Origin: Erysipelotrichaceae bacterium | GTDB lineage: Bacteria > Bacillota_I > Bacilli_A > Erysipelotrichales > Erysipelotrichaceae | Reading direction: 5' to 3' | DNA length: 64,000 nt | Assembly (NCBI GenBank): GCA_045544415.1 | Contig: JAZPYW010000108.1 | Location: forward strand, 141-64,140 | Shown: in pieces, positions 1 through 64,000 of the stretch | How positions within the stretch are numbered: position 1 is the first letter of the stretch | Layout: each line of letters begins with the position of its first letter | Notes under the pieces: generated by a model | Told to the model about the DNA's origin: nothing | The model's input: only the letters and a program-made list of their open reading frames with translations | Databases searched by the model: none | Translations under genes and position numbers: made by a program

Positions 1-220
1 GGCCGTAACCGATCCAGTTCTTCTTTCTTCCGGTCTATTAGGGCCAGCATTTTTTCTGCAGACCGGTATCTTCCGTCGGCCGGCTTTTCCGCATCAGCCG
101 GGATCTTCCAGATCCTGCCGTTCTGCACCGCACCGGCGATCTTCCCTTCCCCGCACAGCGATCTCACTCTCCTGGTGGAGATCCCCCATCTTTCAGATGC
201 TTCCTTTACTGTGATGTACA
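1..220 (-). CDS. Helix-turn-helix DNA-binding protein (excisionase/MerR-like HTH), C-terminus cut by window edge
   Basis: Hand translation of minus strand from ATG 220-218: MYITVKEASERWGISTRRVRSLCGEGKIAGAVQNGRIWKIPADAEKPADGRYRSAEKMLALIDRKKEELDRLR. Frame stays open to base 1. Confidence 0.5.
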
Positions 221-256
221 TCGAAAAGCCCTCCTTTAAAAGAATTATAACACAGT

Positions 257-315
257 AACGGAAGGATATACGTCTCAACGGAATGATATAAAGCCAATTA
301 ACGGAATGATATAAA
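257..315. repeat. Three direct repeats AACGGAAKGATATA starting at 257, 277 and 300
   Basis: Read directly: aacggaaggatata / aacggaatgatataaa / aacggaatgatataaa, spaced 20 and 23 nt, just upstream of the minus-strand HTH gene start (220). Confidence 0.7.
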
Positions 316-341
316 AGAAAACGGTATGTTTTCCATACCGT
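312..341 (-). terminator. Rho-independent terminator after the ChrA pair
   Basis: Stem ACGGTATG (321-328) / CATACCGT (334-341) with 5-nt loop. A-run 313-320 on plus strand gives a U-run on the minus-strand RNA. Abuts the stop codon at 341-343. Confidence 0.6.
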
Positions 342-907
342 CAGAATACTAAGTACAGGATTGTTCCCAGGACCGCAGTCCCGAAGATGATCAGGATCGG
401 ACTCGCTTTATACTTCCGCAAAAGGAACAGAGATCCCGCAAATAAGAGTATCTCGATATAACGTAAAGACGAGAACGAGAGTTCGGATAAAGTGCTCGTA
501 CCGAAGAAAGCCAATAAAATAATGGTCAGTCCGGCTCCGGCGATCATGGCCACGACGGCAGGGCGAAGCTCTCCTAATACGCTCTTGACGACCTTCAGGT
601 TCCGGTACTTCGTATAGAGCCAGGCCAGAGTCAGGACGATGATGAGAGACGGAGCGATGCAGCCGAGGGTGCAGACGATGGCGCCCGGAAGTCCGGCCAA
701 TTTCTGTCCGACGAAGGTAGCACTGTTTACGGCAATAGGACCCGGTGTCATCTCGGCGATGGTCATAAGGTCGGCATATTCGGCCATACTCAGCCATCCT
801 TTGCCTTGTACGACGAGATCCTGTATCAGCGGCATAGCCGCATATCCTCCGCCGAAAGCGAAGAGACCGATCTGGAAATAGACCAAAAACATCTGAATAA
901 AGATCAT
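341..907 (-). CDS. Chromate transporter family protein (half-size ChrA)
   Basis: 188 aa, polytopic. FGGGYAAMPLIQ and MTPGPIAVNSATFVG motifs typical of the Chromate_transp family. 4-nt overlap with the upstream half. Confidence 0.8.
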   Translation of the reverse strand: MIFIQMFLVYFQIGLFAFGGGYAAMPLIQDLVVQGKGWLSMAEYADLMTIAEMTPGPIAVNSATFVGQKLAGLPGAIVCTLGCIAPSLIIVLTLAWLYTKYRNLKVVKSVLGELRPAVVAMIAGAGLTIILLAFFGTSTLSELSFSSLRYIEILLFAGSLFLLRKYKASPILIIFGTAVLGTILYLVF

Positions 908-1461
908 ACTGTCTCCTCCTTTCTCAGGGACAGAGCCAGTCCGAGGATGATGAAGATCAGGATGATCGTGATCGCAGATACTTTGAAGAACCAGGAAGCG
1001 ATGAAAGCCGCAAACATCAGAATGATATTCAGGATATTCTTCGTCTTGAAGATATTTCCTGCCAGATCGATGACGACATCCGCAATGATGGCGCCTACCC
1101 CTGCCCTCATGACTCTCAGTGCCGTCTGGACGATGACATTCGTGGAGAAGGCATCATAGATCATGCATACAATACTGATGATGACGATCGGCGGAATGAT
1201 GGTACCTAAGGTCGAGACGATGACCCCCGGTATCCCGGCGATACGGTAGCCGAAGATGATGGCGCTGTTGACCGCTAAGGCACCCGGTGCCGACTGAGCG
1301 ATCGCCGTCATATCCAACACCTCTTCATCCGATACCCAGTGCAGTTCATCGCAGAATTTCTTTCTCATCATCCCGATGATGACGAAACCTCCTCCGAAGG
1401 TGAAGGCCGATATCGTCAGCATGGACAAGAACAGTTTTCCCAGATCCGCTTTCTGTTTCAT
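904..1461 (-). CDS. Chromate transporter family protein (half-size ChrA)
   Basis: 185 aa. FTFGGGFVIIGMMRKKF and SAPGALAVNSAIIFG motifs. Paired with 341-907, as is usual for split ChrA. Confidence 0.8.
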   Translation of the reverse strand: MKQKADLGKLFLSMLTISAFTFGGGFVIIGMMRKKFCDELHWVSDEEVLDMTAIAQSAPGALAVNSAIIFGYRIAGIPGVIVSTLGTIIPPIVIISIVCMIYDAFSTNVIVQTALRVMRAGVGAIIADVVIDLAGNIFKTKNILNIILMFAAFIASWFFKVSAITIILIFIILGLALSLRKEETV

Positions 1462-1542
1462 ACAGAAGTCATTCTAAATCAGTTTTCAAACGGAAATCAA
1501 GCCTTATTAATTACCGCAAGACCGGACATTATTTATAAAACT

Positions 1543-1566
1543 AAAGAAAAGATCTCCGCAGAGATC
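1543..1566 (-). terminator. Rho-independent terminator after hicB
   Basis: GATCTC (1551-1556) cgca GAGATC (1561-1566). A-run 1545-1550 on plus strand gives a U-run on the minus-strand RNA. Confidence 0.55.
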
Positions 1567-1912
1567 AGATATTTTTCGAGAGAAGATATACACAGTACTG
1601 ATTCATACTGACGCCCTCGTTTCTTGCCCGGATCGCGATCTGTCTGTGCAGACTCTTCGGGATACGGAGTTTGAATTGTCCGGAGTATCTTTCCGTTTCC
1701 TGCGGTTCCCGTATCACAGCGCCTTCCTCTATCGCTGCAGTGAACCATTCTCTTTTTGCGTCTTCTGCATTGTGCAGGGCATCTTCCAATGTGTCTCCAT
1801 AAGTCATACATCCGGGAAGCTCGGGAAACGAAATGACGAATCCCCCTTCGTCAGGATCCGGGACGATCTCCATCCTGTAGGGAAGCCTCATATATTCAGT
1901 TAATGACTTCAT
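1565..1912 (-). CDS. hicB: HicB-family antitoxin
   Basis: 115 aa. N-terminal DPDEGGFVISFPELPGCMTYGDTLEDALHNAEDAKREW is the classic HicB fold signature. C-terminal RHH-like KSLHRQIAIRARNEGVSMNQY. Confidence 0.8.
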   Translation of the reverse strand: MKSLTEYMRLPYRMEIVPDPDEGGFVISFPELPGCMTYGDTLEDALHNAEDAKREWFTAAIEEGAVIREPQETERYSGQFKLRIPKSLHRQIAIRARNEGVSMNQYCVYLLSKNI

Positions 1913-2061
1913 CTTTTTCTTCCTCCTTTAGGACCATTCTCCACATATCCGTAGAATTCGAGGACTCTTTTAAGCTCATCATATCTGAGATCATTCGATA
2001 AACTTAAGATCCGTCCCGGCAGTTTATCCCATTTTGACATAATAGATTGCATTTCAGACAT
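1909..2061 (-). CDS. Short HicA-like ORF (50 aa), possibly a truncated or degenerate toxin
   Basis: Hand translation: MSEMQSIMSKWDKLPGRILSLSNDLRYDELKRVLEFYGYVENGPKGGRKR*. The stop TGA overlaps the hicB ATG (ATGA). It resembles only the N-terminal part of HicA and ends where the conserved GSH would be. Confidence 0.4.
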   Translation of the reverse strand: MSEMQSIMSKWDKLPGRILSLSNDLRYDELKRVLEFYGYVENGPKGGRKR

Positions 2062-2095
2062 TAAGCAGCTGTAATAAGACAAGAGCCTCCTTTCT

Positions 2096-2494
2096 TCATA
2101 CCCGGTTCTCCAGCCGAAGGCCTTCTACTCTTTCGAATTCAGCGGTGTTGTTTGTGATCAGAGTGCATCCGAGGCTCTTCGCATGAGCTGCGATCAGAAG
2201 ATCGTTTGCGCCGATCAGCTTCCCTTCTTTTTTCAGTTCGTAACGGATCTTTCCGTATTCTCTTGCGGCATCTGCGTCAAAAGGAAGAACATCGATGTCA
2301 GAAAGAAATACCATAAGCGCCAGACGATTCTGTTCCGGCCTTGAACTGTTACATGCTCCATATTCCAATTCTGCTAAAGCGATCGAAGAGATGCAAAGAT
2401 CGTTAGGATCGTATTCCTGAAATCTATGCAGTACATGATCCGGCCTTGCGTTTTTTGCATAAACGATGATATTCGTGTCCAGCATGTATCTCAT
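2096..2494 (-). CDS. vapC: PIN-domain toxin VapC
   Basis: 132 aa. MLDTNIIVY start, conserved acidic residues (D5, E43, D-rich C-terminal half), ITNNTAEFERV tail. 4-nt overlap with the upstream antitoxin. Confidence 0.85.
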   Translation of the reverse strand: MRYMLDTNIIVYAKNARPDHVLHRFQEYDPNDLCISSIALAELEYGACNSSRPEQNRLALMVFLSDIDVLPFDADAAREYGKIRYELKKEGKLIGANDLLIAAHAKSLGCTLITNNTAEFERVEGLRLENRV

Positions 2495-2724
2495 AAGATC
2501 TCTCTTTCTTCGACCGGGAGATCTTCTACCCCGCTCATATAGTCATCGGTAAACAGAGACAGTCCAAGCATGATAGAACTCCAAGGATCGCTTTTCGGCA
2601 TCAGAATGACAACTTTCCCGATCTTGTTTACATATACTTCATCTTCCTCAAAACGGCAGTTTTTAGGCAGACGGACAGCCTGAGAGCCTCCATTTGAAAA
2701 TATTCTCGCAGTTTCCATAAACAT
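2491..2724 (-). CDS. vapB: AbrB/SpoVT-type antitoxin VapB
   Basis: 77 aa. FSNGGSQAVRLPKNCRFEEDEVYVNKIGKVVILMP is a swapped-hairpin AbrB-like domain. Directly upstream of vapC. Confidence 0.8.
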   Translation of the reverse strand: MFMETARIFSNGGSQAVRLPKNCRFEEDEVYVNKIGKVVILMPKSDPWSSIMLGLSLFTDDYMSGVEDLPVEEREIL

Positions 2725-2847
2725 TCCTCCTTTTCCTAAAGTATATATATATGTATATACTATGTCAATTTCTTACCGGTACCTTTCATCTTGTCAGCCG
2801 CCGATGTTCGGAGCACTGAAAGAGTTGTGCTACAATGAGGATGAACT

Positions 2848-3930
2848 ATGAAGAATCTGAATGTACTCATCAAACCGGCATCGTCTCTCTGCAATCTGCG
2901 CTGCAGATACTGTTTTTACCATGATGTCGCAGCGAATCGGGATGTACCTTCTACCGGAGTCATGAATGAAGAAGACAGCGATCTTCTGATCCGGAGGATC
3001 GCCGAATATCTGGAGGAAGAAGGAACGGCCAATATCGCTTTTCAGGGCGGAGAACCGACCGTAGCCGGGGTAGAATGGTTCACTCATTTCACAAAGAAGA
3101 TGGAAGAGTATCCGAAGGTCAAAGTGAACTATTTCCTGCAGACCAATGCGACCTTATTGAATGAGGAATGGGTCTCATTATTTAAGAAATATCACTTCCT
3201 GATCGGTGTCAGTATCGACGGCTATCAGACGAACATGGACCATTTCCGCTATGATGTATCCAAAAGAGGCGTCTACTATAAAGTACTGAGCGGGATCGAT
3301 ATGCTGAAGAAAGCAGGAGTCGATTTCAATATCCTGACCGTAGTCACTGCCGATCTGGCCAAGCATCCGAAGGCCTTATTGAACTGGGTCCTGGAACATC
3401 GTTTCGAGTATCTCCAGCTCATACCGTGCTTGCCGGGGCTGGAGGAGAAAGACAGCGATATCGCTCTGTCGCCGAGGCTCTATGCGTCCTTCTACAAAGA
3501 GTTTTTCAAGGAATGGAAGAGTGCTTTATTAAAGGGAAAATTCGTCAATGTGAACCTCTTTGAGCATCTCACGGGCATTCTGGAAGGATATCCTCCGTAT
3601 CAGTGCGGCATGATCGGAAAGTGTGTCATCCAGTATGTCATCGAAGGAAACGGAGATGTCTACCCCTGCGACTTCTACTGTCTCGATGAATACTGTCTGG
3701 GCAATCTGAAAGACCTTTCCCTCAAAGAGATGGCAGAGAGCGACAGAGGAAGAAAGTTCCTGGAAGGAAGCGAATGCCGAAAGGCACCATGCACGTCCTG
3801 TCCGTATCTCTATATCTGCAACGGAGGCTGCCGCAGACAGAACGTCTGCTACCTGGAAGAAGGATACTGTGCCTATAAAGAGGTACTGGATGAGATACTG
3901 CCTCAGCTCGATCAGCTCAGAAGAAGATAA
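2848..3930 (+). CDS. Radical SAM/SPASM maturase, anaerobic sulfatase-maturating enzyme type
   Basis: 360 aa. LIKPASSLCNLRCRYCFYH (CxxxCxxC cluster) and a Cys-rich C-terminal SPASM region (CGMIGKC, CDFYC, CTSCPYLYICNGGCRRQ). Confidence 0.8.
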   Translation: MKNLNVLIKPASSLCNLRCRYCFYHDVAANRDVPSTGVMNEEDSDLLIRRIAEYLEEEGTANIAFQGGEPTVAGVEWFTHFTKKMEEYPKVKVNYFLQTNATLLNEEWVSLFKKYHFLIGVSIDGYQTNMDHFRYDVSKRGVYYKVLSGIDMLKKAGVDFNILTVVTADLAKHPKALLNWVLEHRFEYLQLIPCLPGLEEKDSDIALSPRLYASFYKEFFKEWKSALLKGKFVNVNLFEHLTGILEGYPPYQCGMIGKCVIQYVIEGNGDVYPCDFYCLDEYCLGNLKDLSLKEMAESDRGRKFLEGSECRKAPCTSCPYLYICNGGCRRQNVCYLEEGYCAYKEVLDEILPQLDQLRRR

Positions 3931-3957
3931 ACAGACGGAAGGAAAGACCTTCCGTTT

Positions 3958-5424
3958 TTAGTGTTTGATATATTCGTAGCGTACAGACCGGTTATCCGAG
4001 AAGTCCCGGGCGATCATTCCCCGATCCGCCAGCGAACGTACAGCTTCCGACAGTTTCGCCGATATCGATCTATATCCCATTGCCCGGGAGATCTCCGTTA
4101 AAGTCAATGGGTTATTTTCTATAATTCTGAGTATTTTTTTATCATACTCGTTTTCTTTATTTTTTATAGTTTCTTTCCTGAAATCCTTATGTACAGGAAG
4201 AGTGATCGATAGATAACTTCTTTCCGGATCCATCTCGATCTCGAACGGGTCTGAACCGTTCTCCTCCAAAGCCTTTCTCACCATTGGAAAACCGGTATTT
4301 CTTCCTTCGATGAGACGCAGTTCCTTCAGAAAGTCTCCGATCCTCCTGTTGCGGTAGATATTCGCTCTAAGGTCTCCTGCGGCGATCTTCTGATCGGTGA
4401 TGCTGCGGTCGAAACCCGGGTGACTCGTTATGATGAGACGGTCTTTCTCCAGACGTACGGTGATCGGTTCATTGATCTGATAGGACTTATGATAGACTGC
4501 ATTCGACAGTATTTCTTCTATGGCCCGGAAAGGATAATTGAAGATACGTATCGCTTCCGGTCGGTCCTTTACTTTGATGATCTTTTCCTGTATCACATAA
4601 TTCTTTATAAATGCCAGTGCGTCTTTCAATTGCCTCTGTATCGGTCCCTGGAATACCTTCTCGATCATATCCGTTCCCGTTTCATCCGGTATATCGACAA
4701 ATTCGATACGGGCATAACGGAAATACCTGCTGATCTTTTCCGAAAACATCAGGATCCCGACATTCCTCGGTCTCTTATTCTCTGCAGGTCCTTCGATCAG
4801 CTGCATACTCTCAGCGATGTCATAGAGACTCATATTCAAAGACGGTTCATAGAGGGCGCTGTTCGTCTCTTTCAGATGTGCTCTCAGAAGTCCTATATCA
4901 AGATCTTCCATCTCAGCTGCCAGATTCGGGCGGTCGTCAAAAGGAACGTTTCCGGAAACGTAAAACAGCTCTTTTTCTTCATCTCTTGAAGCGATCACGC
5001 TGCTGGAGAATTTACGGATATAGTACTGCTTTTCCGACCCTTTTTTCGTGACATATCTCGGCGCTTTATACGGTCTGCCGAATCCTCCGGAGATCCAGAT
5101 CACGATCACGTAGACTCCTTCATACAACACCGGTTCTGCGACCGGTTCATATAGAGGTTCTATGTGATGACAGTATTCCCTGAGTTTCTTGAGGATCATA
5201 TCGATTTCTTTCTGTTCGATCCCCCTGATCGGATACTTTACGGTACCGTTTTCTTCTTCTACTCCGAGAATGATATAGCCGCCTCCGGTATTGTCGATAT
5301 CGTTCGCAAAGGCACAGATACTGCGAATGACGGCATCCGGATTGAAACCGCTTTTGAATTCGACACGGTTGGATTCTACGATCTGACGGTTGATGAGATC
5401 ACGGATATTTACAGGAACAGACAT
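3958..5424 (-). CDS. AlbA_2 (Schlafen-like) DNA-binding domain / ATPase-like / C-terminal wHTH protein (often annotated RecG-like regulator)
   Basis: 488 aa. N-terminal ESNRVEFKSGFNPDAVIRSICAFANDIDNTGGGYIILGVEE matches the AlbA_2 signature as I remember it. Central NAVYHKSY...GRNTGFPMV histidine-kinase-like ATPase region. C-terminal HTH. Confidence 0.6.
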   Translation of the reverse strand: MSVPVNIRDLINRQIVESNRVEFKSGFNPDAVIRSICAFANDIDNTGGGYIILGVEEENGTVKYPIRGIEQKEIDMILKKLREYCHHIEPLYEPVAEPVLYEGVYVIVIWISGGFGRPYKAPRYVTKKGSEKQYYIRKFSSSVIASRDEEKELFYVSGNVPFDDRPNLAAEMEDLDIGLLRAHLKETNSALYEPSLNMSLYDIAESMQLIEGPAENKRPRNVGILMFSEKISRYFRYARIEFVDIPDETGTDMIEKVFQGPIQRQLKDALAFIKNYVIQEKIIKVKDRPEAIRIFNYPFRAIEEILSNAVYHKSYQINEPITVRLEKDRLIITSHPGFDRSITDQKIAAGDLRANIYRNRRIGDFLKELRLIEGRNTGFPMVRKALEENGSDPFEIEMDPERSYLSITLPVHKDFRKETIKNKENEYDKKILRIIENNPLTLTEISRAMGYRSISAKLSEAVRSLADRGMIARDFSDNRSVRYEYIKH

Positions 5425-5466
5425 AGACAGCCTCCTCTCGACAATATTGTAACCGCTCGATACAGA

Positions 5467-5508
5467 TTTGTCGAGTACTCGACAAAAAAAATATCGAGTA
5501 CTCGATAT
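5467..5508. promoter_or_regulatory. Two perfect palindromes sharing the core CGAGTACTCG (candidate operators)
   Basis: TTTGTCGAGTACTCGACAAA (5467-5486) and ATATCGAGTACTCGATAT (5491-5508). They lie 40-85 nt upstream of the AlbA_2 gene start at 5424. Confidence 0.55.
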
Positions 5509-5523
5509 ACTCTATATACGTCA

Positions 5524-5548
5524 TATAAAAAGATCCTTTTCAGGATCT
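5524..5548 (-). terminator. Rho-independent terminator ending the PTS/GH1/paralog operon
   Basis: AGATCCT (5531-5537) tttc AGGATCT (5542-5548), followed on the minus-strand RNA by UUUUAU. 7 nt after the HAD stop codon. Confidence 0.6.
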
Positions 5549-5554
5549 CTTATG

Positions 5555-6388
5555 TCATTGTTTATCGAACAGATATGTCTCGATGAATCTTGCGAAACCG
5601 TCTTCCTCGTTGGTGTATTCCGTGATCACATCGGCAGCTGCCTTCGTATCGGGAGTGCCGTTCTTCATGCAGACACCGAATCCGGCTGTCTCCAGCAGAC
5701 CGTTGTCGTTGGTCATATCCCCGAAGGCCCATACATCTTCCAGAGAGATATGATGTTTCTCGCAATACCTCTTCAATGTCTTTCCTTTATCGGCTCCGGG
5801 TTCCTGGAATTCCAGCATCGTCGTCTGTGTCTTGAAGGAATGGAATTCTTTACAGTGGAACTGCTTCGCATATTCCGCTGCTTCTGCGATCGTTTCTTCA
5901 TCTCCCCGGTACATCAGCTTGAGCTGATCATCCATAGTCATCACTTCCAATGGTACGACTTCCAGATCGAACATATTCCTGGCTGCAGACGCTTCCGTAA
6001 GATCATCGATCTTTTCACACTGCACCTTTCCGTTCTTGTATACCTGTAGAGTCAGGCGTCCCTGAAAGACGGACATGATATCGCAGATCTTCTTCACGGT
6101 CTCTTTCTTCAGGATCGAGAAACTCTCTACGCGGTCTTCTTCCTTCTCCCAGATCTGTCCTCCGTTGAGTCCGATGATGAAGTCGAAATCAAAGGAAAGA
6201 CCCCAGTCTTCATACTTTTTGATCATCCATTTTTCCAGAGGTCTTCCCGAGGCGATACCTAAAAGGATGCCTCGGCGATGAAGCTCCTCATAGACTTCTC
6301 TGGTATGTTCCGACAGGACATGTGCGTCATTCGCGATCGTCCCGTCTATATCGGCTGCAATAAGTTTCGGCTTTTTATATATGCTCAT
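5555..6388 (-). CDS. Cof-type HAD-IIB phosphatase
   Basis: 277 aa. IAADIDGTI (DxDGT nucleophile motif), IASGRP, FGDMTNDNGLLE. ATGA overlap with EIIA. Confidence 0.8.
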   Translation of the reverse strand: MSIYKKPKLIAADIDGTIANDAHVLSEHTREVYEELHRRGILLGIASGRPLEKWMIKKYEDWGLSFDFDFIIGLNGGQIWEKEEDRVESFSILKKETVKKICDIMSVFQGRLTLQVYKNGKVQCEKIDDLTEASAARNMFDLEVVPLEVMTMDDQLKLMYRGDEETIAEAAEYAKQFHCKEFHSFKTQTTMLEFQEPGADKGKTLKRYCEKHHISLEDVWAFGDMTNDNGLLETAGFGVCMKNGTPDTKAAADVITEYTNEEDGFARFIETYLFDKQ

Positions 6389-6891
6389 CCGAGGATATCA
6401 TCCCCGCGCTTGACATCTCCAGGAGCACGGAAGACGAGGTCTTTCGGATTGGCTGTCAGAATGATCATCGTGGACATCTCATAGTTCTGTCTGAGCTTCT
6501 TCAGGTCGACTTCGACGATCGGATCACCGGCTTTGACCGCATCGCCCTGAGCCTTCTTCAGCAGACGGAAACCGTCGCCGTTGGCATTGACGGTGTTGAC
6601 ACCGCAGTGTACTAGGATCTCTGTGCCGTCATTCATGGCGATACCGAAAGCGTGTCCTGTAGGGAAAAGAACACCTAAAGTACCATTGGCCGGAGAACAG
6701 AGAACGACTTTGTCTCCTTCAAATGTAAGAGCGGTGGATCTGCCCATCATCTCTTCCGCAAAGACCGGATCACCTACTGTCTTGATGTCGATCAGCTTGC
6801 CGTCGGCAATAGCTACGATCTTATCATCGGCAACATCAAACGGTTCGAGAACTGCTTCTTCTTTTTTCTTGAAAATGTCAAATAACCCCAT
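6385..6891 (-). CDS. PTS EIIA component, glucose/beta-glucoside family
   Basis: 168 aa. DPVFAEEMMG, FPTGHAFGI and ILVHCGVNTV (phospho-His region) are typical of EIIA-Glc domains. Confidence 0.85.
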   Translation of the reverse strand: MGLFDIFKKKEEAVLEPFDVADDKIVAIADGKLIDIKTVGDPVFAEEMMGRSTALTFEGDKVVLCSPANGTLGVLFPTGHAFGIAMNDGTEILVHCGVNTVNANGDGFRLLKKAQGDAVKAGDPIVEVDLKKLRQNYEMSTMIILTANPKDLVFRAPGDVKRGDDILG

Positions 6892-6905
6892 ATTTTCCTC
6901 CTTGA

Positions 6906-7970
6906 CTATTTCTCTCTCGGATCGCTTACTTCAAACCCCATTTTGCGGATATTATCTACGTAAGCACCCATGACTTCAGTTATATTGTAATAGATTTTGT
7001 GTTTATAGGGAATATTTCCTTCATACCATGGACCGTATGCCTGCGTCTGTCCTTTTCTCTCGAATTTCGGTGTCGCCGAGTATCCCTTGCCTCCCCATTT
7101 ATAGTCGACATGGATATACTTTTCCGCAAAACGCCAGTCGCCGCTTACGAGCTGTACGGTATCGTCTCCCTCAGGCAGATAATCCGGACGGACGAACTTC
7201 GCATTCTCCAGATAGATCTCATCGGTCAGGACCGGTTCTTCCCCGTCCAGCATATACAGGCCGATGCCGTGACCGTTTGAACCGTCGATCGTCGAGATCA
7301 TCGCATAGACTGCTTCGCATCTTCCGTCTTCCCTCTCGCCGTCGAGATAGGCAGCGATATACGCAAAGGCCGTTTCATTGGACTTCTTCGCATCTTCATC
7401 CTTCGGTCTCCAGGTACGGTCATAGCCGCCCATGCCCTGTACAGGTCTTCCCTCATAAGTACCGGAGAGCTTGATGCCGGTCATCTGAGCGACCGCATGA
7501 CGCGGAGAATTGCGGTGTTCGAAGTGGCTGTTCTCGAGTGCCGTAAAGGTCAGATCGCAGATGCAGCCGTCCTTTCCTTCCACATATCTTCCGCCGTCTT
7601 TTCTCAGTTCGAACAAGGCGTACGGTTCTTTCGATTCGATACGGTAGGTCACCGGATCATCGCATACTTTTTCGTATGGGGTCGTAGCTGCATCGCCCTG
7701 AGCCAGATCGCTCACATGGGCTTCGCTCTGCGGGTCCAGGATGGTATTTCCCGGATGAACGATACCCGACCATCTCCAGGAAGAAGGGTTCATGTTGCGC
7801 ATGAATACGAGGGGCTTTTCATCTGTTCCTTCCGGATACAGCATTCCCCAGATCGCATACTGCAGGAGTTCCGCATAACCGTCTGTCTCATTCTGAAAGA
7901 CAGGAGGCGACAATGCGAGATCCTCATCTTCTACCGGCCGCACTTCGATCCCGAACGAAGTTCTGATCAT
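6906..7970 (-). CDS. Uncharacterised paralog family member P1 of 8 (most divergent copy)
   Basis: 354 aa. Shares the DGRxE, KG, GQ, GxWYxG, YxH and ExMxAY blocks with the other seven copies. No signal peptide or TM segment. Confidence 0.85.
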   Translation of the reverse strand: MIRTSFGIEVRPVEDEDLALSPPVFQNETDGYAELLQYAIWGMLYPEGTDEKPLVFMRNMNPSSWRWSGIVHPGNTILDPQSEAHVSDLAQGDAATTPYEKVCDDPVTYRIESKEPYALFELRKDGGRYVEGKDGCICDLTFTALENSHFEHRNSPRHAVAQMTGIKLSGTYEGRPVQGMGGYDRTWRPKDEDAKKSNETAFAYIAAYLDGEREDGRCEAVYAMISTIDGSNGHGIGLYMLDGEEPVLTDEIYLENAKFVRPDYLPEGDDTVQLVSGDWRFAEKYIHVDYKWGGKGYSATPKFERKGQTQAYGPWYEGNIPYKHKIYYNITEVMGAYVDNIRKMGFEVSDPREK

Positions 7971-7973
7971 AGT

Positions 7974-10481
<2,508 letters not shown>

Positions 10482-10492
<11 letters not shown>

Positions 10493-11519
10493 ATTTGTCC
10501 TCCTTGACTCTAAATCCCCTTTTCTTCAGATCATCTTCATACGCTTCCATATTCTCGGAGAACGTATTCCAGATCCTATGTTTATATGGGACATCTCCCT
10601 CATACCAGCAGCCGAAGATCTGCGACTGTCCGTGCCTCTCAAAGCGCGGTTTGGCGGTAAAGCCTTTCGCACCGCGATATCCTTTCACATGGAGGGTCTT
10701 TCCTCCAAACTTCCAGATATTGTCGACACAGACCATCGTTCCATCATCGACATACGGGAGTTTCTCCCATACACCTTCATTTGTGACTTCCCCGCTGATC
10801 ACCGGCTCTTCTCCTTCGAGCCAGTAGATCCCGAGGCCTTTTCCATTCTCGTGACAGCAGAGTCCGATGAACCATTCTCTCCGTCCGTCATCCCGTATCC
10901 CCGAGCAGTAGCTCGACAGATAGGAAGTCGCATTCTTCAGGATCTCCATCTCTTTTCCCTGAGGGGAGAAGATCCTGTCGATACAGGCGAGAAATTCGAT
11001 CGGTTCTCCTTCATAAGTCCCTTTCAGATGCACCGGCAGATGCATGAACGGGATGTTGTATTCCGAAGCCATGTGGCAGATGAGTCCGTACGGGAACCAT
11101 TCTCCTGTCACATCGAGAATGGAACCGTCTTTTCCTTCCTTCCAGGTACAGCCGTCTTCATTGTAGGTGAAGCACATCTCTCTTCCTTCGGTCGTATAGA
11201 TGCCGTAAGTAAGAGGATCTTCGCTCAATACACTGTACGGGATCGTCGGATCATCCTGAGCCATGTCTTCCCCGTGTACGCCTTCCTGCAGAGAGAAAGG
11301 TCCTTCTCCCAGACGTATGATGGCCGACCACCTCGAGGAGGTCTCATTCATATTGTGGAAGTAGTACAGCGGTTTTTCTTCGTTGCTTTTCAGCATGCCG
11401 CAGTTGTCGTGGCGGATGAGGCGCACGACATCCTCCGGAAAATCTTCCTTGAAACAGGAAGGGGTACTGCTGAAATCGTCATTGGTAAATCTACGGTATT
11501 CGATATGCAGATCGTTCAT
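10482..11519 (-). CDS. Uncharacterised paralog family member P3 of 8
   Basis: 345 aa. GIRDDGRRE, LPYVDDGT, RHGQSQIFGCWYEGDVPYKH, ENMEAY. 11-nt overlap with P2. Confidence 0.9.
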
Positions 11520-12541
11520 TATTCCTCCACCTCAAAGCCGAGCGCTCTGAGTCTTTCCGGATAGGCATCCATATTCTCGCAGGTATGGAAATAGAGCTTA
11601 TGTCTGTATTCGATATCTCCTTCATACCAGGTGCCGTAGGTCTCGGACTGGCCGTGCTTCTCATAGCGCGGATACGGCGTAAAGCCCTTGGAGCCCCAGA
11701 GACCCTTCATATGTATCGTCTTCGGACCGATATGGAAGATCGCATCCTGATAGGCGCAGGTGCCGTCATCGACGTACGGCAGTTTCTTCCATACCGTTTC
11801 CATCTTCATGTCGTGGGTGAAGAGAGGTTCTTTCCCGTCGATATAGTAGAGACCGATGTTCGATCCGTCCGCATGGAGACAGATCAAATAGGTCTCCAGT
11901 CTTCCGTCTTCTCGGATCCCATGGCCATACGAGAGGATGTAGGAGAGATCGTCACCGATGTCTTTTCCTGCCTGAGGAAGATAGATGCGGTCATAGTTTC
12001 CCATACCGATGACCGGTCTTCCGTCGAGATATCCGCTCCAGATGCACGGCTGCATGAACTGGGAGAGCGTCGGGAAGATATCCGCATGATCGACGATCGC
12101 AAAAGGATACGGGATCCCCTTGAGATCCAGGAAATCTCCTTCTTTCCAGATGCAGCAGTTCTCATAGTGATCGATCGAGCACTTCTTCGTATGGGAAGCG
12201 ATGCGGTAGAGCACCGGATCTTCCGATACCGGATGATAGGCCTCTTCTATCGGTGTATCCTTCTGTGCCATCTCATCCATGTGCAGGGCCTCCTGCAGAC
12301 CGAAGATGCCGTCTCCCGGATAGAAGATCGAACCGAAACGGAACTTATCGGTATTCGCATGTCTCATGACCCATAGAGGTTTCTTCGCGGTATCTCCATA
12401 CGGAAAGATCATTCCGTAGGGGTCGACCATGGCGATACGGGCCTTTCCGTCGATCTCGTTGTCAAAGGCTGCCGGTACGCCGTCGATCATATCGTCCTTT
12501 CGGGAAGGACGGAATTCTAAATAAGTGCTTCGTTCCTTCAT
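11519..12541 (-). CDS. Uncharacterised paralog family member P4 of 8
   Basis: 340 aa. GIREDGRLE, LPYVDDGTC, KHGQSETYGTWYEGDIEYRH, ENMDAY. TAATG junction with P3. Confidence 0.9.
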   Translation of the reverse strand: MKERSTYLEFRPSRKDDMIDGVPAAFDNEIDGKARIAMVDPYGMIFPYGDTAKKPLWVMRHANTDKFRFGSIFYPGDGIFGLQEALHMDEMAQKDTPIEEAYHPVSEDPVLYRIASHTKKCSIDHYENCCIWKEGDFLDLKGIPYPFAIVDHADIFPTLSQFMQPCIWSGYLDGRPVIGMGNYDRIYLPQAGKDIGDDLSYILSYGHGIREDGRLETYLICLHADGSNIGLYYIDGKEPLFTHDMKMETVWKKLPYVDDGTCAYQDAIFHIGPKTIHMKGLWGSKGFTPYPRYEKHGQSETYGTWYEGDIEYRHKLYFHTCENMDAYPERLRALGFEVEE

Positions 12542-12543
12542 GA

Positions 12544-13575
12544 TCAGTCCTCTTTTACGGTATAGCCGAGTTCTTTCAGTTTATAGTCGTAGGCTTCCAT
12601 ATTCTCATTGAAGGAATTGGATAATACGTGCTTATAAGGGGTCTTGCCGACATACCAGGTGCCGAAGACCTGGGACTGTCCGTGTCTCTCGATGCGCGGA
12701 TGTTTCGTGAAACCCTTCGTTCCCCATTTTCCTTCCATATGGAATTCGATATCCGCAAAACGGTATACAGCGCTCTCATAACCGCAGGTACCGTCGTCGC
12801 AATATGGAAGGTGTCTCCATTCCGCTTCCATCTCCACATCATAGGAGATGACCGGTTCTTCTCCTTCGAGCCAGTAGACACCGACCGAGATGCCTTTATG
12901 GTCCTTGCAGGCGATACATAATTCTTTTCTTCCGTCTTCCCTTATCCCGGAACCCATCGAAGAGACGTAGCCCAGGTTCTCGCCGAAGGCATGGGTGATG
13001 GTCTGAGGCATATAGCAGCGGTCATACGATCCGATGCCGTGGACCTTCTTTCCTTCATAGACGCCTTCTAATAGACACGGCTGAGCGAACTGCACCAATG
13101 GCGGATACATCGTCCCGTGGTCTTCGATCGTGATCGGGAACGGTGTCGCCTTCAGTTCCAGTACGCTTCCTTCTTTGAATTCCGCATGATCGGTATAGAA
13201 ACGATACGCGGAGAACGGTTCCTTCGAAGAGATCCCGTAGGTCAGCGGATCATCGGAGAGTTTCTCATAAGCAGTCGTCTTCGTATCTTTCTGAGCGAGG
13301 TCATCGTGGTGATAGCCTCCCTTCTGAGGAGAGAAAGGATCATCACCCAGTTCAACGATGCCTCCGAAACGGTAGGAAGCCGGATTGGAATGCCGGAAAA
13401 ACATGACCGGTTTCTCATCTTCTCTTCCTTCGAAGTAAAGCGATCCCCACATATCGTTGAGGCAGAGTTTTGCGTGTCCGTCCGCATCGTTATCGAACGT
13501 CTTCGGAGCGGTCTCCAGATAATCCGGCAGATACTCCGTGACGATCTTCAGGTAATGATCCTTTTTCATGATCAT
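12544..13575 (-). CDS. Uncharacterised paralog family member P5 of 8
   Basis: 343 aa. GIREDGRKE, LPYCDDGTC, RHGQSQVFGTWYVGKTPYKH, ENMEAYDYKLKELGY. Confidence 0.9.
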   Translation of the reverse strand: MIMKKDHYLKIVTEYLPDYLETAPKTFDNDADGHAKLCLNDMWGSLYFEGREDEKPVMFFRHSNPASYRFGGIVELGDDPFSPQKGGYHHDDLAQKDTKTTAYEKLSDDPLTYGISSKEPFSAYRFYTDHAEFKEGSVLELKATPFPITIEDHGTMYPPLVQFAQPCLLEGVYEGKKVHGIGSYDRCYMPQTITHAFGENLGYVSSMGSGIREDGRKELCIACKDHKGISVGVYWLEGEEPVISYDVEMEAEWRHLPYCDDGTCGYESAVYRFADIEFHMEGKWGTKGFTKHPRIERHGQSQVFGTWYVGKTPYKHVLSNSFNENMEAYDYKLKELGYTVKED

Positions 13576-14636
13576 TCTTCTACATCAAATCCTAATTCTT
13601 TCAGTTTATAGTCGTAGGCTTCCATATTCTCGCCGAACGTCATATACAGTCTGTGCTTGTACGGAGTCTTTCCTTCATACCAGGTACCGAAGATCTGCGA
13701 CTGGCCGTGCTTTTCAACTCTCGGCCTGATCGTGAATCCCTTCGTTCCCCATTTTCCTTCGAAGTGGAATTCCTTTCCTCCGAAACGGAAGATCGCATCC
13801 TTATAGACACAGGTACCGTCATCGACATACGGCAGCTTCTTCCATTCTGTCTCCATCGATACCTTATCGGTAAAGATCGGAGTCTCTCCGTCGATATAGT
13901 AGTAGCAGAAGTTCTTGCCGTGGAACGGGTCGATCGATATGAGCGCCTGTTCCCTTCTTCCATCTTCTTCCCTTATGCCCATCATATTCATATAGAAGTA
14001 GCCGAAGGCATTGGTGATGCCGTCGAAGCCGTGGACTTCGGAAGGGATGAAGAGACGGTCGTGTTCGCCAAGACCCAGACAAGGCCTGTTTTCATAGGTA
14101 CCCATGATGGATCCTGCCTGGATGATCGTCGAGACGTTGTTGTACATGGATTCATGTTCGACGATGGCTCTCGGCCAGGTCTCGTAGTTGAGTTCCATGA
14201 AGGAACCTTCCTTTACCGTAAATCTCTTCTCGCTGAAGATGTATTCTGCATGAGGGTCGATGCCTTCATAGCCGAAATGTTTCTCATCGATCTGATGGTA
14301 TTCCGTGATCGAAGAACCTCCCTGACCGATCTCCTCTACGTGATAAACACCTTTCTGGACATCCAGCCAGTCATCTCCCAGTTCCAGGAGATTGCCGAAA
14401 CGGAACTGTTTCTTCAGCATATCCGTATGCCGTATATACAGCATCGGTTTCTGATTCACATCTCCGTTCGGGAAGATCATGCCGATAAAATCGCATAAGG
14501 ACAGAACGGCTTTCCCGTCATAGGCCGTATTGAATACTTCCGGTGCCGGTACGACCAGATCTTCGGTCTTCAGTTCTTTCGTATCCGCGAAGAGGACCGG
14601 TCCTTCTTTATGTTCGAATAATATCTCTTTTTTCAT
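13572..14636 (-). CDS. Uncharacterised paralog family member P6 of 8
   Basis: 354 aa. GIREEDGRRE, LPYVDDGTC, KHGQSQIFGTWYEGKTPYKH, ENMEAYDYKLKELGF. ATGA overlaps on both sides. Confidence 0.9.
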   Translation of the reverse strand: MKKEILFEHKEGPVLFADTKELKTEDLVVPAPEVFNTAYDGKAVLSLCDFIGMIFPNGDVNQKPMLYIRHTDMLKKQFRFGNLLELGDDWLDVQKGVYHVEEIGQGGSSITEYHQIDEKHFGYEGIDPHAEYIFSEKRFTVKEGSFMELNYETWPRAIVEHESMYNNVSTIIQAGSIMGTYENRPCLGLGEHDRLFIPSEVHGFDGITNAFGYFYMNMMGIREEDGRREQALISIDPFHGKNFCYYYIDGETPIFTDKVSMETEWKKLPYVDDGTCVYKDAIFRFGGKEFHFEGKWGTKGFTIRPRVEKHGQSQIFGTWYEGKTPYKHRLYMTFGENMEAYDYKLKELGFDVEE

Positions 14637-15685
14637 TCGGCATCCTTTACATCAAAGCCCATGGCTTTTAATTTATCTTCATAAGCTTCCATGTTCTCCG
14701 AGAAGGTCATGGAAAGAGTGTGTTTGTACGGAGTCTTTCCTTCATACCAGGTACCCAGGATCTGGGACTGGCCGTGCTTTTCGATACGCGGTACAGGGGT
14801 GACACCTTTGGTGCCCCATTTTCCTTCGAAATGTATCTCTTTTCCCGCAAAGCGGAAGATCGCATCCTTGAAGACGCAGGTTCCGTCGTCGACATACGGC
14901 AGACGGTACCAGTCGGCTTCCATCGATACTTCCTGAGTCGTGATCAGCGGTTCTCCTTCGAGCTTGTAGTAGGCTCCGGCCGTACCGGTCTGATCCATCG
15001 CGATGAAGGCCATCTCCAGTCTTCCGTCTTCCCGTACACCCATGACGGTGAGGGAGATATAGCCGAGGGAAGAGAGGATGTTCTCATGTTTGTGGGAAAG
15101 CTGATAGTTCATCGCATAGTGGCCTAAGCCGACGACACTCTTTCCCCGGTAGGTTCCCGTGAACTTTGCCGGGAAGAAGATCTCCGGCAGATTGCCGAAG
15201 GCGCACTGATGATCGATGATCGCATCGGAGATATAATCCGCTCTGAGTTTCAGGACATCTCTTCCTTCTTCGAAGGTCGCATGGTCCTTGTAGAAACGGT
15301 ACTTCGAATACGGTTCTTCCGTTCCGAAACCGTAGACGAATTCGCCGTTCTCATCTTCTCTCTTGCGGTAGGTATCGGTGATCTCCCCTCTCTGGTGGAA
15401 ATCTTCCGTATCGCCGCTCTTCTGGACGTCAAACGGTCCGTCACCCAGTTCGATGACACCGCCGAAACGGTACATATCGATCAGCGCATGACGCATGAAA
15501 TAGCGCGGTTTTTCTTCTCCTTCAATATAGAGACAGCCGAACGGATCGCATAAGGCGATCTTGGCATCATCGTCTCTTTCGTTATGGAATACAGACGGGT
15601 GCAGGGTGAAGAGATCTTCGGTGATCTCCTTTTCCTCAAAGTAGCCGTCATTCAGTTCATTCTTGAAAAATACTTCTTTTGCCAT
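14633..15685 (-). CDS. Uncharacterised paralog family member P7 of 8
   Basis: ORF track starts at 15703. I prefer the ATG at 15685 (MAKEVFF...) because GGAGAGGAG lies 8-9 nt upstream and it sits 1 nt after the GH1 stop. GVREDGRLE, LPYVDDGTC, KHGQSQILGTWYEGKTPYKH. Confidence 0.85.
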   Translation of the reverse strand: MAKEVFFKNELNDGYFEEKEITEDLFTLHPSVFHNERDDDAKIALCDPFGCLYIEGEEKPRYFMRHALIDMYRFGGVIELGDGPFDVQKSGDTEDFHQRGEITDTYRKREDENGEFVYGFGTEEPYSKYRFYKDHATFEEGRDVLKLRADYISDAIIDHQCAFGNLPEIFFPAKFTGTYRGKSVVGLGHYAMNYQLSHKHENILSSLGYISLTVMGVREDGRLEMAFIAMDQTGTAGAYYKLEGEPLITTQEVSMEADWYRLPYVDDGTCVFKDAIFRFAGKEIHFEGKWGTKGVTPVPRIEKHGQSQILGTWYEGKTPYKHTLSMTFSENMEAYEDKLKAMGFDVKDAE

Positions 15686-15686
15686 A

Positions 15687-17150
<1,464 letters not shown>

Positions 17151-17159
17151 TTATGAGAA

Positions 17160-17198
17160 AGAAAAAAGGGATGACCTGTACAGGTCACAAGCCATCCC
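17160..17198 (-). terminator. Intra-operon rho-independent terminator/attenuator between EIIBC and GH1
   Basis: Minus-strand RNA GGGAUGGCUUGUGACCUGUACAGGUCAUCCCUUUUUUC. GACCU/AGGUC and GGGAU/AUCCC pair around a bulge, followed by six U. Confidence 0.6.
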
Positions 17199-17210
17199 TT
17201 GTATTACAGC
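17179..17210 (-). promoter_or_regulatory. RAT-like sequence overlapping the 5' arm of the intra-operon terminator
   Basis: RNA GCUGUAAUACAAGGGAUGGCUUGUGACCUGUA shares GGCUUGU and the xUGUxAxx...CCU layout with the better RAT at 19543-19576. The match is only partial. Confidence 0.35.
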
Positions 17211-17212
17211 GA

Positions 17213-18616
17213 TTAGAAATCTTTGACGTCCTTGAAACCGAAGAGGTAAGTCAGAACCGCAGCTACGACGACTGCGATGCCCAGACCGATCAGACCGGTG
17301 ATGAAGTTGGAAGTAGGACCGCCGGCAAAAGCCATGACAGCCATCAGGTTACTGGAAGCGACGATCGTGTATTCACCGGTATGAGTGAGACCCAGGAACA
17401 GGGAACCTGCAGCAGCACCGATACAGGACATGATGATCGGCTTCTTGTAGCGGATACCGACACCGAAGAGAGCCGGTTCCGTGATACCGCCAATGGCGTG
17501 AGTGACTAAGTAGGAAGCAACTAAGGCTCTGTTTTCCGGATCCTTAGCCTTTAATAAAGCACCGATCTCCATACCGAGAAGACCAAAGACGGAAGTCATC
17601 ATACCCGGAAGGATGAGGAAATCGACACCGCCGTTTTCCGCCATGATGCCTAAGGCGATCATGAACAGCGGGATGTGCATACCGAACATGATGGCAAAGA
17701 TAAAGATACCGCCGATGATCGTACCCATCAGGATAGCCGGGATACGGCCGAGGGAACCGATCTTGACAAAGACACCCGCTAAGACATTACCGATGAGCGT
17801 ACCTAACGGACCGACGACACAGAGGACGATCGGGATCATGATCAGGATCGTCAAGAGCGGAACGAAGACCATTCTCAACGCATTCGGGATGTGCTTGTGG
17901 ATGAACTTCTCAACATAGGACATGATCCAGACGGACAGTAATGCCGGGATCGTGGAAGAAGCGTAGGAAACGGCGGTCATCGGGATACCGTATACTTTGA
18001 ACGGAACACCGGAATTGACGATCTCGATGAGCGTCGGATGCAGCATCATCGCACCGATGAAGACACCGAGTACCGGAGAACAGTTGAACTTCTTGGCAGC
18101 GGTCATACCCATGAATACCGGCAGGAAGTAGAATCCGACGTTACCGACGAATGTGAAGAGTCTGTAGAGGTCGGATTCCGCAGATAAGACATTCAGCATC
18201 GTCGGACCGAAGAGGGTCGGGATCAAGCTGATGAAGGAAGAAGCGACGATAGCCGGAATGATCGGAATGAAGCTGTCGGCGATCGCTGTGACGATGTTGT
18301 TGAGGACTTTACGGAAGGTGAGTGCCCCCTTCGTGTCGAGAACTTCATCGACAGCAGCCTGCTTGGCGATGTGGTAGGTATCGCAGAGTTCATCATAGAC
18401 TTCTGCAACTCCCGGACCGATGATCAGCTGGAGCTGAGAACCGGCAACACTCTTTCCGAGGACGCCTTTGACTTTGTCTAATGCGTCATTCTTGACGAGA
18501 CCCCAGTCTTTTAATTCAAAACGAAGTCTGGTAGCACAGTGGTAGCAGGAAGAAATGTTTTCTGCCCCGCCCAGGCATTCGACGATACCGTCGATCAATG
18601 CTTTGTAGTTTGCCAT
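17213..18616 (-). CDS. PTS EIIBC component, glucose/beta-glucoside family
   Basis: 467 aa. N-terminal EIIB with CYHCATRLRF (phospho-Cys motif), then a polytopic EIIC. No IIA domain (EIIA is encoded separately at 6385-6891). Confidence 0.9.
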   Translation of the reverse strand: MANYKALIDGIVECLGGAENISSCYHCATRLRFELKDWGLVKNDALDKVKGVLGKSVAGSQLQLIIGPGVAEVYDELCDTYHIAKQAAVDEVLDTKGALTFRKVLNNIVTAIADSFIPIIPAIVASSFISLIPTLFGPTMLNVLSAESDLYRLFTFVGNVGFYFLPVFMGMTAAKKFNCSPVLGVFIGAMMLHPTLIEIVNSGVPFKVYGIPMTAVSYASSTIPALLSVWIMSYVEKFIHKHIPNALRMVFVPLLTILIMIPIVLCVVGPLGTLIGNVLAGVFVKIGSLGRIPAILMGTIIGGIFIFAIMFGMHIPLFMIALGIMAENGGVDFLILPGMMTSVFGLLGMEIGALLKAKDPENRALVASYLVTHAIGGITEPALFGVGIRYKKPIIMSCIGAAAGSLFLGLTHTGEYTIVASSNLMAVMAFAGGPTSNFITGLIGLGIAVVVAAVLTYLFGFKDVKDF

Positions 18617-18662
18617 AATTTTCCCCTTTCAATGTATAAGTTACAGGTATCCCTGTAATGGC

Positions 18663-19475
18663 CTATTCGCTTTCTCTCTGGCAGAGTCTCGTTACATGCA
18701 GTGTCAGAAAGAGTACTTCATCCCCGGTCAGGTCTCCATATCCCTGTTCCTCGAGGTATCCCCGGATATGAAGAGCACAGTCATACGCTGCCGGATTTGC
18801 CGCCTTCATCGTATTCAGCAGATCCGGGTAATTCTCTTCTTTATTGAACTGCGTCTTCTTTAACAGATAATGCATATGCGAGGCGAAGCGGGAGTAATTG
18901 ATGCTCTCCCGGCTGATCTCGATGCCCATATCATCAGAGATCATCTCGGTGATCTCTTCGATGGTCCTGAGTTCCCTCTCCTGTCTGTTGGAAGCTTCCG
19001 TCTCGGAATTGACGATGTTGAGGGCGATATAGCAGGCTTCATCGTTCGGCATCTGCACACCCAGTTTCTTCCGGATCAGTTCCAGACCGTATTTCCCGAT
19101 CTCCATCTCTTCCGGGAACTTGAAGCGGATATCATCCTTGATCGGCAATGTGAACTGTATGCCTTTCTGCTGTCTCTCGATCGCAAAGGAGATATGATCG
19201 ATCAATGAGAACATCAGGTTGCTGCCGGTGAAGAGTCCGGCTTCCATAGCTTTATCCCGGATGGCCATCGCTACATCGACGACCTTTTCATCCGCATTCT
19301 CCATCAGGTCCAGATAGCGTTTATCGACATGATAAAAAGTCCTCTCGATATCCTTGATGTCGATATCGTACGGAGGTTTTTTGAAGCCGATGCCCTTGGC
19401 GAAAGCAACTACCTCATTTCCGGCAGAATCTTCACAGATCGCTACGTTGTTATTGATGTTTTTGATGACTTTCAT
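18663..19475 (-). CDS. licT: BglG/LicT-family transcription antiterminator (CAT domain plus two PRDs)
   Basis: 270 aa. MKVIKNINNNVAICEDSAGNEVVAFAKGIGFKK is a CAT RNA-binding domain. The PRD histidine regions follow. Confidence 0.9.
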   Translation of the reverse strand: MKVIKNINNNVAICEDSAGNEVVAFAKGIGFKKPPYDIDIKDIERTFYHVDKRYLDLMENADEKVVDVAMAIRDKAMEAGLFTGSNLMFSLIDHISFAIERQQKGIQFTLPIKDDIRFKFPEEMEIGKYGLELIRKKLGVQMPNDEACYIALNIVNSETEASNRQERELRTIEEITEMISDDMGIEISRESINYSRFASHMHYLLKKTQFNKEENYPDLLNTMKAANPAAYDCALHIRGYLEEQGYGDLTGDEVLFLTLHVTRLCQRESE

Positions 19476-19542
19476 CCAATCCCCTCAGATAAGAAAAACT
19501 CCCCAAAAGAACTCGCAGTAAACACATCTTCCAATAAATGCG

Positions 19543-19576
19543 TTTAGGACAAGCCTCCCGAGGAGTAACAACCCTA
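19543..19576 (-). promoter_or_regulatory. Ribonucleic antiterminator (RAT) element in the licT leader
   Basis: Minus-strand RNA GGGUUGUUACUCCUCGGGAGGCUUGUCCUAAA versus the remembered Bacillus RAT consensus GGAUUGUUACUGC...GCAGGCAAAACCUAAA. GGGGAGUUUUU (19493-19504) downstream may form a terminator with ACUCCUC. Confidence 0.6.
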
Positions 19577-19587
19577 ATACCATTTAC

Positions 19588-19616
19588 ATGATATTGAAAA
19601 ATTTGAGAAATGTCAA
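19588..19616 (-). promoter_or_regulatory. Sigma-A-type promoter of the licT-PTS-GH1-paralog operon
   Basis: Minus strand TTGACA (19616-19611), 17-nt spacer, TATCAT (19593-19588). The RAT begins about 7-12 nt downstream. Confidence 0.6.
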
Positions 19617-19660
19617 ACGCTTTCATTATTATATAAATGATGAGATCTAAGGAGAAAAAG

Positions 19661-20479
19661 ATGAAACTGGAAAAAGGAAAGACAGCTGTCGTTACCGGTG
19701 CTGCCAAAGGTATCGGCAAAGGAATAGCGCTCTGCCTGACAAAAAGAGGCGTCAAAGTCTATCTGCTGGATATCGATGATGAAGAGAATAAGAAGACGGA
19801 AGAAGAGTTGAGACAGTATGCGGAAGCGTATGCACTGCACTGCGATGTCGGAGATCCGGAAGAGATCTATAAAGTGTTCGATGAGATCCTGAAAGAAGAT
19901 CCTGTCGATATCCTCGTCAACAATGCCGGGATCTTCATCGCCAATTCCTATCTGAAAGGAACGTACGAGGAAGCTCTTGAGGTATTTGATAAACAGATGG
20001 CCGTCAATGCCAGAGGCACCTATCTCTGTACGAAGAAAGCTGCTATGCAGATGGCGGAGAGAAAAAGCGGAGCCATCCTCAATATCGTCACCAATCATCT
20101 GAAGCGGGAACTCTACCGTCCGAGCCGTTCCGAACAGGCCTACGATGCCTCCAAATGGGCGCAGTATGAACTCAATGAATCGATGGACCGGGAACTCAGG
20201 GAATACGGGATACGGGTCAATGCCTTGTGTCCGGCCTCTACGAGGACCCCGATGCTGGAAGGATTCTTTACCGACTACGGCCTTCCTTTGAATCAGGAGA
20301 ATGTCTTTAAAGTCACTCATTTCGATTCTCTATTGGAGATCGAGGATGTCGGTGAAGCTGCCTGCAATGTCCTGGAATGGGAAGATCCGGAACCGACCGG
20401 AAAAGCTTATCTGCTGATATACAAAGAAGACTGCATGAGACTGAAAGACGGCCACGTGCAGGAACTGGCTATACGTTAA
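19661..20479 (+). CDS. Short-chain dehydrogenase/reductase (SDR)
   Basis: ORF track starts at 19637. The ATG at 19661 is preceded by AAGGAG. TGAAKGIGKGIA (cofactor motif), NNAG, YDASKWA (YxxxK). Confidence 0.85.
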   Translation: MKLEKGKTAVVTGAAKGIGKGIALCLTKRGVKVYLLDIDDEENKKTEEELRQYAEAYALHCDVGDPEEIYKVFDEILKEDPVDILVNNAGIFIANSYLKGTYEEALEVFDKQMAVNARGTYLCTKKAAMQMAERKSGAILNIVTNHLKRELYRPSRSEQAYDASKWAQYELNESMDRELREYGIRVNALCPASTRTPMLEGFFTDYGLPLNQENVFKVTHFDSLLEIEDVGEAACNVLEWEDPEPTGKAYLLIYKEDCMRLKDGHVQELAIR

Positions 20480-20504
20480 AAGGATATCCCCGGGGATATC
20501 CTTT
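20479..20504. terminator. Bidirectional terminator between the convergent SDR and P8 genes
   Basis: Perfect 26-nt palindrome AAAGGATATCCCC|GGGGATATCCTTT flanked by T-rich sequence. Confidence 0.7.
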
Positions 20505-20508
20505 CTTC

Positions 20509-21519
20509 TTAATCGATGATCTTGTAGCCTAATTTGGCGAATTTATAATCGAAGGCTTCCATGTTCTCATGGAAACAGGTGAACATCTTATGTTTATACG
20601 GAGTGTCTCCTTCATACCAGGTACCGAAGATCTGGGACTGTCCGTGTTTCTCATAGCGTGGACGAGGTGTGATGCCTTTGGTCCCCCATTTTCCTTCGAA
20701 GTGGATGACCTTGTTTCCGATATGGAATACCGCATCCTTGTACATCAGCGTACCGTCATTCACATACGGCTGATGGAACCATTCCGTCTCCATCTTCACA
20801 TCTTCGGATACGACCGGTTCTTCTCCTTCCAGATAGTAGAGACCCATGGACTCTCCCTTTTCATTGATGAAGACGACGAAGGATTCCTTTCTTCCATCTT
20901 CTCTTATTCCGTGATCGAGGACGAGGATGTAAGCCATCGTCGAACCGATGTCCTTCTGTTCCTCTGCCGGCATATAGACTTTATCGAAGCTTCCCAGGAA
21001 TTCGACCGGTTTTCCTTCATAGGTGCCCCGGACGATAGCCGGCTGTATGGCTTCGCAGAAGTTGGCTGTCTTTCCCATCCTCTGTATCACACAGTACGGG
21101 AACGGTTCGGCCGTCACATCGAAGAAGTCTCCTTCTTTCCAGGTGCCGTAGAGTTTCTTGTCGATATCATAGTAGCGGTATTCGGAGAACGGCTCTTTAC
21201 TACCATATCCGTAGATCCACGGATCGCTTGAGAGCTGACGGAATACTTCCGTACCGCCTTTCTGCATCATATCATCCCCGTGCAGATAGGTCTGTACACC
21301 TGTCGGGTCCTCATTCAGTCTCAGGAAACCGCCGAAACGGTAGCCGTTCATATTGCCATGACGGACAAAGAGGATCGGCGCTTTTTCTTCATCGAAGATG
21401 AGCCCGTAAGCATCGACTAAAGCGAGTTTCCCATAGCGGTCAAATTCATTCTGAAACGATTCCGGTCTTTCCCGAAAGAAATCCTCCTGATGTCTGCTGA
21501 TCTTCATGATCGGTTCCAT
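20509..21519 (-). CDS. Uncharacterised paralog family member P8 of 8 (satellite copy)
   Basis: 336 aa. GIREDGRKE, QPYVNDGT, KHGQSQIFGTWYEGDTPYKH, ENMEAF. Last gene of a HAD-HAD-P8 unit. Confidence 0.9.
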   Translation of the reverse strand: MEPIMKISRHQEDFFRERPESFQNEFDRYGKLALVDAYGLIFDEEKAPILFVRHGNMNGYRFGGFLRLNEDPTGVQTYLHGDDMMQKGGTEVFRQLSSDPWIYGYGSKEPFSEYRYYDIDKKLYGTWKEGDFFDVTAEPFPYCVIQRMGKTANFCEAIQPAIVRGTYEGKPVEFLGSFDKVYMPAEEQKDIGSTMAYILVLDHGIREDGRKESFVVFINEKGESMGLYYLEGEEPVVSEDVKMETEWFHQPYVNDGTLMYKDAVFHIGNKVIHFEGKWGTKGITPRPRYEKHGQSQIFGTWYEGDTPYKHKMFTCFHENMEAFDYKFAKLGYKIID

Positions 21520-21530
21520 AGTGTTCTCCT

Positions 21531-22334
21531 TTATTCCTCCATCGGTCTTATGAGCCCGTGACGCAGGAGCGCGTGGTATACACCGTCCTCCAGTACGTCT
21601 TCCGTTACTTCATCAGCTCTGTTTTTCACTTCTTCTACGGCATTTCCCATCGCGATCCCCGTTCCGGCTTCCTCCATCATCTCCAGATCATTGAAGGAAT
21701 CTCCGAATACGTAGACATCTTCGACCGGAGTACCCGTCAGTTCACAATAACGGCGTATCCCGATGCCTTTGTTGATGCCGCGGATATTGACATCCACATA
21801 GGCCATCCCCTCGAACTGATAGCGGACATCGAGGTCCTTTGAGAAGATCTTTATGAAGTCCTCCATCGTATCCGTAGTATCGAAGGCGATCGACAGCATA
21901 TTGATGACTTCTTCCGGATCTCTGTCTTCATACGGAGTATATTCCGTATCATCTTCAAAGAGTTCGCAGAAATATTCGTGGACCGGATGTCCGATCCCGT
22001 TGGTATAGACACGGAAGGCCGATTCTACATAATAGACACTGTTGTGGCTGTCGCAGTAATCGACGATCTCCCGGATATAATGTTCTTCCAGTCCGTAATT
22101 GAAGAAGGTCTTCCCGTCTAGCTGCAGAAAGGAACCGTTACACATAAGATAGCCGTCCGCCTGAAGATCGACGATCCCCTGCGGCAGCATCCCCAGCATC
22201 CTTCCCGAAGCGATGATCGTACGGGCATTCTTCTTCAGTTCCCGGAAGGCATACTTCGTCTTTTCGCTCGGTTCCTTGAGTCCTCTCAGCAGGTCGATGA
22301 GCGTACCGTCGATGTCGAAGAACACCGTCTTCAT
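21531..22334 (-). CDS. Cof-type HAD-IIB phosphatase
   Basis: 267 aa. FFDIDGTL, IASGR, FGDSFNDLEMME. Confidence 0.8.
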   Translation of the reverse strand: MKTVFFDIDGTLIDLLRGLKEPSEKTKYAFRELKKNARTIIASGRMLGMLPQGIVDLQADGYLMCNGSFLQLDGKTFFNYGLEEHYIREIVDYCDSHNSVYYVESAFRVYTNGIGHPVHEYFCELFEDDTEYTPYEDRDPEEVINMLSIAFDTTDTMEDFIKIFSKDLDVRYQFEGMAYVDVNIRGINKGIGIRRYCELTGTPVEDVYVFGDSFNDLEMMEEAGTGIAMGNAVEEVKNRADEVTEDVLEDGVYHALLRHGLIRPMEE

Positions 22335-23173
22335 CTTTCTTCCTCCAGGATGTGTTTTCTTATGAAACGGGCCATACCGCTGTCGTGGCAGGGATATTCC
22401 GTGGTGTATTCTGCAGCCTCCAGGGCATCCTTCGTCCCGTCGCAGAGACAGACACCGTGTCCGTATTTCAGCATCTCGATATCGTTGGAAGTATCGCCGA
22501 AGGCATAGACCTCATCGGCAGAGAAACCGTGTTCCTCGCAGTATTTTTTCAGGGCAGCACCCTTGTCGATCCCCTTCTTCATCACTTCGTAGCAGATGAT
22601 CTGGGTACGGAAACCGCTGTGGTTCTTGAACGGATGCACTTTGACATATTCGACGACTCCATCCAGTTTATCGGCATCGACACGGAACAGGATCCTATAG
22701 ATCTTCCGGTCTCTGATATCATCCAGAGAAGAAATCTCCGCAAAGCGGGAATTTCCGGCATTTCTCTTTACGGAAGCACGGATGAGATCGTTCATTCCCA
22801 TCAGGTAATTGACATCATCATCGCAGTAGATACTGGCAGGCAGGTCCAGAGAAGACATGTGATCGAGCACTTCTTTCGCTTCATCGACATCCATCAGTCC
22901 GATATCGTAATGAAAACCGGTCTCCGAATCTTCCAGCATCGCACCATTCATCCCGATATAGAAATCAAAAGGCGCTTCCAGTCCCCATTCTTCATAACAG
23001 GAAGTGATCGCCGAGATCGGTCTTCCGGAAGCCAGTCCGGTCCGTATCCCTCTTCTGTGGAGCTCATTGAGAACGTCTCTCGTCTCCTGTGTGATCACAT
23101 GATCGACACCGCAGATCGTACCGTCGATATCCATCACTACTGCTTTTACTTTGTTTTCAGACGTATTTTTCAT
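22331..23173 (-). CDS. Cof-type HAD-IIB phosphatase
   Basis: 280 aa. VMDIDGTI, LASGRP, FGDTSNDIEML. 4-nt overlap with the next HAD gene. Confidence 0.8.
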   Translation of the reverse strand: MKNTSENKVKAVVMDIDGTICGVDHVITQETRDVLNELHRRGIRTGLASGRPISAITSCYEEWGLEAPFDFYIGMNGAMLEDSETGFHYDIGLMDVDEAKEVLDHMSSLDLPASIYCDDDVNYLMGMNDLIRASVKRNAGNSRFAEISSLDDIRDRKIYRILFRVDADKLDGVVEYVKVHPFKNHSGFRTQIICYEVMKKGIDKGAALKKYCEEHGFSADEVYAFGDTSNDIEMLKYGHGVCLCDGTKDALEAAEYTTEYPCHDSGMARFIRKHILEEER

Positions 23174-23227
23174 ATTACGTTCTCAAACATAGCATATTTT
23201 TCTCTTCTCTTCCAGTAAAAAGACACC

Positions 23228-23256
23228 GGAAAAAGAAAAGGTCTCAATCGAGACCT
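23228..23256 (-). terminator. Rho-independent terminator after the M48 peptidase gene
   Basis: AGGTCTC (23239-23245) aatc GAGACCT (23250-23256). The minus-strand RNA continues UUUUCUUUUU. Overlaps the stop codon. Confidence 0.6.
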
Positions 23257-24607
23257 AGTTTCTGATCATTGCGTGGTAAGTGATGAGGATCGGTGCCTCC
23301 GGATCGTACCATTCTCCCTTGTCGAAAGTCTTGCCGCCGATGAGGACGCGGATGACGGAATTCTCCTTAGTGAAGAAGGTGCTTCTCAGGTCAGCGACCT
23401 GTTCGACCTGGATGCTGTGGAAACCCAGCTGAGACAGAGCGATATAGACATCTTTATAGTCTTTGCCGGCATAGTAGCGTTCGCTCTGCGGCATGCGGAT
23501 CTCATTCGGATGGAAGGCCCTTTCCTCTTCCTCGCTGAGCGGCTGATAGTAATCGAGCTCGACACAGCTGTCCTTGGTGAACCAGCTGCATTCCTTGAAG
23601 TCGTCTTTTCCGTCGATACTGAAGCGGAGGATATCTCCCCTGCCGGCATTCTTCTTCTCGATCGAGCGGTTCTTACGGATGTCTGTGAGACCGAGTTCTC
23701 TCAGCTCCTGTTCGACCGTATCCGCATTCCTTCCGATGAAGGAGCGGGCGTCTTTATCTAATGGGATCAGGGTATGAGGGGTGCCGTTCTTTTCTTCTTC
23801 GAGGAAGGTCACGAGGTTTTGGAAAGCGTCGGAATGCCTCCAGGCATCTGCTTCATAGGCACGGACAGCAGTCAGCGGATGAGACTGTCTAGAGAGGATC
23901 ATGAATTCCATCGAACGGTTGACGGCGCTGTCGCCGATGTATTCCTTGTATTCGAGTGCCTGCTTCATGAATTCCTCGCGGCTGGCTTCATCGTCGATGA
24001 ATTTCGAATAGCCGGCCAGACGCATGCATACTTCGACCATCTTGTCGGAGCCTCCGTCTGCCAGTACCGCGACACGGTCGGCTGAGAATTCGCTGCATCT
24101 CATCCAGTAGGCAAAAGCCATCTGCAGAGGAACACTCAGAAGCGAACCCAGTCCGGCGGTGAGAACGGAAAGACCTCCCAGAGCTCCGCTCATGATGACG
24201 GAACCGATCGTGCGGTAGAGGACGTGATGACAGAGGATGTGTCCGCATTCATGTGCCAGCACCGTAGGGATGAGTTCATCCGGAAGGACATCCAGAAGAC
24301 CGGAGGTGATCACGATGAACGGTTCGTTCTCGCCGTATGTGTAGGCATTCGGATAGACGTTCTGTTCGAGGTAGAGGTCCGGAGTCTCGATCTCTAGTTT
24401 CCCGGCGACCTCCTCCAGCATATGCCAGTATTTCGGCAATTGTTTTTCACTGATACGTACCCTTCCCGACATATTCAGGATGCGGTACTGCTTCTCATTC
24501 CATTCTTTCATAAAGGTCTTGGTGACCTGAGTAAAACCCGGGATCGCTTTAAGAGCCGTTAAGGCAGCCCGGTCGGATTCATGTATCAGAAGATTCGGAT
24601 CGATCAT
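23255..24607 (-). CDS. M48-family zinc metallopeptidase with extra C-terminal domains
   Basis: 450 aa. VLAHECGHILCHH (HExxH), a downstream EFSADR third-ligand region, TM segment, and about 170 aa of C-terminal extension. Confidence 0.8.
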   Translation of the reverse strand: MIDPNLLIHESDRAALTALKAIPGFTQVTKTFMKEWNEKQYRILNMSGRVRISEKQLPKYWHMLEEVAGKLEIETPDLYLEQNVYPNAYTYGENEPFIVITSGLLDVLPDELIPTVLAHECGHILCHHVLYRTIGSVIMSGALGGLSVLTAGLGSLLSVPLQMAFAYWMRCSEFSADRVAVLADGGSDKMVEVCMRLAGYSKFIDDEASREEFMKQALEYKEYIGDSAVNRSMEFMILSRQSHPLTAVRAYEADAWRHSDAFQNLVTFLEEEKNGTPHTLIPLDKDARSFIGRNADTVEQELRELGLTDIRKNRSIEKKNAGRGDILRFSIDGKDDFKECSWFTKDSCVELDYYQPLSEEEERAFHPNEIRMPQSERYYAGKDYKDVYIALSQLGFHSIQVEQVADLRSTFFTKENSVIRVLIGGKTFDKGEWYDPEAPILITYHAMIRN

Positions 24608-24673
24608 ATTTCTTCACTCCTTTTTTCTTTATTATATCCCGAAGAAAAAAGAAGGGAAAATCCCTTCTGCAGG

Positions 24674-25114
24674 TCATACCTCCTGGTGGAGAGATACACT
24701 TTGAAGATTGGCGAAGTAGAGATGGAAGTTTTCCGGAAGTTTCACTTTCTTCGATTCCTCATAGAGGTCTTCAAAGTGTTCCGGGACGTTGGTTCCAAGA
24801 TTGAAGTCGATGCGTTCGACCCCTTCGCATTCCTGCCGTACTTTCTCGAAGGACGGACATTCCGCAAAGAGGTTGGAGGCAAAGAGGATGGCCATGGTGC
24901 GCTCCTTTCTCTCCATGTCGAAGGGCTCATACGGAACGAAGCTCTTCAGGGAGAGAGACATAGGACGGTAGTTATAGGTGACGTAGCTGACGACAAAGGC
25001 TTCACGGTGTCCTACCCAGAGTTCGACATAGAAGTCGACACCTCCGTTGAGACCGTCAGCACCCATGTAGCCGCCGGAACCTCCGGCGAAATAATATGCA
25101 GCGATTCCCGACAT
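24674..25114 (-). CDS. Hypothetical protein
   Basis: 146 aa. AAGGAG lies 7 nt upstream of the ATG. No motif recognised. Preferred over the overlapping plus-strand ORF 24581-25192, which runs into the M48 gene. Confidence 0.5.
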   Translation of the reverse strand: MSGIAAYYFAGGSGGYMGADGLNGGVDFYVELWVGHREAFVVSYVTYNYRPMSLSLKSFVPYEPFDMERKERTMAILFASNLFAECPSFEKVRQECEGVERIDFNLGTNVPEHFEDLYEESKKVKLPENFHLYFANLQSVSLHQEV

Positions 25115-25541
25115 TGCGATACTCCTTTCTCTGATCAGTTTTATTGTACAGACTGTAAAGGGTCTTTCTGCGGTACGAAGACCATTTTTTAAACATTTTG
25201 ATCCCTTCGTGTGTACCGCTGCATCTATGAAGACCCGCTGTACAGCCGGGCGTGTGTACAGCCGAAAAAGTGCCTTCTATAGGAGGGAAACGATCATTTA
25301 GAGGATCCTTCCCATAGGTAGAAAAGAAAGATGAAAAAACGATAGAATAGCACTTGAATTTTCTTCATGTCTCCTTCATAATGAGGTCACACAGGAGATC
25401 CTCTGTACAGACAGAGTTTGCATAGATGACAGATATGAACGTAAGAACCCACCGGAAAAGACGTTCTTTGACAATTGAATATACCTTTTCAGAAACCATT
25501 TCCCCTTTCCTGCATTACAATGAAGAAAAGGAAGCTTATCT

Positions 25542-26081
25542 ATGAACAGATCATTTGAAAGACTGGCAGAAGGAAACAGGACCTATGTCTCAGCAGACTG
25601 CAGCACAGGAGTTTTTTCAGCGAAGAGAAGAGAGGAGACGGCCGATCATCAGCATCCCTTCATCGTCGTGATCACCTGTTCGGATTCGCGTGTCGTTCCC
25701 GAGCAGATCTTCTCGGCGTCCTTAGGCGATCTCTTTACGATCCGGACGGCGGGAAACACCATCGGAGAGAGTGAGCTTGCCAGCATCGAATATGCGCTGG
25801 ATCACCTCCATGTACAGGATATCCTGGTCCTCGCGCATGAGAACTGCGGTGCAGTTAAGGCAGCCTTATCCGGACATACGGACGGCTATGCGGGCGTGAT
25901 CGTCAAAAAGATACAGCTCGCCATAGGCGATGAGACCGTCGCTTCAAAAGCGGCGATGCGGAATGCGGAACACTCCGTGAGAAAGATCTGCGAGACCTTC
26001 CGGGGACGTTTTCCGGATCTGGATGTACGCTCTGCGTTCTATCATCTGAGGAGCGGAACCGTAGACTTCTACAACCATTGA
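25542..26081 (+). CDS. Beta-class carbonic anhydrase
   Basis: 179 aa. ITCSDSRVVPE and LAHENCGAV (Cys-His-Cys zinc ligands, Asp-Arg dyad). Confidence 0.85.
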   Translation: MNRSFERLAEGNRTYVSADCSTGVFSAKRREETADHQHPFIVVITCSDSRVVPEQIFSASLGDLFTIRTAGNTIGESELASIEYALDHLHVQDILVLAHENCGAVKAALSGHTDGYAGVIVKKIQLAIGDETVASKAAMRNAEHSVRKICETFRGRFPDLDVRSAFYHLRSGTVDFYNH

Positions 26082-26122
26082 CAGGAAAAGGCATCGGAAG
26101 ATGCCTTTCTTATTCCTTCATG

Positions 26123-26977
26123 TCAGATCAGAAGGTCCTTACCGTCTTCAGCGTCGATGAGTTCTCTGGCTTTTTCCTGGAGTTCCAGAGCCCATTTGAG
26201 TGTCCCTTCCGTAAACATGGAGCCGGTCTTCTTCTTGAAGCGGAGAGCGATCTCGGCACTCTGAGAAAAATGCAGGGCCGCAAAAGGATCGGCATCGACT
26301 CCCTTTCCGTAGAGATAGCAGTCGGCTAGACGGGCATGGACATCGCCGATGCAGTCGGCATACAGACCGTCTGAATTCTGCATGAGTACATAACAGTGAT
26401 CGTAGATGCAGAAAGCCTCTTTCAGATCCTGTTTGACATAATAGCCGTTCTTATACATATCCCCGATCTTGTACAGAGATATCACATGACCGTCCAGTGC
26501 GCCTTTTACGAAGCGATGGTATGCCTTTTCATAGTCCGCTTCTCCGGTGCGGCCATAGTAATAGATGTAGCCGAGGTTCTCAGTCGCCTGACGGTCCCCC
26601 AGTTCTTCTGCTTTGAGATAGTACTCTTCCGCCCTTTCGTAATCCGGTTCCTCGCCGATACGTCCGGTATAATAGAGAGCTCCCAGGGCATTGGCGGCAT
26701 TCCCATTTCCGCATTTGACCTCCTGGATGAGAAGATTTTCCAGAAATTCCTGCAGGATCTCCGGAACATGACGGGCCTGCGATACATTCATATAATTCTC
26801 CAGTATCTTCGCGGCCGTGATATCTTCGTTGCGGATCCCCTGCAGACAGTCGTCGATCCAGGCGAGATAGATATCGCTGTCCTCTTTCCAGATCGGATCG
26901 TAGAACTGCTCCCGGATCTTCTTCAGTCTCTTTTCGATCTCTTCCATCGTCCAGTAATAGTACACTTTATCTTCCAT
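26123..26977 (-). CDS. Sel1-like (TPR-related) repeat protein
   Basis: ORF track extends to 27079. The ATG at 26977 (MEDKVYYYW) has GGAGGA 6 nt upstream. Repeated A..LG..Y..G.G...DY.KA..Y..KA units. Confidence 0.7.
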   Translation of the reverse strand: MEDKVYYYWTMEEIEKRLKKIREQFYDPIWKEDSDIYLAWIDDCLQGIRNEDITAAKILENYMNVSQARHVPEILQEFLENLLIQEVKCGNGNAANALGALYYTGRIGEEPDYERAEEYYLKAEELGDRQATENLGYIYYYGRTGEADYEKAYHRFVKGALDGHVISLYKIGDMYKNGYYVKQDLKEAFCIYDHCYVLMQNSDGLYADCIGDVHARLADCYLYGKGVDADPFAALHFSQSAEIALRFKKKTGSMFTEGTLKWALELQEKARELIDAEDGKDLLI

Positions 26978-27133
26978 TCTTTTTCCTCCATGTATCCCCA
27001 TTATGTATTCTTTCCGATACAGGCAGGTCGCATACCCGGCGACATCTTTCACTATCAGTATAGATATGGCGATGGACAAAAAACATGACCGTAAAAAAGC
27101 CCCTGCCGAAGCAGGAGCCCTGATCGTGAAAGA

Positions 27134-27799
27134 TCAGATATGGAAGAGACTCAAAGCGATCAGCAGCTGCCCCGCATAGTAGAGAGACAGGTTGGCGATA
27201 CGCATTGAGAGCTTGCTGGAATTGCCGAAAGTATTGAATATCAGAATGATATCGCTGGCCATGAAGGCAAGCGCTCCGATCGCGAACAGGATGCGGTCCA
27301 TACTGCGAAGAGCCAGCAGATTCCCCAGAGCGACGAAGGCCATGATGACGACGGCTCCGACATAGACGACACCGAAGATCTTGAAGGCAGTTTTGACCTC
27401 CATCGTTTTGAAGATGTAGGCCAGAAGGATCGCTGCAAGTATCGCTCCGAGGATGATCCACGGAAGCGGATTCGGGGAAAGAGGCAGCAGTGCGATCAGA
27501 TAAAGGATGTGTCCGACCAGGAAGATCAGGATCCCCAGAAGGAAGATCTTCTGTCCCTGATTCGGGAATACATGGCGCAGATTGAGAAGGATATCTCCGA
27601 TCATACCCATGATGAGGCCGTAGACAATGAGGCTGCTGAAGCCGGTGCCGGCGTTCTTATGTCCGAGATAGCCGATCAGGACGAAGCAGAAGGAAGCAGA
27701 TCCCTTGAGGATCACTGCCTTGACGAAATCCTTCTTATTCTCGATGTAGATGAAAGCAGCCTGCAGCAGTATGCCGGCAATGCAGAGAACATACTTCAT
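27134..27799 (-). CDS. YhhN-family membrane protein (lysoplasmalogenase-like)
   Basis: 221 aa, about 8 TM segments. Size and hydrophobic pattern fit YhhN/TMEM86. Assignment is from memory of the family, not from a motif match. Confidence 0.5.
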   Translation of the reverse strand: MKYVLCIAGILLQAAFIYIENKKDFVKAVILKGSASFCFVLIGYLGHKNAGTGFSSLIVYGLIMGMIGDILLNLRHVFPNQGQKIFLLGILIFLVGHILYLIALLPLSPNPLPWIILGAILAAILLAYIFKTMEVKTAFKIFGVVYVGAVVIMAFVALGNLLALRSMDRILFAIGALAFMASDIILIFNTFGNSSKLSMRIANLSLYYAGQLLIALSLFHI

Positions 27800-27811
27800 A
27801 ATTCATTCCTC

Positions 27812-29803
27812 CTACAGCATGGATGATCCGCCCGTAACGATCCAGCAGGCCAGGATGGCGATGACCAGAGCGCCGGTATACACGTTATGTGTCTTCCGGT
27901 AGCAGACCGTTCCCACAAGCGAGAAGAAGAGGATCTGCGGCAGGAAGAGGATCAGAAGCGACATGAACGGACCGCCGAAGGTGCTTCCGAAGAGGAGATC
28001 GGCACCCGGAGAGATATCCAGGAAGAACGGAATGTATTCGATCGCCGTTATGATCAGGATACCTCCGGCCATCAGGAAGAAATTCTTGAGCCAGTCGCCG
28101 ATGAATCCGAAGACGCCCTTACGGTATGTAGAACCGGTGCGGAAAGAGGCAAAGATCTTGGAGTTGTTCATGATGTAGAACAGCGCGAAGATAGGGATAT
28201 ATACGAGGAACTGCAGGAAACGCGCTCCGGTGAACGGCCGGAAGAAAGGCCATATGATACGCAGATCAAGATCGAAGATCAGCGTGAAGAGCCAGTTTAC
28301 CAGATAGACCATGCCGGTCAGGATGAGCGCCAGGATCAGAGATTTGACAAAGAGGAGCCAGTCGATATGATCGTGGACTTCATCGCTTCCCAGACCGGTC
28401 TCACGTGTATCTTTTGCCAGACCGCGTTTCTTTCTGCGGGCATTGCCGATGACGTTGGTGATCACCATGATGAGGATCAGAAGGCCATACCAGCTCAGGA
28501 AGCCATTGCCGATCGTCATACGGAAGATCCCTTCCGGAAGCGGCAGCAGACCATGACCAAGCTGTGTCATGAACGGGAAGGAGAAGCCGGCGAGAAGGAT
28601 CGTTATAAGAGCTCCTTTCCACCAGGATCCCCTCTTCTTCATCGTCATCTCATCCGGAAGCGGCTGAACGATATAGACGAACATATCTTTTTCCAGAAGC
28701 AGAGACATCAGAGGGAACATCGCCAGCAATACCAGCAGCATTGCTGCCAGGGTGAGCCACTCTTTATTCATCGCCGTAAGATCATCATAGGCCAGAGAAG
28801 ATTTATGGCCGGTCGCGGAATCAAACCATTCCAATGCAGTCGCAAGACCCTGGGAATGATGGGTCGTCAGACGGTGGTTCGTATAGAGCAGTTCCATCCT
28901 TCTCGCGGAACCGTCCGCAAAATCACCGAATGTCTTGTTCCAGGAAGACTGGGCGGCAGACACGCCGAGGAATTCGCTGCGGAGCGGACTTGTCAGCAGT
29001 TCATCGCTTACGATACGCTGATAGTCGCGGAAGTAGGAGAATTCATCATACTTCGCCTGCAGCAGAAGGACATTGTTGAAATGGATCGAGGAATCATAAA
29101 CGCTGTTCCGGAAGAGTTCACCGCACTGAAGTACGGTAGCGACCGGTTCGATCGGTGTTCCGGAATAAGCTGCAGCTACGCTCCAGCTGGACCAGGTACC
29201 CATCGAGTGACCGCTTAGGGACATCTTCTTATTATCTACGTAAGGGAGTTCGGACAGATACCTGTAGGCATCGATTCCTCCGCAGCTGGAATCGATGATG
29301 GAGTTGCCGTCGCTGTCCTTTGAGTAATAATCGTTAAAGAAGGAAAGATTCGAGAAGTTCATCATGAGCCTGTATCGTTTGGCTCCGCCGATCGCCGTAT
29401 AGGTCCCGTCTGCCTCGGATTCATTTCCGTAGTTGACCGTGACCTTGTGGTTGACGTAGCCTCTGTTGAACAGACCCGCTGAAGTAGACCCATGTCCGTA
29501 CTCATCGAGAGACAGAACGACGTATCCCCTTCTTGAGAGTTCGATCGCGTAGGCAGCACATGTCTCGTGATCGTTCTGATAACCATGCAGGAGCAGAACA
29601 GCAGGAGCCTTCGCACTTTCCGTTGCGCTCTTCGGTCTGTAGAGCTTGTAGGTAAGTGCACCCTTGTCTGTTTCGATTGTACCATCCGTGATCTGCACGG
29701 AAGTACCGCTGTGCTGAATGAGATTTGCCGCGAACATACAGCCGAAAGCCATCAGCAGCATGACCACCAGCAAAACAGCTTTAGAACTCACCTTGGTTCT
29801 CAT
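27812..29803 (-). CDS. Alpha/beta hydrolase domain fused to a C-terminal polytopic membrane domain
   Basis: 663 aa. N-terminal TM/signal, LLLHGYQNDHE, nucleophile elbow LSGHSMGTW (GxSxG), then about 300 aa with multiple TM helices. Confidence 0.7.
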   Translation of the reverse strand: MRTKVSSKAVLLVVMLLMAFGCMFAANLIQHSGTSVQITDGTIETDKGALTYKLYRPKSATESAKAPAVLLLHGYQNDHETCAAYAIELSRRGYVVLSLDEYGHGSTSAGLFNRGYVNHKVTVNYGNESEADGTYTAIGGAKRYRLMMNFSNLSFFNDYYSKDSDGNSIIDSSCGGIDAYRYLSELPYVDNKKMSLSGHSMGTWSSWSVAAAYSGTPIEPVATVLQCGELFRNSVYDSSIHFNNVLLLQAKYDEFSYFRDYQRIVSDELLTSPLRSEFLGVSAAQSSWNKTFGDFADGSARRMELLYTNHRLTTHHSQGLATALEWFDSATGHKSSLAYDDLTAMNKEWLTLAAMLLVLLAMFPLMSLLLEKDMFVYIVQPLPDEMTMKKRGSWWKGALITILLAGFSFPFMTQLGHGLLPLPEGIFRMTIGNGFLSWYGLLILIMVITNVIGNARRKKRGLAKDTRETGLGSDEVHDHIDWLLFVKSLILALILTGMVYLVNWLFTLIFDLDLRIIWPFFRPFTGARFLQFLVYIPIFALFYIMNNSKIFASFRTGSTYRKGVFGFIGDWLKNFFLMAGGILIITAIEYIPFFLDISPGADLLFGSTFGGPFMSLLILFLPQILFFSLVGTVCYRKTHNVYTGALVIAILACWIVTGGSSML

Positions 29804-29829
29804 AATTACCCCCCTATATCATTATTATC

Positions 29830-29840
29830 TGGTCAGACCA
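29830..29840. promoter_or_regulatory. GntR/FadR-type operator TGGTCAGACCA (copy 1)
   Basis: Inverted repeat TGGTC-a-GACCA fits the tnGTnnnACna pattern of FadR-subfamily operators. Next to the hydrolase gene start. Confidence 0.5.
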
Positions 29841-29918
29841 TATCTAATTCTAATGTATAGCATTTTTACCTCATTGACAAATACTTTCTTGAAATGCCTA
29901 TAATGAGTTGACTGGTTT

Positions 29919-29929
29919 TGGTCAGACCA
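29919..29929. promoter_or_regulatory. GntR/FadR-type operator TGGTCAGACCA (copy 2)
   Basis: Identical 11-mer lying between TATAAT (29899-29904) and the GGAGG ribosome-binding site of the GntR gene. Confidence 0.55.
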
Positions 29930-29939
29930 AATATCGGAG

Positions 29940-30647
29940 GTGTCTATGTTTGAAGAGATCGTCGCTCCTACCGTCAAGGAGCTGTTTATCGACCGGATCG
30001 AGAATCTGATCCTGACCGGTGAACTGCAGATCGGAGAAAAACTGCCGAGTGAAAGGGAACTGGCAGAGAAAATGAAGATATCCAAGACTGCCGTTCATTC
30101 GGGAATATCCGACCTTCAGAGAAAAGGCTTCCTGAAAGTCGTGCCGCGTATCGGGATCTTCGTAGATGACTATACATCCAACGGAACTCTGGAAGTTCTC
30201 GCTTCGATCATCCATCACAATCAGGGAAAGATGACGAGCCGCAACGTCCGCAGTATCCTCGAAGTCCGGGCTGCGATCGAAAGCATCGCGATCAAAGACA
30301 TTATCAGGCTGGATGATCCGAAGATCGATGAAGATCTGAAAGAGATCGCTCTTCAGGCCGATAAGACAGATGACCCTTATAAGCTTGCGGCTATCTATTA
30401 TGAATTCCATCACTGTATCTGCACATCTTCAGGAAACATCATCATTCCCCTGATCATGAACGCCTTCCGCGAGCCGGCAGTCCGGATGTGGACAAACTCC
30501 ACCAGAGCACTGGGTGCCGAAGAAAGCAGAAACAGGATCAATACGCTATTGAGATACATCATGGAAAGAGATGAAGTCCAGGCAGTGAGATATATCGAAT
30601 GGATCTGCAATACTTCAGAGGAGATCGTAAATGAGCACAGTCTATAA
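29940..30647 (+). CDS. GntR-family transcriptional regulator, FadR subfamily
   Basis: 235 aa. N-terminal wHTH LPSERELAEKMKISKTAVHSGISDLQRKGFL. All-helical FCD-type C-terminal domain. Confidence 0.85.
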   Translation: MSMFEEIVAPTVKELFIDRIENLILTGELQIGEKLPSERELAEKMKISKTAVHSGISDLQRKGFLKVVPRIGIFVDDYTSNGTLEVLASIIHHNQGKMTSRNVRSILEVRAAIESIAIKDIIRLDDPKIDEDLKEIALQADKTDDPYKLAAIYYEFHHCICTSSGNIIIPLIMNAFREPAVRMWTNSTRALGAEESRNRINTLLRYIMERDEVQAVRYIEWICNTSEEIVNEHSL

Positions 30648-31872
30648 ACAGTTAAGAAAAGAGGCAGATGAGATCGTTTCCTTCTCGATCCGGGAAGTAA
30701 GGCCGGACAAAGCAGTACAGAAAGCTGTTCGGGAATTCCGTTTTCCAAAGGGAAAACTGATCCTCGTTGCGGCGGGAAAGGCAGCCTGGCAGATGGCTTC
30801 GGCGGCAGCCGGACTCGTCCATCCGGACAAGGGCATCGTCATCACGAAATACGAGCATGTGAAAGGCGATATCGAAGGGATAGCCTGTTATGAAGCAGGA
30901 CATCCCGTACCCGATAAAAACGGCGTAGACGCCACAAAAAAGGCCATAGAACTCGTTTCCGGCCTGACTGAAGACGATGCTGTGCTGTTCCTTCTGAGTG
31001 GCGGTGCCAGTGCTCTGTTTGAGTATCCGCTCATCCCGCTGGATGAACTTCAGGATATCAGCCGACAGCTGCTGAGCAGCGGGGCAGACATCATCGAGAT
31101 GAATACGATAAGGAAGAGGCTTTCCGGTATCAAAGGAGGCCGTTTCGCTGAAATCTGTGCTCCGGCAAAAGTCTTCTCTGTCGTCCTCAGTGATATCCTG
31201 GGCGATCCGCTGGATATGATCGGTTCAGGTCCTGCCTATCCGGACTCTTCCACTTGTGAAGATGCTCTGTCGATCGTTGAGAAATACCATCTGGATCTCA
31301 AAGAGGAGACAAAGGAACTGCTGAAGAAAGAGACGCCGAAGTCTCTGAACAACGTCGAAACATTGATCACCGGCAGCGTCCGGGAGCTCTGCAAGGCGGC
31401 CGGGAAGAAAGCCGAAGAACTCGGTTATGAAGTGATGATGCTGAATGACCATATGGACGGCATTGCCCGGGAAGAAGGAAAGATGCTTGCTGAAAAAGCA
31501 GCCGAGACCTTGAAGACCGCAAAAAGGCCGGTCGCACTCATCGAAGGAGGCGAGACCGTCGTACGGATCACCGGAAAAGGACTGGGAGGAAGGAATCAGG
31601 AGATCGCTCTGTCGTCTGTTGAAACGATCTCTTCCCTGCCGATCGCCGTCTTCTCCGCAGGTAGCGACGGTACCGATGGTCCTACCGATGCAGCCGGAGG
31701 ATATGTCGACGGCAGTTCTCTGGAGAAACTGAAAGAAAAAGGGATCGACTACCGTGCCGTGCTGGACGATAACGATTCCTATCATGCCTTGAAAGAGATC
31801 GGAGGTCTGATCTTCACCGGACCGACCGGAACGAACGTGAACGATGTCGCCGTCGCATTGATACTTCCTTAA
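30631..31872 (+). CDS. Glycerate 2-kinase (DUF4147/MOFRL family)
   Basis: 413 aa. VAAGKAAWQMA, LLSGGASAL, IEGGETVVRITGKGLGGRNQE, SAGSDGTDGPTDAAGG. Overlaps the GntR stop. Confidence 0.85.
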   Translation: MSTVYKQLRKEADEIVSFSIREVRPDKAVQKAVREFRFPKGKLILVAAGKAAWQMASAAAGLVHPDKGIVITKYEHVKGDIEGIACYEAGHPVPDKNGVDATKKAIELVSGLTEDDAVLFLLSGGASALFEYPLIPLDELQDISRQLLSSGADIIEMNTIRKRLSGIKGGRFAEICAPAKVFSVVLSDILGDPLDMIGSGPAYPDSSTCEDALSIVEKYHLDLKEETKELLKKETPKSLNNVETLITGSVRELCKAAGKKAEELGYEVMMLNDHMDGIAREEGKMLAEKAAETLKTAKRPVALIEGGETVVRITGKGLGGRNQEIALSSVETISSLPIAVFSAGSDGTDGPTDAAGGYVDGSSLEKLKEKGIDYRAVLDDNDSYHALKEIGGLIFTGPTGTNVNDVAVALILP

Positions 31873-31895
31873 ACCACCGAACGGTGGTTTTCATA
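31871..31895 (+). terminator. Terminator after glycerate kinase
   Basis: AAACCACC gaac GGTGGTTT, then TCATAT. The U-tract is short. Confidence 0.5.
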
Positions 31896-31902
31896 TACCG
31901 CA

Positions 31903-31930
31903 TAAGAAAAGGACATCTTGCGATGTCCTT
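31903..31930 (-). terminator. Rho-independent terminator after rpoC
   Basis: AAGGACATC (31909-31917) ttgc GATGTCCTT (31922-31930). The minus-strand RNA continues UUUCUUAUG. Confidence 0.65.
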
Positions 31931-31935
31931 GATTC

Positions 31936-34900
31936 TTATTCTTCAGTCTCTTCGGATTCTTCTGCTTCTTCAGGTTCTGCTTCGTTCTTTACAGAAACGA
32001 CTGCTTCCGGAAGTTCTTCTGTCTCTTCTGCTTCTCTCTGCTTTTCTTCACGCAGTTCGATCAGTTCGGCAGCTCTTTCTTCGATCAGCTTCGTCGATTC
32101 TCTTTCAAACTTGGAGCCTGTTCCGGCAGGGATCAGCTTACCGATGATGACATTTTCCTTGATACCGAAGAGGTTATCGATACGTGCATTGACTGCAGCG
32201 TCTGTCAGTACCTTCGTCGTTTCCTGGAAGGAAGCAGCAGACAGGAAGGAATCAGTCTCAACGGAAGACTTGGAGATACCCAGCATCAGCGGACCGAACT
32301 TAGCCGGTAAACCGCCGCCTGTTACGAGCAGTTTATTGTGGATATCCGTCAGTCTCTTAAGCGAGATCGTCTGTCCGGCAGATAAGCCTGTATCACCCGG
32401 TTCAATGATGATGACTTTCTTCAGCATCTGACGGATGATCATTTCGATGTGCTTATCGGAGATATCGATACCGGCGGCGACGTACACCTTACGTACTTCC
32501 TGGAGGATGTAGTTCTGGGCAGCCTGTACACCGGCTACGGACAGCAGTTCCTTAGGATCGATGTTGCCTTCAGTGAGCTTGTCTCCGCGTTTGACCTGGT
32601 CACCGACTTTGATGCCGGAACGGATGGTCTGAGACAGTCCGCACTTATGGACCTGAGTTTCTTTGTCGTTCGTGATATCGATCGAGAAACTGTGGTCTGC
32701 ATTTTCTTCGATGCGGGTGATCTCGCCGCTGATACGGGCAAGGATCGCCGGATGCTTCGGACAACGTGCTTCGAACAGTTCTTCAACTCGAGGGAGACCC
32801 TGAGTGATATCATCTGCAGCTGCTGCGACACCACCGGAGTGGAATGTACGCATGGTCAGCTGAGTACCCGGTTCACCGATAGACTGAGCAGCCATGATAC
32901 CGACTGCTTCGCCGTTTTCGACGAGTTTGCCGGTAGCCATATTACGGCCGTAGCACTTGCGGCAGATACCGTCTTTGCACTTGCAGGTGAAGGTATTGCG
33001 GATGTGCATTCCCTTGACTCCTGCATTGATGATCTTCGTAGCGAGGTTTTCATCGATGTATTCATCTTCTTCGATGATCACTTCACCGCTGACCGGATCG
33101 ACGATCTCTTCCTTCGAGAATCTGCCGACGATTCTGTCGTAGAACTTCTCGATCGTGCTGTTGTCTTTCAGATCGATGATATCGGAAACATAGTAACCGC
33201 GGTCTGTATGACAGTCATCTTCCCTGATCATGACATCCTGGGCAACATCGACGAGTCGTCTTGTCAGATAACCGGATTCGGCTGTCTTCAAAGCGGTATC
33301 GGTCAGACCTTTACGGACACCATGAGTGGAAATAAAGAATTCAGATACGTTCAGTCCTTCACGGAAGGAAGAATAGATCGGGACTTCGATGATCGAAGGC
33401 TGATATTCTTTCTTGGATTTGGACTGTGTAGGTCTACCCATCAGACCACGCATACCGGACAGCTGAGTAAAGTTCGACTTGTTACCACGGGCACCGGATA
33501 CAGCGGACATGTTGATAGGAGACTTACGAGGCAGGTTGTTCATGACATCGTCACCGATGGCATTCGTCGTATCTGCCCAAAGTTTGGAGAAGTGTTTCTC
33601 CCATTCCGGAAGAGTGAGTTTTCCTCTCTTCAACAGATTCTGCAGGACATCAGACTGCTTTCTGGCGTCTTCAACGAACTGTTCCTTATGCGGAGCGACG
33701 TTGATATCCGACAGAGAGATCGTCATACCTGCAACAGTAGAATATTCGAAACCTAAATCCTTGATACCATCCAGGATATCACTGGAACCTTCTGTCTTGT
33801 ATTTCGCGAATACTTCCGCGATGACACTGGACAGGACCTTCTTTGTGAATTCCGGAGATACCGGTTTATTCTTCAGATATTCTTTGATATCCGTACCTGC
33901 CGGTACGAAACAGTCATCCGGAGTAGCCTTTAAGGACTGCGGATTGACATAGTTGATGTAAGGGAAATCCGACGGGAATTTGGAGTTGAAGATCAGTTTA
34001 CCGACGGTCGTGATCAGATACTGAGCATTCTGGCTTTCCGTGAAACAGGACTTCTTTAAAGAGTTTGCGAGGATCGCAATTCTCGTATGGAGGTGGACCT
34101 GCTTGCTGTCATAAGCAAGGATCGCTTCATCGTAGTCCTTATATACGTGGCCTTCGTTATCACCGAATCTTCTCCACATCGCGGCTCTTTCGGTCTCGCC
34201 GAGTTTTTCGATCTCATCAGCCTCATGATAGAATTCTTCGGCAGTTTCTTCCATGTTCAGGTAGAAGTTACCGAGGACCATATCCTGAGACGGAGTAACG
34301 ATCGGCTTACCATCTTTCGGACCCAGGATGTTGTTGGATGCAAGCATCAGGATCTCGGCTTCCGCACGTGCTTTTTCACTTAACGGAAGATGGACGGCCA
34401 TCTGGTCACCATCGAAGTCAGCGTTGAACGCTGTACATACGAGCGGATGCAGACGGATCGCTCTACCCTCGACAAGTTTCGGTTTGAATGCCTGGATACC
34501 GAGTCTGTGCAGTGTCGGAGCACGGTTCAGGAAGACCGGATGATTATTCATGATCTCCTCGAGAACATCCCAGATCTGCGGATCGAATTTCTCGATCATC
34601 TTCTCGGCATTCTTGGCGGAATTGGCGATCTTTTCAGTCACCAGTTCATTGATGACGAACGGCTTGTATAACTGAATGGCCATCTCTCTCGGGATACCGC
34701 ACTGGTACATCTTGAGATCCGGTCCGACAGCGATAACGGAACGCCCGGAGAAGTCAACACGCTTACCTAAGAGGTTCTGTCTGAAACGTCCCTGTTTACC
34801 CTTTAAGCTGTGGCTTAAGGATTTTAACGGACGGTTTGCGGAACCCTTGACCGGATTTCCTCTTCTGCCGTTGTCGATCAGCGCGTCTACTGCTTCCTGC

Positions 34901-35763
34901 AGCATACGCTTTTCATTCTGAACGATGATAGACGGAGTACCGGATTCGAGCTGTTTCTTCAGACGGTTGTTTCTGGTGATGACACGACGGTATAAGTCGT
35001 TGAGGTCACTGGTCGCAAAACGTCCGCCATCCAGCTGCAGCATAGGACGCAGATCCGGTGGAATGACCGGAAGAACCGTGAGAACCATCCATTCAGGCTT
35101 GTTCTCGGATTCTACGAAGGCATTGATCGTCTCGAGTCTCTTGATGAGTTTCTTGCGCTTATCGCCCTGAGCCTTTTCCAGCTCTTTGACGATGCTTTCT
35201 TTCTCTTTGACGACATCTACCTGTTCGAGCAGCGTCTTGACTGCTTCTGCACCGGTCATGGCCTTGAAGGCATCACGTCCGTACATCGTTTCATAGTTTC
35301 TTACTTCCAGCTCTGTTAAAGGCTGTTTGTATTCAAGCGGGGTATTCCCCGGATCCGTAACGATCCATGTAACGAAGTATACGACTTCTTCCAGGATCTT
35401 GGCGGATACATTGAGTACCAGGGACATTCTGCTTGGAATTCCCTTTAAGTACCAGATGTGCGCTATCGGAGCTGCCAGTGTGATATGGCCCATACGTTCT
35501 CTACGTACGGATGCCTTTGTGATCTCAACACCACATTTATCACAGATGACGCCTTTATAACGTACTTTCTTGTATTTACCACAGTAGCATTCCCAGTCTT
35601 TTGTCGGACCGAAAATCCTTTCGCAGAATAATCCGTCTCTTTCCGGTTTCTGGCTTCTGTAGTTGATGGTTTCCGGTTTCGTTACCTCACCGTGTGACCA
35701 TTCAAGAATACGTTCAGGAGATGCTAAACCAACTTTGATCGCTTCAAATCTGTTTGCAGCCAT
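31936..35763 (-). CDS. rpoC: DNA-directed RNA polymerase subunit beta'
   Basis: 1275 aa. Zinc-binding [20 protein letters not shown], catalytic [12 protein letters not shown], trigger-loop and bridge-helix regions. Acidic C-terminal tail. Confidence 0.98.
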
Positions 35764-35765
35764 GT

Positions 35766-38700
35766 TTATACCTCCTCTTCATCGCCGAAGCCCATAACAG
35801 CTGCCTGCGGTTCTTCATCGATACTGTCGCGGATCTGCAGACCCTCTGTATCGGTTACGACCTGAGCATCGCTGTTTGCTTCCGGAGTATCCTCTTCTTC
35901 AGTCTTGGACATATCGACTTCGTTGCCGTTTTCATCCAGCATACGGATATCGATGGCCAGAGCCTGCAGTTCGTTCTTCAATACGTTGAAGGATTCGGGG
36001 ATACCCGGTTCCGGGATCGTCTTACCCTTGATGATCGCATCATAGGTCTTCGTACGGCCGTTGACATCATCGGATTTGACCGTGAGGATCTCTTCCAGAG
36101 TATGAGCAGCACCGTATGCTTCCAGAGCCCAGACTTCCATTTCACCGAAACGCTGACCACCATTCTGCGCTTTACCGCCCAGAGGCTGCTGCGTTACTAA
36201 AGAGTACGGACCTGTTGCACGGGCATGCAGTTTATCATCGACCATGTGAGCCAGTTTGATCATGTACATGACACCGACAGCGATTCTTTCATCGTAGGCT
36301 TCACCGGTTCTGCCATCACGCAGTACCAGCTTGCCATCCGGTGATGTTCCTGCTTCAGACATGATGGAGATGAGTTCTTCATTTGTGATACCGTCAAAGA
36401 CCGGAGTTGCGAATTTCACACCCAGGGCCTTGGCAGCCATACCTAAATGGATCTCCAATACCTGTCCGATATTCATACGGGAAGGAACGCCGAACGGGTT
36501 CAGCATGATATCGATCGGACGGCCATCCGGCATGATCGGCATATCCTCGACCGGTAAGATCTTAGAAATGACACCCTTGTTACCATGACGTCCTGCCATC
36601 TTATCGCCTTCAGAGATCTTACGTTTCTGTACGACGTAGACCTTGATGACTTCTGTGACACCAGGGCCCAGTTCGTAGCCTTCGTCTCTTCTGAAGACAC
36701 GGACCGACTGTACGATACCGGCGCCGCCGTGAGGAACTCTTAAGGAGTTATCACGTACTTCGTGAGATTTCTCTCCGAAGATCGCCAGTAACAGTTTTTC
36801 TTCCGGTGAAGCGTCAGACTGACCCTTCGGAGTTACCTTACCTACCAGGATATCGCCTTCCTTGACTTCTGCACCAACCATGACGATGCCGCGGCCGTCC
36901 AGATTCTTGCAGGCACCTTCCGATACGTTCGGGATATCTCTCGTGATCTCTTCTTCGCCGAGTTTTGTCTTACGTTTTTCGATACTGTATTCATCGATAT
37001 GTATCGAAGTATATACGTCGTCTTTGACCATTCTTTCAGACATGATGATGGCATCCTCGTAGTTGTAGCCATGCCATGTCATGAAGGCGATCGTGACGTT
37101 CTGACCTAAAGCCAGTTCCCCGTCATCCATAGACGGACCATCTGCGATCACATCTCCGGCATTGACGATCTCGCCGTCTGTAACGATAGGACGCTGGTTG
37201 ATGCACGTACCCGCATTGGATCTCTGGAATTTGTCCAGCTTGTATTCGTGCTCTTCGCCATCCTTATCGGTAATGACGACTGTCTGGGAGTCGACATAGG
37301 TGACAACACCGCTGTCTCTCGATACGAGGCCTGTTCCGCTGTCTTTAGCGATCTTGGACTCGATACCGGTTCCGACATACGGGCTATGCGGTCTGAGCAG
37401 CGGAACTGCCTGACGCTGCATGTTGGCACCCATGAGGGCACGGGAAGCGTCATCGTTCTCGAGGAACGGGATACAGGCGGCTGCGACCGAAACGATCTGT
37501 TTCGGGGATACGTCTGCCAGTTCAACGTTAGCTCTATCTGTCAGGATCGTTTCACCGGCTTTACGGGCAACGACCTGTTCGTTAATCAGTTTTCCGCCGA
37601 TGACTTCGTTGGCCTGCGCGATGATGTAGTCATTCTCATCGTCCGCACTTAAATAGATATAATCATCAGATACATTGCCGTTCTTATCGACTTTACGGTA
37701 CGGAGTCTGAATGAAGCCGTATTCGTTGACTTTCGCATAAGTCGTCAGATAAGAGATCAGACCGATGTTCTGACCTTCCGGAGTCTCGATCGGGCAGATA
37801 CGTCCGTAGTGAGAGTTATGAACATCTCGCACTTCGAATCCTGCTCTTTCCCTTGTCAGACCGCCCGGACCTAATGCAGAGATACGACGCTTGTTCGTAA
37901 GTTCTGCCAGAGGGTTCTGCTGGTCCATGAACTGGGATAACTGAGAACTCGAGAAGAATTCCTTGATCGCACCGCTTAATGGACGGTTATTGGTCAGGAG
38001 TTTTGGTGTCGCACTTTCCGTTTCCGTGATCGACATCTTTTCCTTAACGGCTTTTTCCATACGGGAAAGACCGATACGGAACTGATTCTGGATCAGTTCA
38101 CCTACGGTACGGATACGACGGTTGCCCAGCATATCGATATCATCTGTACTGCCTACGCCATCAGTGAGCGTCAGCATATAGTTGAATAATGCGAGCATAT
38201 CGGACATGGTGATACATTTCTTGTCGTTGAGCGGATCGATACCGATCAGAGTGATCCCTCTATTCGGATCCTCCGGTGCTTCGATCTTCACCCGCTGGCA
38301 AGCTGTACCGACAAACCATGCACTGATCTTTTCTCCACCGTTTACTCTCTGATGGACGACTTCTTCACGGTCGCTCATCAGCATGTAGCTGTCGTGGTCC
38401 GGAATGTACTCCGGCATTGCTTTTTCTCCGTCGACCAGGACATCATCACCGTTCTTGTCGGTGAGTCTGCCGAGAACGAAGAATCTCTGACCGTAGTCGA
38501 GAACTGCGTTGAAGTTTTCCGAAGTGAGAGGTACTTCTTTAGCGACGATCGCCGAATATACTCTGACTTTAGACACTTCTTTTGCCAGTCTCTTGATATC
38601 GTTTGCGTTCAGAACAGTACCCATGAAATAAGTACGGTCTTTCAGATCGACATCATTGGCCAGAACTCTGCCCACCAGAGCCAGCTTGTCGGAAGTTTCA

Positions 38701-39899
38701 ACTTCGACAACTGTCGGGTGAGAGAAGGAATAGCGGTACGGAAATGCTGTGACATGACTGCCCTTCTTTAAGTATTCCCTTAAGACATTACGCTCAGCCT
38801 TTTCGATCAGCGTACCTTTCTTGTATAAGATACTACCATCAGCCTTGTATAAATCTTCCGCCAGAACGTGATGTTCGATACGGTCGATCACGTTCAGTTT
38901 CTTACCGAGTTTATAACGTCCGGCAGCCGTCAGATCGTATTTCTTCTGATCGAAGAACTTAGCGTTCATCAGGGATGCAGCACCTTCAATAGTCGGTACT
39001 TCATCCTGTTTCTGGTTCTTGTGCATTTCCAGAAGCGCATTTTCCATCGTCTTCGTCTTATCCGCCTGAAGTGTATTGACTAATTCTTCATACGGTCCGA
39101 AGAAAGATGTATAGAGAGCTTCATAGATGTTCAGGAACTCACGGTCGTCGTTGCTGTTGATCAGATCATCATATACAGGAAGTCCGAAGGCTTTTAAGAA
39201 AGTCTTGATACGGTTCGTATTGAAGGCATCTTCTCCTCTTTCGAGATTGAGAGAGAAACCGATACACTTCAATAAGATCGTAGAAAGGATCTTACGTTTT
39301 CTATCGACCGACATATTCATGACACGCCCTAAAGCGTTCTTCTTGTCATCGGTCAGGAATTCAAGCCATGTTCCTCTGGACGGGATCAGTTCCCCGTCAA
39401 ACATTTCTCTTCCGGTCTTATCATCAGTCTGAACATCAAAATAAGCACCAGGAGAACGGACGATCTGCGAGACGATTACTCGCTCGGCACCATTGATAAT
39501 AAATGTTCCGGTCGGAGTCATCATCGGGAAGTCACCCAGGAAGACTTCTTCTCTGCGGGTGATCACTTCACCGGTATCTTCATCGATGATCTCCAACTCC
39601 ATATTTGCCTTTAAAGGTGCGGCATAGTTCACTTCTCTGTATTTACTTTCAGTGACACTGTATTTCGGCTCACCAAACTCATAATCGAGAAGCTTTAAGC
39701 GGACATTCCCGCTGTAGTTTGAAATCGGATAAATATCTTCAAATACTTCCCTGATACCTTCATTTTTGAACCAGTCAAAGGAATCAGTCTGGATTTCTAC
39801 TAGATTTGGTAATTCCAGAGATCCGGAGACCTTGGAATAATCACGGCGAGTAGAATGCTTACCCGTTTCAACAATTCTATAAGATTGTGTTTCTTTCAT
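35766..39899 (-). CDS. rpoB: DNA-directed RNA polymerase subunit beta (long form, about 1377 aa)
   Basis: The ORF track start at 39923 is a TTG. The ATG at 39899 (MKETQSY) follows GGAAAGGA. Rif-cluster region [34 protein letters not shown], plus [13 protein letters not shown]. Confidence 0.97.
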
Positions 39900-39937
39900 A
39901 TAAGCGCCGTCCTTTCCAATCAATCAATGTAGAAAAA

Positions 39938-40528
39938 TCATTTATGCGCCTGAATGACGTAATATCCTCCGTCTTTATCAAGCACATCAACTTCTGTAAA
40001 AAATGTTTGCAGATAAGATATGTGTGATCTCGCTCCCTGTTTCTTCTGAACTACGATATAGAGATCCCCGCATTCCCTCAATTTGAGGTGCGCTTTCGAG
40101 TAAAGGGAAAAGATCAGATCTTTCCCCGCTCGAATTGGTGGATTACATATTATAGAATCAAAAGTATCTGGTAACGATGTGATATCATCACAGACAGCTG
40201 CCTCAACGGCAGTGTCATTGTCCAGCGCGTTCTTTTTTGCGAGTTCCACCGCTCTGGGATTCACATCCACAAGGACTGTCTTAGCCTGCGGATGGAATCT
40301 TTTGAGGATGATCCCGATCGGCCCATAGCCGCATCCGAGATCCAGGATACAGGCACCTAGTTCGCGCCGGTAAACATTTTTAATAAGTACGTAGCTTCCG
40401 TAGTCGATCTTGTCTTTCGAAAAGACACCACGGTCGCCGGTAAAGTGAAAGACCTCATTATCGAAATAGTACGTGAAACGGATCGGATCCGATTCCAGTC
40501 CACTATTGTCGGTAAAGTAATGGGTCAT
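39938..40528 (-). CDS. Class I SAM-dependent methyltransferase (RsmC/YbxB-like)
   Basis: 196 aa. ILDLGCGYGPIG (motif I), ICNPPIRAGK (NPPxH-like motif IV). Same position between rplL and rpoB as B. subtilis ybxB. Confidence 0.8.
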   Translation of the reverse strand: MTHYFTDNSGLESDPIRFTYYFDNEVFHFTGDRGVFSKDKIDYGSYVLIKNVYRRELGACILDLGCGYGPIGIILKRFHPQAKTVLVDVNPRAVELAKKNALDNDTAVEAAVCDDITSLPDTFDSIICNPPIRAGKDLIFSLYSKAHLKLRECGDLYIVVQKKQGARSHISYLQTFFTEVDVLDKDGGYYVIQAHK

Positions 40529-40532
40529 TTAC

Positions 40533-40910
40533 TTATTTAACTTCTACAGAAGCTCCTGCGTCGACTAACTGTTTCTTGATAGTTTCTGCTTCTTCTACAC
40601 TGATATTTTCTTTGATTGGAACCGGACCGGCAGTGCACTTGTCAACGATGCCCTTGGATTCAACTAATCCTAAACCAGTGATAGCCTTAACAGCCTTGAT
40701 AACAGCTGTCTTAGCTTCACCAAAGGAAGTTAATAAGACGGATACGACGCTCGGTCCAGCTGGTTCTTCTTCGACCGGTGCAGCTGCAACAGCTACTGGA
40801 GCAGCAGCAGTAACGCCGAATTTTTCTTCGATCGCTTTTACTAAGTCATTTAAGTCTAAGATGCTGGCTGTCTCTAAGTAAGCCAGAATGTCATCACGTG
40901 TGATTGCCAT
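40533..40910 (-). CDS. rplL: 50S ribosomal protein L7/L12
   Basis: 125 aa. ILDLNDLVKAIEEKFGVTAAAP, Ala/Pro hinge, KAVKAITGLGLVESKGIVD, C-terminal GASVEVK. Confidence 0.95.
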   Translation of the reverse strand: MAITRDDILAYLETASILDLNDLVKAIEEKFGVTAAAPVAVAAAPVEEEPAGPSVVSVLLTSFGEAKTAVIKAVKAITGLGLVESKGIVDKCTAGPVPIKENISVEEAETIKKQLVDAGASVEVK

Positions 40911-40940
40911 ATTTTTTCTCCTTCTTTTAATTATTCGGCA

Positions 40941-41495
40941 TTATGCCTCTGCCGATGCACTTGCATCGGCCGGTGCAGCTTCTGCTGCAGGTACTGCGCC
41001 ACCAGCGGCTTCCTTTGCGTCTGCGACTGCTTTAACTACGCGGGCAAATGAGCTAACCGGTGCCTGTAAGCAGCTTAATAACATAGATAACATACCTTCG
41101 CGGTTCGGCAGGTTAGCGAGTTCTTTTAAAGTTTCCAGCTCGACTACTTTACCTTCGACGATACCCTTCTTCATTATTAAGTGCTCATGCTTTTTCGCGA
41201 ACTTTGCCAGAACTCTAGCCGGTGCTGTAGCATCTTTCGAGAATGCGAATGCGTTCGGACCTTTTAATGCATCATCCAGATCGCTTAATCCGCAATCATC
41301 AACAGCTCTACGAACCATCGTGTTCTTGTAGACTTTTAACTCTACACCTTCAGCCCGTAAATTGCGACGTAATTCACTGACTTCAGCAACAGTGAGTCCA
41401 CGATACTCGACAACGACGGCACTGTCGGATTCTTTGATCTTACCAGTGATCTCTTCGACGACCGCCTTCTTGTCACTCAATACTGCTTGATTCAT
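40941..41495 (-). CDS. rplJ: 50S ribosomal protein L10
   Basis: The ORF track begins further upstream. The ATG at 41495 (MNQAVLSDKKAVVEEITGKI) follows GAAAGAGGG. VVEYRGLTVAEVSELRRNLR. Ala-rich C-terminal extension. Confidence 0.9.
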   Translation of the reverse strand: MNQAVLSDKKAVVEEITGKIKESDSAVVVEYRGLTVAEVSELRRNLRAEGVELKVYKNTMVRRAVDDCGLSDLDDALKGPNAFAFSKDATAPARVLAKFAKKHEHLIMKKGIVEGKVVELETLKELANLPNREGMLSMLLSCLQAPVSSFARVVKAVADAKEAAGGAVPAAEAAPADASASAEA

Positions 41496-41632
41496 ATTCC
41501 CTCTTTCTAACACCGATATACTCATAAAACAAAAACCCGTACGCATAGACATACAGGTTCAAAAAGTCATCTTCTTTTCACCTCGGTAACATTATTAAGC
41601 TCACGCCGTTACTGTCTATGGTATATTGATGC
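41496..41632 (-). promoter_or_regulatory. rplJ leader (candidate L10 leader autoregulatory RNA with attenuator hairpin)
   Basis: About 137-nt 5' UTR. Long-range CAUAGACA...UGUCUAUG pairing. CCUGUA...UACGGG hairpin followed by UUUUUGUUUU (plus-strand coordinates 41527-41558). Confidence 0.45.
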
Positions 41633-41638
41633 CTTAAT

Positions 41639-41667
41639 ATATTAACTTATTATTGTAAAAAACACAA
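41639..41667 (-). promoter_or_regulatory. Candidate promoter for rplJ-rplL
   Basis: Minus strand TTGTGT (41667-41662), 17-nt spacer, TAATAT (41644-41639). Confidence 0.4.
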
Positions 41668-41670
41668 GCA

Positions 41671-42156
41671 TTATCGATAAAAAATTTCCATAGGAAGCAG
41701 ATACAGATACGGAGCCGTCCAAAGCGCCATTCGCAGAGCGATATAACGGCCGTTTTCTCTTCCGATCATCTTCTGGAAGATCCGGATATTCAGGACATAG
41801 ATCAGCACTCCGGACATCGCGATCGCAGCCAACGTTATCAGCAAGGCATAGATGTTCCGGAAAGGATTCATGTTCAGAGCACTGCTGATCAGCAGACCAT
41901 CTCCCTCGTCCAGCAGTACCAGCCAGGCAAACAGAAACAAAGCGCCAATCAGATCGCTGAAGAATCCTGCGAGGCATATCTTCCAGGCATTTTTATCGGC
42001 GAAGTCTTTCTCAAACATCAGTTTCTTCTGACAATGGCGCAGGATCAGATAGTCGATCAGATAGTTCCCCGGGATCAGAAATACCCACAAGGGCGTCGGA
42101 AAGAATACCAGCATCCAGATCGGCAATAATATGTTGTAGAAACGTTCCGTCTTCAC
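41671..42156 (-). CDS. Hypothetical small membrane protein (about 4 TM)
   Basis: 161 aa and hydrophobic. No recognisable motif. Inserted between nusG and rplJ. Confidence 0.5.
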   Translation of the reverse strand: MKTERFYNILLPIWMLVFFPTPLWVFLIPGNYLIDYLILRHCQKKLMFEKDFADKNAWKICLAGFFSDLIGALFLFAWLVLLDEGDGLLISSALNMNPFRNIYALLITLAAIAMSGVLIYVLNIRIFQKMIGRENGRYIALRMALWTAPYLYLLPMEIFYR

Positions 42157-42228
42157 ACTTCTATATTACCATCAATAGAAAGACGGACCACTATGATCCG
42201 TCTGTTCTCTGTTTAATGCGATCTGTTT

Positions 42229-43179
42229 TTACGCTGCGGCAGCTGCTGCAGCTGCGGCATGTGCAGATGCGATCAGGGATATAACGAGCGAGATGATCGC
42301 CGTATTGCCCGGTTCAAATCCTCCGTAGTATGCAGAGGTAAGAATGGCTGAATGGACGAGTCGGCTCTTTTTGGAATAGCCGAAGATCCCGCGGTAAGGC
42401 TTTACGTTGCCTAAATGGTTATAGATATCTTTGATCGTCTCAAGAGCGTCTCCGACCGGAATATCGCTGATCGCCAGAGTCGCCAGAGCCGTGAGTCCCA
42501 GACTCCGTTCATACTTGTATCCTGCATCATTCAGTTCATCATACAGGCGGAAGAAACGGACCAGGTTAAAGCGGGGTTCTCTGGTTCCCATCGAGAGGAT
42601 CTCAGCGATCGCCTGACGGGTATCTGAGCTTATGCTGATCTTTCCCTTAAGGGTCTCAAAGCATTCATCCATATCCCGTACAGCCTTGGATTCGTTCTTT
42701 CCGGAAGCCGCCATCAACACTGCATAAAGGACATCTTCAGTACCGGTCAGGAAAAAATGAGTCTCTCTCATATAATTGTGGATCATCTTCCCCTTTTCGA
42801 TCACTGCCTGAGGATCGTCTGTGAGTTCCGGAAGGATCAGGGAAAGGAGCGCTTCATAATCGCCTCCGCTGAAATAGAGTTTGATCAGATCATATGCTTC
42901 CATAGACTCTTCCAGCAGTCTGCCCGGATAACGGGAAGTTGCCAGTTTCGTGATCACGTAGATCTTGATGCAGCTGCGGTAACTGGAAAAGACTCCTGTC
43001 TTCGCCTTCAGAAGCAGTTCGGCTTTTCTCAGGGAATCCTCATCCAGAATCCTTCCCCGGGACGTAGCTTCAATAGCCGATACCGTCAATGTATCGCCGC
43101 CGTCCCATTTCCAGCAGGCTCCGAGGATCTCTCTGTTCTCCAGATAATTTTCGCAAAAATCGAATAATTCTTTTTTCAT
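42229..43179 (-). CDS. Hypothetical protein (possibly DUF4003-like), ending in a poly-Ala run
   Basis: 316 aa, predicted mostly helical, soluble. C-terminus is ...SLIASAHAAAAAAAAA*. The DUF4003 resemblance is from memory only. Confidence 0.5.
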   Translation of the reverse strand: MKKELFDFCENYLENREILGACWKWDGGDTLTVSAIEATSRGRILDEDSLRKAELLLKAKTGVFSSYRSCIKIYVITKLATSRYPGRLLEESMEAYDLIKLYFSGGDYEALLSLILPELTDDPQAVIEKGKMIHNYMRETHFFLTGTEDVLYAVLMAASGKNESKAVRDMDECFETLKGKISISSDTRQAIAEILSMGTREPRFNLVRFFRLYDELNDAGYKYERSLGLTALATLAISDIPVGDALETIKDIYNHLGNVKPYRGIFGYSKKSRLVHSAILTSAYYGGFEPGNTAIISLVISLIASAHAAAAAAAAA

Positions 43180-43212
43180 GATCTTTGTTAAAAAGACAGT
43201 ATCTCTACTGTC

Positions 43213-43758
43213 TTAGTCTGCGCGGGCAATATCCATGTAGCTGATATCGGTAGGTGTTTCACGGCCGAAAAGGATGATGAGGACAGTAGCGACCTGAGTT
43301 TCATCATTCATCGCATCGACAGTACCTTCCATGCCGGAGAACGGTCCGGATAAGATCTTGACAGCGTCACCGACTTTGTAGTCGACTTCGATAGACTTAT
43401 CAGCCTGACCGATCCTTCTCAGGACATTCAGCATTTCTTCTTCTCTAACAGGCAGAGGTTTTGCGCCGCCGCCGTAGGAACCTAAGAATCCGGTAACACC
43501 CGGAGTATTACGGACGACGTACCATGCCTCATCCGTCATGATCATCTCAACGAAGAGATAACCAGGGAAAATATTACGGACGACTTCTTTAGATTTTCCG
43601 TTCTTGACTTCGATCTGGACTTCTTCAGCAACAACTACCTTGAACAGATAGTCCGAGATGCCCATGGTCGCAATACGTTTTTCGAGGTTGTCTTTAACGC
43701 GGTTTTCGTGACCGGCGTAGGTATTTACAACATACCATTCTTTCTTGCTTTCAGACAT
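43213..43758 (-). CDS. nusG: Transcription termination/antitermination factor NusG
   Basis: 181 aa. WYVVNTYAGHENRVKDNLEKR (NGN domain), C-terminal KOW GDAVKILSGPFSGMEGTV. Confidence 0.95.
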   Translation of the reverse strand: MSESKKEWYVVNTYAGHENRVKDNLEKRIATMGISDYLFKVVVAEEVQIEVKNGKSKEVVRNIFPGYLFVEMIMTDEAWYVVRNTPGVTGFLGSYGGGAKPLPVREEEMLNVLRRIGQADKSIEVDYKVGDAVKILSGPFSGMEGTVDAMNDETQVATVLIILFGRETPTDISYMDIARAD

Positions 43759-43938
43759 TTAGAGAACTCCGATCGCTTTTAAGACAACAGATACCAGGAA
43801 CTGGCACAGGAAAAAGAATAATGCGAAACATGCCGTGAAAACGATGACCTGAACAGAATTTGTCAGCAGGTCTTCCTTCTTTGGCCAGCGGATCTTGCCG
43901 ATCTCTTTGAAAATTGCGCTTAAGTTAAACCACTTCAT
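43759..43938 (-). CDS. secE: Preprotein translocase subunit SecE
   Basis: Hand translation, 59 aa: MKWFNLSAIFKEIGKIRWPKKEDLLTNSVQVIVFTACFALFFFLCQFLVSVVLKAIGVL*. KxxWP motif plus one TM. TAGGAGG Shine-Dalgarno. Directly upstream of nusG. Confidence 0.85.
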   Translation of the reverse strand: MKWFNLSAIFKEIGKIRWPKKEDLLTNSVQVIVFTACFALFFFLCQFLVSVVLKAIGVL

Positions 43939-43947
43939 ACAGTCCTC

Positions 43948-44100
43948 CTACTTTGTCTCTTTGTGCAATGTATGCGTATTGCACTTCGGACAGAATTTCA
44001 TCAGCTCCAGACGTTCCGTCTTCGCTCTGTTTTTATTAGTCACATAATTTCGCGAGAGACACACACTGCAGGTAAGAATGATTTTCTTCTTTTCTTTCAT
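43948..44100 (-). CDS. rpmG: 50S ribosomal protein L33
   Basis: Hand translation, 50 aa: [50 protein letters not shown]. CxxC...CxxC zinc ribbon. Confidence 0.9.
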
Positions 44101-44149
44101 ATGTCCTCCTTTGAAGTATTTAAAAAGTTATCTGCTGATAACCTTTTAA

Positions 44150-44179
44150 ATTATAATATGCAATACTTTTTTGTGTCAA
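44150..44179 (-). promoter_or_regulatory. Candidate promoter for rpmG-secE-nusG
   Basis: Minus strand TTGACA (44179-44174), 18-nt spacer, TATAAT (44155-44150). A hairpin AAAAGGTTATC/GATAACTTTTT (44122-44146) overlaps the expected transcription start. Confidence 0.5.
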
Positions 44180-44181
44180 CT

Positions 44182-45510
44182 TCATTTGTCCCAAAGAGGA
44201 CGGATCTTCTCCAGAGCAGTTTCTATAGAGGCGATCCTTCTGACCTTCGGCTGCTTATAGAGCCTTCCTTCTGCAGACACCATGTAGAGATCCCGGATCG
44301 TTCTGAAGTCAACGAGAGGATTCTTTTCCGTAACGAGGAAGTCGGCTTTCTTGCCTTCTTCGAGTGTTCCGATCTCATCTTCCATATGAAGGATGGATGC
44401 ATTCACATAGGTGGCTGTATGGATCGCATAATCCATAGTGACGCCGCAGAAACGGACGAAGTATTCAAGTTCACGATAGGTGTCATAGGAGGCCACATAC
44501 GGACATCCGGTATCTGTGCCCAGACCGACCGGTATGCCTTCCTTGAGGCAGGTCTTTGCGCATTCCGCAATACCGTTGAATACGATCGTTCCGTTCTTCT
44601 GTCCCAGCTCTCCCAGACCGGTCTCTTCCGGATCCATGTAGACATATGGAAGCGCCGGAGACAGCGTTGCGACAAGCGCTGCTTTTTTCTCCTTAAAGAG
44701 CTTTATCATCTCTTCGTCCGGTCTTGCGCCGTGTTCGATCGTATCTACCCCGTTCGCGATCGAAACTTTGACACCTTCCGGAGATTCGTTGTGCGCAGCG
44801 ACTGTATAGCCCAGTTCATGTGCTCGGTCGCAGGCGGCCTTCACCAGTTCCGGAGCCATCTTGAGTACGCCCGGTTCTCCGCTTTCCGAAGCATCGAGGA
44901 CTCCTCCGGTGACCATCAGTTTGATGAGATCCGGATTGGTAGCGGCGATCTTATCGACATAGTCTCTCGCCTCTTCCGGACTTTTCGCTTCGTAAGCCAG
45001 CAGTCCTGCCATATGTCCATCCGGGACCGAGATCGCCGTATTGGCGACGATCATTCTCGGACCGACTGCTTTCCCTGCTTTGATCTTATCCCGCATCTTC
45101 GCATCGAAATCAGCGATGCCTCCGACGGTCCTTATCGTCGTCACACCGGAAAACAGTGTGTTGCGGGCAACATCTCCAAGAAGTTTATTTGTCGCCAGTA
45201 CTCCCAGCGGATTCTCCGTCAGAAGTTTCTTCGTCTTTTCGTAATTCGGTTTGGCAGAAGAGCTTCCCTTCTTTTTCGGCTTCGTGATGAGATCCGGGAC
45301 AAAATGTACGTGAAGATCGATGAGACCCGGCATCATGTAGCGGCCGTCAAGATCGACGACTTCATATCCCTGCAGATCTTCCTTATCCGAGGTGATGCGG
45401 ATGATCCGGTCGTCTTCCGTAAAAACGGTCACACTGCGCCGGACTTCCATCCTGCCGTTTTCCATGAGTCTTCCGGTCAGAAGGTTCGTATGTATAAATG
45501 CACGTTTCAT
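44182..45510 (-). CDS. Amidohydrolase-superfamily metal-dependent hydrolase
   Basis: 442 aa. PGLIDLHVHF (HxH metal site), TIEHG, GTDTG. Typical TIM-barrel amidohydrolase landmarks. Confidence 0.8.
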   Translation of the reverse strand: MKRAFIHTNLLTGRLMENGRMEVRRSVTVFTEDDRIIRITSDKEDLQGYEVVDLDGRYMMPGLIDLHVHFVPDLITKPKKKGSSSAKPNYEKTKKLLTENPLGVLATNKLLGDVARNTLFSGVTTIRTVGGIADFDAKMRDKIKAGKAVGPRMIVANTAISVPDGHMAGLLAYEAKSPEEARDYVDKIAATNPDLIKLMVTGGVLDASESGEPGVLKMAPELVKAACDRAHELGYTVAAHNESPEGVKVSIANGVDTIEHGARPDEEMIKLFKEKKAALVATLSPALPYVYMDPEETGLGELGQKNGTIVFNGIAECAKTCLKEGIPVGLGTDTGCPYVASYDTYRELEYFVRFCGVTMDYAIHTATYVNASILHMEDEIGTLEEGKKADFLVTEKNPLVDFRTIRDLYMVSAEGRLYKQPKVRRIASIETALEKIRPLWDK

Positions 45511-45519
45511 ATTGATACC

Positions 45520-46680
45520 TCATCTTCTTCTTTCATAATACATCTTCTTCGCTTTTGTAGAAACGGTCTTCCCTTCCGGGTAACGATAGGCCGTCAGCTT
45601 GTTGCCGAAGACGCATCCCGTGTCAACACATACACAGTGCTCGCGGATCCTCGGTTCATAATACGGAGTGTGACCGTATACTACCAGGGCATCCCCGTCG
45701 TAATTCAGCGTCCAGTCCAGACGGACAGGAAGATTAAAACTGTCATATTCTCCGGTCGATTCTCCATAGAGGCAGAAATGATGGACACTCCCTCCCTCGC
45801 GCAGGATATACTTCTGCTTTATACCCGCATGGACGCATACCAGCCTGCCTTCGTCAAAGACCAGATGATCCGGCAGCTTTTCCAAAAAGCTCCGAATAGC
45901 CGATCTGCTTTCTTCGTCTTCCCTCTTCAGTTCGTCATATGTCTTCTGTCCGGGAGCAATCACGACAACATTTCCGCACAGATAACGGTACAGTTTGTCA
46001 TCATGATTCCCCAGCGTCATATAGGCGCTTCCGTGTTCGCACATTTTCATGATCAGTTTTAAAGTCTTCAGATTTTCCGTACCGCGGTCGATCACATCGC
46101 CGAGGAAGACGGCCTTTCTTCCTTCAGGATGCACATATGTCTCATCTACTTTCTCGTATCCGAGCTTCTTCAGCAACTTCTCCAGTTCATAACGGCATCC
46201 GTGCACATCGCCTATGATGTCGAAAGGACCATGTTCCTCCTGTTTGTCACACGGAAGCCTTCTTTTGATGATCTCTTCTTCTTCCTGAAGAAAGAACACA
46301 TCTTTGAAACTCTCTTTTCCGATCCCCTTCCGGATATCTCCCAGCGTTTTCTTCTCGCCTTCCAGAAGCCGGGAATGCGTGATGCCGTGGTATTCGAAAA
46401 GATTATCCAGGGGTTCTTCGATGATCAGTGCGATCGAGCGCATATGATTCTTTTTGGCGAAGTCCGTGATCTCCTTGCGCCTTTTCTTTTCGAAGTTCTT
46501 TCCGGTAAAGACGACCGTCTGCGCATCGTTCAAAAGTTCCTCGGGAATCGGGGAACTTTCGTCGATCAAAGTGTCTTTTGAGAAATACGTCTCAATGATC
46601 TGTCTTTTTCTTCTTCCTTCACTGCCGATGAGTGCGATGCAGGAAGGGGTAATGATCTCCATACCTACAGTATACCGCAA
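45520..46680 (-). CDS. Pnkp-like two-domain protein: degenerate kinase-like N-domain plus calcineurin-type metallophosphoesterase
   Basis: 386 aa. EHGPFDIIGDVHGC, VFLGDVIDRG, LGNHD, VHAG, YGHTP phosphoesterase motifs. The N-terminal ALIGSEGRRKRQ sits where a Walker A would be. Confidence 0.65.
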   Translation of the reverse strand: MRYTVGMEIITPSCIALIGSEGRRKRQIIETYFSKDTLIDESSPIPEELLNDAQTVVFTGKNFEKKRRKEITDFAKKNHMRSIALIIEEPLDNLFEYHGITHSRLLEGEKKTLGDIRKGIGKESFKDVFFLQEEEEIIKRRLPCDKQEEHGPFDIIGDVHGCRYELEKLLKKLGYEKVDETYVHPEGRKAVFLGDVIDRGTENLKTLKLIMKMCEHGSAYMTLGNHDDKLYRYLCGNVVVIAPGQKTYDELKREDEESRSAIRSFLEKLPDHLVFDEGRLVCVHAGIKQKYILREGGSVHHFCLYGESTGEYDSFNLPVRLDWTLNYDGDALVVYGHTPYYEPRIREHCVCVDTGCVFGNKLTAYRYPEGKTVSTKAKKMYYERRR

Positions 46681-47259
46681 TCAGTTGGATGAATTCATCT
46701 GACGGTACCTCTTGCGTATGAGCGACATCCTGTTGTCGACTCTCTTTGAAGGAATCTTGAGGGATTCGGCGATCTCTTTATATCCTTTCTTTTCCATTCT
46801 CATACGGAGGATCATGCGATCCTCGTCACCGAGCTTCTCAATAAACCGTTTCATTTCCGTACTGTTTTCCTCCTTACGATACTCATACTCCGGCATGGTG
46901 ACCTGGTCATTGATGTATGACCTTTTCCGTGATGCGTAGTCGTCACTGTCGAGAGAAGATGTTTCGTGTGAATAGACTCGTCTTAGGGAAAAATAGCGTT
47001 TCGAGACTCTTCGATGGATGACCAGGTACGCAAACGAAGAGAACTTCATTCCCTTGACGTCATCGTAGTTCCGGCACGCATCCAGCAGCCCCAGACAGGC
47101 TTCCTGATAGAGATCATCAGTTGTGACCGTATAGTCTCCCAAACGCCGGTTAAAGCGGGAAAGGATCGAATAGATCATTCCCTGATATTCCTTCAGGATC
47201 TCCGTAAAGACTTCTTCTTCTCCTTTTCGATAGCGTTCCAGTAATACATTTGTTTCCAT
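46681..47259 (-). CDS. sigH: Sigma-70 family sigma factor, SigH-like by position
   Basis: 192 aa. Region 2 (DLYQEACLGLLDACRNYD...FSSFAYLVIHRR) and region 4 HTH (KGYKEIAESLKIPSKRVDNRMSLIRKR). Sits downstream of rlmB on the minus strand, and rpmG follows after two inserted genes, close to the Bacillus rlmB/yacP-sigH-rpmG arrangement. Confidence 0.75.
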   Translation of the reverse strand: METNVLLERYRKGEEEVFTEILKEYQGMIYSILSRFNRRLGDYTVTTDDLYQEACLGLLDACRNYDDVKGMKFSSFAYLVIHRRVSKRYFSLRRVYSHETSSLDSDDYASRKRSYINDQVTMPEYEYRKEENSTEMKRFIEKLGDEDRMILRMRMEKKGYKEIAESLKIPSKRVDNRMSLIRKRYRQMNSSN

Positions 47260-47436
47260 AACTCCACTATAATGAAGAAAGTGTCATTTTTATTCTCAAA
47301 TTCTTCTCATTTTTCTCTCATAAAAAGGTAACAATTGTGGAAAAGTATGGGGAAAACTCCGGTACGGGTGGATGCCTGATGTTCAAAAAAGCCCTTCAGA
47401 ACACGAAAAAACCGGAGCATGTCCGGTCTCTTTCAT

Positions 47437-48141
47437 TTAGATCGTAATTCCTCTTTTTTCCAGCACTTCATAGATCAGTATCCCGGCGGAGACCGAGGCA
47501 TTGAGGGAGTTGATGCTTCCCAGCAGAGGAAGTTTGACCATATAGTCGCATTCTTCCTTGACCAGTCTGCTCATGCCTTCGCCTTCCGATCCGATGATCA
47601 GGACCGTATTGAAGTCGTAATCCAGCTGATCGTATCCCTGTTTTGCCTTGCCGTCGGAGCCGACGATCCAGTATCCGTTATCCTTGAAGTATTTCAGTGT
47701 ATTTACGAGATTCGTCACTTCGGCGATCTTCACGTTTTCCAATGCGCCGCAGGCTACCTTCGCTACTGTATCATTTACTTTTACAGCGTTGTGTTTTTTA
47801 TAGACGATACCGTCGGCACCGGCACACTCGCAGGTACGGATGATCGCTCCGAGATTGTGGACATCCTTAAGTCCATCCAGTACAACGATGAGACCGTTCT
47901 TATCCTTCAGCATATCTTCCGGTCTTGCGAATGTGAATTCTTTCACTTCAGCCAGAATTCCCTGATGGTTCCCGCTGTTCGACATCTTATCGAGGTCTCT
48001 TCGTGCAGCGACTTTATAAGGTATCCTCTTTTTATCGAGTTCTGCGATCATGTCATGTCCCTGAAGGACATATGCTTTTACGACTCTGCCGTTCTGCAAT
48101 GCTTCTCTGACGGTATTTTTCCCATAGATTAATTCACTCAT
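47437..48141 (-). CDS. rlmB: TrmH/SpoU-family 23S rRNA 2'-O-methyltransferase RlmB
   Basis: 234 aa. LDGLKDVHNLGAIIRTCECAG, IGSEGEGMS, NSLNASVSAGILIYE SPOUT motifs. Confidence 0.85.
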   Translation of the reverse strand: MSELIYGKNTVREALQNGRVVKAYVLQGHDMIAELDKKRIPYKVAARRDLDKMSNSGNHQGILAEVKEFTFARPEDMLKDKNGLIVVLDGLKDVHNLGAIIRTCECAGADGIVYKKHNAVKVNDTVAKVACGALENVKIAEVTNLVNTLKYFKDNGYWIVGSDGKAKQGYDQLDYDFNTVLIIGSEGEGMSRLVKEECDYMVKLPLLGSINSLNASVSAGILIYEVLEKRGITI

Positions 48142-48511
48142 TCAACAGTCCTCCTTTAAAGACCTCCTGAAAGAACTCTTCCAATCTGTCTTTATCTGTC
48201 AGATAAAGATATCCGCATACTGCCTCCAGACCGCTGGCGATCTCATAAGACAGGCGGTCACCGTTATGAGGGATGTGACTGATGGAATTTCTTCCCCTTT
48301 TGAAGACATTCATCTCTTCTTCGCTGAAGAAATCCTTCATCCGTTCATAGGCTCTCATCTGACCTTTAGCAGAATTGTAGCGGCTGCAGAGAGATTGGAG
48401 CTTTTTCGGGGAATAATATCTTTCACCCAGATAAAACTCGCGTACACGGAGCGTGAAGACCGCATCTCCGAGAAAACTCAGAGAACTGCCGGTCATTTCC
48501 CGGACATCCAC
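48134..48511 (-). CDS. mrnC: Mini-ribonuclease 3
   Basis: 125 aa. LSFLGDAVFTLRVREFYL RNase III-like signature. Between cysS and rlmB, as in Bacillus. Confidence 0.85.
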   Translation of the reverse strand: MDVREMTGSSLSFLGDAVFTLRVREFYLGERYYSPKKLQSLCSRYNSAKGQMRAYERMKDFFSEEEMNVFKRGRNSISHIPHNGDRLSYEIASGLEAVCGYLYLTDKDRLEEFFQEVFKGGLLNE

Positions 48512-49842
48512 TAGAGGATCCCTTTCTCCATCAGCTGAGCTCTGTATTTATCTGCTTCTTCGAAATTCTTTGCCTTCTTGGCTTCGTTCCATTTGGCATA
48601 GATCTCTTTATCTTCATCCGTAAGAGTCACTTCATCGATAAAGATACCGAGGACACCGAGCATCTTCTTCAGTGTTGCATAGCGGGAGGCAAGTGTCTTA
48701 TAGTCGATCTCTCTTACCCGCAGAGCCTGATTGAGCAGTTTCAGCTCATCAAAGATCACTTTATATGCATTCGGAGTGTTGAGATCATCATTCATCGCAT
48801 CCAGGAATACGGCGTAGTTCTCGTCGATCTCGCCGTCGAGAGATTCATTGGCGATAGCTGCTTTGACTTCGCACTGCTTCAGACCGGTCTCGATCCTTTC
48901 GATCTCTTTCTTGGCGGCATCGATCGTTTCCGGAGAATAGTTCAGGACATCCCTGTAGTTTACCGACAGCAGGAGCCATCTGGTGACGTTGGCACCGAGT
49001 TCGGCAATGACATCTTTGGCAAGTACGATGTTGCCGAGGGACTTGGACATCTTGCCGCCGTTCAGATTCAGCATTCCGTTATGGACCCAGTAGTTTGCCA
49101 GGGCGTGATGGCAGCATGCTTCGGACTGTGCGACTTCATTCTCGTGATGAGGGAAACGCAGGTCTTTTCCGCCTCCGTGGATATCGATCATCTCGTGGTT
49201 GAAGTTATCTCCGATCATAACGACACATTCAGTGTGCCATCCCGGTCTTCCTTCTCCCCACGGGGAATTCCATTTGATTCCTTCGTCCGTCTTTTTCCAA
49301 AGGACAAAATCGAGCGGGTTGTGTTTCTTTTCGTTTTCTTCCACTCTCTTTCCTGCCTGCAGTTCTTCCAGATTCTGATGAGACAGGGATCCGTAGGAAT
49401 CTACGGAATCGACCGAGAAGAACACTTCTCCGTCTTCAACATAGGCCGAACCGTTTTTCACCATATCTTCGATAAAGGCGATCATTCCTTCCATCGTTTC
49501 CGTGACTCTCGGTGTTGCATCGAGCGGAACGACATGAAGCGCTTTACGAACGTCATTGTATGCATCGATATAGCGCTGCGCGATGACACTCTCGCTGACG
49601 CCTTCTTCTTTTGCTTTGTTGATGATCTTATCATCGACATCTGTAAAGTTCGAGACGAACTTGACTTTGTATCCGTCTGCTTCCAGTACTCTTCTGAGAG
49701 TGTCGAACACTACGATCGGACGGGCGTTGCCAATATGGGCGTGGTTATAGACTGTCGGTCCGCATACGTACATATTTACGACGCCTTCGTGGATCGGCTT
49801 GAATTCTTCTACCTTTAAAGTCTTTGTATTATATAGTTTCAT
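48511..49842 (-). CDS. cysS: Cysteine--tRNA ligase
   Basis: 443 aa. CGPTVYNHAHIGNAR (HIGH), GWHTEC zinc site, GGKMSKSLGN (KMSKS). Confidence 0.95.
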   Translation of the reverse strand: MKLYNTKTLKVEEFKPIHEGVVNMYVCGPTVYNHAHIGNARPIVVFDTLRRVLEADGYKVKFVSNFTDVDDKIINKAKEEGVSESVIAQRYIDAYNDVRKALHVVPLDATPRVTETMEGMIAFIEDMVKNGSAYVEDGEVFFSVDSVDSYGSLSHQNLEELQAGKRVEENEKKHNPLDFVLWKKTDEGIKWNSPWGEGRPGWHTECVVMIGDNFNHEMIDIHGGGKDLRFPHHENEVAQSEACCHHALANYWVHNGMLNLNGGKMSKSLGNIVLAKDVIAELGANVTRWLLLSVNYRDVLNYSPETIDAAKKEIERIETGLKQCEVKAAIANESLDGEIDENYAVFLDAMNDDLNTPNAYKVIFDELKLLNQALRVREIDYKTLASRYATLKKMLGVLGIFIDEVTLTDEDKEIYAKWNEAKKAKNFEEADKYRAQLMEKGIL

Positions 49843-50027
49843 TTTTCTCTCCTCTCAGTCAGATAAAACTGATAAATGCTGTCTTTTACTTTGATCCAGA
49901 CTTTCATGTCGCGGGTGCTTACTGCTTCATCAGGGCCTACTGTCCCGTCTTTGATCGCCCGGATCAGTTCTTCATCTGTATAGCGTTCTTCTTTTCCCCG
50001 AACTTTCCAGATCTTATTCTTCTCCAT
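49839..50027 (-). CDS. Small GYF_2-like protein
   Basis: The ORF track begins at 50120. The likely start is MEKNKIWKVRGKEERYTDEELIRAIKDGTVGPDEAVSTRDMKVWIKVKDS (62 aa). ATGA overlap with cysS. The domain call is tentative. Confidence 0.4.
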   Translation of the reverse strand: MEKNKIWKVRGKEERYTDEELIRAIKDGTVGPDEAVSTRDMKVWIKVKDSIYQFYLTERREK

Positions 50028-51762
50028 GTTCAACCTCCAGTTTACAGTAGGAATAGCTGATCTGTCTGCTTTGGAACTCCGGCACACTGATCGACTCTTT
50101 TTCATAAAGACCCGATACACCCGTGACGATCGCTTCTTCGCCCGTACAGATCTCCTCCGTTTCTGTTGCCTGCAGCTTATTCATATCGTAGCCGAGACCA
50201 CGCAGGTATGCCTCGAAATTCGTTCTAGTCTTTCCAATCAGGTCATCGACCGTAAACTTCTCTTCCGGTTCCGGCTGATAAGCGGTGTAAGTGAATGTAT
50301 AGACAAGAGGCTGAGAATCCTCATAATCATCCTCTCCTTTTGTGACGATCGTAAGAGTATAGTCTTTTCCGTCTTCGAAAGAGGATGCCGCAAAACGGAC
50401 CGTAACGTCTGTCTCGACAAACTGGCTCAGACCGATCCCGGCATCTACCGAGACAAGATAGCCTGAAGCGTTGGCTACCGGATCGAAATCGATACAGACA
50501 TATTCTTCTTCAAAACGAAGGGAGATCTTCGGTACCTGTGTCAGATTTGTTTTCAGGGAACTGCTCTTTTCGAACTGGTGATAGGCATCTTTGCCTATGC
50601 CCATGATCTTGCTGCCGTCAAAAGCGATCAGATAATCATTTCCGGAATCGATCGCGATGATGTTCTCCCAGGAATCAACTTCTTTGGAAATGATATAGTT
50701 ATCGATATCTATATGGACCTTCCCGGTAGAATCCAGGCCGGCGATAAATTCATTACCGCAGGCAACATCGACGATATCCGTCCAGTTTTCAGCATCCATG
50801 AAGGTCTTCGTTTTCGCAAATGTATTTACCTTGCCATCTTCCATAAGGATGACGGTATTGTCTTCGCTGCAATCGATGTCCTGAAGACCGGAATAATATT
50901 TGACCATTGATGAGCCGATGAACTCACCGGACAGGAACAGTTTGCCGTCGCTGCCGACTGCCATGGAACCACGCGATGATGCAAATACTTTTGTCACATC
51001 CGAAGAAGAAGAGATATCGCATTGACCGTAACTGTTGTCACCGGCACAATAAATCTTTCCGCGATCATCGACCGCAATGATATGACCGTCGCCTGCAGCG
51101 ACATCAGTGATCCTGTCCCAGGATGAGATCTCTTCTGCGTATTTCTCCATCAGTCCATAAGAAGTGAGTTTTCCCTGATCATCCAGAACTATCGTGAAGG
51201 TCGATCCTTCTGCTGCTTTTATAGCAGATGACTCCGGAAGACCGGTCAACTGACCGTTCGAATTATCACCGCTGCTGAGAACAGCGCCATTATTATCTAT
51301 GTATACTACACTGGTCTCAGATACGGACAGACGATATGAATTGCGCTGAGTAGCTTCGTATGGGATCTTCCTATTCCTATTCACACTCGTCAGGATCCCT
51401 GCAGCAACGACCAGCACCAGAACTGCGGCGAGGATCAGGAACTTATATTTTCTGCACAAAGACAGGAACTTCTGCAGAGGCGTTCTGCGCGGGATGAAAT
51501 AGGCAATATTCAATTCGTCAGTGTTTGTACTGGAGACATCATACAATTTCACATCATCGCTGTTGCGGAACATATCTGCGACATCGATATGGTAAAAGCC
51601 TGCCAATTTCTTCATCTGGGCATAAGAGATCATCTTTCTTCCGTTCTCGTAACCCATATACTCGATCGTATCAACACCCAAAAGCTCCGCAAGGTTTCCC
51701 TGGGAGTAATTGTAATGTTTTCTCAGTTTCGTAAGTTTAGCCGGCAGATTATTCATAACCAC
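50014..51762 (-). CDS. XRE-type HTH / single TM / RCC1-like beta-propeller repeat protein
   Basis: 582 aa. N-terminal LTKLRKHYNYSQGNLAELLGVDTIEYMGYENG, TM FLILAAVLVLVVAAGILT, repeated GDNSNGQL / GDNSYGQC motifs, C-terminal Ig/Fn3-like segments. Confidence 0.7.
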   Translation of the reverse strand: MVMNNLPAKLTKLRKHYNYSQGNLAELLGVDTIEYMGYENGRKMISYAQMKKLAGFYHIDVADMFRNSDDVKLYDVSSTNTDELNIAYFIPRRTPLQKFLSLCRKYKFLILAAVLVLVVAAGILTSVNRNRKIPYEATQRNSYRLSVSETSVVYIDNNGAVLSSGDNSNGQLTGLPESSAIKAAEGSTFTIVLDDQGKLTSYGLMEKYAEEISSWDRITDVAAGDGHIIAVDDRGKIYCAGDNSYGQCDISSSSDVTKVFASSRGSMAVGSDGKLFLSGEFIGSSMVKYYSGLQDIDCSEDNTVILMEDGKVNTFAKTKTFMDAENWTDIVDVACGNEFIAGLDSTGKVHIDIDNYIISKEVDSWENIIAIDSGNDYLIAFDGSKIMGIGKDAYHQFEKSSSLKTNLTQVPKISLRFEEEYVCIDFDPVANASGYLVSVDAGIGLSQFVETDVTVRFAASSFEDGKDYTLTIVTKGEDDYEDSQPLVYTFTYTAYQPEPEEKFTVDDLIGKTRTNFEAYLRGLGYDMNKLQATETEEICTGEEAIVTGVSGLYEKESISVPEFQSRQISYSYCKLEVEHGEE

Positions 51763-51881
51763 ATTCTATCATATTCGATTTATCTCCTAAATGCATAGAC
51801 CGGGCTGAAAAACATTACCGAAAAAATCCAAAAATATCCTTGAATTCCCAAAATGCCTATGTTAGTATAATTAAGCAATGT

Positions 51882-51957
51882 GCCCGAATAGCTCAGTCGG
51901 TAGAGCATCCGGCTGTTAACCGGCAGGTCACAGGTTCGAGTCCTGTTTCGGGCGCCA
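51882..51957 (+). tRNA. tRNA-Asn (GTT)
   Basis: GCCCGAA acceptor pairs with TTCGGGC. Anticodon loop CTGTTAA. T-arm ACAGG TTCGAGT CCTGT. Encoded CCA. Confidence 0.9.
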
Positions 51958-51964
51958 TTGTTGT

Positions 51965-52041
51965 GGCAAGTTGGTGAAGCGGCTTAACACACCGCCCTTT
52001 CACGGCGGCATTCACGGGTTCGAATCCCGTACTTGTCACCA
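51965..52041 (+). tRNA. tRNA-Glu (TTC)
   Basis: GGCAAGT/ACTTGTC acceptor. Anticodon stem-loop CCGCC CTTTCAC GGCGG. T-loop TTCGAAT. Encoded CCA. Confidence 0.9.
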
Positions 52042-52046
52042 TCTCT

Positions 52047-52122
52047 GATCCCTTAGCTCAGCTGGCAGAGCAACTGACTCTTAATCAGTGGGTCCAGGGT
52101 TCGAATCCCTGAGGGATCACCA
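52047..52122 (+). tRNA. tRNA-Lys (CTT)
   Basis: GATCCCT/AGGGATC acceptor. ACTGA CTCTTAA TCAGT anticodon arm. CAGGG TTCGAAT CCCTG. Encoded CCA. Confidence 0.9.
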
Positions 52123-52132
52123 TCCGAGATCA

Positions 52133-52163
52133 GAAAGTCTTGTAAAAGACTTTTTTCTTTTTC
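52133..52163 (+). terminator. Terminator after the tRNA Asn-Glu-Lys cluster
   Basis: AAAGTCTT gtaa AAGACTTT followed by TTTCTTTTTC. Confidence 0.7.
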
Positions 52164-52182
52164 TAGGGATACAGTTTAATTT

Positions 52183-52204
52183 ATTATCACCAGCTGGTGA
52201 TAAT
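52183..52204. repeat. Perfect 22-bp palindrome ATTATCACCAG|CTGGTGATAAT
   Basis: Read directly. Followed by TTTTTATTT, so it could also act as a second plus-strand terminator. Confidence 0.7.
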
Positions 52205-52229
52205 TTTTATTTATCAGTTATATGCTAGA

Positions 52230-52334
52230 AGATATAATTCTCATTTTTTTATAGTCTAATAGATATAATTCTCATTTTTTCTCACAATTCTCATATTCTC
52301 ATGAGATTCTCATGAGAATTCTTATTTTTCTCAT
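52230..52334. repeat. AT-rich repeat cluster: 20-nt direct repeat x2 plus six TTCTCAT copies and a 14-bp palindrome
   Basis: AGATATAATTCTCATTTTTT at 52230-52249 and 52261-52280. TTCTCAT at 52238, 52269, 52288, 52296, 52307 and 52328. ATTCTCATGAGAAT at 52306-52319. Confidence 0.75.
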
Positions 52335-52354
52335 TTCTTACTCACGGCTATTCA

Positions 52355-52386
52355 GACAAAAGAAAATCCCGGTGAGATACCGGGAT
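52355..52386 (-). terminator. Terminator after the 64-aa ORF
   Basis: ATCCCGG tgagata CCGGGAT (52366-52386). The minus-strand RNA continues UUUUCUUUUG. Confidence 0.65.
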
Positions 52387-52392
52387 CTATCT

Positions 52393-52587
52393 TTAGAATA
52401 AATTGTTATTGAAGAGGTTGAGGTTTCTCAGTTCTTCGTTGACTTTCTTCATGTAGTATTCCATGGCATAGTCCTTATACCAGCCATAGCCCCAATGACG
52501 GATGATTTCCAATTCTGCTTCTTCATCTGATAGAGTGCTTAGATAAGCATATTTTTCGTCGACCCATTCAATAATAAGCGATTCCAT
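52393..52587 (-). CDS. Hypothetical small protein (64 aa)
   Basis: ORF with its own terminator. No motif recognised. Confidence 0.4.
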   Translation of the reverse strand: MESLIIEWVDEKYAYLSTLSDEEAELEIIRHWGYGWYKDYAMEYYMKKVNEELRNLNLFNNNLF

Positions 52588-52644
52588 AGCAATATCATCC
52601 TTTCGTTTGTCTGTTTAAATATTCATTCAGCTGCGGGGATATAA

Positions 52645-53223
52645 TCATTCAGTTTCAAACTGGATGATGTCCTTATCCATATAGGAAATACGTGCAAGAG
52701 ATTCCAGTCTTACACCGGCGTCACGCACTACTTTAGCACCGCCCATATACGTCTTTTCTACTACTATGCCGCATCCGGCAACAGTTGCGCCAGCTTGATG
52801 ACAGATATCGATCAGTGCTTTCAGTGCATCACCGGTAGCGAGAAAATCGTCAATGATAAGAACTTTGTCACCAGGTTTAAGATAATTCTTGGCAACAGAA
52901 ACAACAAAGTCCTTATTTCTTGTAAAAGAATGGACATGAGATGTGAAGGTCTCTTCAGACATGTTGGAAGCAGCTGTCTTCTTGCCGAAAACTACCGGAA
53001 TATAATTGTAGTGACGTGCTGTGAATGTAGCGATCGCAATGCCGCTCGATTCGATCGTCAGGATCTTGTTGATTTCCGGGTCGTCAAACAGGCGGCGGAA
53101 TTCTTCTCCAACATGTTCTAGAAGTAAAGTATCGACCTGATGGTTCAAAAAGCTGTCGATCTTTAAGACATCACCATCAAGTGCTCTTCCTTCTTCAAGG
53201 ATTCTCAGTTCCAATTCTTTCAT
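52645..53223 (-). CDS. xpt: Xanthine phosphoribosyltransferase
   Basis: 192 aa. MKELELRILEEGRALDGDVLKIDSFLNHQVD and the PRPP-binding VLIIDDFLATGDA. Confidence 0.9.
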   Translation of the reverse strand: MKELELRILEEGRALDGDVLKIDSFLNHQVDTLLLEHVGEEFRRLFDDPEINKILTIESSGIAIATFTARHYNYIPVVFGKKTAASNMSEETFTSHVHSFTRNKDFVVSVAKNYLKPGDKVLIIDDFLATGDALKALIDICHQAGATVAGCGIVVEKTYMGGAKVVRDAGVRLESLARISYMDKDIIQFETE

Positions 53224-53225
53224 AT

Positions 53226-53924
53226 TTAGTCTCTCCTTTTTCCGAATATTTGCAGGATACGTATGAATAAATTAATAAAATCGAGATAGAGCTGGAAAGA
53301 ACCGTAAACCAACAGTTTCTCTCCGAGGGTAGGATCGGCAAGACCTTCGTTGTACAGATCTCTTAATCTCTGCATATCATAAGCGATCAAACCGAGGAAG
53401 ATGATGATCCCGAGGTAACAGATACCCATTGATAAAACGTCCGAATGAATGAGGAATGCATTCAGAAGCGTCATAACGATGCTGGCGATTAGACCGGCGA
53501 GGAAGAGTGTTCCGAAACGTCTCAAATCGATCTTAGTGGTATAGCCGATAACTGCCATACTGACAAAGACGACCGCAGCAGCACCGAAAGCCAGAACTAC
53601 CGATGAAGTAGTATAGGCGGTGAAAATATACGACAGCGACAGACCGGTCAAAGCGCTGTACAGGAAATAACAGATCCAAGCCGTCGTTTTTTCCATTTTC
53701 ATCAGACGCGTGCCGAAGAATATTGCAGTTCCCAATTCCAATACCAGGAAAACGATACTGGCGATCGCAATCAGCGACGTCGGAAGAACGCCGATCAGGA
53801 AGTTACCTGCAACAGCAAATAATGTAGAAACCAAAAGACCAAGGGCAAGTACAACATAGGTCTTATTCAGATAATCCCGAAATGTTGTATAAGACAGTGA
53901 TTCTGTTTCATAATAATCGTTCAT
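53226..53924 (-). CDS. Bax inhibitor-1/YccA family membrane protein
   Basis: 232 aa, 7 TM. C-terminal LYLDFINLFIRILQIFG is typical of the BI-1 family. Confidence 0.8.
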   Translation of the reverse strand: MNDYYETESLSYTTFRDYLNKTYVVLALGLLVSTLFAVAGNFLIGVLPTSLIAIASIVFLVLELGTAIFFGTRLMKMEKTTAWICYFLYSALTGLSLSYIFTAYTTSSVVLAFGAAAVVFVSMAVIGYTTKIDLRRFGTLFLAGLIASIVMTLLNAFLIHSDVLSMGICYLGIIIFLGLIAYDMQRLRDLYNEGLADPTLGEKLLVYGSFQLYLDFINLFIRILQIFGKRRD

Positions 53925-53978
53925 TTTAATGCCTCCTAAAAGAGCACTCTCTTATTATACACAAAAAAACAATATTCT

Positions 53979-54866
53979 TTATCTTCCGATCCATTCCTCT
54001 ATATCTGCAAAAGCCAGATCCTGATCTTCATACCACTTGATAGGAAGCTGATGATTGAACCATGTATACTGTCTTTTTGCGAAATGTTTTGAATTGCGGA
54101 TGACGTTATTCCGGCATTCTTCAAGCGTCTCGGTCTTTTCGAAATATCCCCTGAATTCCTTATAACCGATACCGGACATCGATCTGTCATCAAATGTGAC
54201 TCCCCTATCTAAAAGGTTGCGGATCTCGTCCAGAAGACCATCTTCCAGCATTTTGTCCACTCTCCGTTCGATACGCTGATACAAAACATCTCTAGGGACA
54301 GTCAAACCGACAAAAAAAGCATCGTATAAGCACTTATGCTCCTGCGAATCTTTGATCTCGGAAATCGAAGTGTCGTGCTTTTCGAGAATGTTTAAAGCCC
54401 GAACAAGGCGTTTTCTATTGTTTATGTGGATCTTATCAAGAGAACGGGGATCCCTTTCTTTCAATATTGCGTATATCTCTTCGTTGGAAAGCTCTTCAAA
54501 CAGTTTATCTTCTTCCGCTTCTTCCAGAAAGACATAATCGTAGAGAGCTGCTTTCTGATACAGTCCTGTTCCTCCGACAATAATCGGAAGCTTCCCTCTG
54601 CCGGAAATGTCGTCGATCGCATTGCGCGCTTCAGTCTGAAAGTCTTTGACATTATACGCTTCTTTAGGGTCGCGGATATCCAGCAGATGATGGACAGCAC
54701 GTCCTCTCTCCTCACCGTCCGCCTTAGCTGATCCGATGTCAAGACCGCGATAGACCTGTATCGAGTCTCCGGATATGATCTCACCGGAAAACGATTCTGC
54801 GCAGCGTATACCAAAAGCCGTTTTTCCTACGGCTGTAGGACCGGCGATCACCAGTACTTTTTTCAT
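53979..54866 (-). CDS. miaA: tRNA dimethylallyltransferase
   Basis: The ORF track start at 54881 is a TTG. The ATG at 54866 gives MKKVLVIAGPTAVGKT (P-loop). GGTGLY, HQLPIKW. Confidence 0.9.
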   Translation of the reverse strand: MKKVLVIAGPTAVGKTAFGIRCAESFSGEIISGDSIQVYRGLDIGSAKADGEERGRAVHHLLDIRDPKEAYNVKDFQTEARNAIDDISGRGKLPIIVGGTGLYQKAALYDYVFLEEAEEDKLFEELSNEEIYAILKERDPRSLDKIHINNRKRLVRALNILEKHDTSISEIKDSQEHKCLYDAFFVGLTVPRDVLYQRIERRVDKMLEDGLLDEIRNLLDRGVTFDDRSMSGIGYKEFRGYFEKTETLEECRNNVIRNSKHFAKRQYTWFNHQLPIKWYEDQDLAFADIEEWIGR

Positions 54867-54877
54867 ATCATTATTAT

Positions 54878-54906
54878 ACAAAAAAGAGAGCTGATTTACT
54901 CAGCTC
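54878..54906 (-). terminator. Terminator after the lipoprotein gene
   Basis: GAGCTGA (54888-54894) tttac TCAGCTC (54900-54906). The minus-strand RNA continues UCUUUUUUG. Confidence 0.65.
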
Positions 54907-54917
54907 CCCTATGTTTC

Positions 54918-55586
54918 TTAATAACCGCTAGCGTAGTCGAAGATGTTCGTGTTATCGAAATGAACGGAATCGTTTTTCTCGAAAGTTACGTAATCTTCGT
55001 TTCTTTCATCGAGTACTTTTTCTACTTTTGTGATGTTGCCGCGATACAGTTCGTAATTATTGAAATTGCCCTGAAGGACAAGCCCGTTGCCGTAATAGCC
55101 GTAGTACTCGTTGGCAACGTCTTTATCGATAACGAATTCGATCACACTTCCATCGCTGGTGTGATAACAGCCGCTTCCGTCCGTATCGACATCTGCTTTT
55201 TCATCGATCTTGACTACCGGAAGAACAACGCCGGAAGAAAGCGTAATGTAGTACCTGTCGCCGATCACGCCATAGTACGATCCCAAAGCGACACCGATGA
55301 AACCGTCTTTATCATATAAGAAGCCGGTTTCTTCATCGACAGTCATATAATCCTTAATGAACCAGTACTGAATGGAGTCGGTCGCCGTTACAGCACGATA
55401 ATCCATATATGTCTTAGCGCCGCTGACACTGCATACGCCAACATCTTCTCCTTTGAACTCTTTCTGATAATCATAAAGATCATCAATGTCAAAAGGCTTC
55501 TCATCATCTCCGGAATCAGAAGAATCGAACGCACAAAGACTGACTGCAGTCAACAACAATAAGAGGATCAAAACAATCTTTTTCAT
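54918..55586 (-). CDS. Putative lipoprotein of unknown function
   Basis: 222 aa. MKKIVLILLLLLTAVSLCAF is a signal peptide with a lipobox-like SLC. Confidence 0.6.
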   Translation of the reverse strand: MKKIVLILLLLLTAVSLCAFDSSDSGDDEKPFDIDDLYDYQKEFKGEDVGVCSVSGAKTYMDYRAVTATDSIQYWFIKDYMTVDEETGFLYDKDGFIGVALGSYYGVIGDRYYITLSSGVVLPVVKIDEKADVDTDGSGCYHTSDGSVIEFVIDKDVANEYYGYYGNGLVLQGNFNNYELYRGNITKVEKVLDERNEDYVTFEKNDSVHFDNTNIFDYASGY

Positions 55587-55625
55587 AAGGTAATCTTACT
55601 ATAACACATATTTTCAAAAATGTAA

Positions 55626-55653
55626 TTGACAACTCCAACAGGGATGTTATAAT
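55626..55653 (+). promoter_or_regulatory. Strong sigma-A-type promoter for the tRNA Ile-Ala pair
   Basis: TTGACA (55626-55631), 16-nt spacer, TGtTATAAT extended -10 (55645-55653). Confidence 0.7.
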
Positions 55654-55676
55654 AAGAAAGCATTTGAAAGAGATGT

Positions 55677-55753
<77 letters not shown>

Positions 55754-55763
55754 TATCCTTTCT

Positions 55764-55839
55764 GGGGCATTAGCTCAGCTGGGAGAGCACCTGCTTTGCA
55801 AGCAGGGGGTCAGCGGTTCGATCCCGCTATGCTCCACCA
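55764..55839 (+). tRNA. tRNA-Ala (TGC)
   Basis: GGGGCAT/ATGCTCC acceptor with the G3:U70 identity pair. CCTGC TTTGCAA GCAGG. Encoded CCA. Confidence 0.93.
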
Positions 55840-55851
55840 TATTTTGAAAAT

Positions 55852-55877
55852 ACGCCTGAAAAAAGGCGTTTTTTTCA
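55852..55877 (+). terminator. Terminator after tRNA-Ala
   Basis: ACGCCT gaaaaa AGGCGT followed by TTTTTTT. Confidence 0.75.
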
Positions 55878-55967
55878 TTCTATGCAATAATGCACACAAT
55901 GTAACGCCTTTTTCAGGAAGGTATAGCGGGATCAGTGTATTTCTCCCAGCTGAGCGGTAAATTGTTT

Positions 55968-56038
55968 GTGGGCCTGAAAATCAATTTCACCCCTTCGCTT
56001 ATCAAGCTGGTGAAAATGTTGGACCCCGGCTACAGGCC
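55968..56038 (-). pseudogene. Degenerate tRNA-Ile-like sequence (inverted relative to the real tRNA-Ile)
   Basis: The minus strand reads GGCCTGTAGC-21nt-GCTTGATAAGCG-17nt-TTCAGGCCCAC. These three blocks match the tRNA-Ile 5' acceptor/D start, anticodon loop and 3' acceptor in the same order and with similar spacing. The D and T arms are not conserved. Confidence 0.55.
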
Positions 56039-56039
56039 T

Positions 56040-56260
56040 TTTGCATGACGGGCAAACGCGTGCTCGTGCCAACGAGCACTGCATTGCCCGTTGGCCATTT
56101 TGTAGAACCCTATCGTGCGACCCGTAACCGGGAAGTCCATTCAGCCCGTGATGCGTCCAATCAGAAGATCATGGACTTCCCTGTTTTACGAGGGCGCACA
56201 CCGGTCATCCAACGGCGTTTAAATACTTTCTGATGCCTTCTCTGCGGATATTTACTGCTG
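56040..56260 (-). ncRNA. Candidate TnpB-associated omega RNA (reRNA) scaffold / IS right end
   Basis: GC-rich and highly structured 3' flank of tnpB. 11-bp stem GGGAAGTCCAT (56130-56140) / ATGGACTTCCC (56171-56181). Nested ACGGGCAA (56048-56055) / TTGCCCGT (56084-56091) around GTGCTCG/CGAGCAC. The ends are approximate. Confidence 0.5.
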
Positions 56261-57353
56261 CATTGATGTCGCGATCGTGCGTACTCCCGCATCTTTCGCA
56301 TGTCCACACTCTATCGTCCAGTTTCAGTGTTTTATTGATTGCACCGCAGCTGCTGCATTTCTTGGTCGATGGAAACCATTTGTCGATCATGACCAGTTTC
56401 TTCCCTCTATCTTCCATTTTGTATGACAGCATTCTTATAAATATTCCATAGGAGTTATCATATGTTGCTTTGGCGAGATTGCGTTTCTTTGCGATCGAAG
56501 GCATGTTCAGGTCTTCCACGCAGATAATATCGTATTTATCTGCCAGATCTGTTGAAAGTTTATGAAGGTAATCATTTCTTCTGCTTGCTATATTTCGGTA
56601 TGTTCTATTCAAGACCTCCCGTCTCTTATAGTAATTCATACTTCCTTTCTCACATCTTTTCACAGCAGCGATCAGTTTTATCAGCTTCTTCTCTTTTTCA
56701 CGGTAAAAATGCGGAATGTTGATCCGGTTCCCGCCGTCATCTACAAACAAGTGCGGCGAAGAATAATCCAAGCCGACAGAATTCCGGACATCCAGTTGAC
56801 GTCTGATCTCTCCCTGTCCGAACTCCAGAAGTACTGATGCATGATACTCTCCGATATTATTGCGGGTGATCGTTATGCTGCGCACACGGGAATAAGGCGG
56901 GAGAGGACGGTGATAATTCATTTTGACTTTTCCTACTTTCGGCAGGAATATGCTGTCGCCCACAAAAATACGCCCGTTATAGTTTGATGTGACGTACATC
57001 GGATGGTAGATCTTGTCGCTGTTCTCCTTCCGTTTTCTGCCGGTGACCTGGAACAGCGCATTCAGCAGCGCTGAGATATCGCTTTGCTGAAGTTCCGGAT
57101 TCTCCCTGATGTAACGGTAAAGTACATCTTTCAGCAGCGGTTCGAATTTCTTTCCTTCTCTTTCTTCTCTTATATACAGGCTCTTAACAAAATTCGCATC
57201 ATGAATGATCGAATTGATCATCGCCTTTTGCGCTGCGTCCGGTTTGATAAGGTATCGATAGGATCTGTTTCTGCTCATTGTCTTTATTGCCCCTACATTA
57301 TCTTTATTTCCGGGCAGTTCGATGATACCTAATTTATTTTTTAATTTTTGCAT
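56205..57353 (-). CDS. tnpB: TnpB (IS200/IS605-family OrfB) RNA-guided endonuclease
   Basis: 382 aa. RuvC residues in VGLDYSS, ICVEDLN and HDRDINAAVNI. Zinc ribbon CSSCG...CERCG. The true start may be the internal MSRNRSYRYLIKPD (57278). Confidence 0.88.
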   Translation of the reverse strand: MQKLKNKLGIIELPGNKDNVGAIKTMSRNRSYRYLIKPDAAQKAMINSIIHDANFVKSLYIREEREGKKFEPLLKDVLYRYIRENPELQQSDISALLNALFQVTGRKRKENSDKIYHPMYVTSNYNGRIFVGDSIFLPKVGKVKMNYHRPLPPYSRVRSITITRNNIGEYHASVLLEFGQGEIRRQLDVRNSVGLDYSSPHLFVDDGGNRINIPHFYREKEKKLIKLIAAVKRCEKGSMNYYKRREVLNRTYRNIASRRNDYLHKLSTDLADKYDIICVEDLNMPSIAKKRNLAKATYDNSYGIFIRMLSYKMEDRGKKLVMIDKWFPSTKKCSSCGAINKTLKLDDRVWTCERCGSTHDRDINAAVNIRREGIRKYLNAVG

Positions 57354-57419
57354 GTTTTTTTGCAGAAGACAGTGCGCGAGGTGAATAACGATGCGTTTCC
57401 CGCATATGAAGGTAGTCCC

Positions 57420-57446
57420 AAAAGAAAAAACAGAGAATACTCTGCT
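57420..57446 (-). terminator. Terminator after rarA
   Basis: CAGAG (57431-57435) aata CTCTG (57440-57444). The minus-strand RNA continues UUUUUUCUUUU. Confidence 0.55.
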
Positions 57447-57476
57447 TTTTCGAATCGATCGATATGTATCAAACTG

Positions 57477-58832
57477 CTATTGTTTTTCAGTCTTCTCCTG
57501 ACGGCGGCGGTCTTCTTTCCATTTGCGGATCGCTTCATAGCGGTCTTTGAATTTCGACTCATTGCCCTGCGTTGTCGGATGGTAGTACTGTTTTCCTGCT
57601 AAAGTCGGCGGAAGGCATTCCATCGTTGTCAGTTTTTCCCTGTAATCGTGCGCATATTGATAGCCTTTTCCATAATTCAGTTCTTTCATAAGACGCGTTG
57701 GAGCGTTTCGAATGATCAATGGAACAGGTTCCGCAAGCATTCCCCGAGCGTCCGCTGCCGCTTCGGCATAGGCGACATCACAGGCGTTGGATTTCGGAGC
57801 TATGGACATGTAGATGACTGCTTCCGTAAGATGAACGGTACATTCCGGCATCCCGATAAAATGGCAGGCATGATAGGCATTGATAGCTACATTCAGCGCA
57901 TTGGTGTCCGCAAGGCCGATGTCTTCGGATGCGAATCTGGTGATCCTTCTGGCAACATAAAGAGGATCTTCCCCTGCTTCCAGCATACGGGCAAGCCAGT
58001 ATACAGCTGCATCCGGATCTGAATTGCGCATGGATTTGTGCAGCGCGGAAATGATATTGTAGTGTTCTTCTCCATCTTTATCGTAAAGCAGCGCCTTCTT
58101 GGATAAAGTATCTTCGATCATCTCCCGGCTGATATGGATGCATCCTTCTTTATCAGTCTCGCCGTTGATCACCAGCATATCCAGAGCTGTCAAAGCGCTC
58201 CGGGCATCGCCGTTAGCGTATTCGGCGATAAACATCAGATCTTCTTCACGGATCTCCACCTTTTCCCTGCCGAAACCTCTCGGATCTTTCAGAGCCCTCT
58301 CCAGCAGTTTTCTGATATCTTCTACGCTCAGCTCTTTTAATACGAAAACTCTGCAGCGTGACAGCAAGGCATTATTCACTTCAAAAGAAGGGTTTTCCGT
58401 CGTAGCTCCGATCAGGATGATAGATCCCTTTTCAACAAAAGGAAGGAAGGCATCCTGCTGCGCCTTATTGAAACGGTGTATCTCATCCACGAAGACGATC
58501 GTACGGATACCTAAAGCGCGGTTCTTGTCGGCATCCTCCATGACTTTGCGGATCTCTTTGATCCCGGATGTAACTGCGGAGAATGTGATAAATTCCGACT
58601 TGGTCTTTTCGGCGATGATACGGGCCAGCGTCGTTTTGCCGACACCCGGAGGACCCCAGAAGATCATAGAAGAGATGCGGTCGCTTTCGATGATCTTGCG
58701 CAATATCTTGCCTTCACCGATCAGATGCTCCTGTCCGGCGAATTCGGAAAGGTCACGCGGACGCATACGATATGCCAGTGGTTCGTTTACTTCATCTTCA
58801 AATAATGACGGCTGATCCGAGGGAAATCTCAT
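57477..58832 (-). CDS. rarA: Replication-associated recombination protein A (AAA+ ATPase)
   Basis: The ORF track begins at 58937. The ATG at 58832 (MRFPSDQPSLF) lies 6 nt after AAGGAGG. FWGPPGVGKTTLARIIA (Walker A), VFVDEIHRFNK (Walker B), MgsA C-terminal domain. Confidence 0.9.
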   Translation of the reverse strand: MRFPSDQPSLFEDEVNEPLAYRMRPRDLSEFAGQEHLIGEGKILRKIIESDRISSMIFWGPPGVGKTTLARIIAEKTKSEFITFSAVTSGIKEIRKVMEDADKNRALGIRTIVFVDEIHRFNKAQQDAFLPFVEKGSIILIGATTENPSFEVNNALLSRCRVFVLKELSVEDIRKLLERALKDPRGFGREKVEIREEDLMFIAEYANGDARSALTALDMLVINGETDKEGCIHISREMIEDTLSKKALLYDKDGEEHYNIISALHKSMRNSDPDAAVYWLARMLEAGEDPLYVARRITRFASEDIGLADTNALNVAINAYHACHFIGMPECTVHLTEAVIYMSIAPKSNACDVAYAEAAADARGMLAEPVPLIIRNAPTRLMKELNYGKGYQYAHDYREKLTTMECLPPTLAGKQYYHPTTQGNESKFKDRYEAIRKWKEDRRRQEKTEKQ

Positions 58833-58995
58833 AAACATCCTCCTTTCCGATGCTGTATAGCACTTCTTACTCTTTATTCTACTCTTAACTAGAATTTGAT
58901 TCAAGTTTCTGAACAGTCTTATTCCCGTCCCACTCATATGCCTCGATTGCTTATTTGTTGCTCATGCATCTTTTTCTATCTATAATATAAATAGT

Positions 58996-59125
58996 CAAAC
59001 TTTTAGGGCAGGGTGCAATTCCCGACCGGCGGTATACCCCGAGAACCGTGAGGAACGGTGGAATCAGTGAAATTCTGATGGCGACAGTAAAGTCTGGATG
59101 AAGAAAAAGTTTTTTCTTTTCCTGA
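58996..59125 (+). promoter_or_regulatory. FMN riboswitch (RFN element)
   Basis: TTAGGGCAGGGTGCAATTCCCGACCGGCGGTA...GGTGGAATCAGTGAAATTCTGATGGCGACAGTAAAGTCTGGATGAAGAA matches the conserved RFN core. A TATAAT lies at 58981. Upstream of a RibU-type transporter. Confidence 0.85.
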
Positions 59126-59163
59126 ATACCTTTGAAGTTTGCGATAGAAAGTCAGGTGAAAGA

Positions 59164-59763
59164 ATGAATTCCAATCGTCTTCTCAGTATCCGGAACATAT
59201 CCCGGATCGCCATTCTCTCCGCTATCGCCGTGATCCTCATGCTGGTAGATTTTCCGCTTCCGTTTATCGCTCCGCCTTTCTACAAGATCGATCTTTCCGA
59301 GATCCCGGTTCTGATCGGAGGCTTTGCGATGGGACCGATGGCCGCTGTATGCATCGAGGCGATGAAAGTCCTGCTGAATCTTCTCTTTAACGGTACGACG
59401 ACAGCGTACGTCGGAGAAGCAGCCAATTTCCTGATCGGTGTCTCTCTGGTGCTTCCGGCAGCGTACCTGTATAAAAAGGAAAAGACAAAGAAAGGCGCGA
59501 TCAAAGCCCTTCTCTGCGGTATCGTATCCATGGCCCTGGTCGGAGGACTTCTCAACTACTTTGTCCTTATACCGACTTATGTGAAGTTCTATCATCTGCC
59601 GCTGGAGACCCTGATCTCCATGGGCGCTGCGATCTTCCCGGTCGTTTCCAGCAAGTTCCTCTTCGTGCTCTGCTGCGTGCTGCCGTTCAATCTGCTGAAA
59701 GGAATCGCCGTATCGCTGGTCACTGCACTGGTATACAAGAGAGTATCTCCGTTGCTTCACTGA
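59164..59763 (+). CDS. ribU: Riboflavin transporter, ECF S-component RibU
   Basis: The ORF track begins at 59098, inside the riboswitch. The ATG at 59164 gives MNSNRLLSIRNISRIAILSAIAVILMLVDFPLPF. About 6 TM. Confidence 0.8.
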   Translation: MNSNRLLSIRNISRIAILSAIAVILMLVDFPLPFIAPPFYKIDLSEIPVLIGGFAMGPMAAVCIEAMKVLLNLLFNGTTTAYVGEAANFLIGVSLVLPAAYLYKKEKTKKGAIKALLCGIVSMALVGGLLNYFVLIPTYVKFYHLPLETLISMGAAIFPVVSSKFLFVLCCVLPFNLLKGIAVSLVTALVYKRVSPLLH

Positions 59764-59770
59764 ACTTCAG

Positions 59771-59795
59771 GCAGGTTCTCAGAACCTGCTTTTTA
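59771..59795 (+). terminator. Terminator after ribU
   Basis: GCAGGTT ctcag AACCTGC followed by TTTTTA. Confidence 0.7.
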
Positions 59796-59908
59796 CTTGC
59801 CTTCCGGAGGCGACAGTCCTGCCTTGCTCTGAAGACCGTTTCCGGGATGATTGCTTTCCTTTTACTTCTCAAAAGAAGTGTATATAATTTAGGGAAAGGA
59901 GGACGCTT

Positions 59909-60475
59909 ATGAACAAAACGATACGTATGATCACACTGACCGTCATGTTTGCGGCGATCAACTATATCGCATTTGCTTACGGGAAGATCTCTATTCCGAC
60001 ATCTCCTACCACCAGCACGGCGATCCATATCGCGAATGCTTTCGTCATCCTCTCCTCCTGGATCCTGGGCCCTGTCTACGGGGGTCTGTCCGGAGCGATC
60101 GGCCTCTCTCTGGCAGATTTCATGGATCCCCGCTATATCACATCCGCACCGAAGACCTTCCTGATGAAATTCATGATCGGTTTCATCGCCGGCACGATCG
60201 CCCGGAAACTGAAGCTCAGCGAACAGACCGATAAGAAAACGATCACCAGGATCACGCTGATCAGCGCTATCGCCGGACTCGGATTCAATGTTCTGATCGA
60301 TCCGATATTCGGCTATCTCTATAAAAAATATCTCCTCCGTCTCAGCATTGAAGCTGCTTCCATCCTTCTTGCCTGGAGCGCGGGAGTCACCTTCCTCAAT
60401 GCCGTCATCTGTGTCATCATCTCTGTGCTTCTGTACCGGGGCATGTACAAGCAGATAAGATCCCTCAAGATCTGA
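59909..60475 (+). CDS. ECF-transporter S-component-like membrane protein, substrate unknown
   Basis: 188 aa, 5-6 TM. ITLTVMFAAINYIAFAYGKISIP and the overall pattern resemble ThiT/QueT-type S components. Confidence 0.6.
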   Translation: MNKTIRMITLTVMFAAINYIAFAYGKISIPTSPTTSTAIHIANAFVILSSWILGPVYGGLSGAIGLSLADFMDPRYITSAPKTFLMKFMIGFIAGTIARKLKLSEQTDKKTITRITLISAIAGLGFNVLIDPIFGYLYKKYLLRLSIEAASILLAWSAGVTFLNAVICVIISVLLYRGMYKQIRSLKI

Positions 60476-60476
60476 G

Positions 60477-60507
60477 AACCGTATTTGTCCCGATACGGTT
60501 TTTTTAT
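60477..60507 (+). terminator. Terminator after the S-component gene
   Basis: AACCGTAT ttgtcccg ATACGGTT followed by TTTTTATT. Confidence 0.7.
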
Positions 60508-60519
60508 TACAATGAAATC

Positions 60520-62175
60520 ATGAAAGTCACAGTCAAAGGACCCGGCCTGAAAGAGACGGTCAAGGACTATCCGATCAATACGAGCGTTGAAACAGTCCTT
60601 TCCGATTTCCGGGAACAGCTGCCTTATCCGGTCTATTCCTGCAAACTGGATAATTCTTACAGGGCACTGACACACCTCATCACTCACGACTCCGAGATCG
60701 AATTTCTGGATATGCGCAATCAGGCTACCTGGCTCATCTACCAGAACTCTCTGATCCTCCTGTTTTCGAAGGCGATGCATGACATCTGCGGCAAAAACAA
60801 TCACATATCCGTACGAAATTCCCTGAACAAAGGTCTGTACATCACGACCACGAGGGAACTGTCCGAATCCGTTCTGGAAAAGATCGAAGAACGGATGAGA
60901 GAACTGGTCCGGGAAGACCTGCCGATCATCAAGCACTGGAATACCCAGAAGGAAGCGATGAAGATCGCCCGGAAACTGAAACAGAAAGAGACGTATGAGA
61001 TCATCCGTACGATGCCTTCTCTCGAAGACCTTTCCGTCTATTCGCTGGCGGATGAGACCCAGATCTTCTACTCCCTGATGGTCCCTTCGACATCCTATCT
61101 GGATATCTTCGATCTGAAGAAATTCAAACGGGGCTTCATCATCCGTTTCCCTCACCAGTCCGATCCGCTGAAACTGCAGCCGTACAAAGAAGAAAACATC
61201 CTCTACGATGCTTTCCGGCAGACCTACAACTGGGGCAAGATCATGGGCATCAAGTATGCCTCCGACCTCAACATCAAATCTTCCGAAGATCATGAAGACC
61301 TCTTCCTGCTGCAGGAAGCGCTGCATAATAAACGCATCGGCGAACTGACCGACGATATCATTTCCCGCAATGCCCGCATCGTCCTGATCTGCGGACCTTC
61401 CTCTTCCGGAAAGACGACTTTTGCGAAGAGACTCTGCATACAGCTGAGAGCCAGCGGAAAGAAGACCCTGTATCTCGGTACCGATGATTACTTCCACGAA
61501 AGAGAAGAGACACCGCTCGATGAGAACGGAGAAAAGGACTTCGAAAGCATCCGCGCTGTCGATACGAAGCTCTTTGTATCCCAGATGAATGATCTTCTGA
61601 ATGGAAAAGAGACCGATATCCCTACCTTCGACTTCGTCACCGGAAAGAAAGTATACGGAAAACGGGTGACCCGTATCGATGAAGAGACCCTCATCGTCAT
61701 CGAAGGCATACACGGACTCAATCCTCTGCTTACGGAAGGGATCGATGATTCCTGCAAATACAAGATCTACATCTCGCCGTTCTCGCCGATCTCTCTGGAC
61801 CGTATCAACCGTTTCCCTACGACAGATGCACGTATGCTGAGAAGACTCGTGCGCGATCACCAGTTCCGGGGACGCAGCGCCAAGACGACAATAGGTGACT
61901 GGCATAAGGTGAGAGCTGGAGAAGATGCCAATATCTTCCCGTTATCCTCTCAGGCAGATGCCTTCTTCAATTCCAACTGCATCTATGAACTTTCGGTACT
62001 GAAAAAGTATGCAGAACCGCTTTTGAAGCAGATCAACCGCGAGGAAGAAGAATATGCAGAAGCTCAGAGGATGCTGGGATATCTCCAGTTCATCAAGAGT
62101 ATCGAAGATGACGACCAGATCGTCAACAACTCCATCATCCGCGAATTCATCGGCGGATCTGCGATCGTAAAATAA
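60520..62175 (+). CDS. Uridine kinase/phosphoribulokinase-family P-loop kinase with N-terminal TGS/ThrRS-like domains
   Basis: 551 aa. LICGPSSSGKTTFAKRL (Walker A), VIEGIHGLNP. The about 280-aa N-terminal extension is common in clostridial udk-like proteins. Confidence 0.7.
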   Translation: MKVTVKGPGLKETVKDYPINTSVETVLSDFREQLPYPVYSCKLDNSYRALTHLITHDSEIEFLDMRNQATWLIYQNSLILLFSKAMHDICGKNNHISVRNSLNKGLYITTTRELSESVLEKIEERMRELVREDLPIIKHWNTQKEAMKIARKLKQKETYEIIRTMPSLEDLSVYSLADETQIFYSLMVPSTSYLDIFDLKKFKRGFIIRFPHQSDPLKLQPYKEENILYDAFRQTYNWGKIMGIKYASDLNIKSSEDHEDLFLLQEALHNKRIGELTDDIISRNARIVLICGPSSSGKTTFAKRLCIQLRASGKKTLYLGTDDYFHEREETPLDENGEKDFESIRAVDTKLFVSQMNDLLNGKETDIPTFDFVTGKKVYGKRVTRIDEETLIVIEGIHGLNPLLTEGIDDSCKYKIYISPFSPISLDRINRFPTTDARMLRRLVRDHQFRGRSAKTTIGDWHKVRAGEDANIFPLSSQADAFFNSNCIYELSVLKKYAEPLLKQINREEEEYAEAQRMLGYLQFIKSIEDDDQIVNNSIIREFIGGSAIVK

Positions 62176-62228
62176 AAAAGAGAAGAATGTTCTCTCAGGA
62201 GACTGTCATTATAAAAGGCAGTCTTTTT

Positions 62229-63140
62229 TTATCGGTCCTTCAGATAGCGGAATAAAGACGGATAAGGTCCTACCGCCAGGAAGGTCGCCAGGAAATAACG
62301 GAAGAAACGGATGAAGAATGCGGGGAACACTTCGCTTTCCAGGAACTCTTTCGGGAAAGGAAGTTTGATGAGGGCAGATACGCCTACGAGTACGATGATG
62401 CCTCCTGCAGTGCGTATAAAGGCCGCAAGCAGGTCTTTTGTATCCTTGAAGTTCACATACCTCTCTTCATAGAGATCCCCTGCCAGGAAGCCGGATAAGA
62501 GTCCTGCGGCCGAATAGTAGTCGCTGCTCCTGCAGAAAAAGAACCCGGAAAGAGAGATGATCCCGATCGCAAGATAGAGTTTCTTCTTCTCGACCTTTCC
62601 ATACAGTTTCGACAGAAGGAATACGATCAGAAGACCGGTCGTAAAACCGAAGAGCACATCCGTAGGATAATGTACACCGAGCGCAAAACGGGAAAAACCG
62701 ACCAGTGCGATCATGACGACCGCGAGGATCAGCAGTCCCTTCTTCTTCGTATACAGATATAACGAAGAAAACAATGCCGTCACATTGGAAGTATGAGCGC
62801 TCGGAAAAGAGAAACCCTGACCGTATACATCATCGACCGCAAACTCATCATCGACGACCTTGAGACATTCGATCTCATCGGAATCGAAATACGGTCTGCG
62901 CCTGGAGAACAGATTCTTGACCATCGTGCTGAAGGCAAGAGTCGTCAGCACATTCAGGATCAGATACTTTCCAAGTTTCTTATGAAAGCTCCAGTACAGC
63001 GCACCCGCAAAGAGAACGATGACGATCTCTTCGCCGAATTCGCTGATGAGGGAGAGAAGAAGCACCATAAAAGGATTCAGATGTCTCTGGATCATACTGA
63101 TCAGCTGTACTTCCCATTCAAAGTAAAAGGTCGTTCCCAT
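62229..63140 (-). CDS. PAP2-family membrane phosphatase
   Basis: 303 aa. KNLFSRRRPY, PSAH and SRFALGVHYPTDV form the three-part acid phosphatase motif. Confidence 0.8.
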   Translation of the reverse strand: MGTTFYFEWEVQLISMIQRHLNPFMVLLLSLISEFGEEIVIVLFAGALYWSFHKKLGKYLILNVLTTLAFSTMVKNLFSRRRPYFDSDEIECLKVVDDEFAVDDVYGQGFSFPSAHTSNVTALFSSLYLYTKKKGLLILAVVMIALVGFSRFALGVHYPTDVLFGFTTGLLIVFLLSKLYGKVEKKKLYLAIGIISLSGFFFCRSSDYYSAAGLLSGFLAGDLYEERYVNFKDTKDLLAAFIRTAGGIIVLVGVSALIKLPFPKEFLESEVFPAFFIRFFRYFLATFLAVGPYPSLFRYLKDR

Positions 63141-63848
63141 TTACTTCCCCTTGCGTTCCAGTAAGGCTTTATGAGTCACCTGATAGGAGTCTTCTTCAAA
63201 CGGGTATTCTACTTCTTTATATTGGAAATCCGGATCTTCTTTCTTTCCCAGAAGAGTCACGATCTTCTTCATGAAGGCCGGATTCTTGACCAGAACAGGT
63301 CCGATCACATGAGTACCGAAGAGATTCTTGTATTCGAAACCTTCATACTCATTGTCTTTCAGATTGGCATCCCGGAAGACATAGTCAAAGAGTTTTTCCT
63401 TCTCTCCTCCGGCGATGACCGAACACTTATTGATAAAACCGACGATATCTCCCATCTCTTCGTTATGGAGGATCACATCTCCGGTATAGCGGTCTTTCGT
63501 CAGGCCCGTATCAAAAGGAAGGAAGCCGAGAGTTTCTTTCGTATCGATCGTCCTGCCGAAGAGCTCCATCGCATTTCCGGTAGCTAAAAGGATGCCTTCT
63601 TCCTCGATATACATGCGGAGGTCCTTCTTGAATCTCAGGATGTCTTCACGTACCAGATCCTGTTTCTTCTCTGTTCCGGATCCGATGTAGATCATATCGT
63701 AGGATTCGATATTCACTTCTTCGTGGATCGTCTTTTTCTCGACCGTGACGTTCAGACCCTGGTCTTCCAGATGTCTTTTCAGTACTTCCAGATTGCCGTA
63801 ATCTCCATAGAGATTCATCAGGTCATAATACCAGTGCAGGATCTTCAT
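63141..63848 (-). CDS. gatD: GatD-like (CobQ-type) glutamine amidotransferase partner of MurT, lacking the nucleophile Cys
   Basis: 235 aa. LMNLYGDYGNL, FGTHVIGPVLVKNP (catalytic His region). The nucleophile elbow reads LLATGNAMELFG instead of xxCGGxQxLG. ATGA overlap with the murT-like gene. Confidence 0.7.
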   Translation of the reverse strand: MKILHWYYDLMNLYGDYGNLEVLKRHLEDQGLNVTVEKKTIHEEVNIESYDMIYIGSGTEKKQDLVREDILRFKKDLRMYIEEEGILLATGNAMELFGRTIDTKETLGFLPFDTGLTKDRYTGDVILHNEEMGDIVGFINKCSVIAGGEKEKLFDYVFRDANLKDNEYEGFEYKNLFGTHVIGPVLVKNPAFMKKIVTLLGKKEDPDFQYKEVEYPFEEDSYQVTHKALLERKGK

Positions 63849-64000
63849 CGTATCGCCTCCACTCTGCTCAGCAGCTTATCCTGATCCGAGAAACAGGTGA
63901 CCGCATAGATATGTCCAACCGCTTCTTTTTCCATATAGGAAAGAGCCTGCGGGATGTCTTTACTGATGTATACCTTAGAGAAGTCGATGCCGGCATAGCT
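63845..64000 (-). CDS. murT: MurT-like Mur ligase family protein, C-terminal fragment (cut by window edge)
   Basis: Hand translation: SYAGIDFSKVYISKDIPQALSYMEKEAVGHIYAVTCFSDQDKLLSRVEAIR*. Called mainly from translational coupling to the gatD-like gene. Confidence 0.55.
   Translation of the reverse strand, partial: SYAGIDFSKVYISKDIPQALSYMEKEAVGHIYAVTCFSDQDKLLSRVEAIR

Follow-up and report, generated by a model that had tools for sequence, protein, structure and literature searches.

A rare protein family of predicted AttH/CrtC-type fold is linked to beta-glucoside PTS loci and may act on phosphorylated glycosides

Results

The analysed window, a stretch of 64,000 nucleotides from contig JAZPYW010000108.1 of an Erysipelotrichaceae bacterium, carries a LicT-controlled beta-glucoside PTS locus on its minus strand, into which several genes of one protein family, here termed family X, are inserted. 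The unit is preceded by a sigma-70-like promoter (19588..19616; TTGACA and TATCAT separated by a 17 nt spacer), which matches at 11 of 12 positions and is the best promoter-like match of the region. The following leader (19476..19585) combines a RAT-like element with an overlapping long terminator hairpin and a U-run. The RAT-like sequence TTGTTACTCCTCGGGAGGC at 19553-19571 represents a pattern unique in the window (0 expected by chance), and the leader fold has a dG of -36.7 kcal/mol and a z of -4.1, UUUUUCUU standing directly after the stem. The first gene, licT (18663..19475), encodes a BglG/LicT-family antiterminator with CAT_RBD and PRD domains (NCBIfam LicT, E 4.6e-56) and is followed by the gene for a PTS EIIBC of the beta-glucoside type (17213..18616), composed of PTS_EIIB and PTS_EIIC domains and best matched in NCBIfam by the beta-glucoside-specific IIABC model (E 3.8e-113). 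A strong terminator-like hairpin of 15 pairs with a T-run (17166..17200) is a candidate terminator between EIIBC and the first of two 6-phospho-beta-glucosidases, GH1b (15687..17135; Glyco_hydro_1, E 7e-123; 6-phospho-beta-glucosidase subfamilies), in which the NEI acid/base, the ENG nucleophile and the C-terminal S-x-S-T-G-E-M-x-K-R-Y motif are intact.

Downstream of GH1b six family X genes are lined up. X7 (14633..15703) is 82% identical to its closest ortholog elsewhere, and X6 (13572..14636), up to 86% identical to P0003, represents the orthogroup found in common single-copy LicT-EIIBC-X-GH1 loci. X5 (12544..13575) serves as reference for residue numbering and was the first to be modelled. 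Then follow X4 (11519..12541), X3 (10482..11519), which shares 67% identity with an Agathobacter copy (locus L006), and X2 (9416..10492). The second glucosidase, GH1a (7974..9407; Glyco_hydro_1, E 6.7e-129), is 53% identical to GH1b. The most divergent paralog, X1 (6906..7970), a glucose-family EIIA (EIIA-Glc, 6385..6891; PTS_EIIA_1, E 5e-36) and a Cof-type HAD-IIB phosphatase (5555..6388; Hydrolase_3, E 8e-49; Cof subfamily) conclude the gene series. A short hairpin, AGATCC..GGATCT with a T-run (5525..5548), was found by direct reading of the sequence, is missing from the terminator-scan list, and probably marks the end of the unit. An earlier note on this DNA, written from the sequence alone, had recognized the gene order and the seven X copies but counted 12 genes instead of the actual 13 (licT, EIIBC, GH1, six X, GH1, X, EIIA and HAD); its naming of LicT, EIIBC, two GH1, EIIA and Cof-HAD agrees with the domain and NCBIfam matches.

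The eighth copy, X8 (20509..21519), lies outside the licT unit and closes a separate minus-strand HAD-HAD-X unit extending from 23173 to 20509, which starts with two Cof-type HAD phosphatase genes, HADc (22331..23173) and HADb (21531..22334). X8 belongs to a HAD-linked orthogroup. In another genome, locus L016 encodes a single HAD::X protein of 634 aa, made up of orthologs of the two neighbouring window genes HADb and X8: its residues 22-288 align with the whole of HADb at 43% identity, and residues 293-634 share 63% identity with X8. HAD genes also adjoin X in loci L009 and L017. Between X8 and licT an SDR oxidoreductase gene is located on the plus strand (19637..20479; adh_short, E 5e-42), pointing towards X8 and away from licT. 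A minus-strand ORF at 19613-20320 was rejected as a gene, being merely the shadow of this SDR gene. L009 and L017 likewise have SDR genes next to X.

The ORF check of the window yielded eight intact minus-strand ORFs of 336-358 aa as members of family X. Their pairwise identities range between 30 and 47% over all pairs (30-37% relative to the first sequence of the alignment), an end-to-end alignment of all eight contains 41 invariant columns, and an X-family HMM matched exactly these eight ORFs of the window and no others. Their likeness is far above chance, and the mutual homology, the coordinates and the shared motif blocks given in the earlier note are borne out by alignment and HMM. Solely the seventh ORF, previously placed at 14633-15685, has its first ATG at 15703, the second ATG at 15685 being an equally possible start. 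The X proteins have a pI of ca. 5 and carry no signal peptide or membrane segment (maximal 19-residue Kyte-Doolittle mean ≤1.07), as had been noticed by eye. Likewise, the previous failure to assign them to a characterised family is shared by the Pfam, NCBIfam, PADLOC and PDB sequence searches, all of which gave no match; one homolog is labelled "hypothetical protein" at NCBI, and 94 representatives were found among 1.84 billion proteins. Judged from these searches, family X is uncharacterised, rare and unnamed.

Each X copy of the window has an ortholog in another genome (55-86% identity) that resembles it more closely than any of its sister copies does. On the basis of these sequence comparisons, the eight copies are therefore old orthogroups and not the product of a recent local amplification, as the term "copy-number expansion" used earlier would suggest. 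Such an age fits a stable sub-specialisation of the copies.

AlphaFold2 models were calculated for X5 (pLDDT 92.6, pTM 0.90) and X1 (pLDDT 94.8, pTM 0.91). Foldseek searches with both models retrieved only members of the AttH/CrtC superfamily, i.e. NE1406/AttH, kievitone hydratase and Fsa2/Phm7-type pericyclases, with E-values of 3e-6 to 3e-3 and probabilities of about 1.0, followed by a sharp drop in score; the TM-scores to known structures amount to just 0.33-0.47. A profile-level sequence link between family X and the superfamily was searched for and not found. Among the Foldseek matches of the two models there was no likeness to any glycoside hydrolase or lyase, to aldose epimerases or to PTS regulatory domains, and every structural neighbour of known function is an enzyme. 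The two independent high-confidence models thus predict that X consists of two lipocalin-like beta domains of the AttH/CrtC fold class, which had been ventured as a mere guess before; the structural match provides no trivial explanation of the genes.

The genomic linkage of X was analysed in 34 loci. A PTS EIIC gene is present in 28 of them and a GH1 gene in 24; the homologs thus co-occur with PTS and GH1 genes, a point raised as a question in the earlier note, and do not lie mostly outside carbohydrate loci. X immediately follows EIIC 22 times and GH1 seven times, and the association with EIIC is common to the BglF and Lac/cellobiose types. Six X-containing PTS loci (L010, L019, L020, L025, L029 and L030) lack GH1 in the available sequence, which in several cases ends at a contig boundary, such that GH1 may sit elsewhere in those genomes; in L010 and L020 the order is LicT-EIIBC-X-EIIA. 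Further neighbours of X are OYE/2,4-dienoyl-reductase-like genes (L019, L022, L029, L038), Fe-ADH genes (L004, L027), a SnoaL-like gene (L019) and a PNPOx-like gene (L030), and PKS-NRPS-type neighbours were found in none of the 34 loci. Longicatena caecimuris (L011) possesses a single-copy ortholog. Wherever the locus of a distant relative could be read, the gene lies in a non-sugar locus or next to a transporter of the ABC or MFS type.

About 20 polar or aromatic residues are near-invariant in all 42 X copies of the fetched loci, regardless of orthogroup, including the invariant carboxylates Glu134, Asp213, Glu217, Glu238, Asp260 and Glu323. Conservation is unevenly distributed over the two lobes, with identities of 31% (N lobe) and 49% (C lobe) against 30-47% overall. 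Arg69, Gln84, Arg211, Arg215, Lys286 and His315 are conserved to 90-98% in the core family and to 8-32% in more distant relatives; the basic cluster Arg69, Gln84, Arg211, Arg215 and Lys286 is largely replaced outside PTS loci. In contrast, Glu134, Asp213, Glu217 and Tyr233 are kept throughout, even in the most distant relatives.

Discussion

All regulatory, transport and hydrolytic parts of the classical operons licT-bglPH of Bacillus subtilis and bglGFB of E. coli are also present in the window, namely the promoter, a RAT overlapping a terminator, LicT, a BglF-type EIIBC, EIIA and GH1 6-phospho-beta-glucosidases. We know of no X gene in the classical LicT-controlled aryl-beta-glucoside PTS operons, whereas the X loci contain one to seven of them, either among the transporter and hydrolase genes or downstream of them, often accompanied by HAD, SDR or OYE partners. 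A functional analogy might be seen in plant specifier and dirigent-type proteins, non-hydrolytic proteins which act beside a beta-glucosidase, set the fate of the unstable aglycone and have paralogs per aglycone; their folds, a Kelch propeller or a single eight-stranded barrel, are unrelated to that predicted for X.

Among the structural relatives, NE1406 (AttH-like; PDB 2ich; Pfam PF09410, DUF2006) is the top match of the X5 model (E 3.3e-6, probability 1.0, TM 0.41-0.45) and shares the two lipocalin-like beta domains and the size of ca. 320-350 residues without detectable sequence relationship. It is tied to lipid or carotenoid metabolism (PMC2954199) rather than to sugar uptake and is itself uncharacterised. 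The fold is also common to kievitone hydratase (PDB 7a0t/7a0q), carotenoid 1,2-hydratase CrtC and the archaeal hydroxy-GDGT synthase Hgs, which have ca. 35-45 kDa and are, as proposed for X, cofactor-free. An acidic Asp has been suggested as catalyst and proton donor of CrtC, and superfamily members work without cofactor (PMC6013536); X retains its set of Asp213, Glu217 and Glu134. However, the hydratases act on non-polar isoprenoid double bonds, kievitone hydratase being a secreted fungal enzyme and CrtC membrane-associated, whereas X is a predicted cytoplasmic, acidic protein with a conserved basic cluster encoded in PTS operons. The fungal decalin-synthase Diels-Alderases and related pericyclases (Fsa2, Phm7, CghA, MycB-type; PDB 7e5t, 7e5u, 7e5v, 7dmn, 7dmo, 7e22) provide the best matches of the X1 model (E 1e-5, TM up to 0.47) and also match the X5 model strongly. 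In these enzymes the substrate is bound between the two beta domains and is positioned and activated by polar residues, and an interdomain pocket has been described for the superfamily (bioRxiv 10.1101/2021.02.01.429105). They differ from X by their origin from fungal PKS-NRPS clusters, their polyenoyl tetramic acid substrates and a sequence identity of 7-11%.

On this basis we tentatively propose that X is a cofactor-free acid/base enzyme for phosphorylated glycosides, in which the sugar-phosphate site is conserved and the aglycone lobe variable; its enzymatic nature, phosphate-ester binding and kind of chemistry are all inferred. X would be the first enzyme to act once the beta-glucoside PTS has brought the substrate into the cell as glycoside 6'-phosphate. 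A predicted, strongly conserved basic/aromatic site with its centre in the C-terminal lobe might hold the common sugar-phosphate end, the N-terminal lobe with its low conservation might read the aglycone, and Glu134, Asp213 and Glu217, together with Tyr233, might perform the acid/base step. A hydration, isomerisation, ring closure/rearrangement or elimination at or beside the aglycone or the linkage would either ready the glycoside for the GH1 enzymes or fix the fate of the aglycone upon its release. Cof-type phosphatase, SDR, OYE-type ene-reductase and Fe-ADH, as recurrent partners, would complete the pathway. Each orthogroup would serve one aglycone class, and in the genome of the window seven of them share a single LicT/RAT switch, a single transporter and two GH1 enzymes.

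The earlier note had placed X downstream of both PTS uptake and glycoside cleavage. The link to the PTS stands, given the frequent order EIIC-X, whereas the position after cleavage agrees less well with the GH1-less PTS loci, the phosphatase fusion and the replacement of the basic cluster outside PTS loci. Taken together, these sequence and linkage data favour an action on the phosphorylated transport product over one on the free aglycone only. Against this preference, the known fold relatives act on hydrophobic, non-phosphorylated molecules, the GH1 enzymes of most loci, with catalytic and phosphate-binding motifs intact, already account for cleavage, so that an additional preceding step is not obviously needed, and Arg211 and Arg215 persist in a relative from an ABC-transporter locus, where no phosphorylation accompanies entry.

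A hydratase, isomerase or cyclase confined to the free aglycone after its release by GH1, which would detoxify or stabilise reactive plant aglycones in a kievitone hydratase-like manner with neighbouring reductases completing the detoxification, is accordingly somewhat doubtful. Its appeal derives from the fold relatives, which as hydratases and pericyclases convert hydrophobic natural products (kievitone hydratase itself detoxifies a phytoalexin, a plant defence compound, a task akin in concept to dealing with plant aglycones), from the recurrence of small-molecule redox (OYE-like, SDR, Fe-ADH), SnoaL-like and PNPOx-like genes beside X, and from the many orthogroups with a variable N lobe. 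Yet the near-invariant polar, basic and aromatic residues across orthogroups imply a common polar moiety in the ligand, which diverse aglycones lack.

Lipocalin-type domains are classic ligand binders, X has neither cofactor nor canonical catalytic motif, and its gene adjoins that of the transporter, start and stop codons overlapping or lying close together. One might thus envisage a non-catalytic cytoplasmic carrier, which sequesters phospho-glycosides or toxic aglycones or passes them from EIIC to GH1 or an exporter. We consider this unlikely, as the invariant Asp, Glu, His, Tyr and Arg set resembles an active site more than a hydrophobic cavity, some of the carboxylates persist even in distant relatives, the characterised structural neighbours are all enzymes, the HAD fusion suggests consecutive reactions, and a stoichiometric binder would be costly for a substrate imported as carbon source.

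Cleavage of glycosidic bonds via hydration of a double bond has precedents in GH88 and GH105. X could in this manner be a new phospho-glycoside-cleaving enzyme operating by acid-catalysed hydration or elimination instead of a Koshland mechanism, handle linkages or aglycones beyond the reach of GH1 and fill the catabolic slot in the six PTS loci without visible GH1; the invariant carboxylates, and aromatic and basic residues suited to a sugar phosphate, would be compatible with this function. It appears improbable in view of the canonical GH1 genes in the window and most other X loci, the contig boundaries limiting several of the GH1-less loci and the lack of structural likeness to glycoside hydrolases or lyases. 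A general accessory role as glucose-6-phosphate anomerase/epimerase or as modulator of EII or LicT, conceivable from the adjacency of X to PTS, ABC and MFS transporters, a pattern also known from small mutarotases in sugar operons, is highly improbable, because eight diverged orthogroups with a variable lobe in one genome are hard to square with a single substrate or partner, structural likeness to aldose epimerases or PTS regulatory domains is lacking, and the great rarity of the family implies that X is not a general requirement of beta-glucoside PTS systems.

With an action on phosphorylated glycosides as our preferred reading, family X points to an undescribed step in the processing of plant glycosides by gut bacteria.

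A rare family without a name

The eight minus-strand reading frames of 336–358 aa that the earlier note had described as paralogs, from X1 (6906–7970) to X7 (14633–15703, with an alternative start at 15685, as in that note) and X8 (20509–21519), are all present where it had placed them, and a family HMM run over the 64-kb window recovered exactly these eight ORFs. Their full-length alignment contains 41 invariant columns, with 30–37% identity to the first sequence. The encoded proteins, here termed family X, are acidic (pI about 5), have masses of 39–41 kDa and, as previously supposed, lack a transmembrane segment, no hydrophobic stretch being found and the maximal 19-residue hydropathy being <=1.07.

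Searches against Pfam gave no match for the eight paralogs at E <= 0.01, nothing meaningful for 32 family members at E <= 10 and no domain for ten of the most distant members at E <= 0.1. Family X likewise had no match in NCBIfam (E <= 0.1), the eight paralogs had 0 matches among the PADLOC anti-phage defence models (E <= 0.01), tblastn against plasmids produced no family X match, and profile searches of the PDB sequences, run both with the core alignment and with the distant one, returned nothing relevant up to E <= 10. When 5.8 billion proteins were searched by word index, 26 clusters emerged, none bearing a name or a Pfam domain; the distant alignment, used as query in a further search of this kind, retrieved only two of its own members. 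Among 1.84 billion representatives (50% identity), an exhaustive HMM search detected only 94 proteins with E <= 1e-3, 46 of them reaching E <= 1e-30, and a metagenome locus scan with a smaller alignment gave two short loci only. The homolog of Parolsenella catena (WP_337379334.1) is a 'hypothetical protein' at NCBI, and no description of family X was found in literature searches. Family X is firmly established as a real, rare and unnamed protein family.

Two candidate relatives were discarded. A DUF7064/DUF7065 protein near a distant X relative (locus L035; L-numbers denote loci of other genomes or contigs carrying family X homologs) reached an hhalign probability of 0.14% as a bridge. CfNukS, the 'hypothetical protein' of the sinigrin PTS/GH1 operon of Companilactobacillus farciminis (GH1, 6-phospho-beta-glucosidase), is set apart by its published description; it is very probably different from X because it contains a reported P-loop, which is absent from X (PMC8660893).

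The glucoside operon of the window

Domain and family matches bear out the neighbours as they had been named before. The upstream gene of the unit encodes an antiterminator with CAT_RBD and PRD domains and an NCBIfam match to LicT; the EIIBC component is of the beta-glucoside (BglF) type, the best matches of the two GH1 proteins are 6-phospho-beta-glucosidase subfamilies, and the locus further encodes EIIA-Glc and three Cof-type HAD-IIB phosphatases. In each GH1 protein, the acid/base motif NEI and the nucleophile motif ENG are retained, as is S-x-S-T-G-E-M-x-K-R-Y, the motif at the C terminus of phospho-beta-glucosidases. The licT leader carries a promoter close to consensus and an RAT-like element, which occurs only once in the window and whose 3' half contributes to a long terminator hairpin with a U-run behind it (dG -36.7 kcal/mol, z -4.1). 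A CAT+PRD antiterminator, an RAT overlapping the leader terminator, a BglF-type EIIBC, EIIA, and GH1 with catalytic Glu and phosphate-binding motif together characterise the locus as a LicT/BglG-type beta-glucoside PTS operon.

The co-directional arrangement proposed in the earlier note holds, its count of 12 genes being replaced by 13, and X8 is the last gene of a separate HAD-HAD-X unit (23173 to 20509). The latter is convergent with a plus-strand gene for an SDR oxidoreductase (19637–20479; adh_short, E 5e-42). A minus-strand ORF of 235 aa (19613–20320) was rejected as a gene; it has no family match and is the antisense shadow of this SDR gene. Inside the main unit, a strong terminator-like hairpin of 15 pairs followed by TTTTTCTTTCT (17166–17200, minus strand) lies between the EIIBC stop codon and the start codon of the first GH1 gene; by transcript attenuation or stabilisation it could adjust unequal levels of the transporter and the downstream GH1 and X genes.

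The L10 leader (41520–41639), rpoB (35766–39923, 1385 aa) and rpoC (31936–35763, 1275 aa) on the minus strand, the last about 9 kb from the glucoside locus, and five tRNA genes in two clusters with an FMN riboswitch on the plus strand (51882–52122, 55677–55839, 58995–59114) indicate by their proximity that the locus is chromosomal. Next to the glucoside operon, a minus-strand ORF (3958–5424, 488 aa) encodes a Schlafen AlbA_2 domain together with a HATPase_c_4 domain. PADLOC models associated with pAgo and Aga match it in part (E 3e-17 to 1e-9), and it may be a defence-related or regulatory gene. Just upstream of it, the minus strand (5470–5508) carries two near-identical palindromes, ATATCGAGTACTCGATAT (5491–5508) and GTCGAGTACTCGAC (5470–5483), and further TCGAG half-sites; the latter coincide in part with a promoter-like site (TCGACA, 17 nt spacer, TACAAT), the whole looking like an operator array. 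A radical SAM/SPASM-domain protein (2848–3930, plus strand) follows just beyond the Schlafen-like gene. Elsewhere in the window, a minus-strand ORF of 663 aa (27812–29803), flanked by a YhhN-family gene and by a GntR regulator, is without a Pfam match at E <= 1e-5.

Genomic context in other genomes

Scanning one genome per GTDB species revealed 29 family X loci, most of them in Erysipelotrichaceae (Traorella, Longicatena, Breznakia, Solobacterium) and Lachnospiraceae (Agathobacter), with single loci in Streptococcaceae, Faecalibacterium and Oscillospiraceae MAGs, Pelolinea and Frondihabitans. Together with three contigs from an exact protein look-up and the window, annotated by local HMM searches and Pfam, the set totals 34 loci with 51 X ORFs, corresponding to 50 genes because the copy of L032 is split in two. 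This L032 gene (5944–6994, plus strand), in a locus without PTS genes, consists of two overlapping ORFs (5944–6807 and 6761–6994) and is probably a frameshift or pseudogene.

PTS EIIC is present in 28 of the 34 loci, GH1 in 24 and LicT in 21. The gene directly upstream of X encodes EIIC in 22 cases, another X in 12 and GH1 in 7, and LicT-EIIBC-X-GH1(-EIIA) is the most frequent layout. The association extends to BglF-type EIIBC as well as to Lac/cellobiose-type EIIC, the loci of the latter kind being accompanied by PRD/Mga-type regulators (L018, L019, L025–L027, L029, L030). GH1 was not seen in the available sequence of six X-bearing PTS loci (L010, L019, L020, L025, L029, L030), and the gene order in L010 and L020 is LicT-EIIBC-X-EIIA. 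Multiple copies occur as an EIIBC-X-X-X-EIIA-X-GH1 array in Agathobacter (L006), as two adjacent genes (L009, L017, L018, L022) or as two non-adjacent copies (L005, L029); the eight copies of the window are the highest number seen. Family X is firmly linked, and tightly so, to beta-glycoside PTS operons.

Further neighbours are a Cof-type HAD and an SDR (each in the window, L009 and L017), flavoenzymes of about 630–650 aa resembling OYE/2,4-dienoyl reductases (L019, L022 with three copies, L029, L038), an Fe-ADH (L004, L027) and, in one case each, SnoaL-like (L019), PNPOx-like (L030) and 3-hydroxyisobutyrate-dehydrogenase-like (L025) proteins. The OYE-type proteins join OYE to a pyridine-nucleotide-disulphide-reductase part, as in the 2,4-dienoyl-CoA-reductase/enoate-reductase type. 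In a goat-rumen Erysipelotrichaceae MAG, GH1-X-X-SDR is followed by a 573-aa fusion of a Cof-type HAD and a metallo-beta-lactamase fold (L017, 7149–8870, plus strand).

Distant relatives of X reside outside PTS loci, often still in loci of a sugar type: L038 has a ROK regulator, a CUT2 sugar ABC transporter, X and OYE and lacks PTS and GH1, L036 has an MFS transporter and X, and L040 has X, an M24 peptidase, an FGGY kinase and a class II aldolase. The two most remote relatives examined, on one actinobacterial and one Gram-negative contig, have non-sugar contexts.

Ancient orthogroups and a phosphatase fusion

Pairwise identities among the eight window proteins range from 30% to 47% over all pairs, as against 55–86% between a window protein and its nearest counterpart in another genome; for two of the paralogs, only the sequence of the window itself is closer among the database entries. 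Recent tandem duplication was rejected as the origin of the array, each paralog being nearer to proteins of other genomes than to its sisters, and the orthogroups are firmly shown to be ancient. X6 (13572–14636) belongs to the orthogroup of most single-copy LicT-EIIBC-X-GH1 loci, and X8 to an HAD-linked orthogroup, as in L009 with the order SDR-HAD-X-X.

The link between X8 and the phosphatase is most direct in L016, where a single 634-aa ORF (5110–7014, plus strand) comprises a full-length ortholog of HADb, the Cof-type HAD beside X8 (21531–22334, minus strand; fusion residues 22–288, 43% identity), and a full-length X8 ortholog (residues 293–634, 63% identity). The surroundings are otherwise housekeeping (EngA, GpsA, NAPRTase, NAD synthase), with no PTS nearby. 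This is a Rosetta-stone fusion of genes adjacent in the window and firmly ties one X orthogroup to a phosphatase. The fusion is an argument that successive intermediates are handled by X8 and a phosphatase of the sugar-phosphate type.

Predicted fold and conserved residues

An alignment of 32 sequences served to model two proteins with AlphaFold2, X5 (12544–13575; pLDDT 92.6, pTM 0.90) and X1, the most divergent paralog (pLDDT 94.8, pTM 0.91). Both models are all-beta and two-lobed, and both retrieved from the PDB by Foldseek an identical small set of structures: NE1406/AttH (2ich, E 3e-6), kievitone hydratase (7a0t, 7a0q) and decalin-synthase Diels-Alderases/pericyclases (7e5t, 7e5u, 7e5v, 7dmn, 7dmo, 7e22). 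All matches at E <= 0.003 belong to the AttH/CrtC-like superfamily, with probabilities of 0.91–1.0 and TM-scores of 0.33–0.47; the next ones have E of about 0.01 (probability 0.30) for the X5 model and about 0.09 for the X1 model. The models also fit the two-lipocalin-domain build of this superfamily, which consists of an N-terminal beta-sandwich/barrel plus a C-terminal beta-barrel within ~320–380 residues. The earlier guess of an AttH-like fold is borne out at the fold level because both high-confidence models match AttH/CrtC-type structures, which firmly assign X to the predicted AttH/CrtC/decalin-synthase fold class. No glycosidase is among the significant Foldseek matches, and Pfam likewise gave no match to a glycoside hydrolase or lyase.

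In this architecture, two lipocalin-like domains are fused and the working pocket lies in between (bioRxiv 10.1101/2021.02.01.429105). The CrtC/AttH-like group includes cofactor-free hydratases and rearrangement enzymes, among them kievitone hydratase, which detoxifies a plant phytoalexin (PMC6013536; bioRxiv 10.1101/2025.10.20.683597), and an acidic aspartate has been proposed as the catalyst of CrtC (PMC6013536). X resembles these proteins in fold but is not recognised by the sequence profile of any named family there: comparison with the superfamily profiles (Pfam CrtC, DUF2006/AttH, Lipocalin_9) gave no significant match, and neither PDB profile searches nor hhalign provided a sequence-profile bridge. 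Moreover, the genomic setting of X has never been described for AttH/CrtC-like proteins. The fungal decalin-synthase Diels-Alderases belong to PKS-NRPS clusters, whereas PKS/NRPS neighbours occur in 0 of the 34 X loci. In our assessment, X is a new branch of a known enzyme fold, orphan in sequence, that PTS glycoside catabolism has recruited.

Mean identity among the window proteins is 31% in the N-terminal and 49% in the C-terminal lobe, a split also seen in the wider core family. Some 20 residues, all polar or aromatic, hardly vary across all 42 copies from the retrieved loci, independent of orthogroup, namely R61, R69, Q84, E134, Y202, R211, D213, R215, E217, Y233, E238, Y257, D260, H278, W283, K286, Y307, Y313, H315 and E323 (X5 numbering; another alignment's numbering is one higher from position 134 on). 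When the core family is compared with 25 more distant members, E134, D213, E217 and Y233 are kept in 76–92% of the latter, whereas R69, Q84, R211, R215, K286 and H315 fall from 90–98% in the core to 8–32%. Judged from this alignment, the first, family-wide set may represent a common acid/base apparatus, and the second a putative basic sub-site gained by the PTS-linked clade, such as a phosphate ester would need. Hydratases of the CrtC/kievitone type add water to an isoprenoid C=C bond, giving a tertiary alcohol, and have a proposed catalytic acidic Asp with supporting His, Trp and Tyr residues.

Proposed function

The best-supported picture, which we advance tentatively since as a whole it is possible rather than probable, is that X is a cofactor-free enzyme acting on the glycoside 6'-phosphate, the product of the PTS. 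The conserved, mainly C-lobe site would hold the sugar-phosphate end and the variable N lobe would leave room for the aglycone. An acid/base step might then take place at the aglycone or the linkage, i.e. a hydration, an isomerisation, a ring closure or rearrangement, or an elimination, the remaining steps being left to the GH1, HAD, SDR, OYE and ADH partners.

Alternatively, X might act only on the free aglycone, after GH1. The fold relatives and redox neighbours would suit such an enzyme, yet the invariant polar site, the EIIC-X order and the HAD fusion make it somewhat unlikely. A bolder reading, which we consider unlikely, takes X as a previously unrecognised class of glycoside-catabolism enzymes on the hydratase/Diels-Alderase double-barrel fold, each orthogroup serving another class of plant glycosides. 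Such enzymes would either split phosphorylated glycosides in a non-Koshland manner, by acid-catalysed hydration or elimination, or serve as bacterial 'specifiers', deciding what becomes of an unstable aglycone at the moment of its release by GH1. As lipocalin-type domains are binders, X could also be a non-catalytic carrier, but its conserved carboxylates and the fact that the characterised fold relatives are all enzymes render this quite improbable. Equally doubtful is a new phospho-glycoside-cleaving enzyme, for which the loci without GH1 speak, since an intact GH1 is usually co-present. A general sugar-phosphate or regulatory accessory, conceivable because X adjoins transporters of three classes, is very improbable for a rare family with eight orthogroups.

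Implications for glycoside catabolism

From the plant glycosides of the diet, Firmicutes of the gut and rumen release aglycones that are bioactive or toxic, and the accepted PTS route consists of two steps only, phosphorylating uptake and hydrolysis by the GH1 phospho-beta-glucosidase. Family X can be studied directly in cultured carriers such as Longicatena caecimuris DSM 29481, Breznakia pachnodae DSM 16784 and Traorella massiliensis, as well as Parolsenella catena and Frondihabitans cladoniiphilus JCM 18956. Even if X should prove to be no more than a binder, or a detoxifier of minor importance, it would remain a new family outside Pfam whose context is clear, then of interest to specialists only. 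Lying between the genes for transporter and hydrolase, X is a conserved third component that has diverged into stable orthogroups and, in one lineage, is physically joined to a phosphatase, which implies that the pathway has an undescribed step. As its predicted fold is that of cofactor-free Brønsted-acid enzymes and pericyclases, the chemistry of X could be unusual and useful for biocatalysis.

Follow-up and report, generated by a model that had tools for sequence, protein, structure and literature searches.

On the minus strand of the window, by which we mean the whole 64,000-nt stretch of Erysipelotrichaceae DNA analyzed here, a tnpB gene is followed by a structured RNA region and then by a string that resembles a degenerate, inverted tRNA-Ile. 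This look-alike sits where the scaffold of the TnpB-associated omega RNA would be expected to meet its guide, and the locus thus raises the question of whether the string belongs to the RNA or is a leftover of the DNA beside it. The initial annotation had named three options, namely an insertion sequence (IS) next to or within a second tRNA-Ile gene that then decayed, a retained tRNA-like 3' module on the omega RNA, and a guide with partial identity to tRNA-Ile genes. Our analysis favors the first. With a probability of about 0.8, the look-alike would be a tRNA pseudogene, the 5' member of a second Ile(GAT)-Ala(TGC)-terminator unit that is convergent with the genuine one. It is an ordinary feature overall, with one unexplained detail, the pairing between its first nucleotides (the tail) and the scaffold. 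The features are collected in Table 1. G000 is the genome of the window (assembly of 2.15 Mb), and other G numbers denote the genomes compared with it.

Table 1. Features of the region around tnpB and the tRNA-Ile/tRNA-Ala genes, in window coordinates.
Feature	Position	Strand	Basis or remark
miaA	53979-54881	minus	
orf222 (222 aa, no Pfam match)	54918-55586	minus	
Promoter of the genuine Ile-Ala pair, consensus TTGACA-16-TATAAT	55626-55653	plus	
Genuine tRNA-Ile(GAT)	55677-55753	plus	ARAGORN; Rfam 68 bits
Genuine tRNA-Ala(TGC)	55764-55839	plus	ARAGORN; Rfam 65.8 bits
Intrinsic terminator of the genuine pair	55852-55876	plus	
Terminator remnant of the dead pair (CCTGAAAAAGGCGTT)	55917-55903	minus	Aligns to the genuine terminator
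Pseudo-tRNA-Ala	55923-55955	minus	D-arm piece 55955-55942; T-arm/acceptor piece 55933-55923
Pseudo-tRNA-Ile (look-alike)	55968-56038	minus	Alignment to genuine tRNA-Ile; genome-wide block counts
Predicted omega RNA scaffold	56020-56215	minus	Downstream of the tnpB stop; 5' limit may fall inside tnpB
Tail (first 19 nt of the look-alike)	56020-56038	minus	Candidate 3' strand of a closing/pseudoknot helix, alternatively guide
Long hairpin with UUGG loop	56048-56091	minus	Folding
Scaffold segment S3 (UGGACUUCCCGGUUACGGGUC)	56119-56139	minus	Pairs with the start of the look-alike; RNAalifold, duplex folding
tnpB (382 aa as longest ORF)	56205-57353	minus	Pfam OrfB_IS605 and Cas12f1-like TNB
rarA/mgsA-type ATPase gene	57477-58937	minus	

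The look-alike lies on the tnpB strand, 167-237 nt past the tnpB stop codon (56207-56205). Three blocks on the minus strand, GGCCTGTAGC (56038-56029, 10 nt), GCTTGATAAGCG (56007-55996, 12 nt) and TTCAGGCCCAC (55978-55968, 11 nt), are identical to the genuine tRNA-Ile, the sole tRNA-Ile(GAT) that ARAGORN found in the assembly, and they follow each other in tRNA-Ile order, separated by 21 and 17 nt. Across the 2.15-Mb assembly, the genuine tRNA and the look-alike contain the only two copies of the 12-mer and of the 11-mer, one copy each, and the 10-mer occurs four times. Local alignment of the inverted remnant to the local tRNA pair gave a z of 7.1 against shuffles. The match to tRNA-Ile is far beyond chance, and the alignment and the genome-wide counts confirm the position, order and near-native spacing of the blocks given in the initial annotation. 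Its further claim that the D and T arms had been replaced by unrelated sequence holds for most of both gaps, except that GGGGT of the variable region survives.

No tRNA was recognized at this position. The look-alike was not called by ARAGORN, the Rfam tRNA model found no match on the minus strand of 55968-56038 even at E values up to 10, and a genome-wide search with RF00005 (covariance-model threshold, 29 bits) returned 37 matches, none of them at the look-alike. The minimum free energy (MFE) of its fold is -21.1 kcal/mol (z -0.83), with 37 of 200 shuffles as stable, and the fold is a rod-like hairpin with neither D nor T arm. The remnant is without tRNA function. In place of the D and T arms stand ATTTTCACC (56016-56008, minus) and GGTGAAATT (55993-55985, minus), which are mutually complementary, so that a rod with the anticodon loop at its tip can form. 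This complementarity is specific to the window and is absent in G012; templated correction within the hairpin could explain it. A likeness of the replaced segments to helix strands of G016 was also seen and was ascribed to the tRNA's own GGGGT. In the close strain X1, represented by one contig of 733 nt with 16 differences, none of the differences listed falls within 55968-56038; a further 26 close-strain differences stand outside those listed.

The resemblance continues beyond the look-alike. In the alignment, the mirror image extends past 55968 into pieces of tRNA-Ala and then into a remnant of the terminator, in native order. The D-arm piece GCTCAGCTGGGAGA is an exact 14-mer and the T-arm/acceptor piece GATCCCGCTAT an exact 11-mer in common with the genuine tRNA-Ala, and the anticodon arm between them has been deleted. 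The terminator remnant was not called in the terminator search. Since the Ala pieces and the terminator remnant follow the look-alike, the whole Ile-Ala-terminator unit is mirrored. This duplicate is inverted and convergent with its parent, with about 50 bp from terminator to terminator. The promoter search found a perfect consensus for the genuine pair, none for the remnant, and none between tnpB and the remnant, and this missing promoter suggests that promoter loss may have come first and silencing of the second pair may have followed. Both these continuing remnants and the tail-scaffold pairing described below had been overlooked in the initial annotation. A further tRNA cluster of the window (Asn-Glu-Lys, 51882-52122) lies 4 kb from tnpB.

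The same arrangement was sought in relatives. The gene orf222 was present in 50 of the 58 genomes of the genus; 32 loci were examined, 19 of which carry the genuine pair beside orf222. At these 19 loci, the DNA beyond the terminator was aligned in inverted orientation to the local pair and scored as z against shuffles. The z was at least 5 at six loci (G000, G012, G009, G004, G019 and G050) and at most 1.0 at 12, and G001 had a z of 1.8, its remnant being full-length but weak in the pairwise alignment. Two of the significant remnants, those of G019 and G050, are in loci without tnpB, and these TnpB-less relatives retain the tRNA 5' block within the remnant. Counted by neighborhood, a remnant is found at all five loci with an adjacent tnpB (four significant, one weak) and at 2 of 14 without. 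The remnants of relatives were compared by pairwise alignment, and a multiple alignment of all of them was too gappy. The comparison with relatives lacking the IS, which the initial annotation had proposed, thus revealed a decayed tRNA unit, close to the outcome that it had named as speaking against its more exotic options.

Two relatives are especially informative. The syntenic locus of G012 has the order tnpB, RNA region, pseudo-Ile, pseudo-Ala, terminator, convergent genuine Ala and Ile, orf222 and miaA; its TnpB is 65% identical to that of the window at the amino acid level, and its RNA region is 80% identical. In G012 the remnant has retained the T arm and lost the 3' acceptor, whereas the opposite is true in the window. 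These opposite losses point to one fuller ancestral copy that decayed separately in the two lineages. In G016, assembled from two contigs with a 23-nt overlap, the order is tnpB, an AT-rich spacer of about 370 nt, an intact Ile-Ala pair, its terminator, an inverted pseudo Ala/Ile (score of 77 vs. 28 +/- 5) and orf222. Here, the copy on the orf222 side is dead and the copy on the tnpB side is alive.

Some of the loci hold additional material. In G009 (L010, 2760-3150) and at locus L067, the omega RNA region and the remnant are separated by about 400 nt, in which the opposite strand carries an apparent small ORF. Two versions of the locus are present in G001 (L067 = G001:C171 and L008 = G001:C99), and L067 is 97.7% identical over 1978 nt to L010 of G009 (G009:C18); G001 may be a mixed MAG. 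The second G001 copy was considered for defining the right end and was uninformative, being nearly identical to the G009 locus.

The mirrored Ile-Ala-terminator unit, the remnants that also occur without TnpB, and the reciprocal decay in G016 together lead to the reading of a decayed duplicate. The simplest history would be a genus ancestor with two intact, convergent Ile-Ala pairs, one of which was redundant and decayed by substitutions and small deletions; the copy far from orf222 would have decayed in G000 and six others, and the other copy in G016. As is usual for tRNA pseudogenes, there is ordered residual identity to a neighboring gene beyond chance, no tRNA fold, lineage-specific deletion and reciprocal copy loss, together with remnants of the neighboring unit and homologues that decay independently, also without tnpB. 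Unlike such pseudogenes, the copy is inverted and convergent with a parent about 50 bp away, and its identity is unusually patchy. This patchiness, with perfect blocks set against unrelated gaps, speaks against the pseudogene reading, since uniform neutral decay predicts otherwise. In addition, the resemblance is clade-specific: the remnants of the G000/G012 clade look like the tRNA-Ile type of that clade, and those of a 14-species clade like the type of theirs, which needs either two duplications or concerted evolution.

The last point would suit an inverted duplicate that arose repeatedly, through fold-back repair of breaks that TnpB had induced at the tRNA locus. The clade-matched remnants stand in two parts of the orf222 tree (a single-gene tree with a midpoint root, from which G009 and G016 are absent), and the excess of remnants at loci with an adjacent tnpB fits as well. 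We nevertheless consider this origin very improbable. Related species are not independent samples, remnants occur without TnpB in G019 and G050, and G016, with both pairs present and the TnpB-proximal one intact, points to an old and ordinary two-copy state. Still less credit is due to the view that the omega RNA has kept the look-alike as a working tRNA-like 3' module, serving RNase P/Z processing or stability, for instance. It is true that the window retains the acceptor halves and the anticodon loop, and the complementary replaced segments make a rod-like hairpin possible. This second option of the initial annotation is nonetheless already largely refuted by the unremarkable folding energy, by the failure of Infernal to match a tRNA, and by G012, which retains other parts of the tRNA and, having lost the 3' acceptor, cannot form an acceptor stem. 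The same remnant without TnpB in two relatives, and the dead tRNA-Ala and terminator that follow it, add to this. Among other copies of this TnpB element, where the initial annotation had suggested looking for the same tail, G012 alone has the arrangement, and related TnpB elements are without such a tail. The decayed duplicate therefore remains the preferred reading of the look-alike.

The unexplained detail concerns the omega RNA. The scaffold region folds with a z of -4.68, none of 200 shuffles being as stable, and no Rfam family matched within it. Although conservation is absent from the linkers before the tail, CAUGCAAAA and GUACCGAAA, the 22-mer at 56039-56018 is identical in G012 at 21 of 22 positions. 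RNAalifold paired 13 bases of the tail with the internal scaffold; four of these positions differ in G012 and all keep the pairing, as does one further change in the G012 tail. By duplex folding, 56139-56119 and 56038-56020 form 19 bp at -34.8 kcal/mol, an energy reached by none of 500 dinucleotide shuffles of the tail and by none of 1000 GC-matched genomic 22-mers; the corresponding duplex of G012 has -32.8 kcal/mol, reached by 1 of 500 shuffles. This S3-tail helix is part of the MFE fold in G012. The MFE fold of the window pairs S3 with an upstream strand instead, and enforcing the S3-tail helix costs 8.1 kcal/mol. In the MFE folds of G001, G009, G004 and G016, a closing helix of about 20 bp stands at the corresponding place, and its 3' strand ends where the similarity between elements ends; in G013_C72, the fold differs and the flank is unrelated. 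For the long hairpin at 56048-56091, G012 shows two changes that preserve pairs of an alternative pairing. Five elements of a third clade are alike in sequence as far as ...GUAGUUCAC, which comes immediately after a stem-loop; judged by eye, its last bases can pair with an upstream GUGGAC.

The tail-scaffold pairing is real in the sequences and statistically strong, and the role proposed for it is that of a candidate. The odds are about even that the dead tRNA, through its first 19 nt (56038-56020), has come to supply the 3' strand of a guide-proximal closing or pseudoknot helix. The strong duplex, the pair-keeping changes of G012, the closing helices of relatives and a parallel in ISDra2 argue for this. 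The window has GUCCA (56024-56020), which is able to pair with UGGAC (56139-56135) and is followed by A at 56019; in the ISDra2 RNA, as described in PMC10097598, nt -5 to -3 pair with nt -103 to -105, and the guide comes after an A at -1. If the tail is a helix strand, the first guide nucleotide would be near 56018, and the guide would continue into what is left of the anticodon loop. Against the helix stands its cost of 8.1 kcal/mol in the window; moreover, this omega RNA type exists in only two sequences, and all of the changes between them are one-sided and of the wobble type, with no full double compensation within the helix. A non-exhaustive literature search brought up no description of an omega RNA scaffold containing a tRNA remnant. 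We know of no precedent for a helix strand made of flanking DNA.

It is somewhat unlikely, by our assessment, that the element instead follows the canonical IS605 layout, ending just before 56038 and using as its guide the 16-20 nt at the start of the dead tRNA (56038 to about 56019), with the complementarity to S3 either incidental or guide-sequestering. Such a layout would explain why tRNA homology begins exactly at 56038, with the 5' block kept in TnpB-less relatives, and why the 22-mer is conserved when the linker preceding it is not; the MFE fold of the window, which lacks the S3-tail helix, agrees with it. However, 19 bp of complementarity between a guide and its own scaffold would occlude the guide, the unconserved linkers before it offer no candidate pseudoknot strand, and relatives have the closing helix at exactly that position. 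In addition, the 22-mer has no other target in G000 or G012 at up to three mismatches. In G000, a 20-mer starting at 56017 likewise found itself alone, and the 22 other matches of a 16-mer starting there all have three mismatches, none of them lying in a tRNA-Ile gene. The third option of the initial annotation, a guide partly identical to tRNA-Ile, is compatible with the position alone.

Whether block 1 is tRNA-derived at all can also be asked. It might be the element's own terminal helix strand, equal by chance to nt 2-11 of tRNA-Ile, in an element inserted inside the D arm of a second tRNA-Ile whose true 5' part was lost from the left-end side. The closing helices of relatives are intrinsic to the element, including that of G013_C72 with its unrelated flank, and in G004 recognizable tRNA homology starts only at about nt 12, directly after the helix. 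That strings of this kind are found in these RNAs is shown by the scaffold of G001, which has AGGCCTGTAG in a different hairpin. We regard this origin as markedly improbable, because it needs a match of 10/10 at near-native spacing (19-22 nt vs. 20 nt in the native tRNA), for which the chance, estimated and not computed, is roughly 1e-5 to 1e-3. Moreover, no tRNA 5' fragment with up to two mismatches was found upstream of tnpB at any of six loci, and G001 has a full remnant including the 5' end, downstream of and apart from its helix. It is hardly credible that TnpB with this guide acts on genuine tRNA-Ile genes, by cleavage or repression through partial identity. The single tRNA-Ile(GAT) gene of the assembly does carry at its 5' end the 10-11 nt that stand beside the scaffold, and the protein has long been kept intact; yet the identity to the genuine gene stops after those 10-11 nt, the genuine gene and the remnant have different upstream sequences, and the assembly, outside of which the rRNA operons with possible further tRNA-Ile genes lie, has no site with up to three mismatches. 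On the sequences compared, there is no sign that the look-alike targets tRNA-Ile genes.

The protein itself appears functional. The TnpB of the window matches PF01385 (63.3 bits) and PF07282 (79.9 bits), both above the cut-offs, and aligns over residues 26-374 with ISDra2 TnpB (8h1j; E value of 2.2e-42). Its residues D196, E280 and D362 align with the ISDra2 motifs GVDVG, TEHL and HDRD (RuvC triad) and are presumably the counterparts of the catalytic residues of ISDra2 TnpB. The D-E-D triad and four cysteines in two CxxC pairs are present in all seven TnpBs compared (G000, G012, G001, G009, G004, G016 and G013), and with its RuvC triad and zinc finger intact the protein is functional-looking. 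Among the 23 tnpB changes listed for a strain about 98% identical, 21 are synonymous and 2 non-synonymous, and in the one contig from an RNA library, which covers 56909-57159 inside tnpB and does not reach the look-alike, all six changes are synonymous. Judged by these counts, tnpB is under purifying selection. The longest ORF starts 28 codons (57270-57353) before the homology to the TnpB of G012, whose own ORF starts there, so the true start may be a later ATG, with homology to G012 from residue 28-29.

The surroundings of tnpB differ from those of a complete IS200/IS605 element, which would have a Y1 tnpA inside, left- and right-end hairpins and defined ends. No Y1 tnpA adjoins tnpB, and three Y1_Tnp genes are on other contigs of G000. 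Neither a left end nor a target-adjacent motif (TAM) could be defined, as the left side could not be aligned between the window and G012 and has different flanking genes. The boundary of the right end likewise escaped definition. A TTGAT, the TAM of ISDra2, at about 57470-57474, just past the rarA stop, was rejected as too likely by chance. Synteny is kept downstream of tnpB and breaks on its left side (57354-57476 in the window), where each species examined has a different upstream gene, rarA-type in the window and non-rarA in the others (tblastn; L057, L008, L010 and L011). In a third TnpB clade (L017, L018, L019 and L021), a conserved ORF, Y1 TnpA-like by eye, abuts the tnpB start upstream.

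Apart from G012, no further copies of this type of TnpB and omega RNA were found. It is single-copy in its own genome, and the 58 genomes of the genus contain it in G000 and G012 alone. Among 401 genomes of the order, G000 and one 26-nt match in G295 were retrieved; the latter was judged a chance match, the DNA there being without TnpB or tRNA. Weak matches in G032 and G029 comprise 22-30 nt in a T-rich terminator spacer. Public genome contigs yielded two loci, of which one is G012 and the other is 46% identical, and metagenome contigs yielded four at 34-50% identity. In a tree of 15 TnpBs, the proteins of the window and G012 form one clade; a second clade unites the copies at this locus in G001, G009 and G004 with G013_C72 from elsewhere, and the copy of G016 stands apart. 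TnpBs of other clades thus occupy the same locus in four further species, making three clades over six species. The path lengths of TnpB are similar to those of orf222 between the same species, which suggests a long vertical residence of TnpB at the locus; independent insertions at a favored site are an alternative that would also give a shared locus. Over the 18 TnpB loci L008-L025, seven have a tRNA within 1.5 kb, four of them at the Ile/Ala locus and the others beside a Lys-Glu-Asn cluster (L014), a tRNA-Thr (L015) and a Gly-Lys-Gln-Tyr cluster (L016).

Several known systems share features with this one. TldR proteins are nuclease-dead relatives of TnpB. The protein of the window resembles them in being fixed at a single locus, in the conservation of its guide region and in its apparently vertical inheritance, but its D-E-D triad is intact and no target was found beyond the locus itself. 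Similarity to ISDra2 TnpB lies in the aligned protein, its RuvC D-E-D and its zinc ribbon. A structured RNA region follows the stop codon, a candidate long-range pairing and an A come before the presumed guide, much as in the ISDra2 RNA, and the hairpin at 56048-56091 is in a position that would match stem 4 of the ISDra2 omega RNA by analogy (PMC10097598). In contrast to ISDra2, the window has a single copy with no adjacent tnpA and no definable left end or TAM, and its guide-proximal helix would have about 19 bp instead of about 5, with a 3' strand that coincides with a tRNA remnant. The solitary tnpB with its RNA region, in a genome with three Y1 tnpA genes elsewhere, is also reminiscent of the IS1341-type solo TnpB elements named in PMC13565253. 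The difference is that tnpB is here syntenic in a sister species, with TnpBs of other clades at the same locus in further species. A shared syntenic locus gives the look of a long-term resident rather than of a recently mobile copy.

We put forward as tentative, and rather doubtful as a whole, a scenario in which a catalytically intact TnpB has been resident since before the species of the genus diverged and the 5' end of a dead tRNA-Ile has become part of its guide RNA, as the 3' strand of the guide-proximal helix, so that the system would possibly be domesticated and co-evolving with its flank, not mobile. Were this so, the scaffold would consist partly of host DNA, and the guide would read into the anticodon-loop remnant. 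The 19-bp pairing of the scaffold with ancestral flank, if it is true, would bear on where the scaffold ends and the guide starts in omega RNAs of non-model systems. The finding on the look-alike itself is a clean negative, in that a striking tRNA-like string at a TnpB scaffold-guide junction is most probably a dead tRNA gene and not an RNA module, and such remnants are to be expected where elements adjoin duplicated tRNA genes. Intact TnpBs of three clades stand at one tRNA locus in six species, and their divergence, which is similar to that of the neighboring gene, suggests that TnpB may have resided there vertically for a long time under purifying selection.
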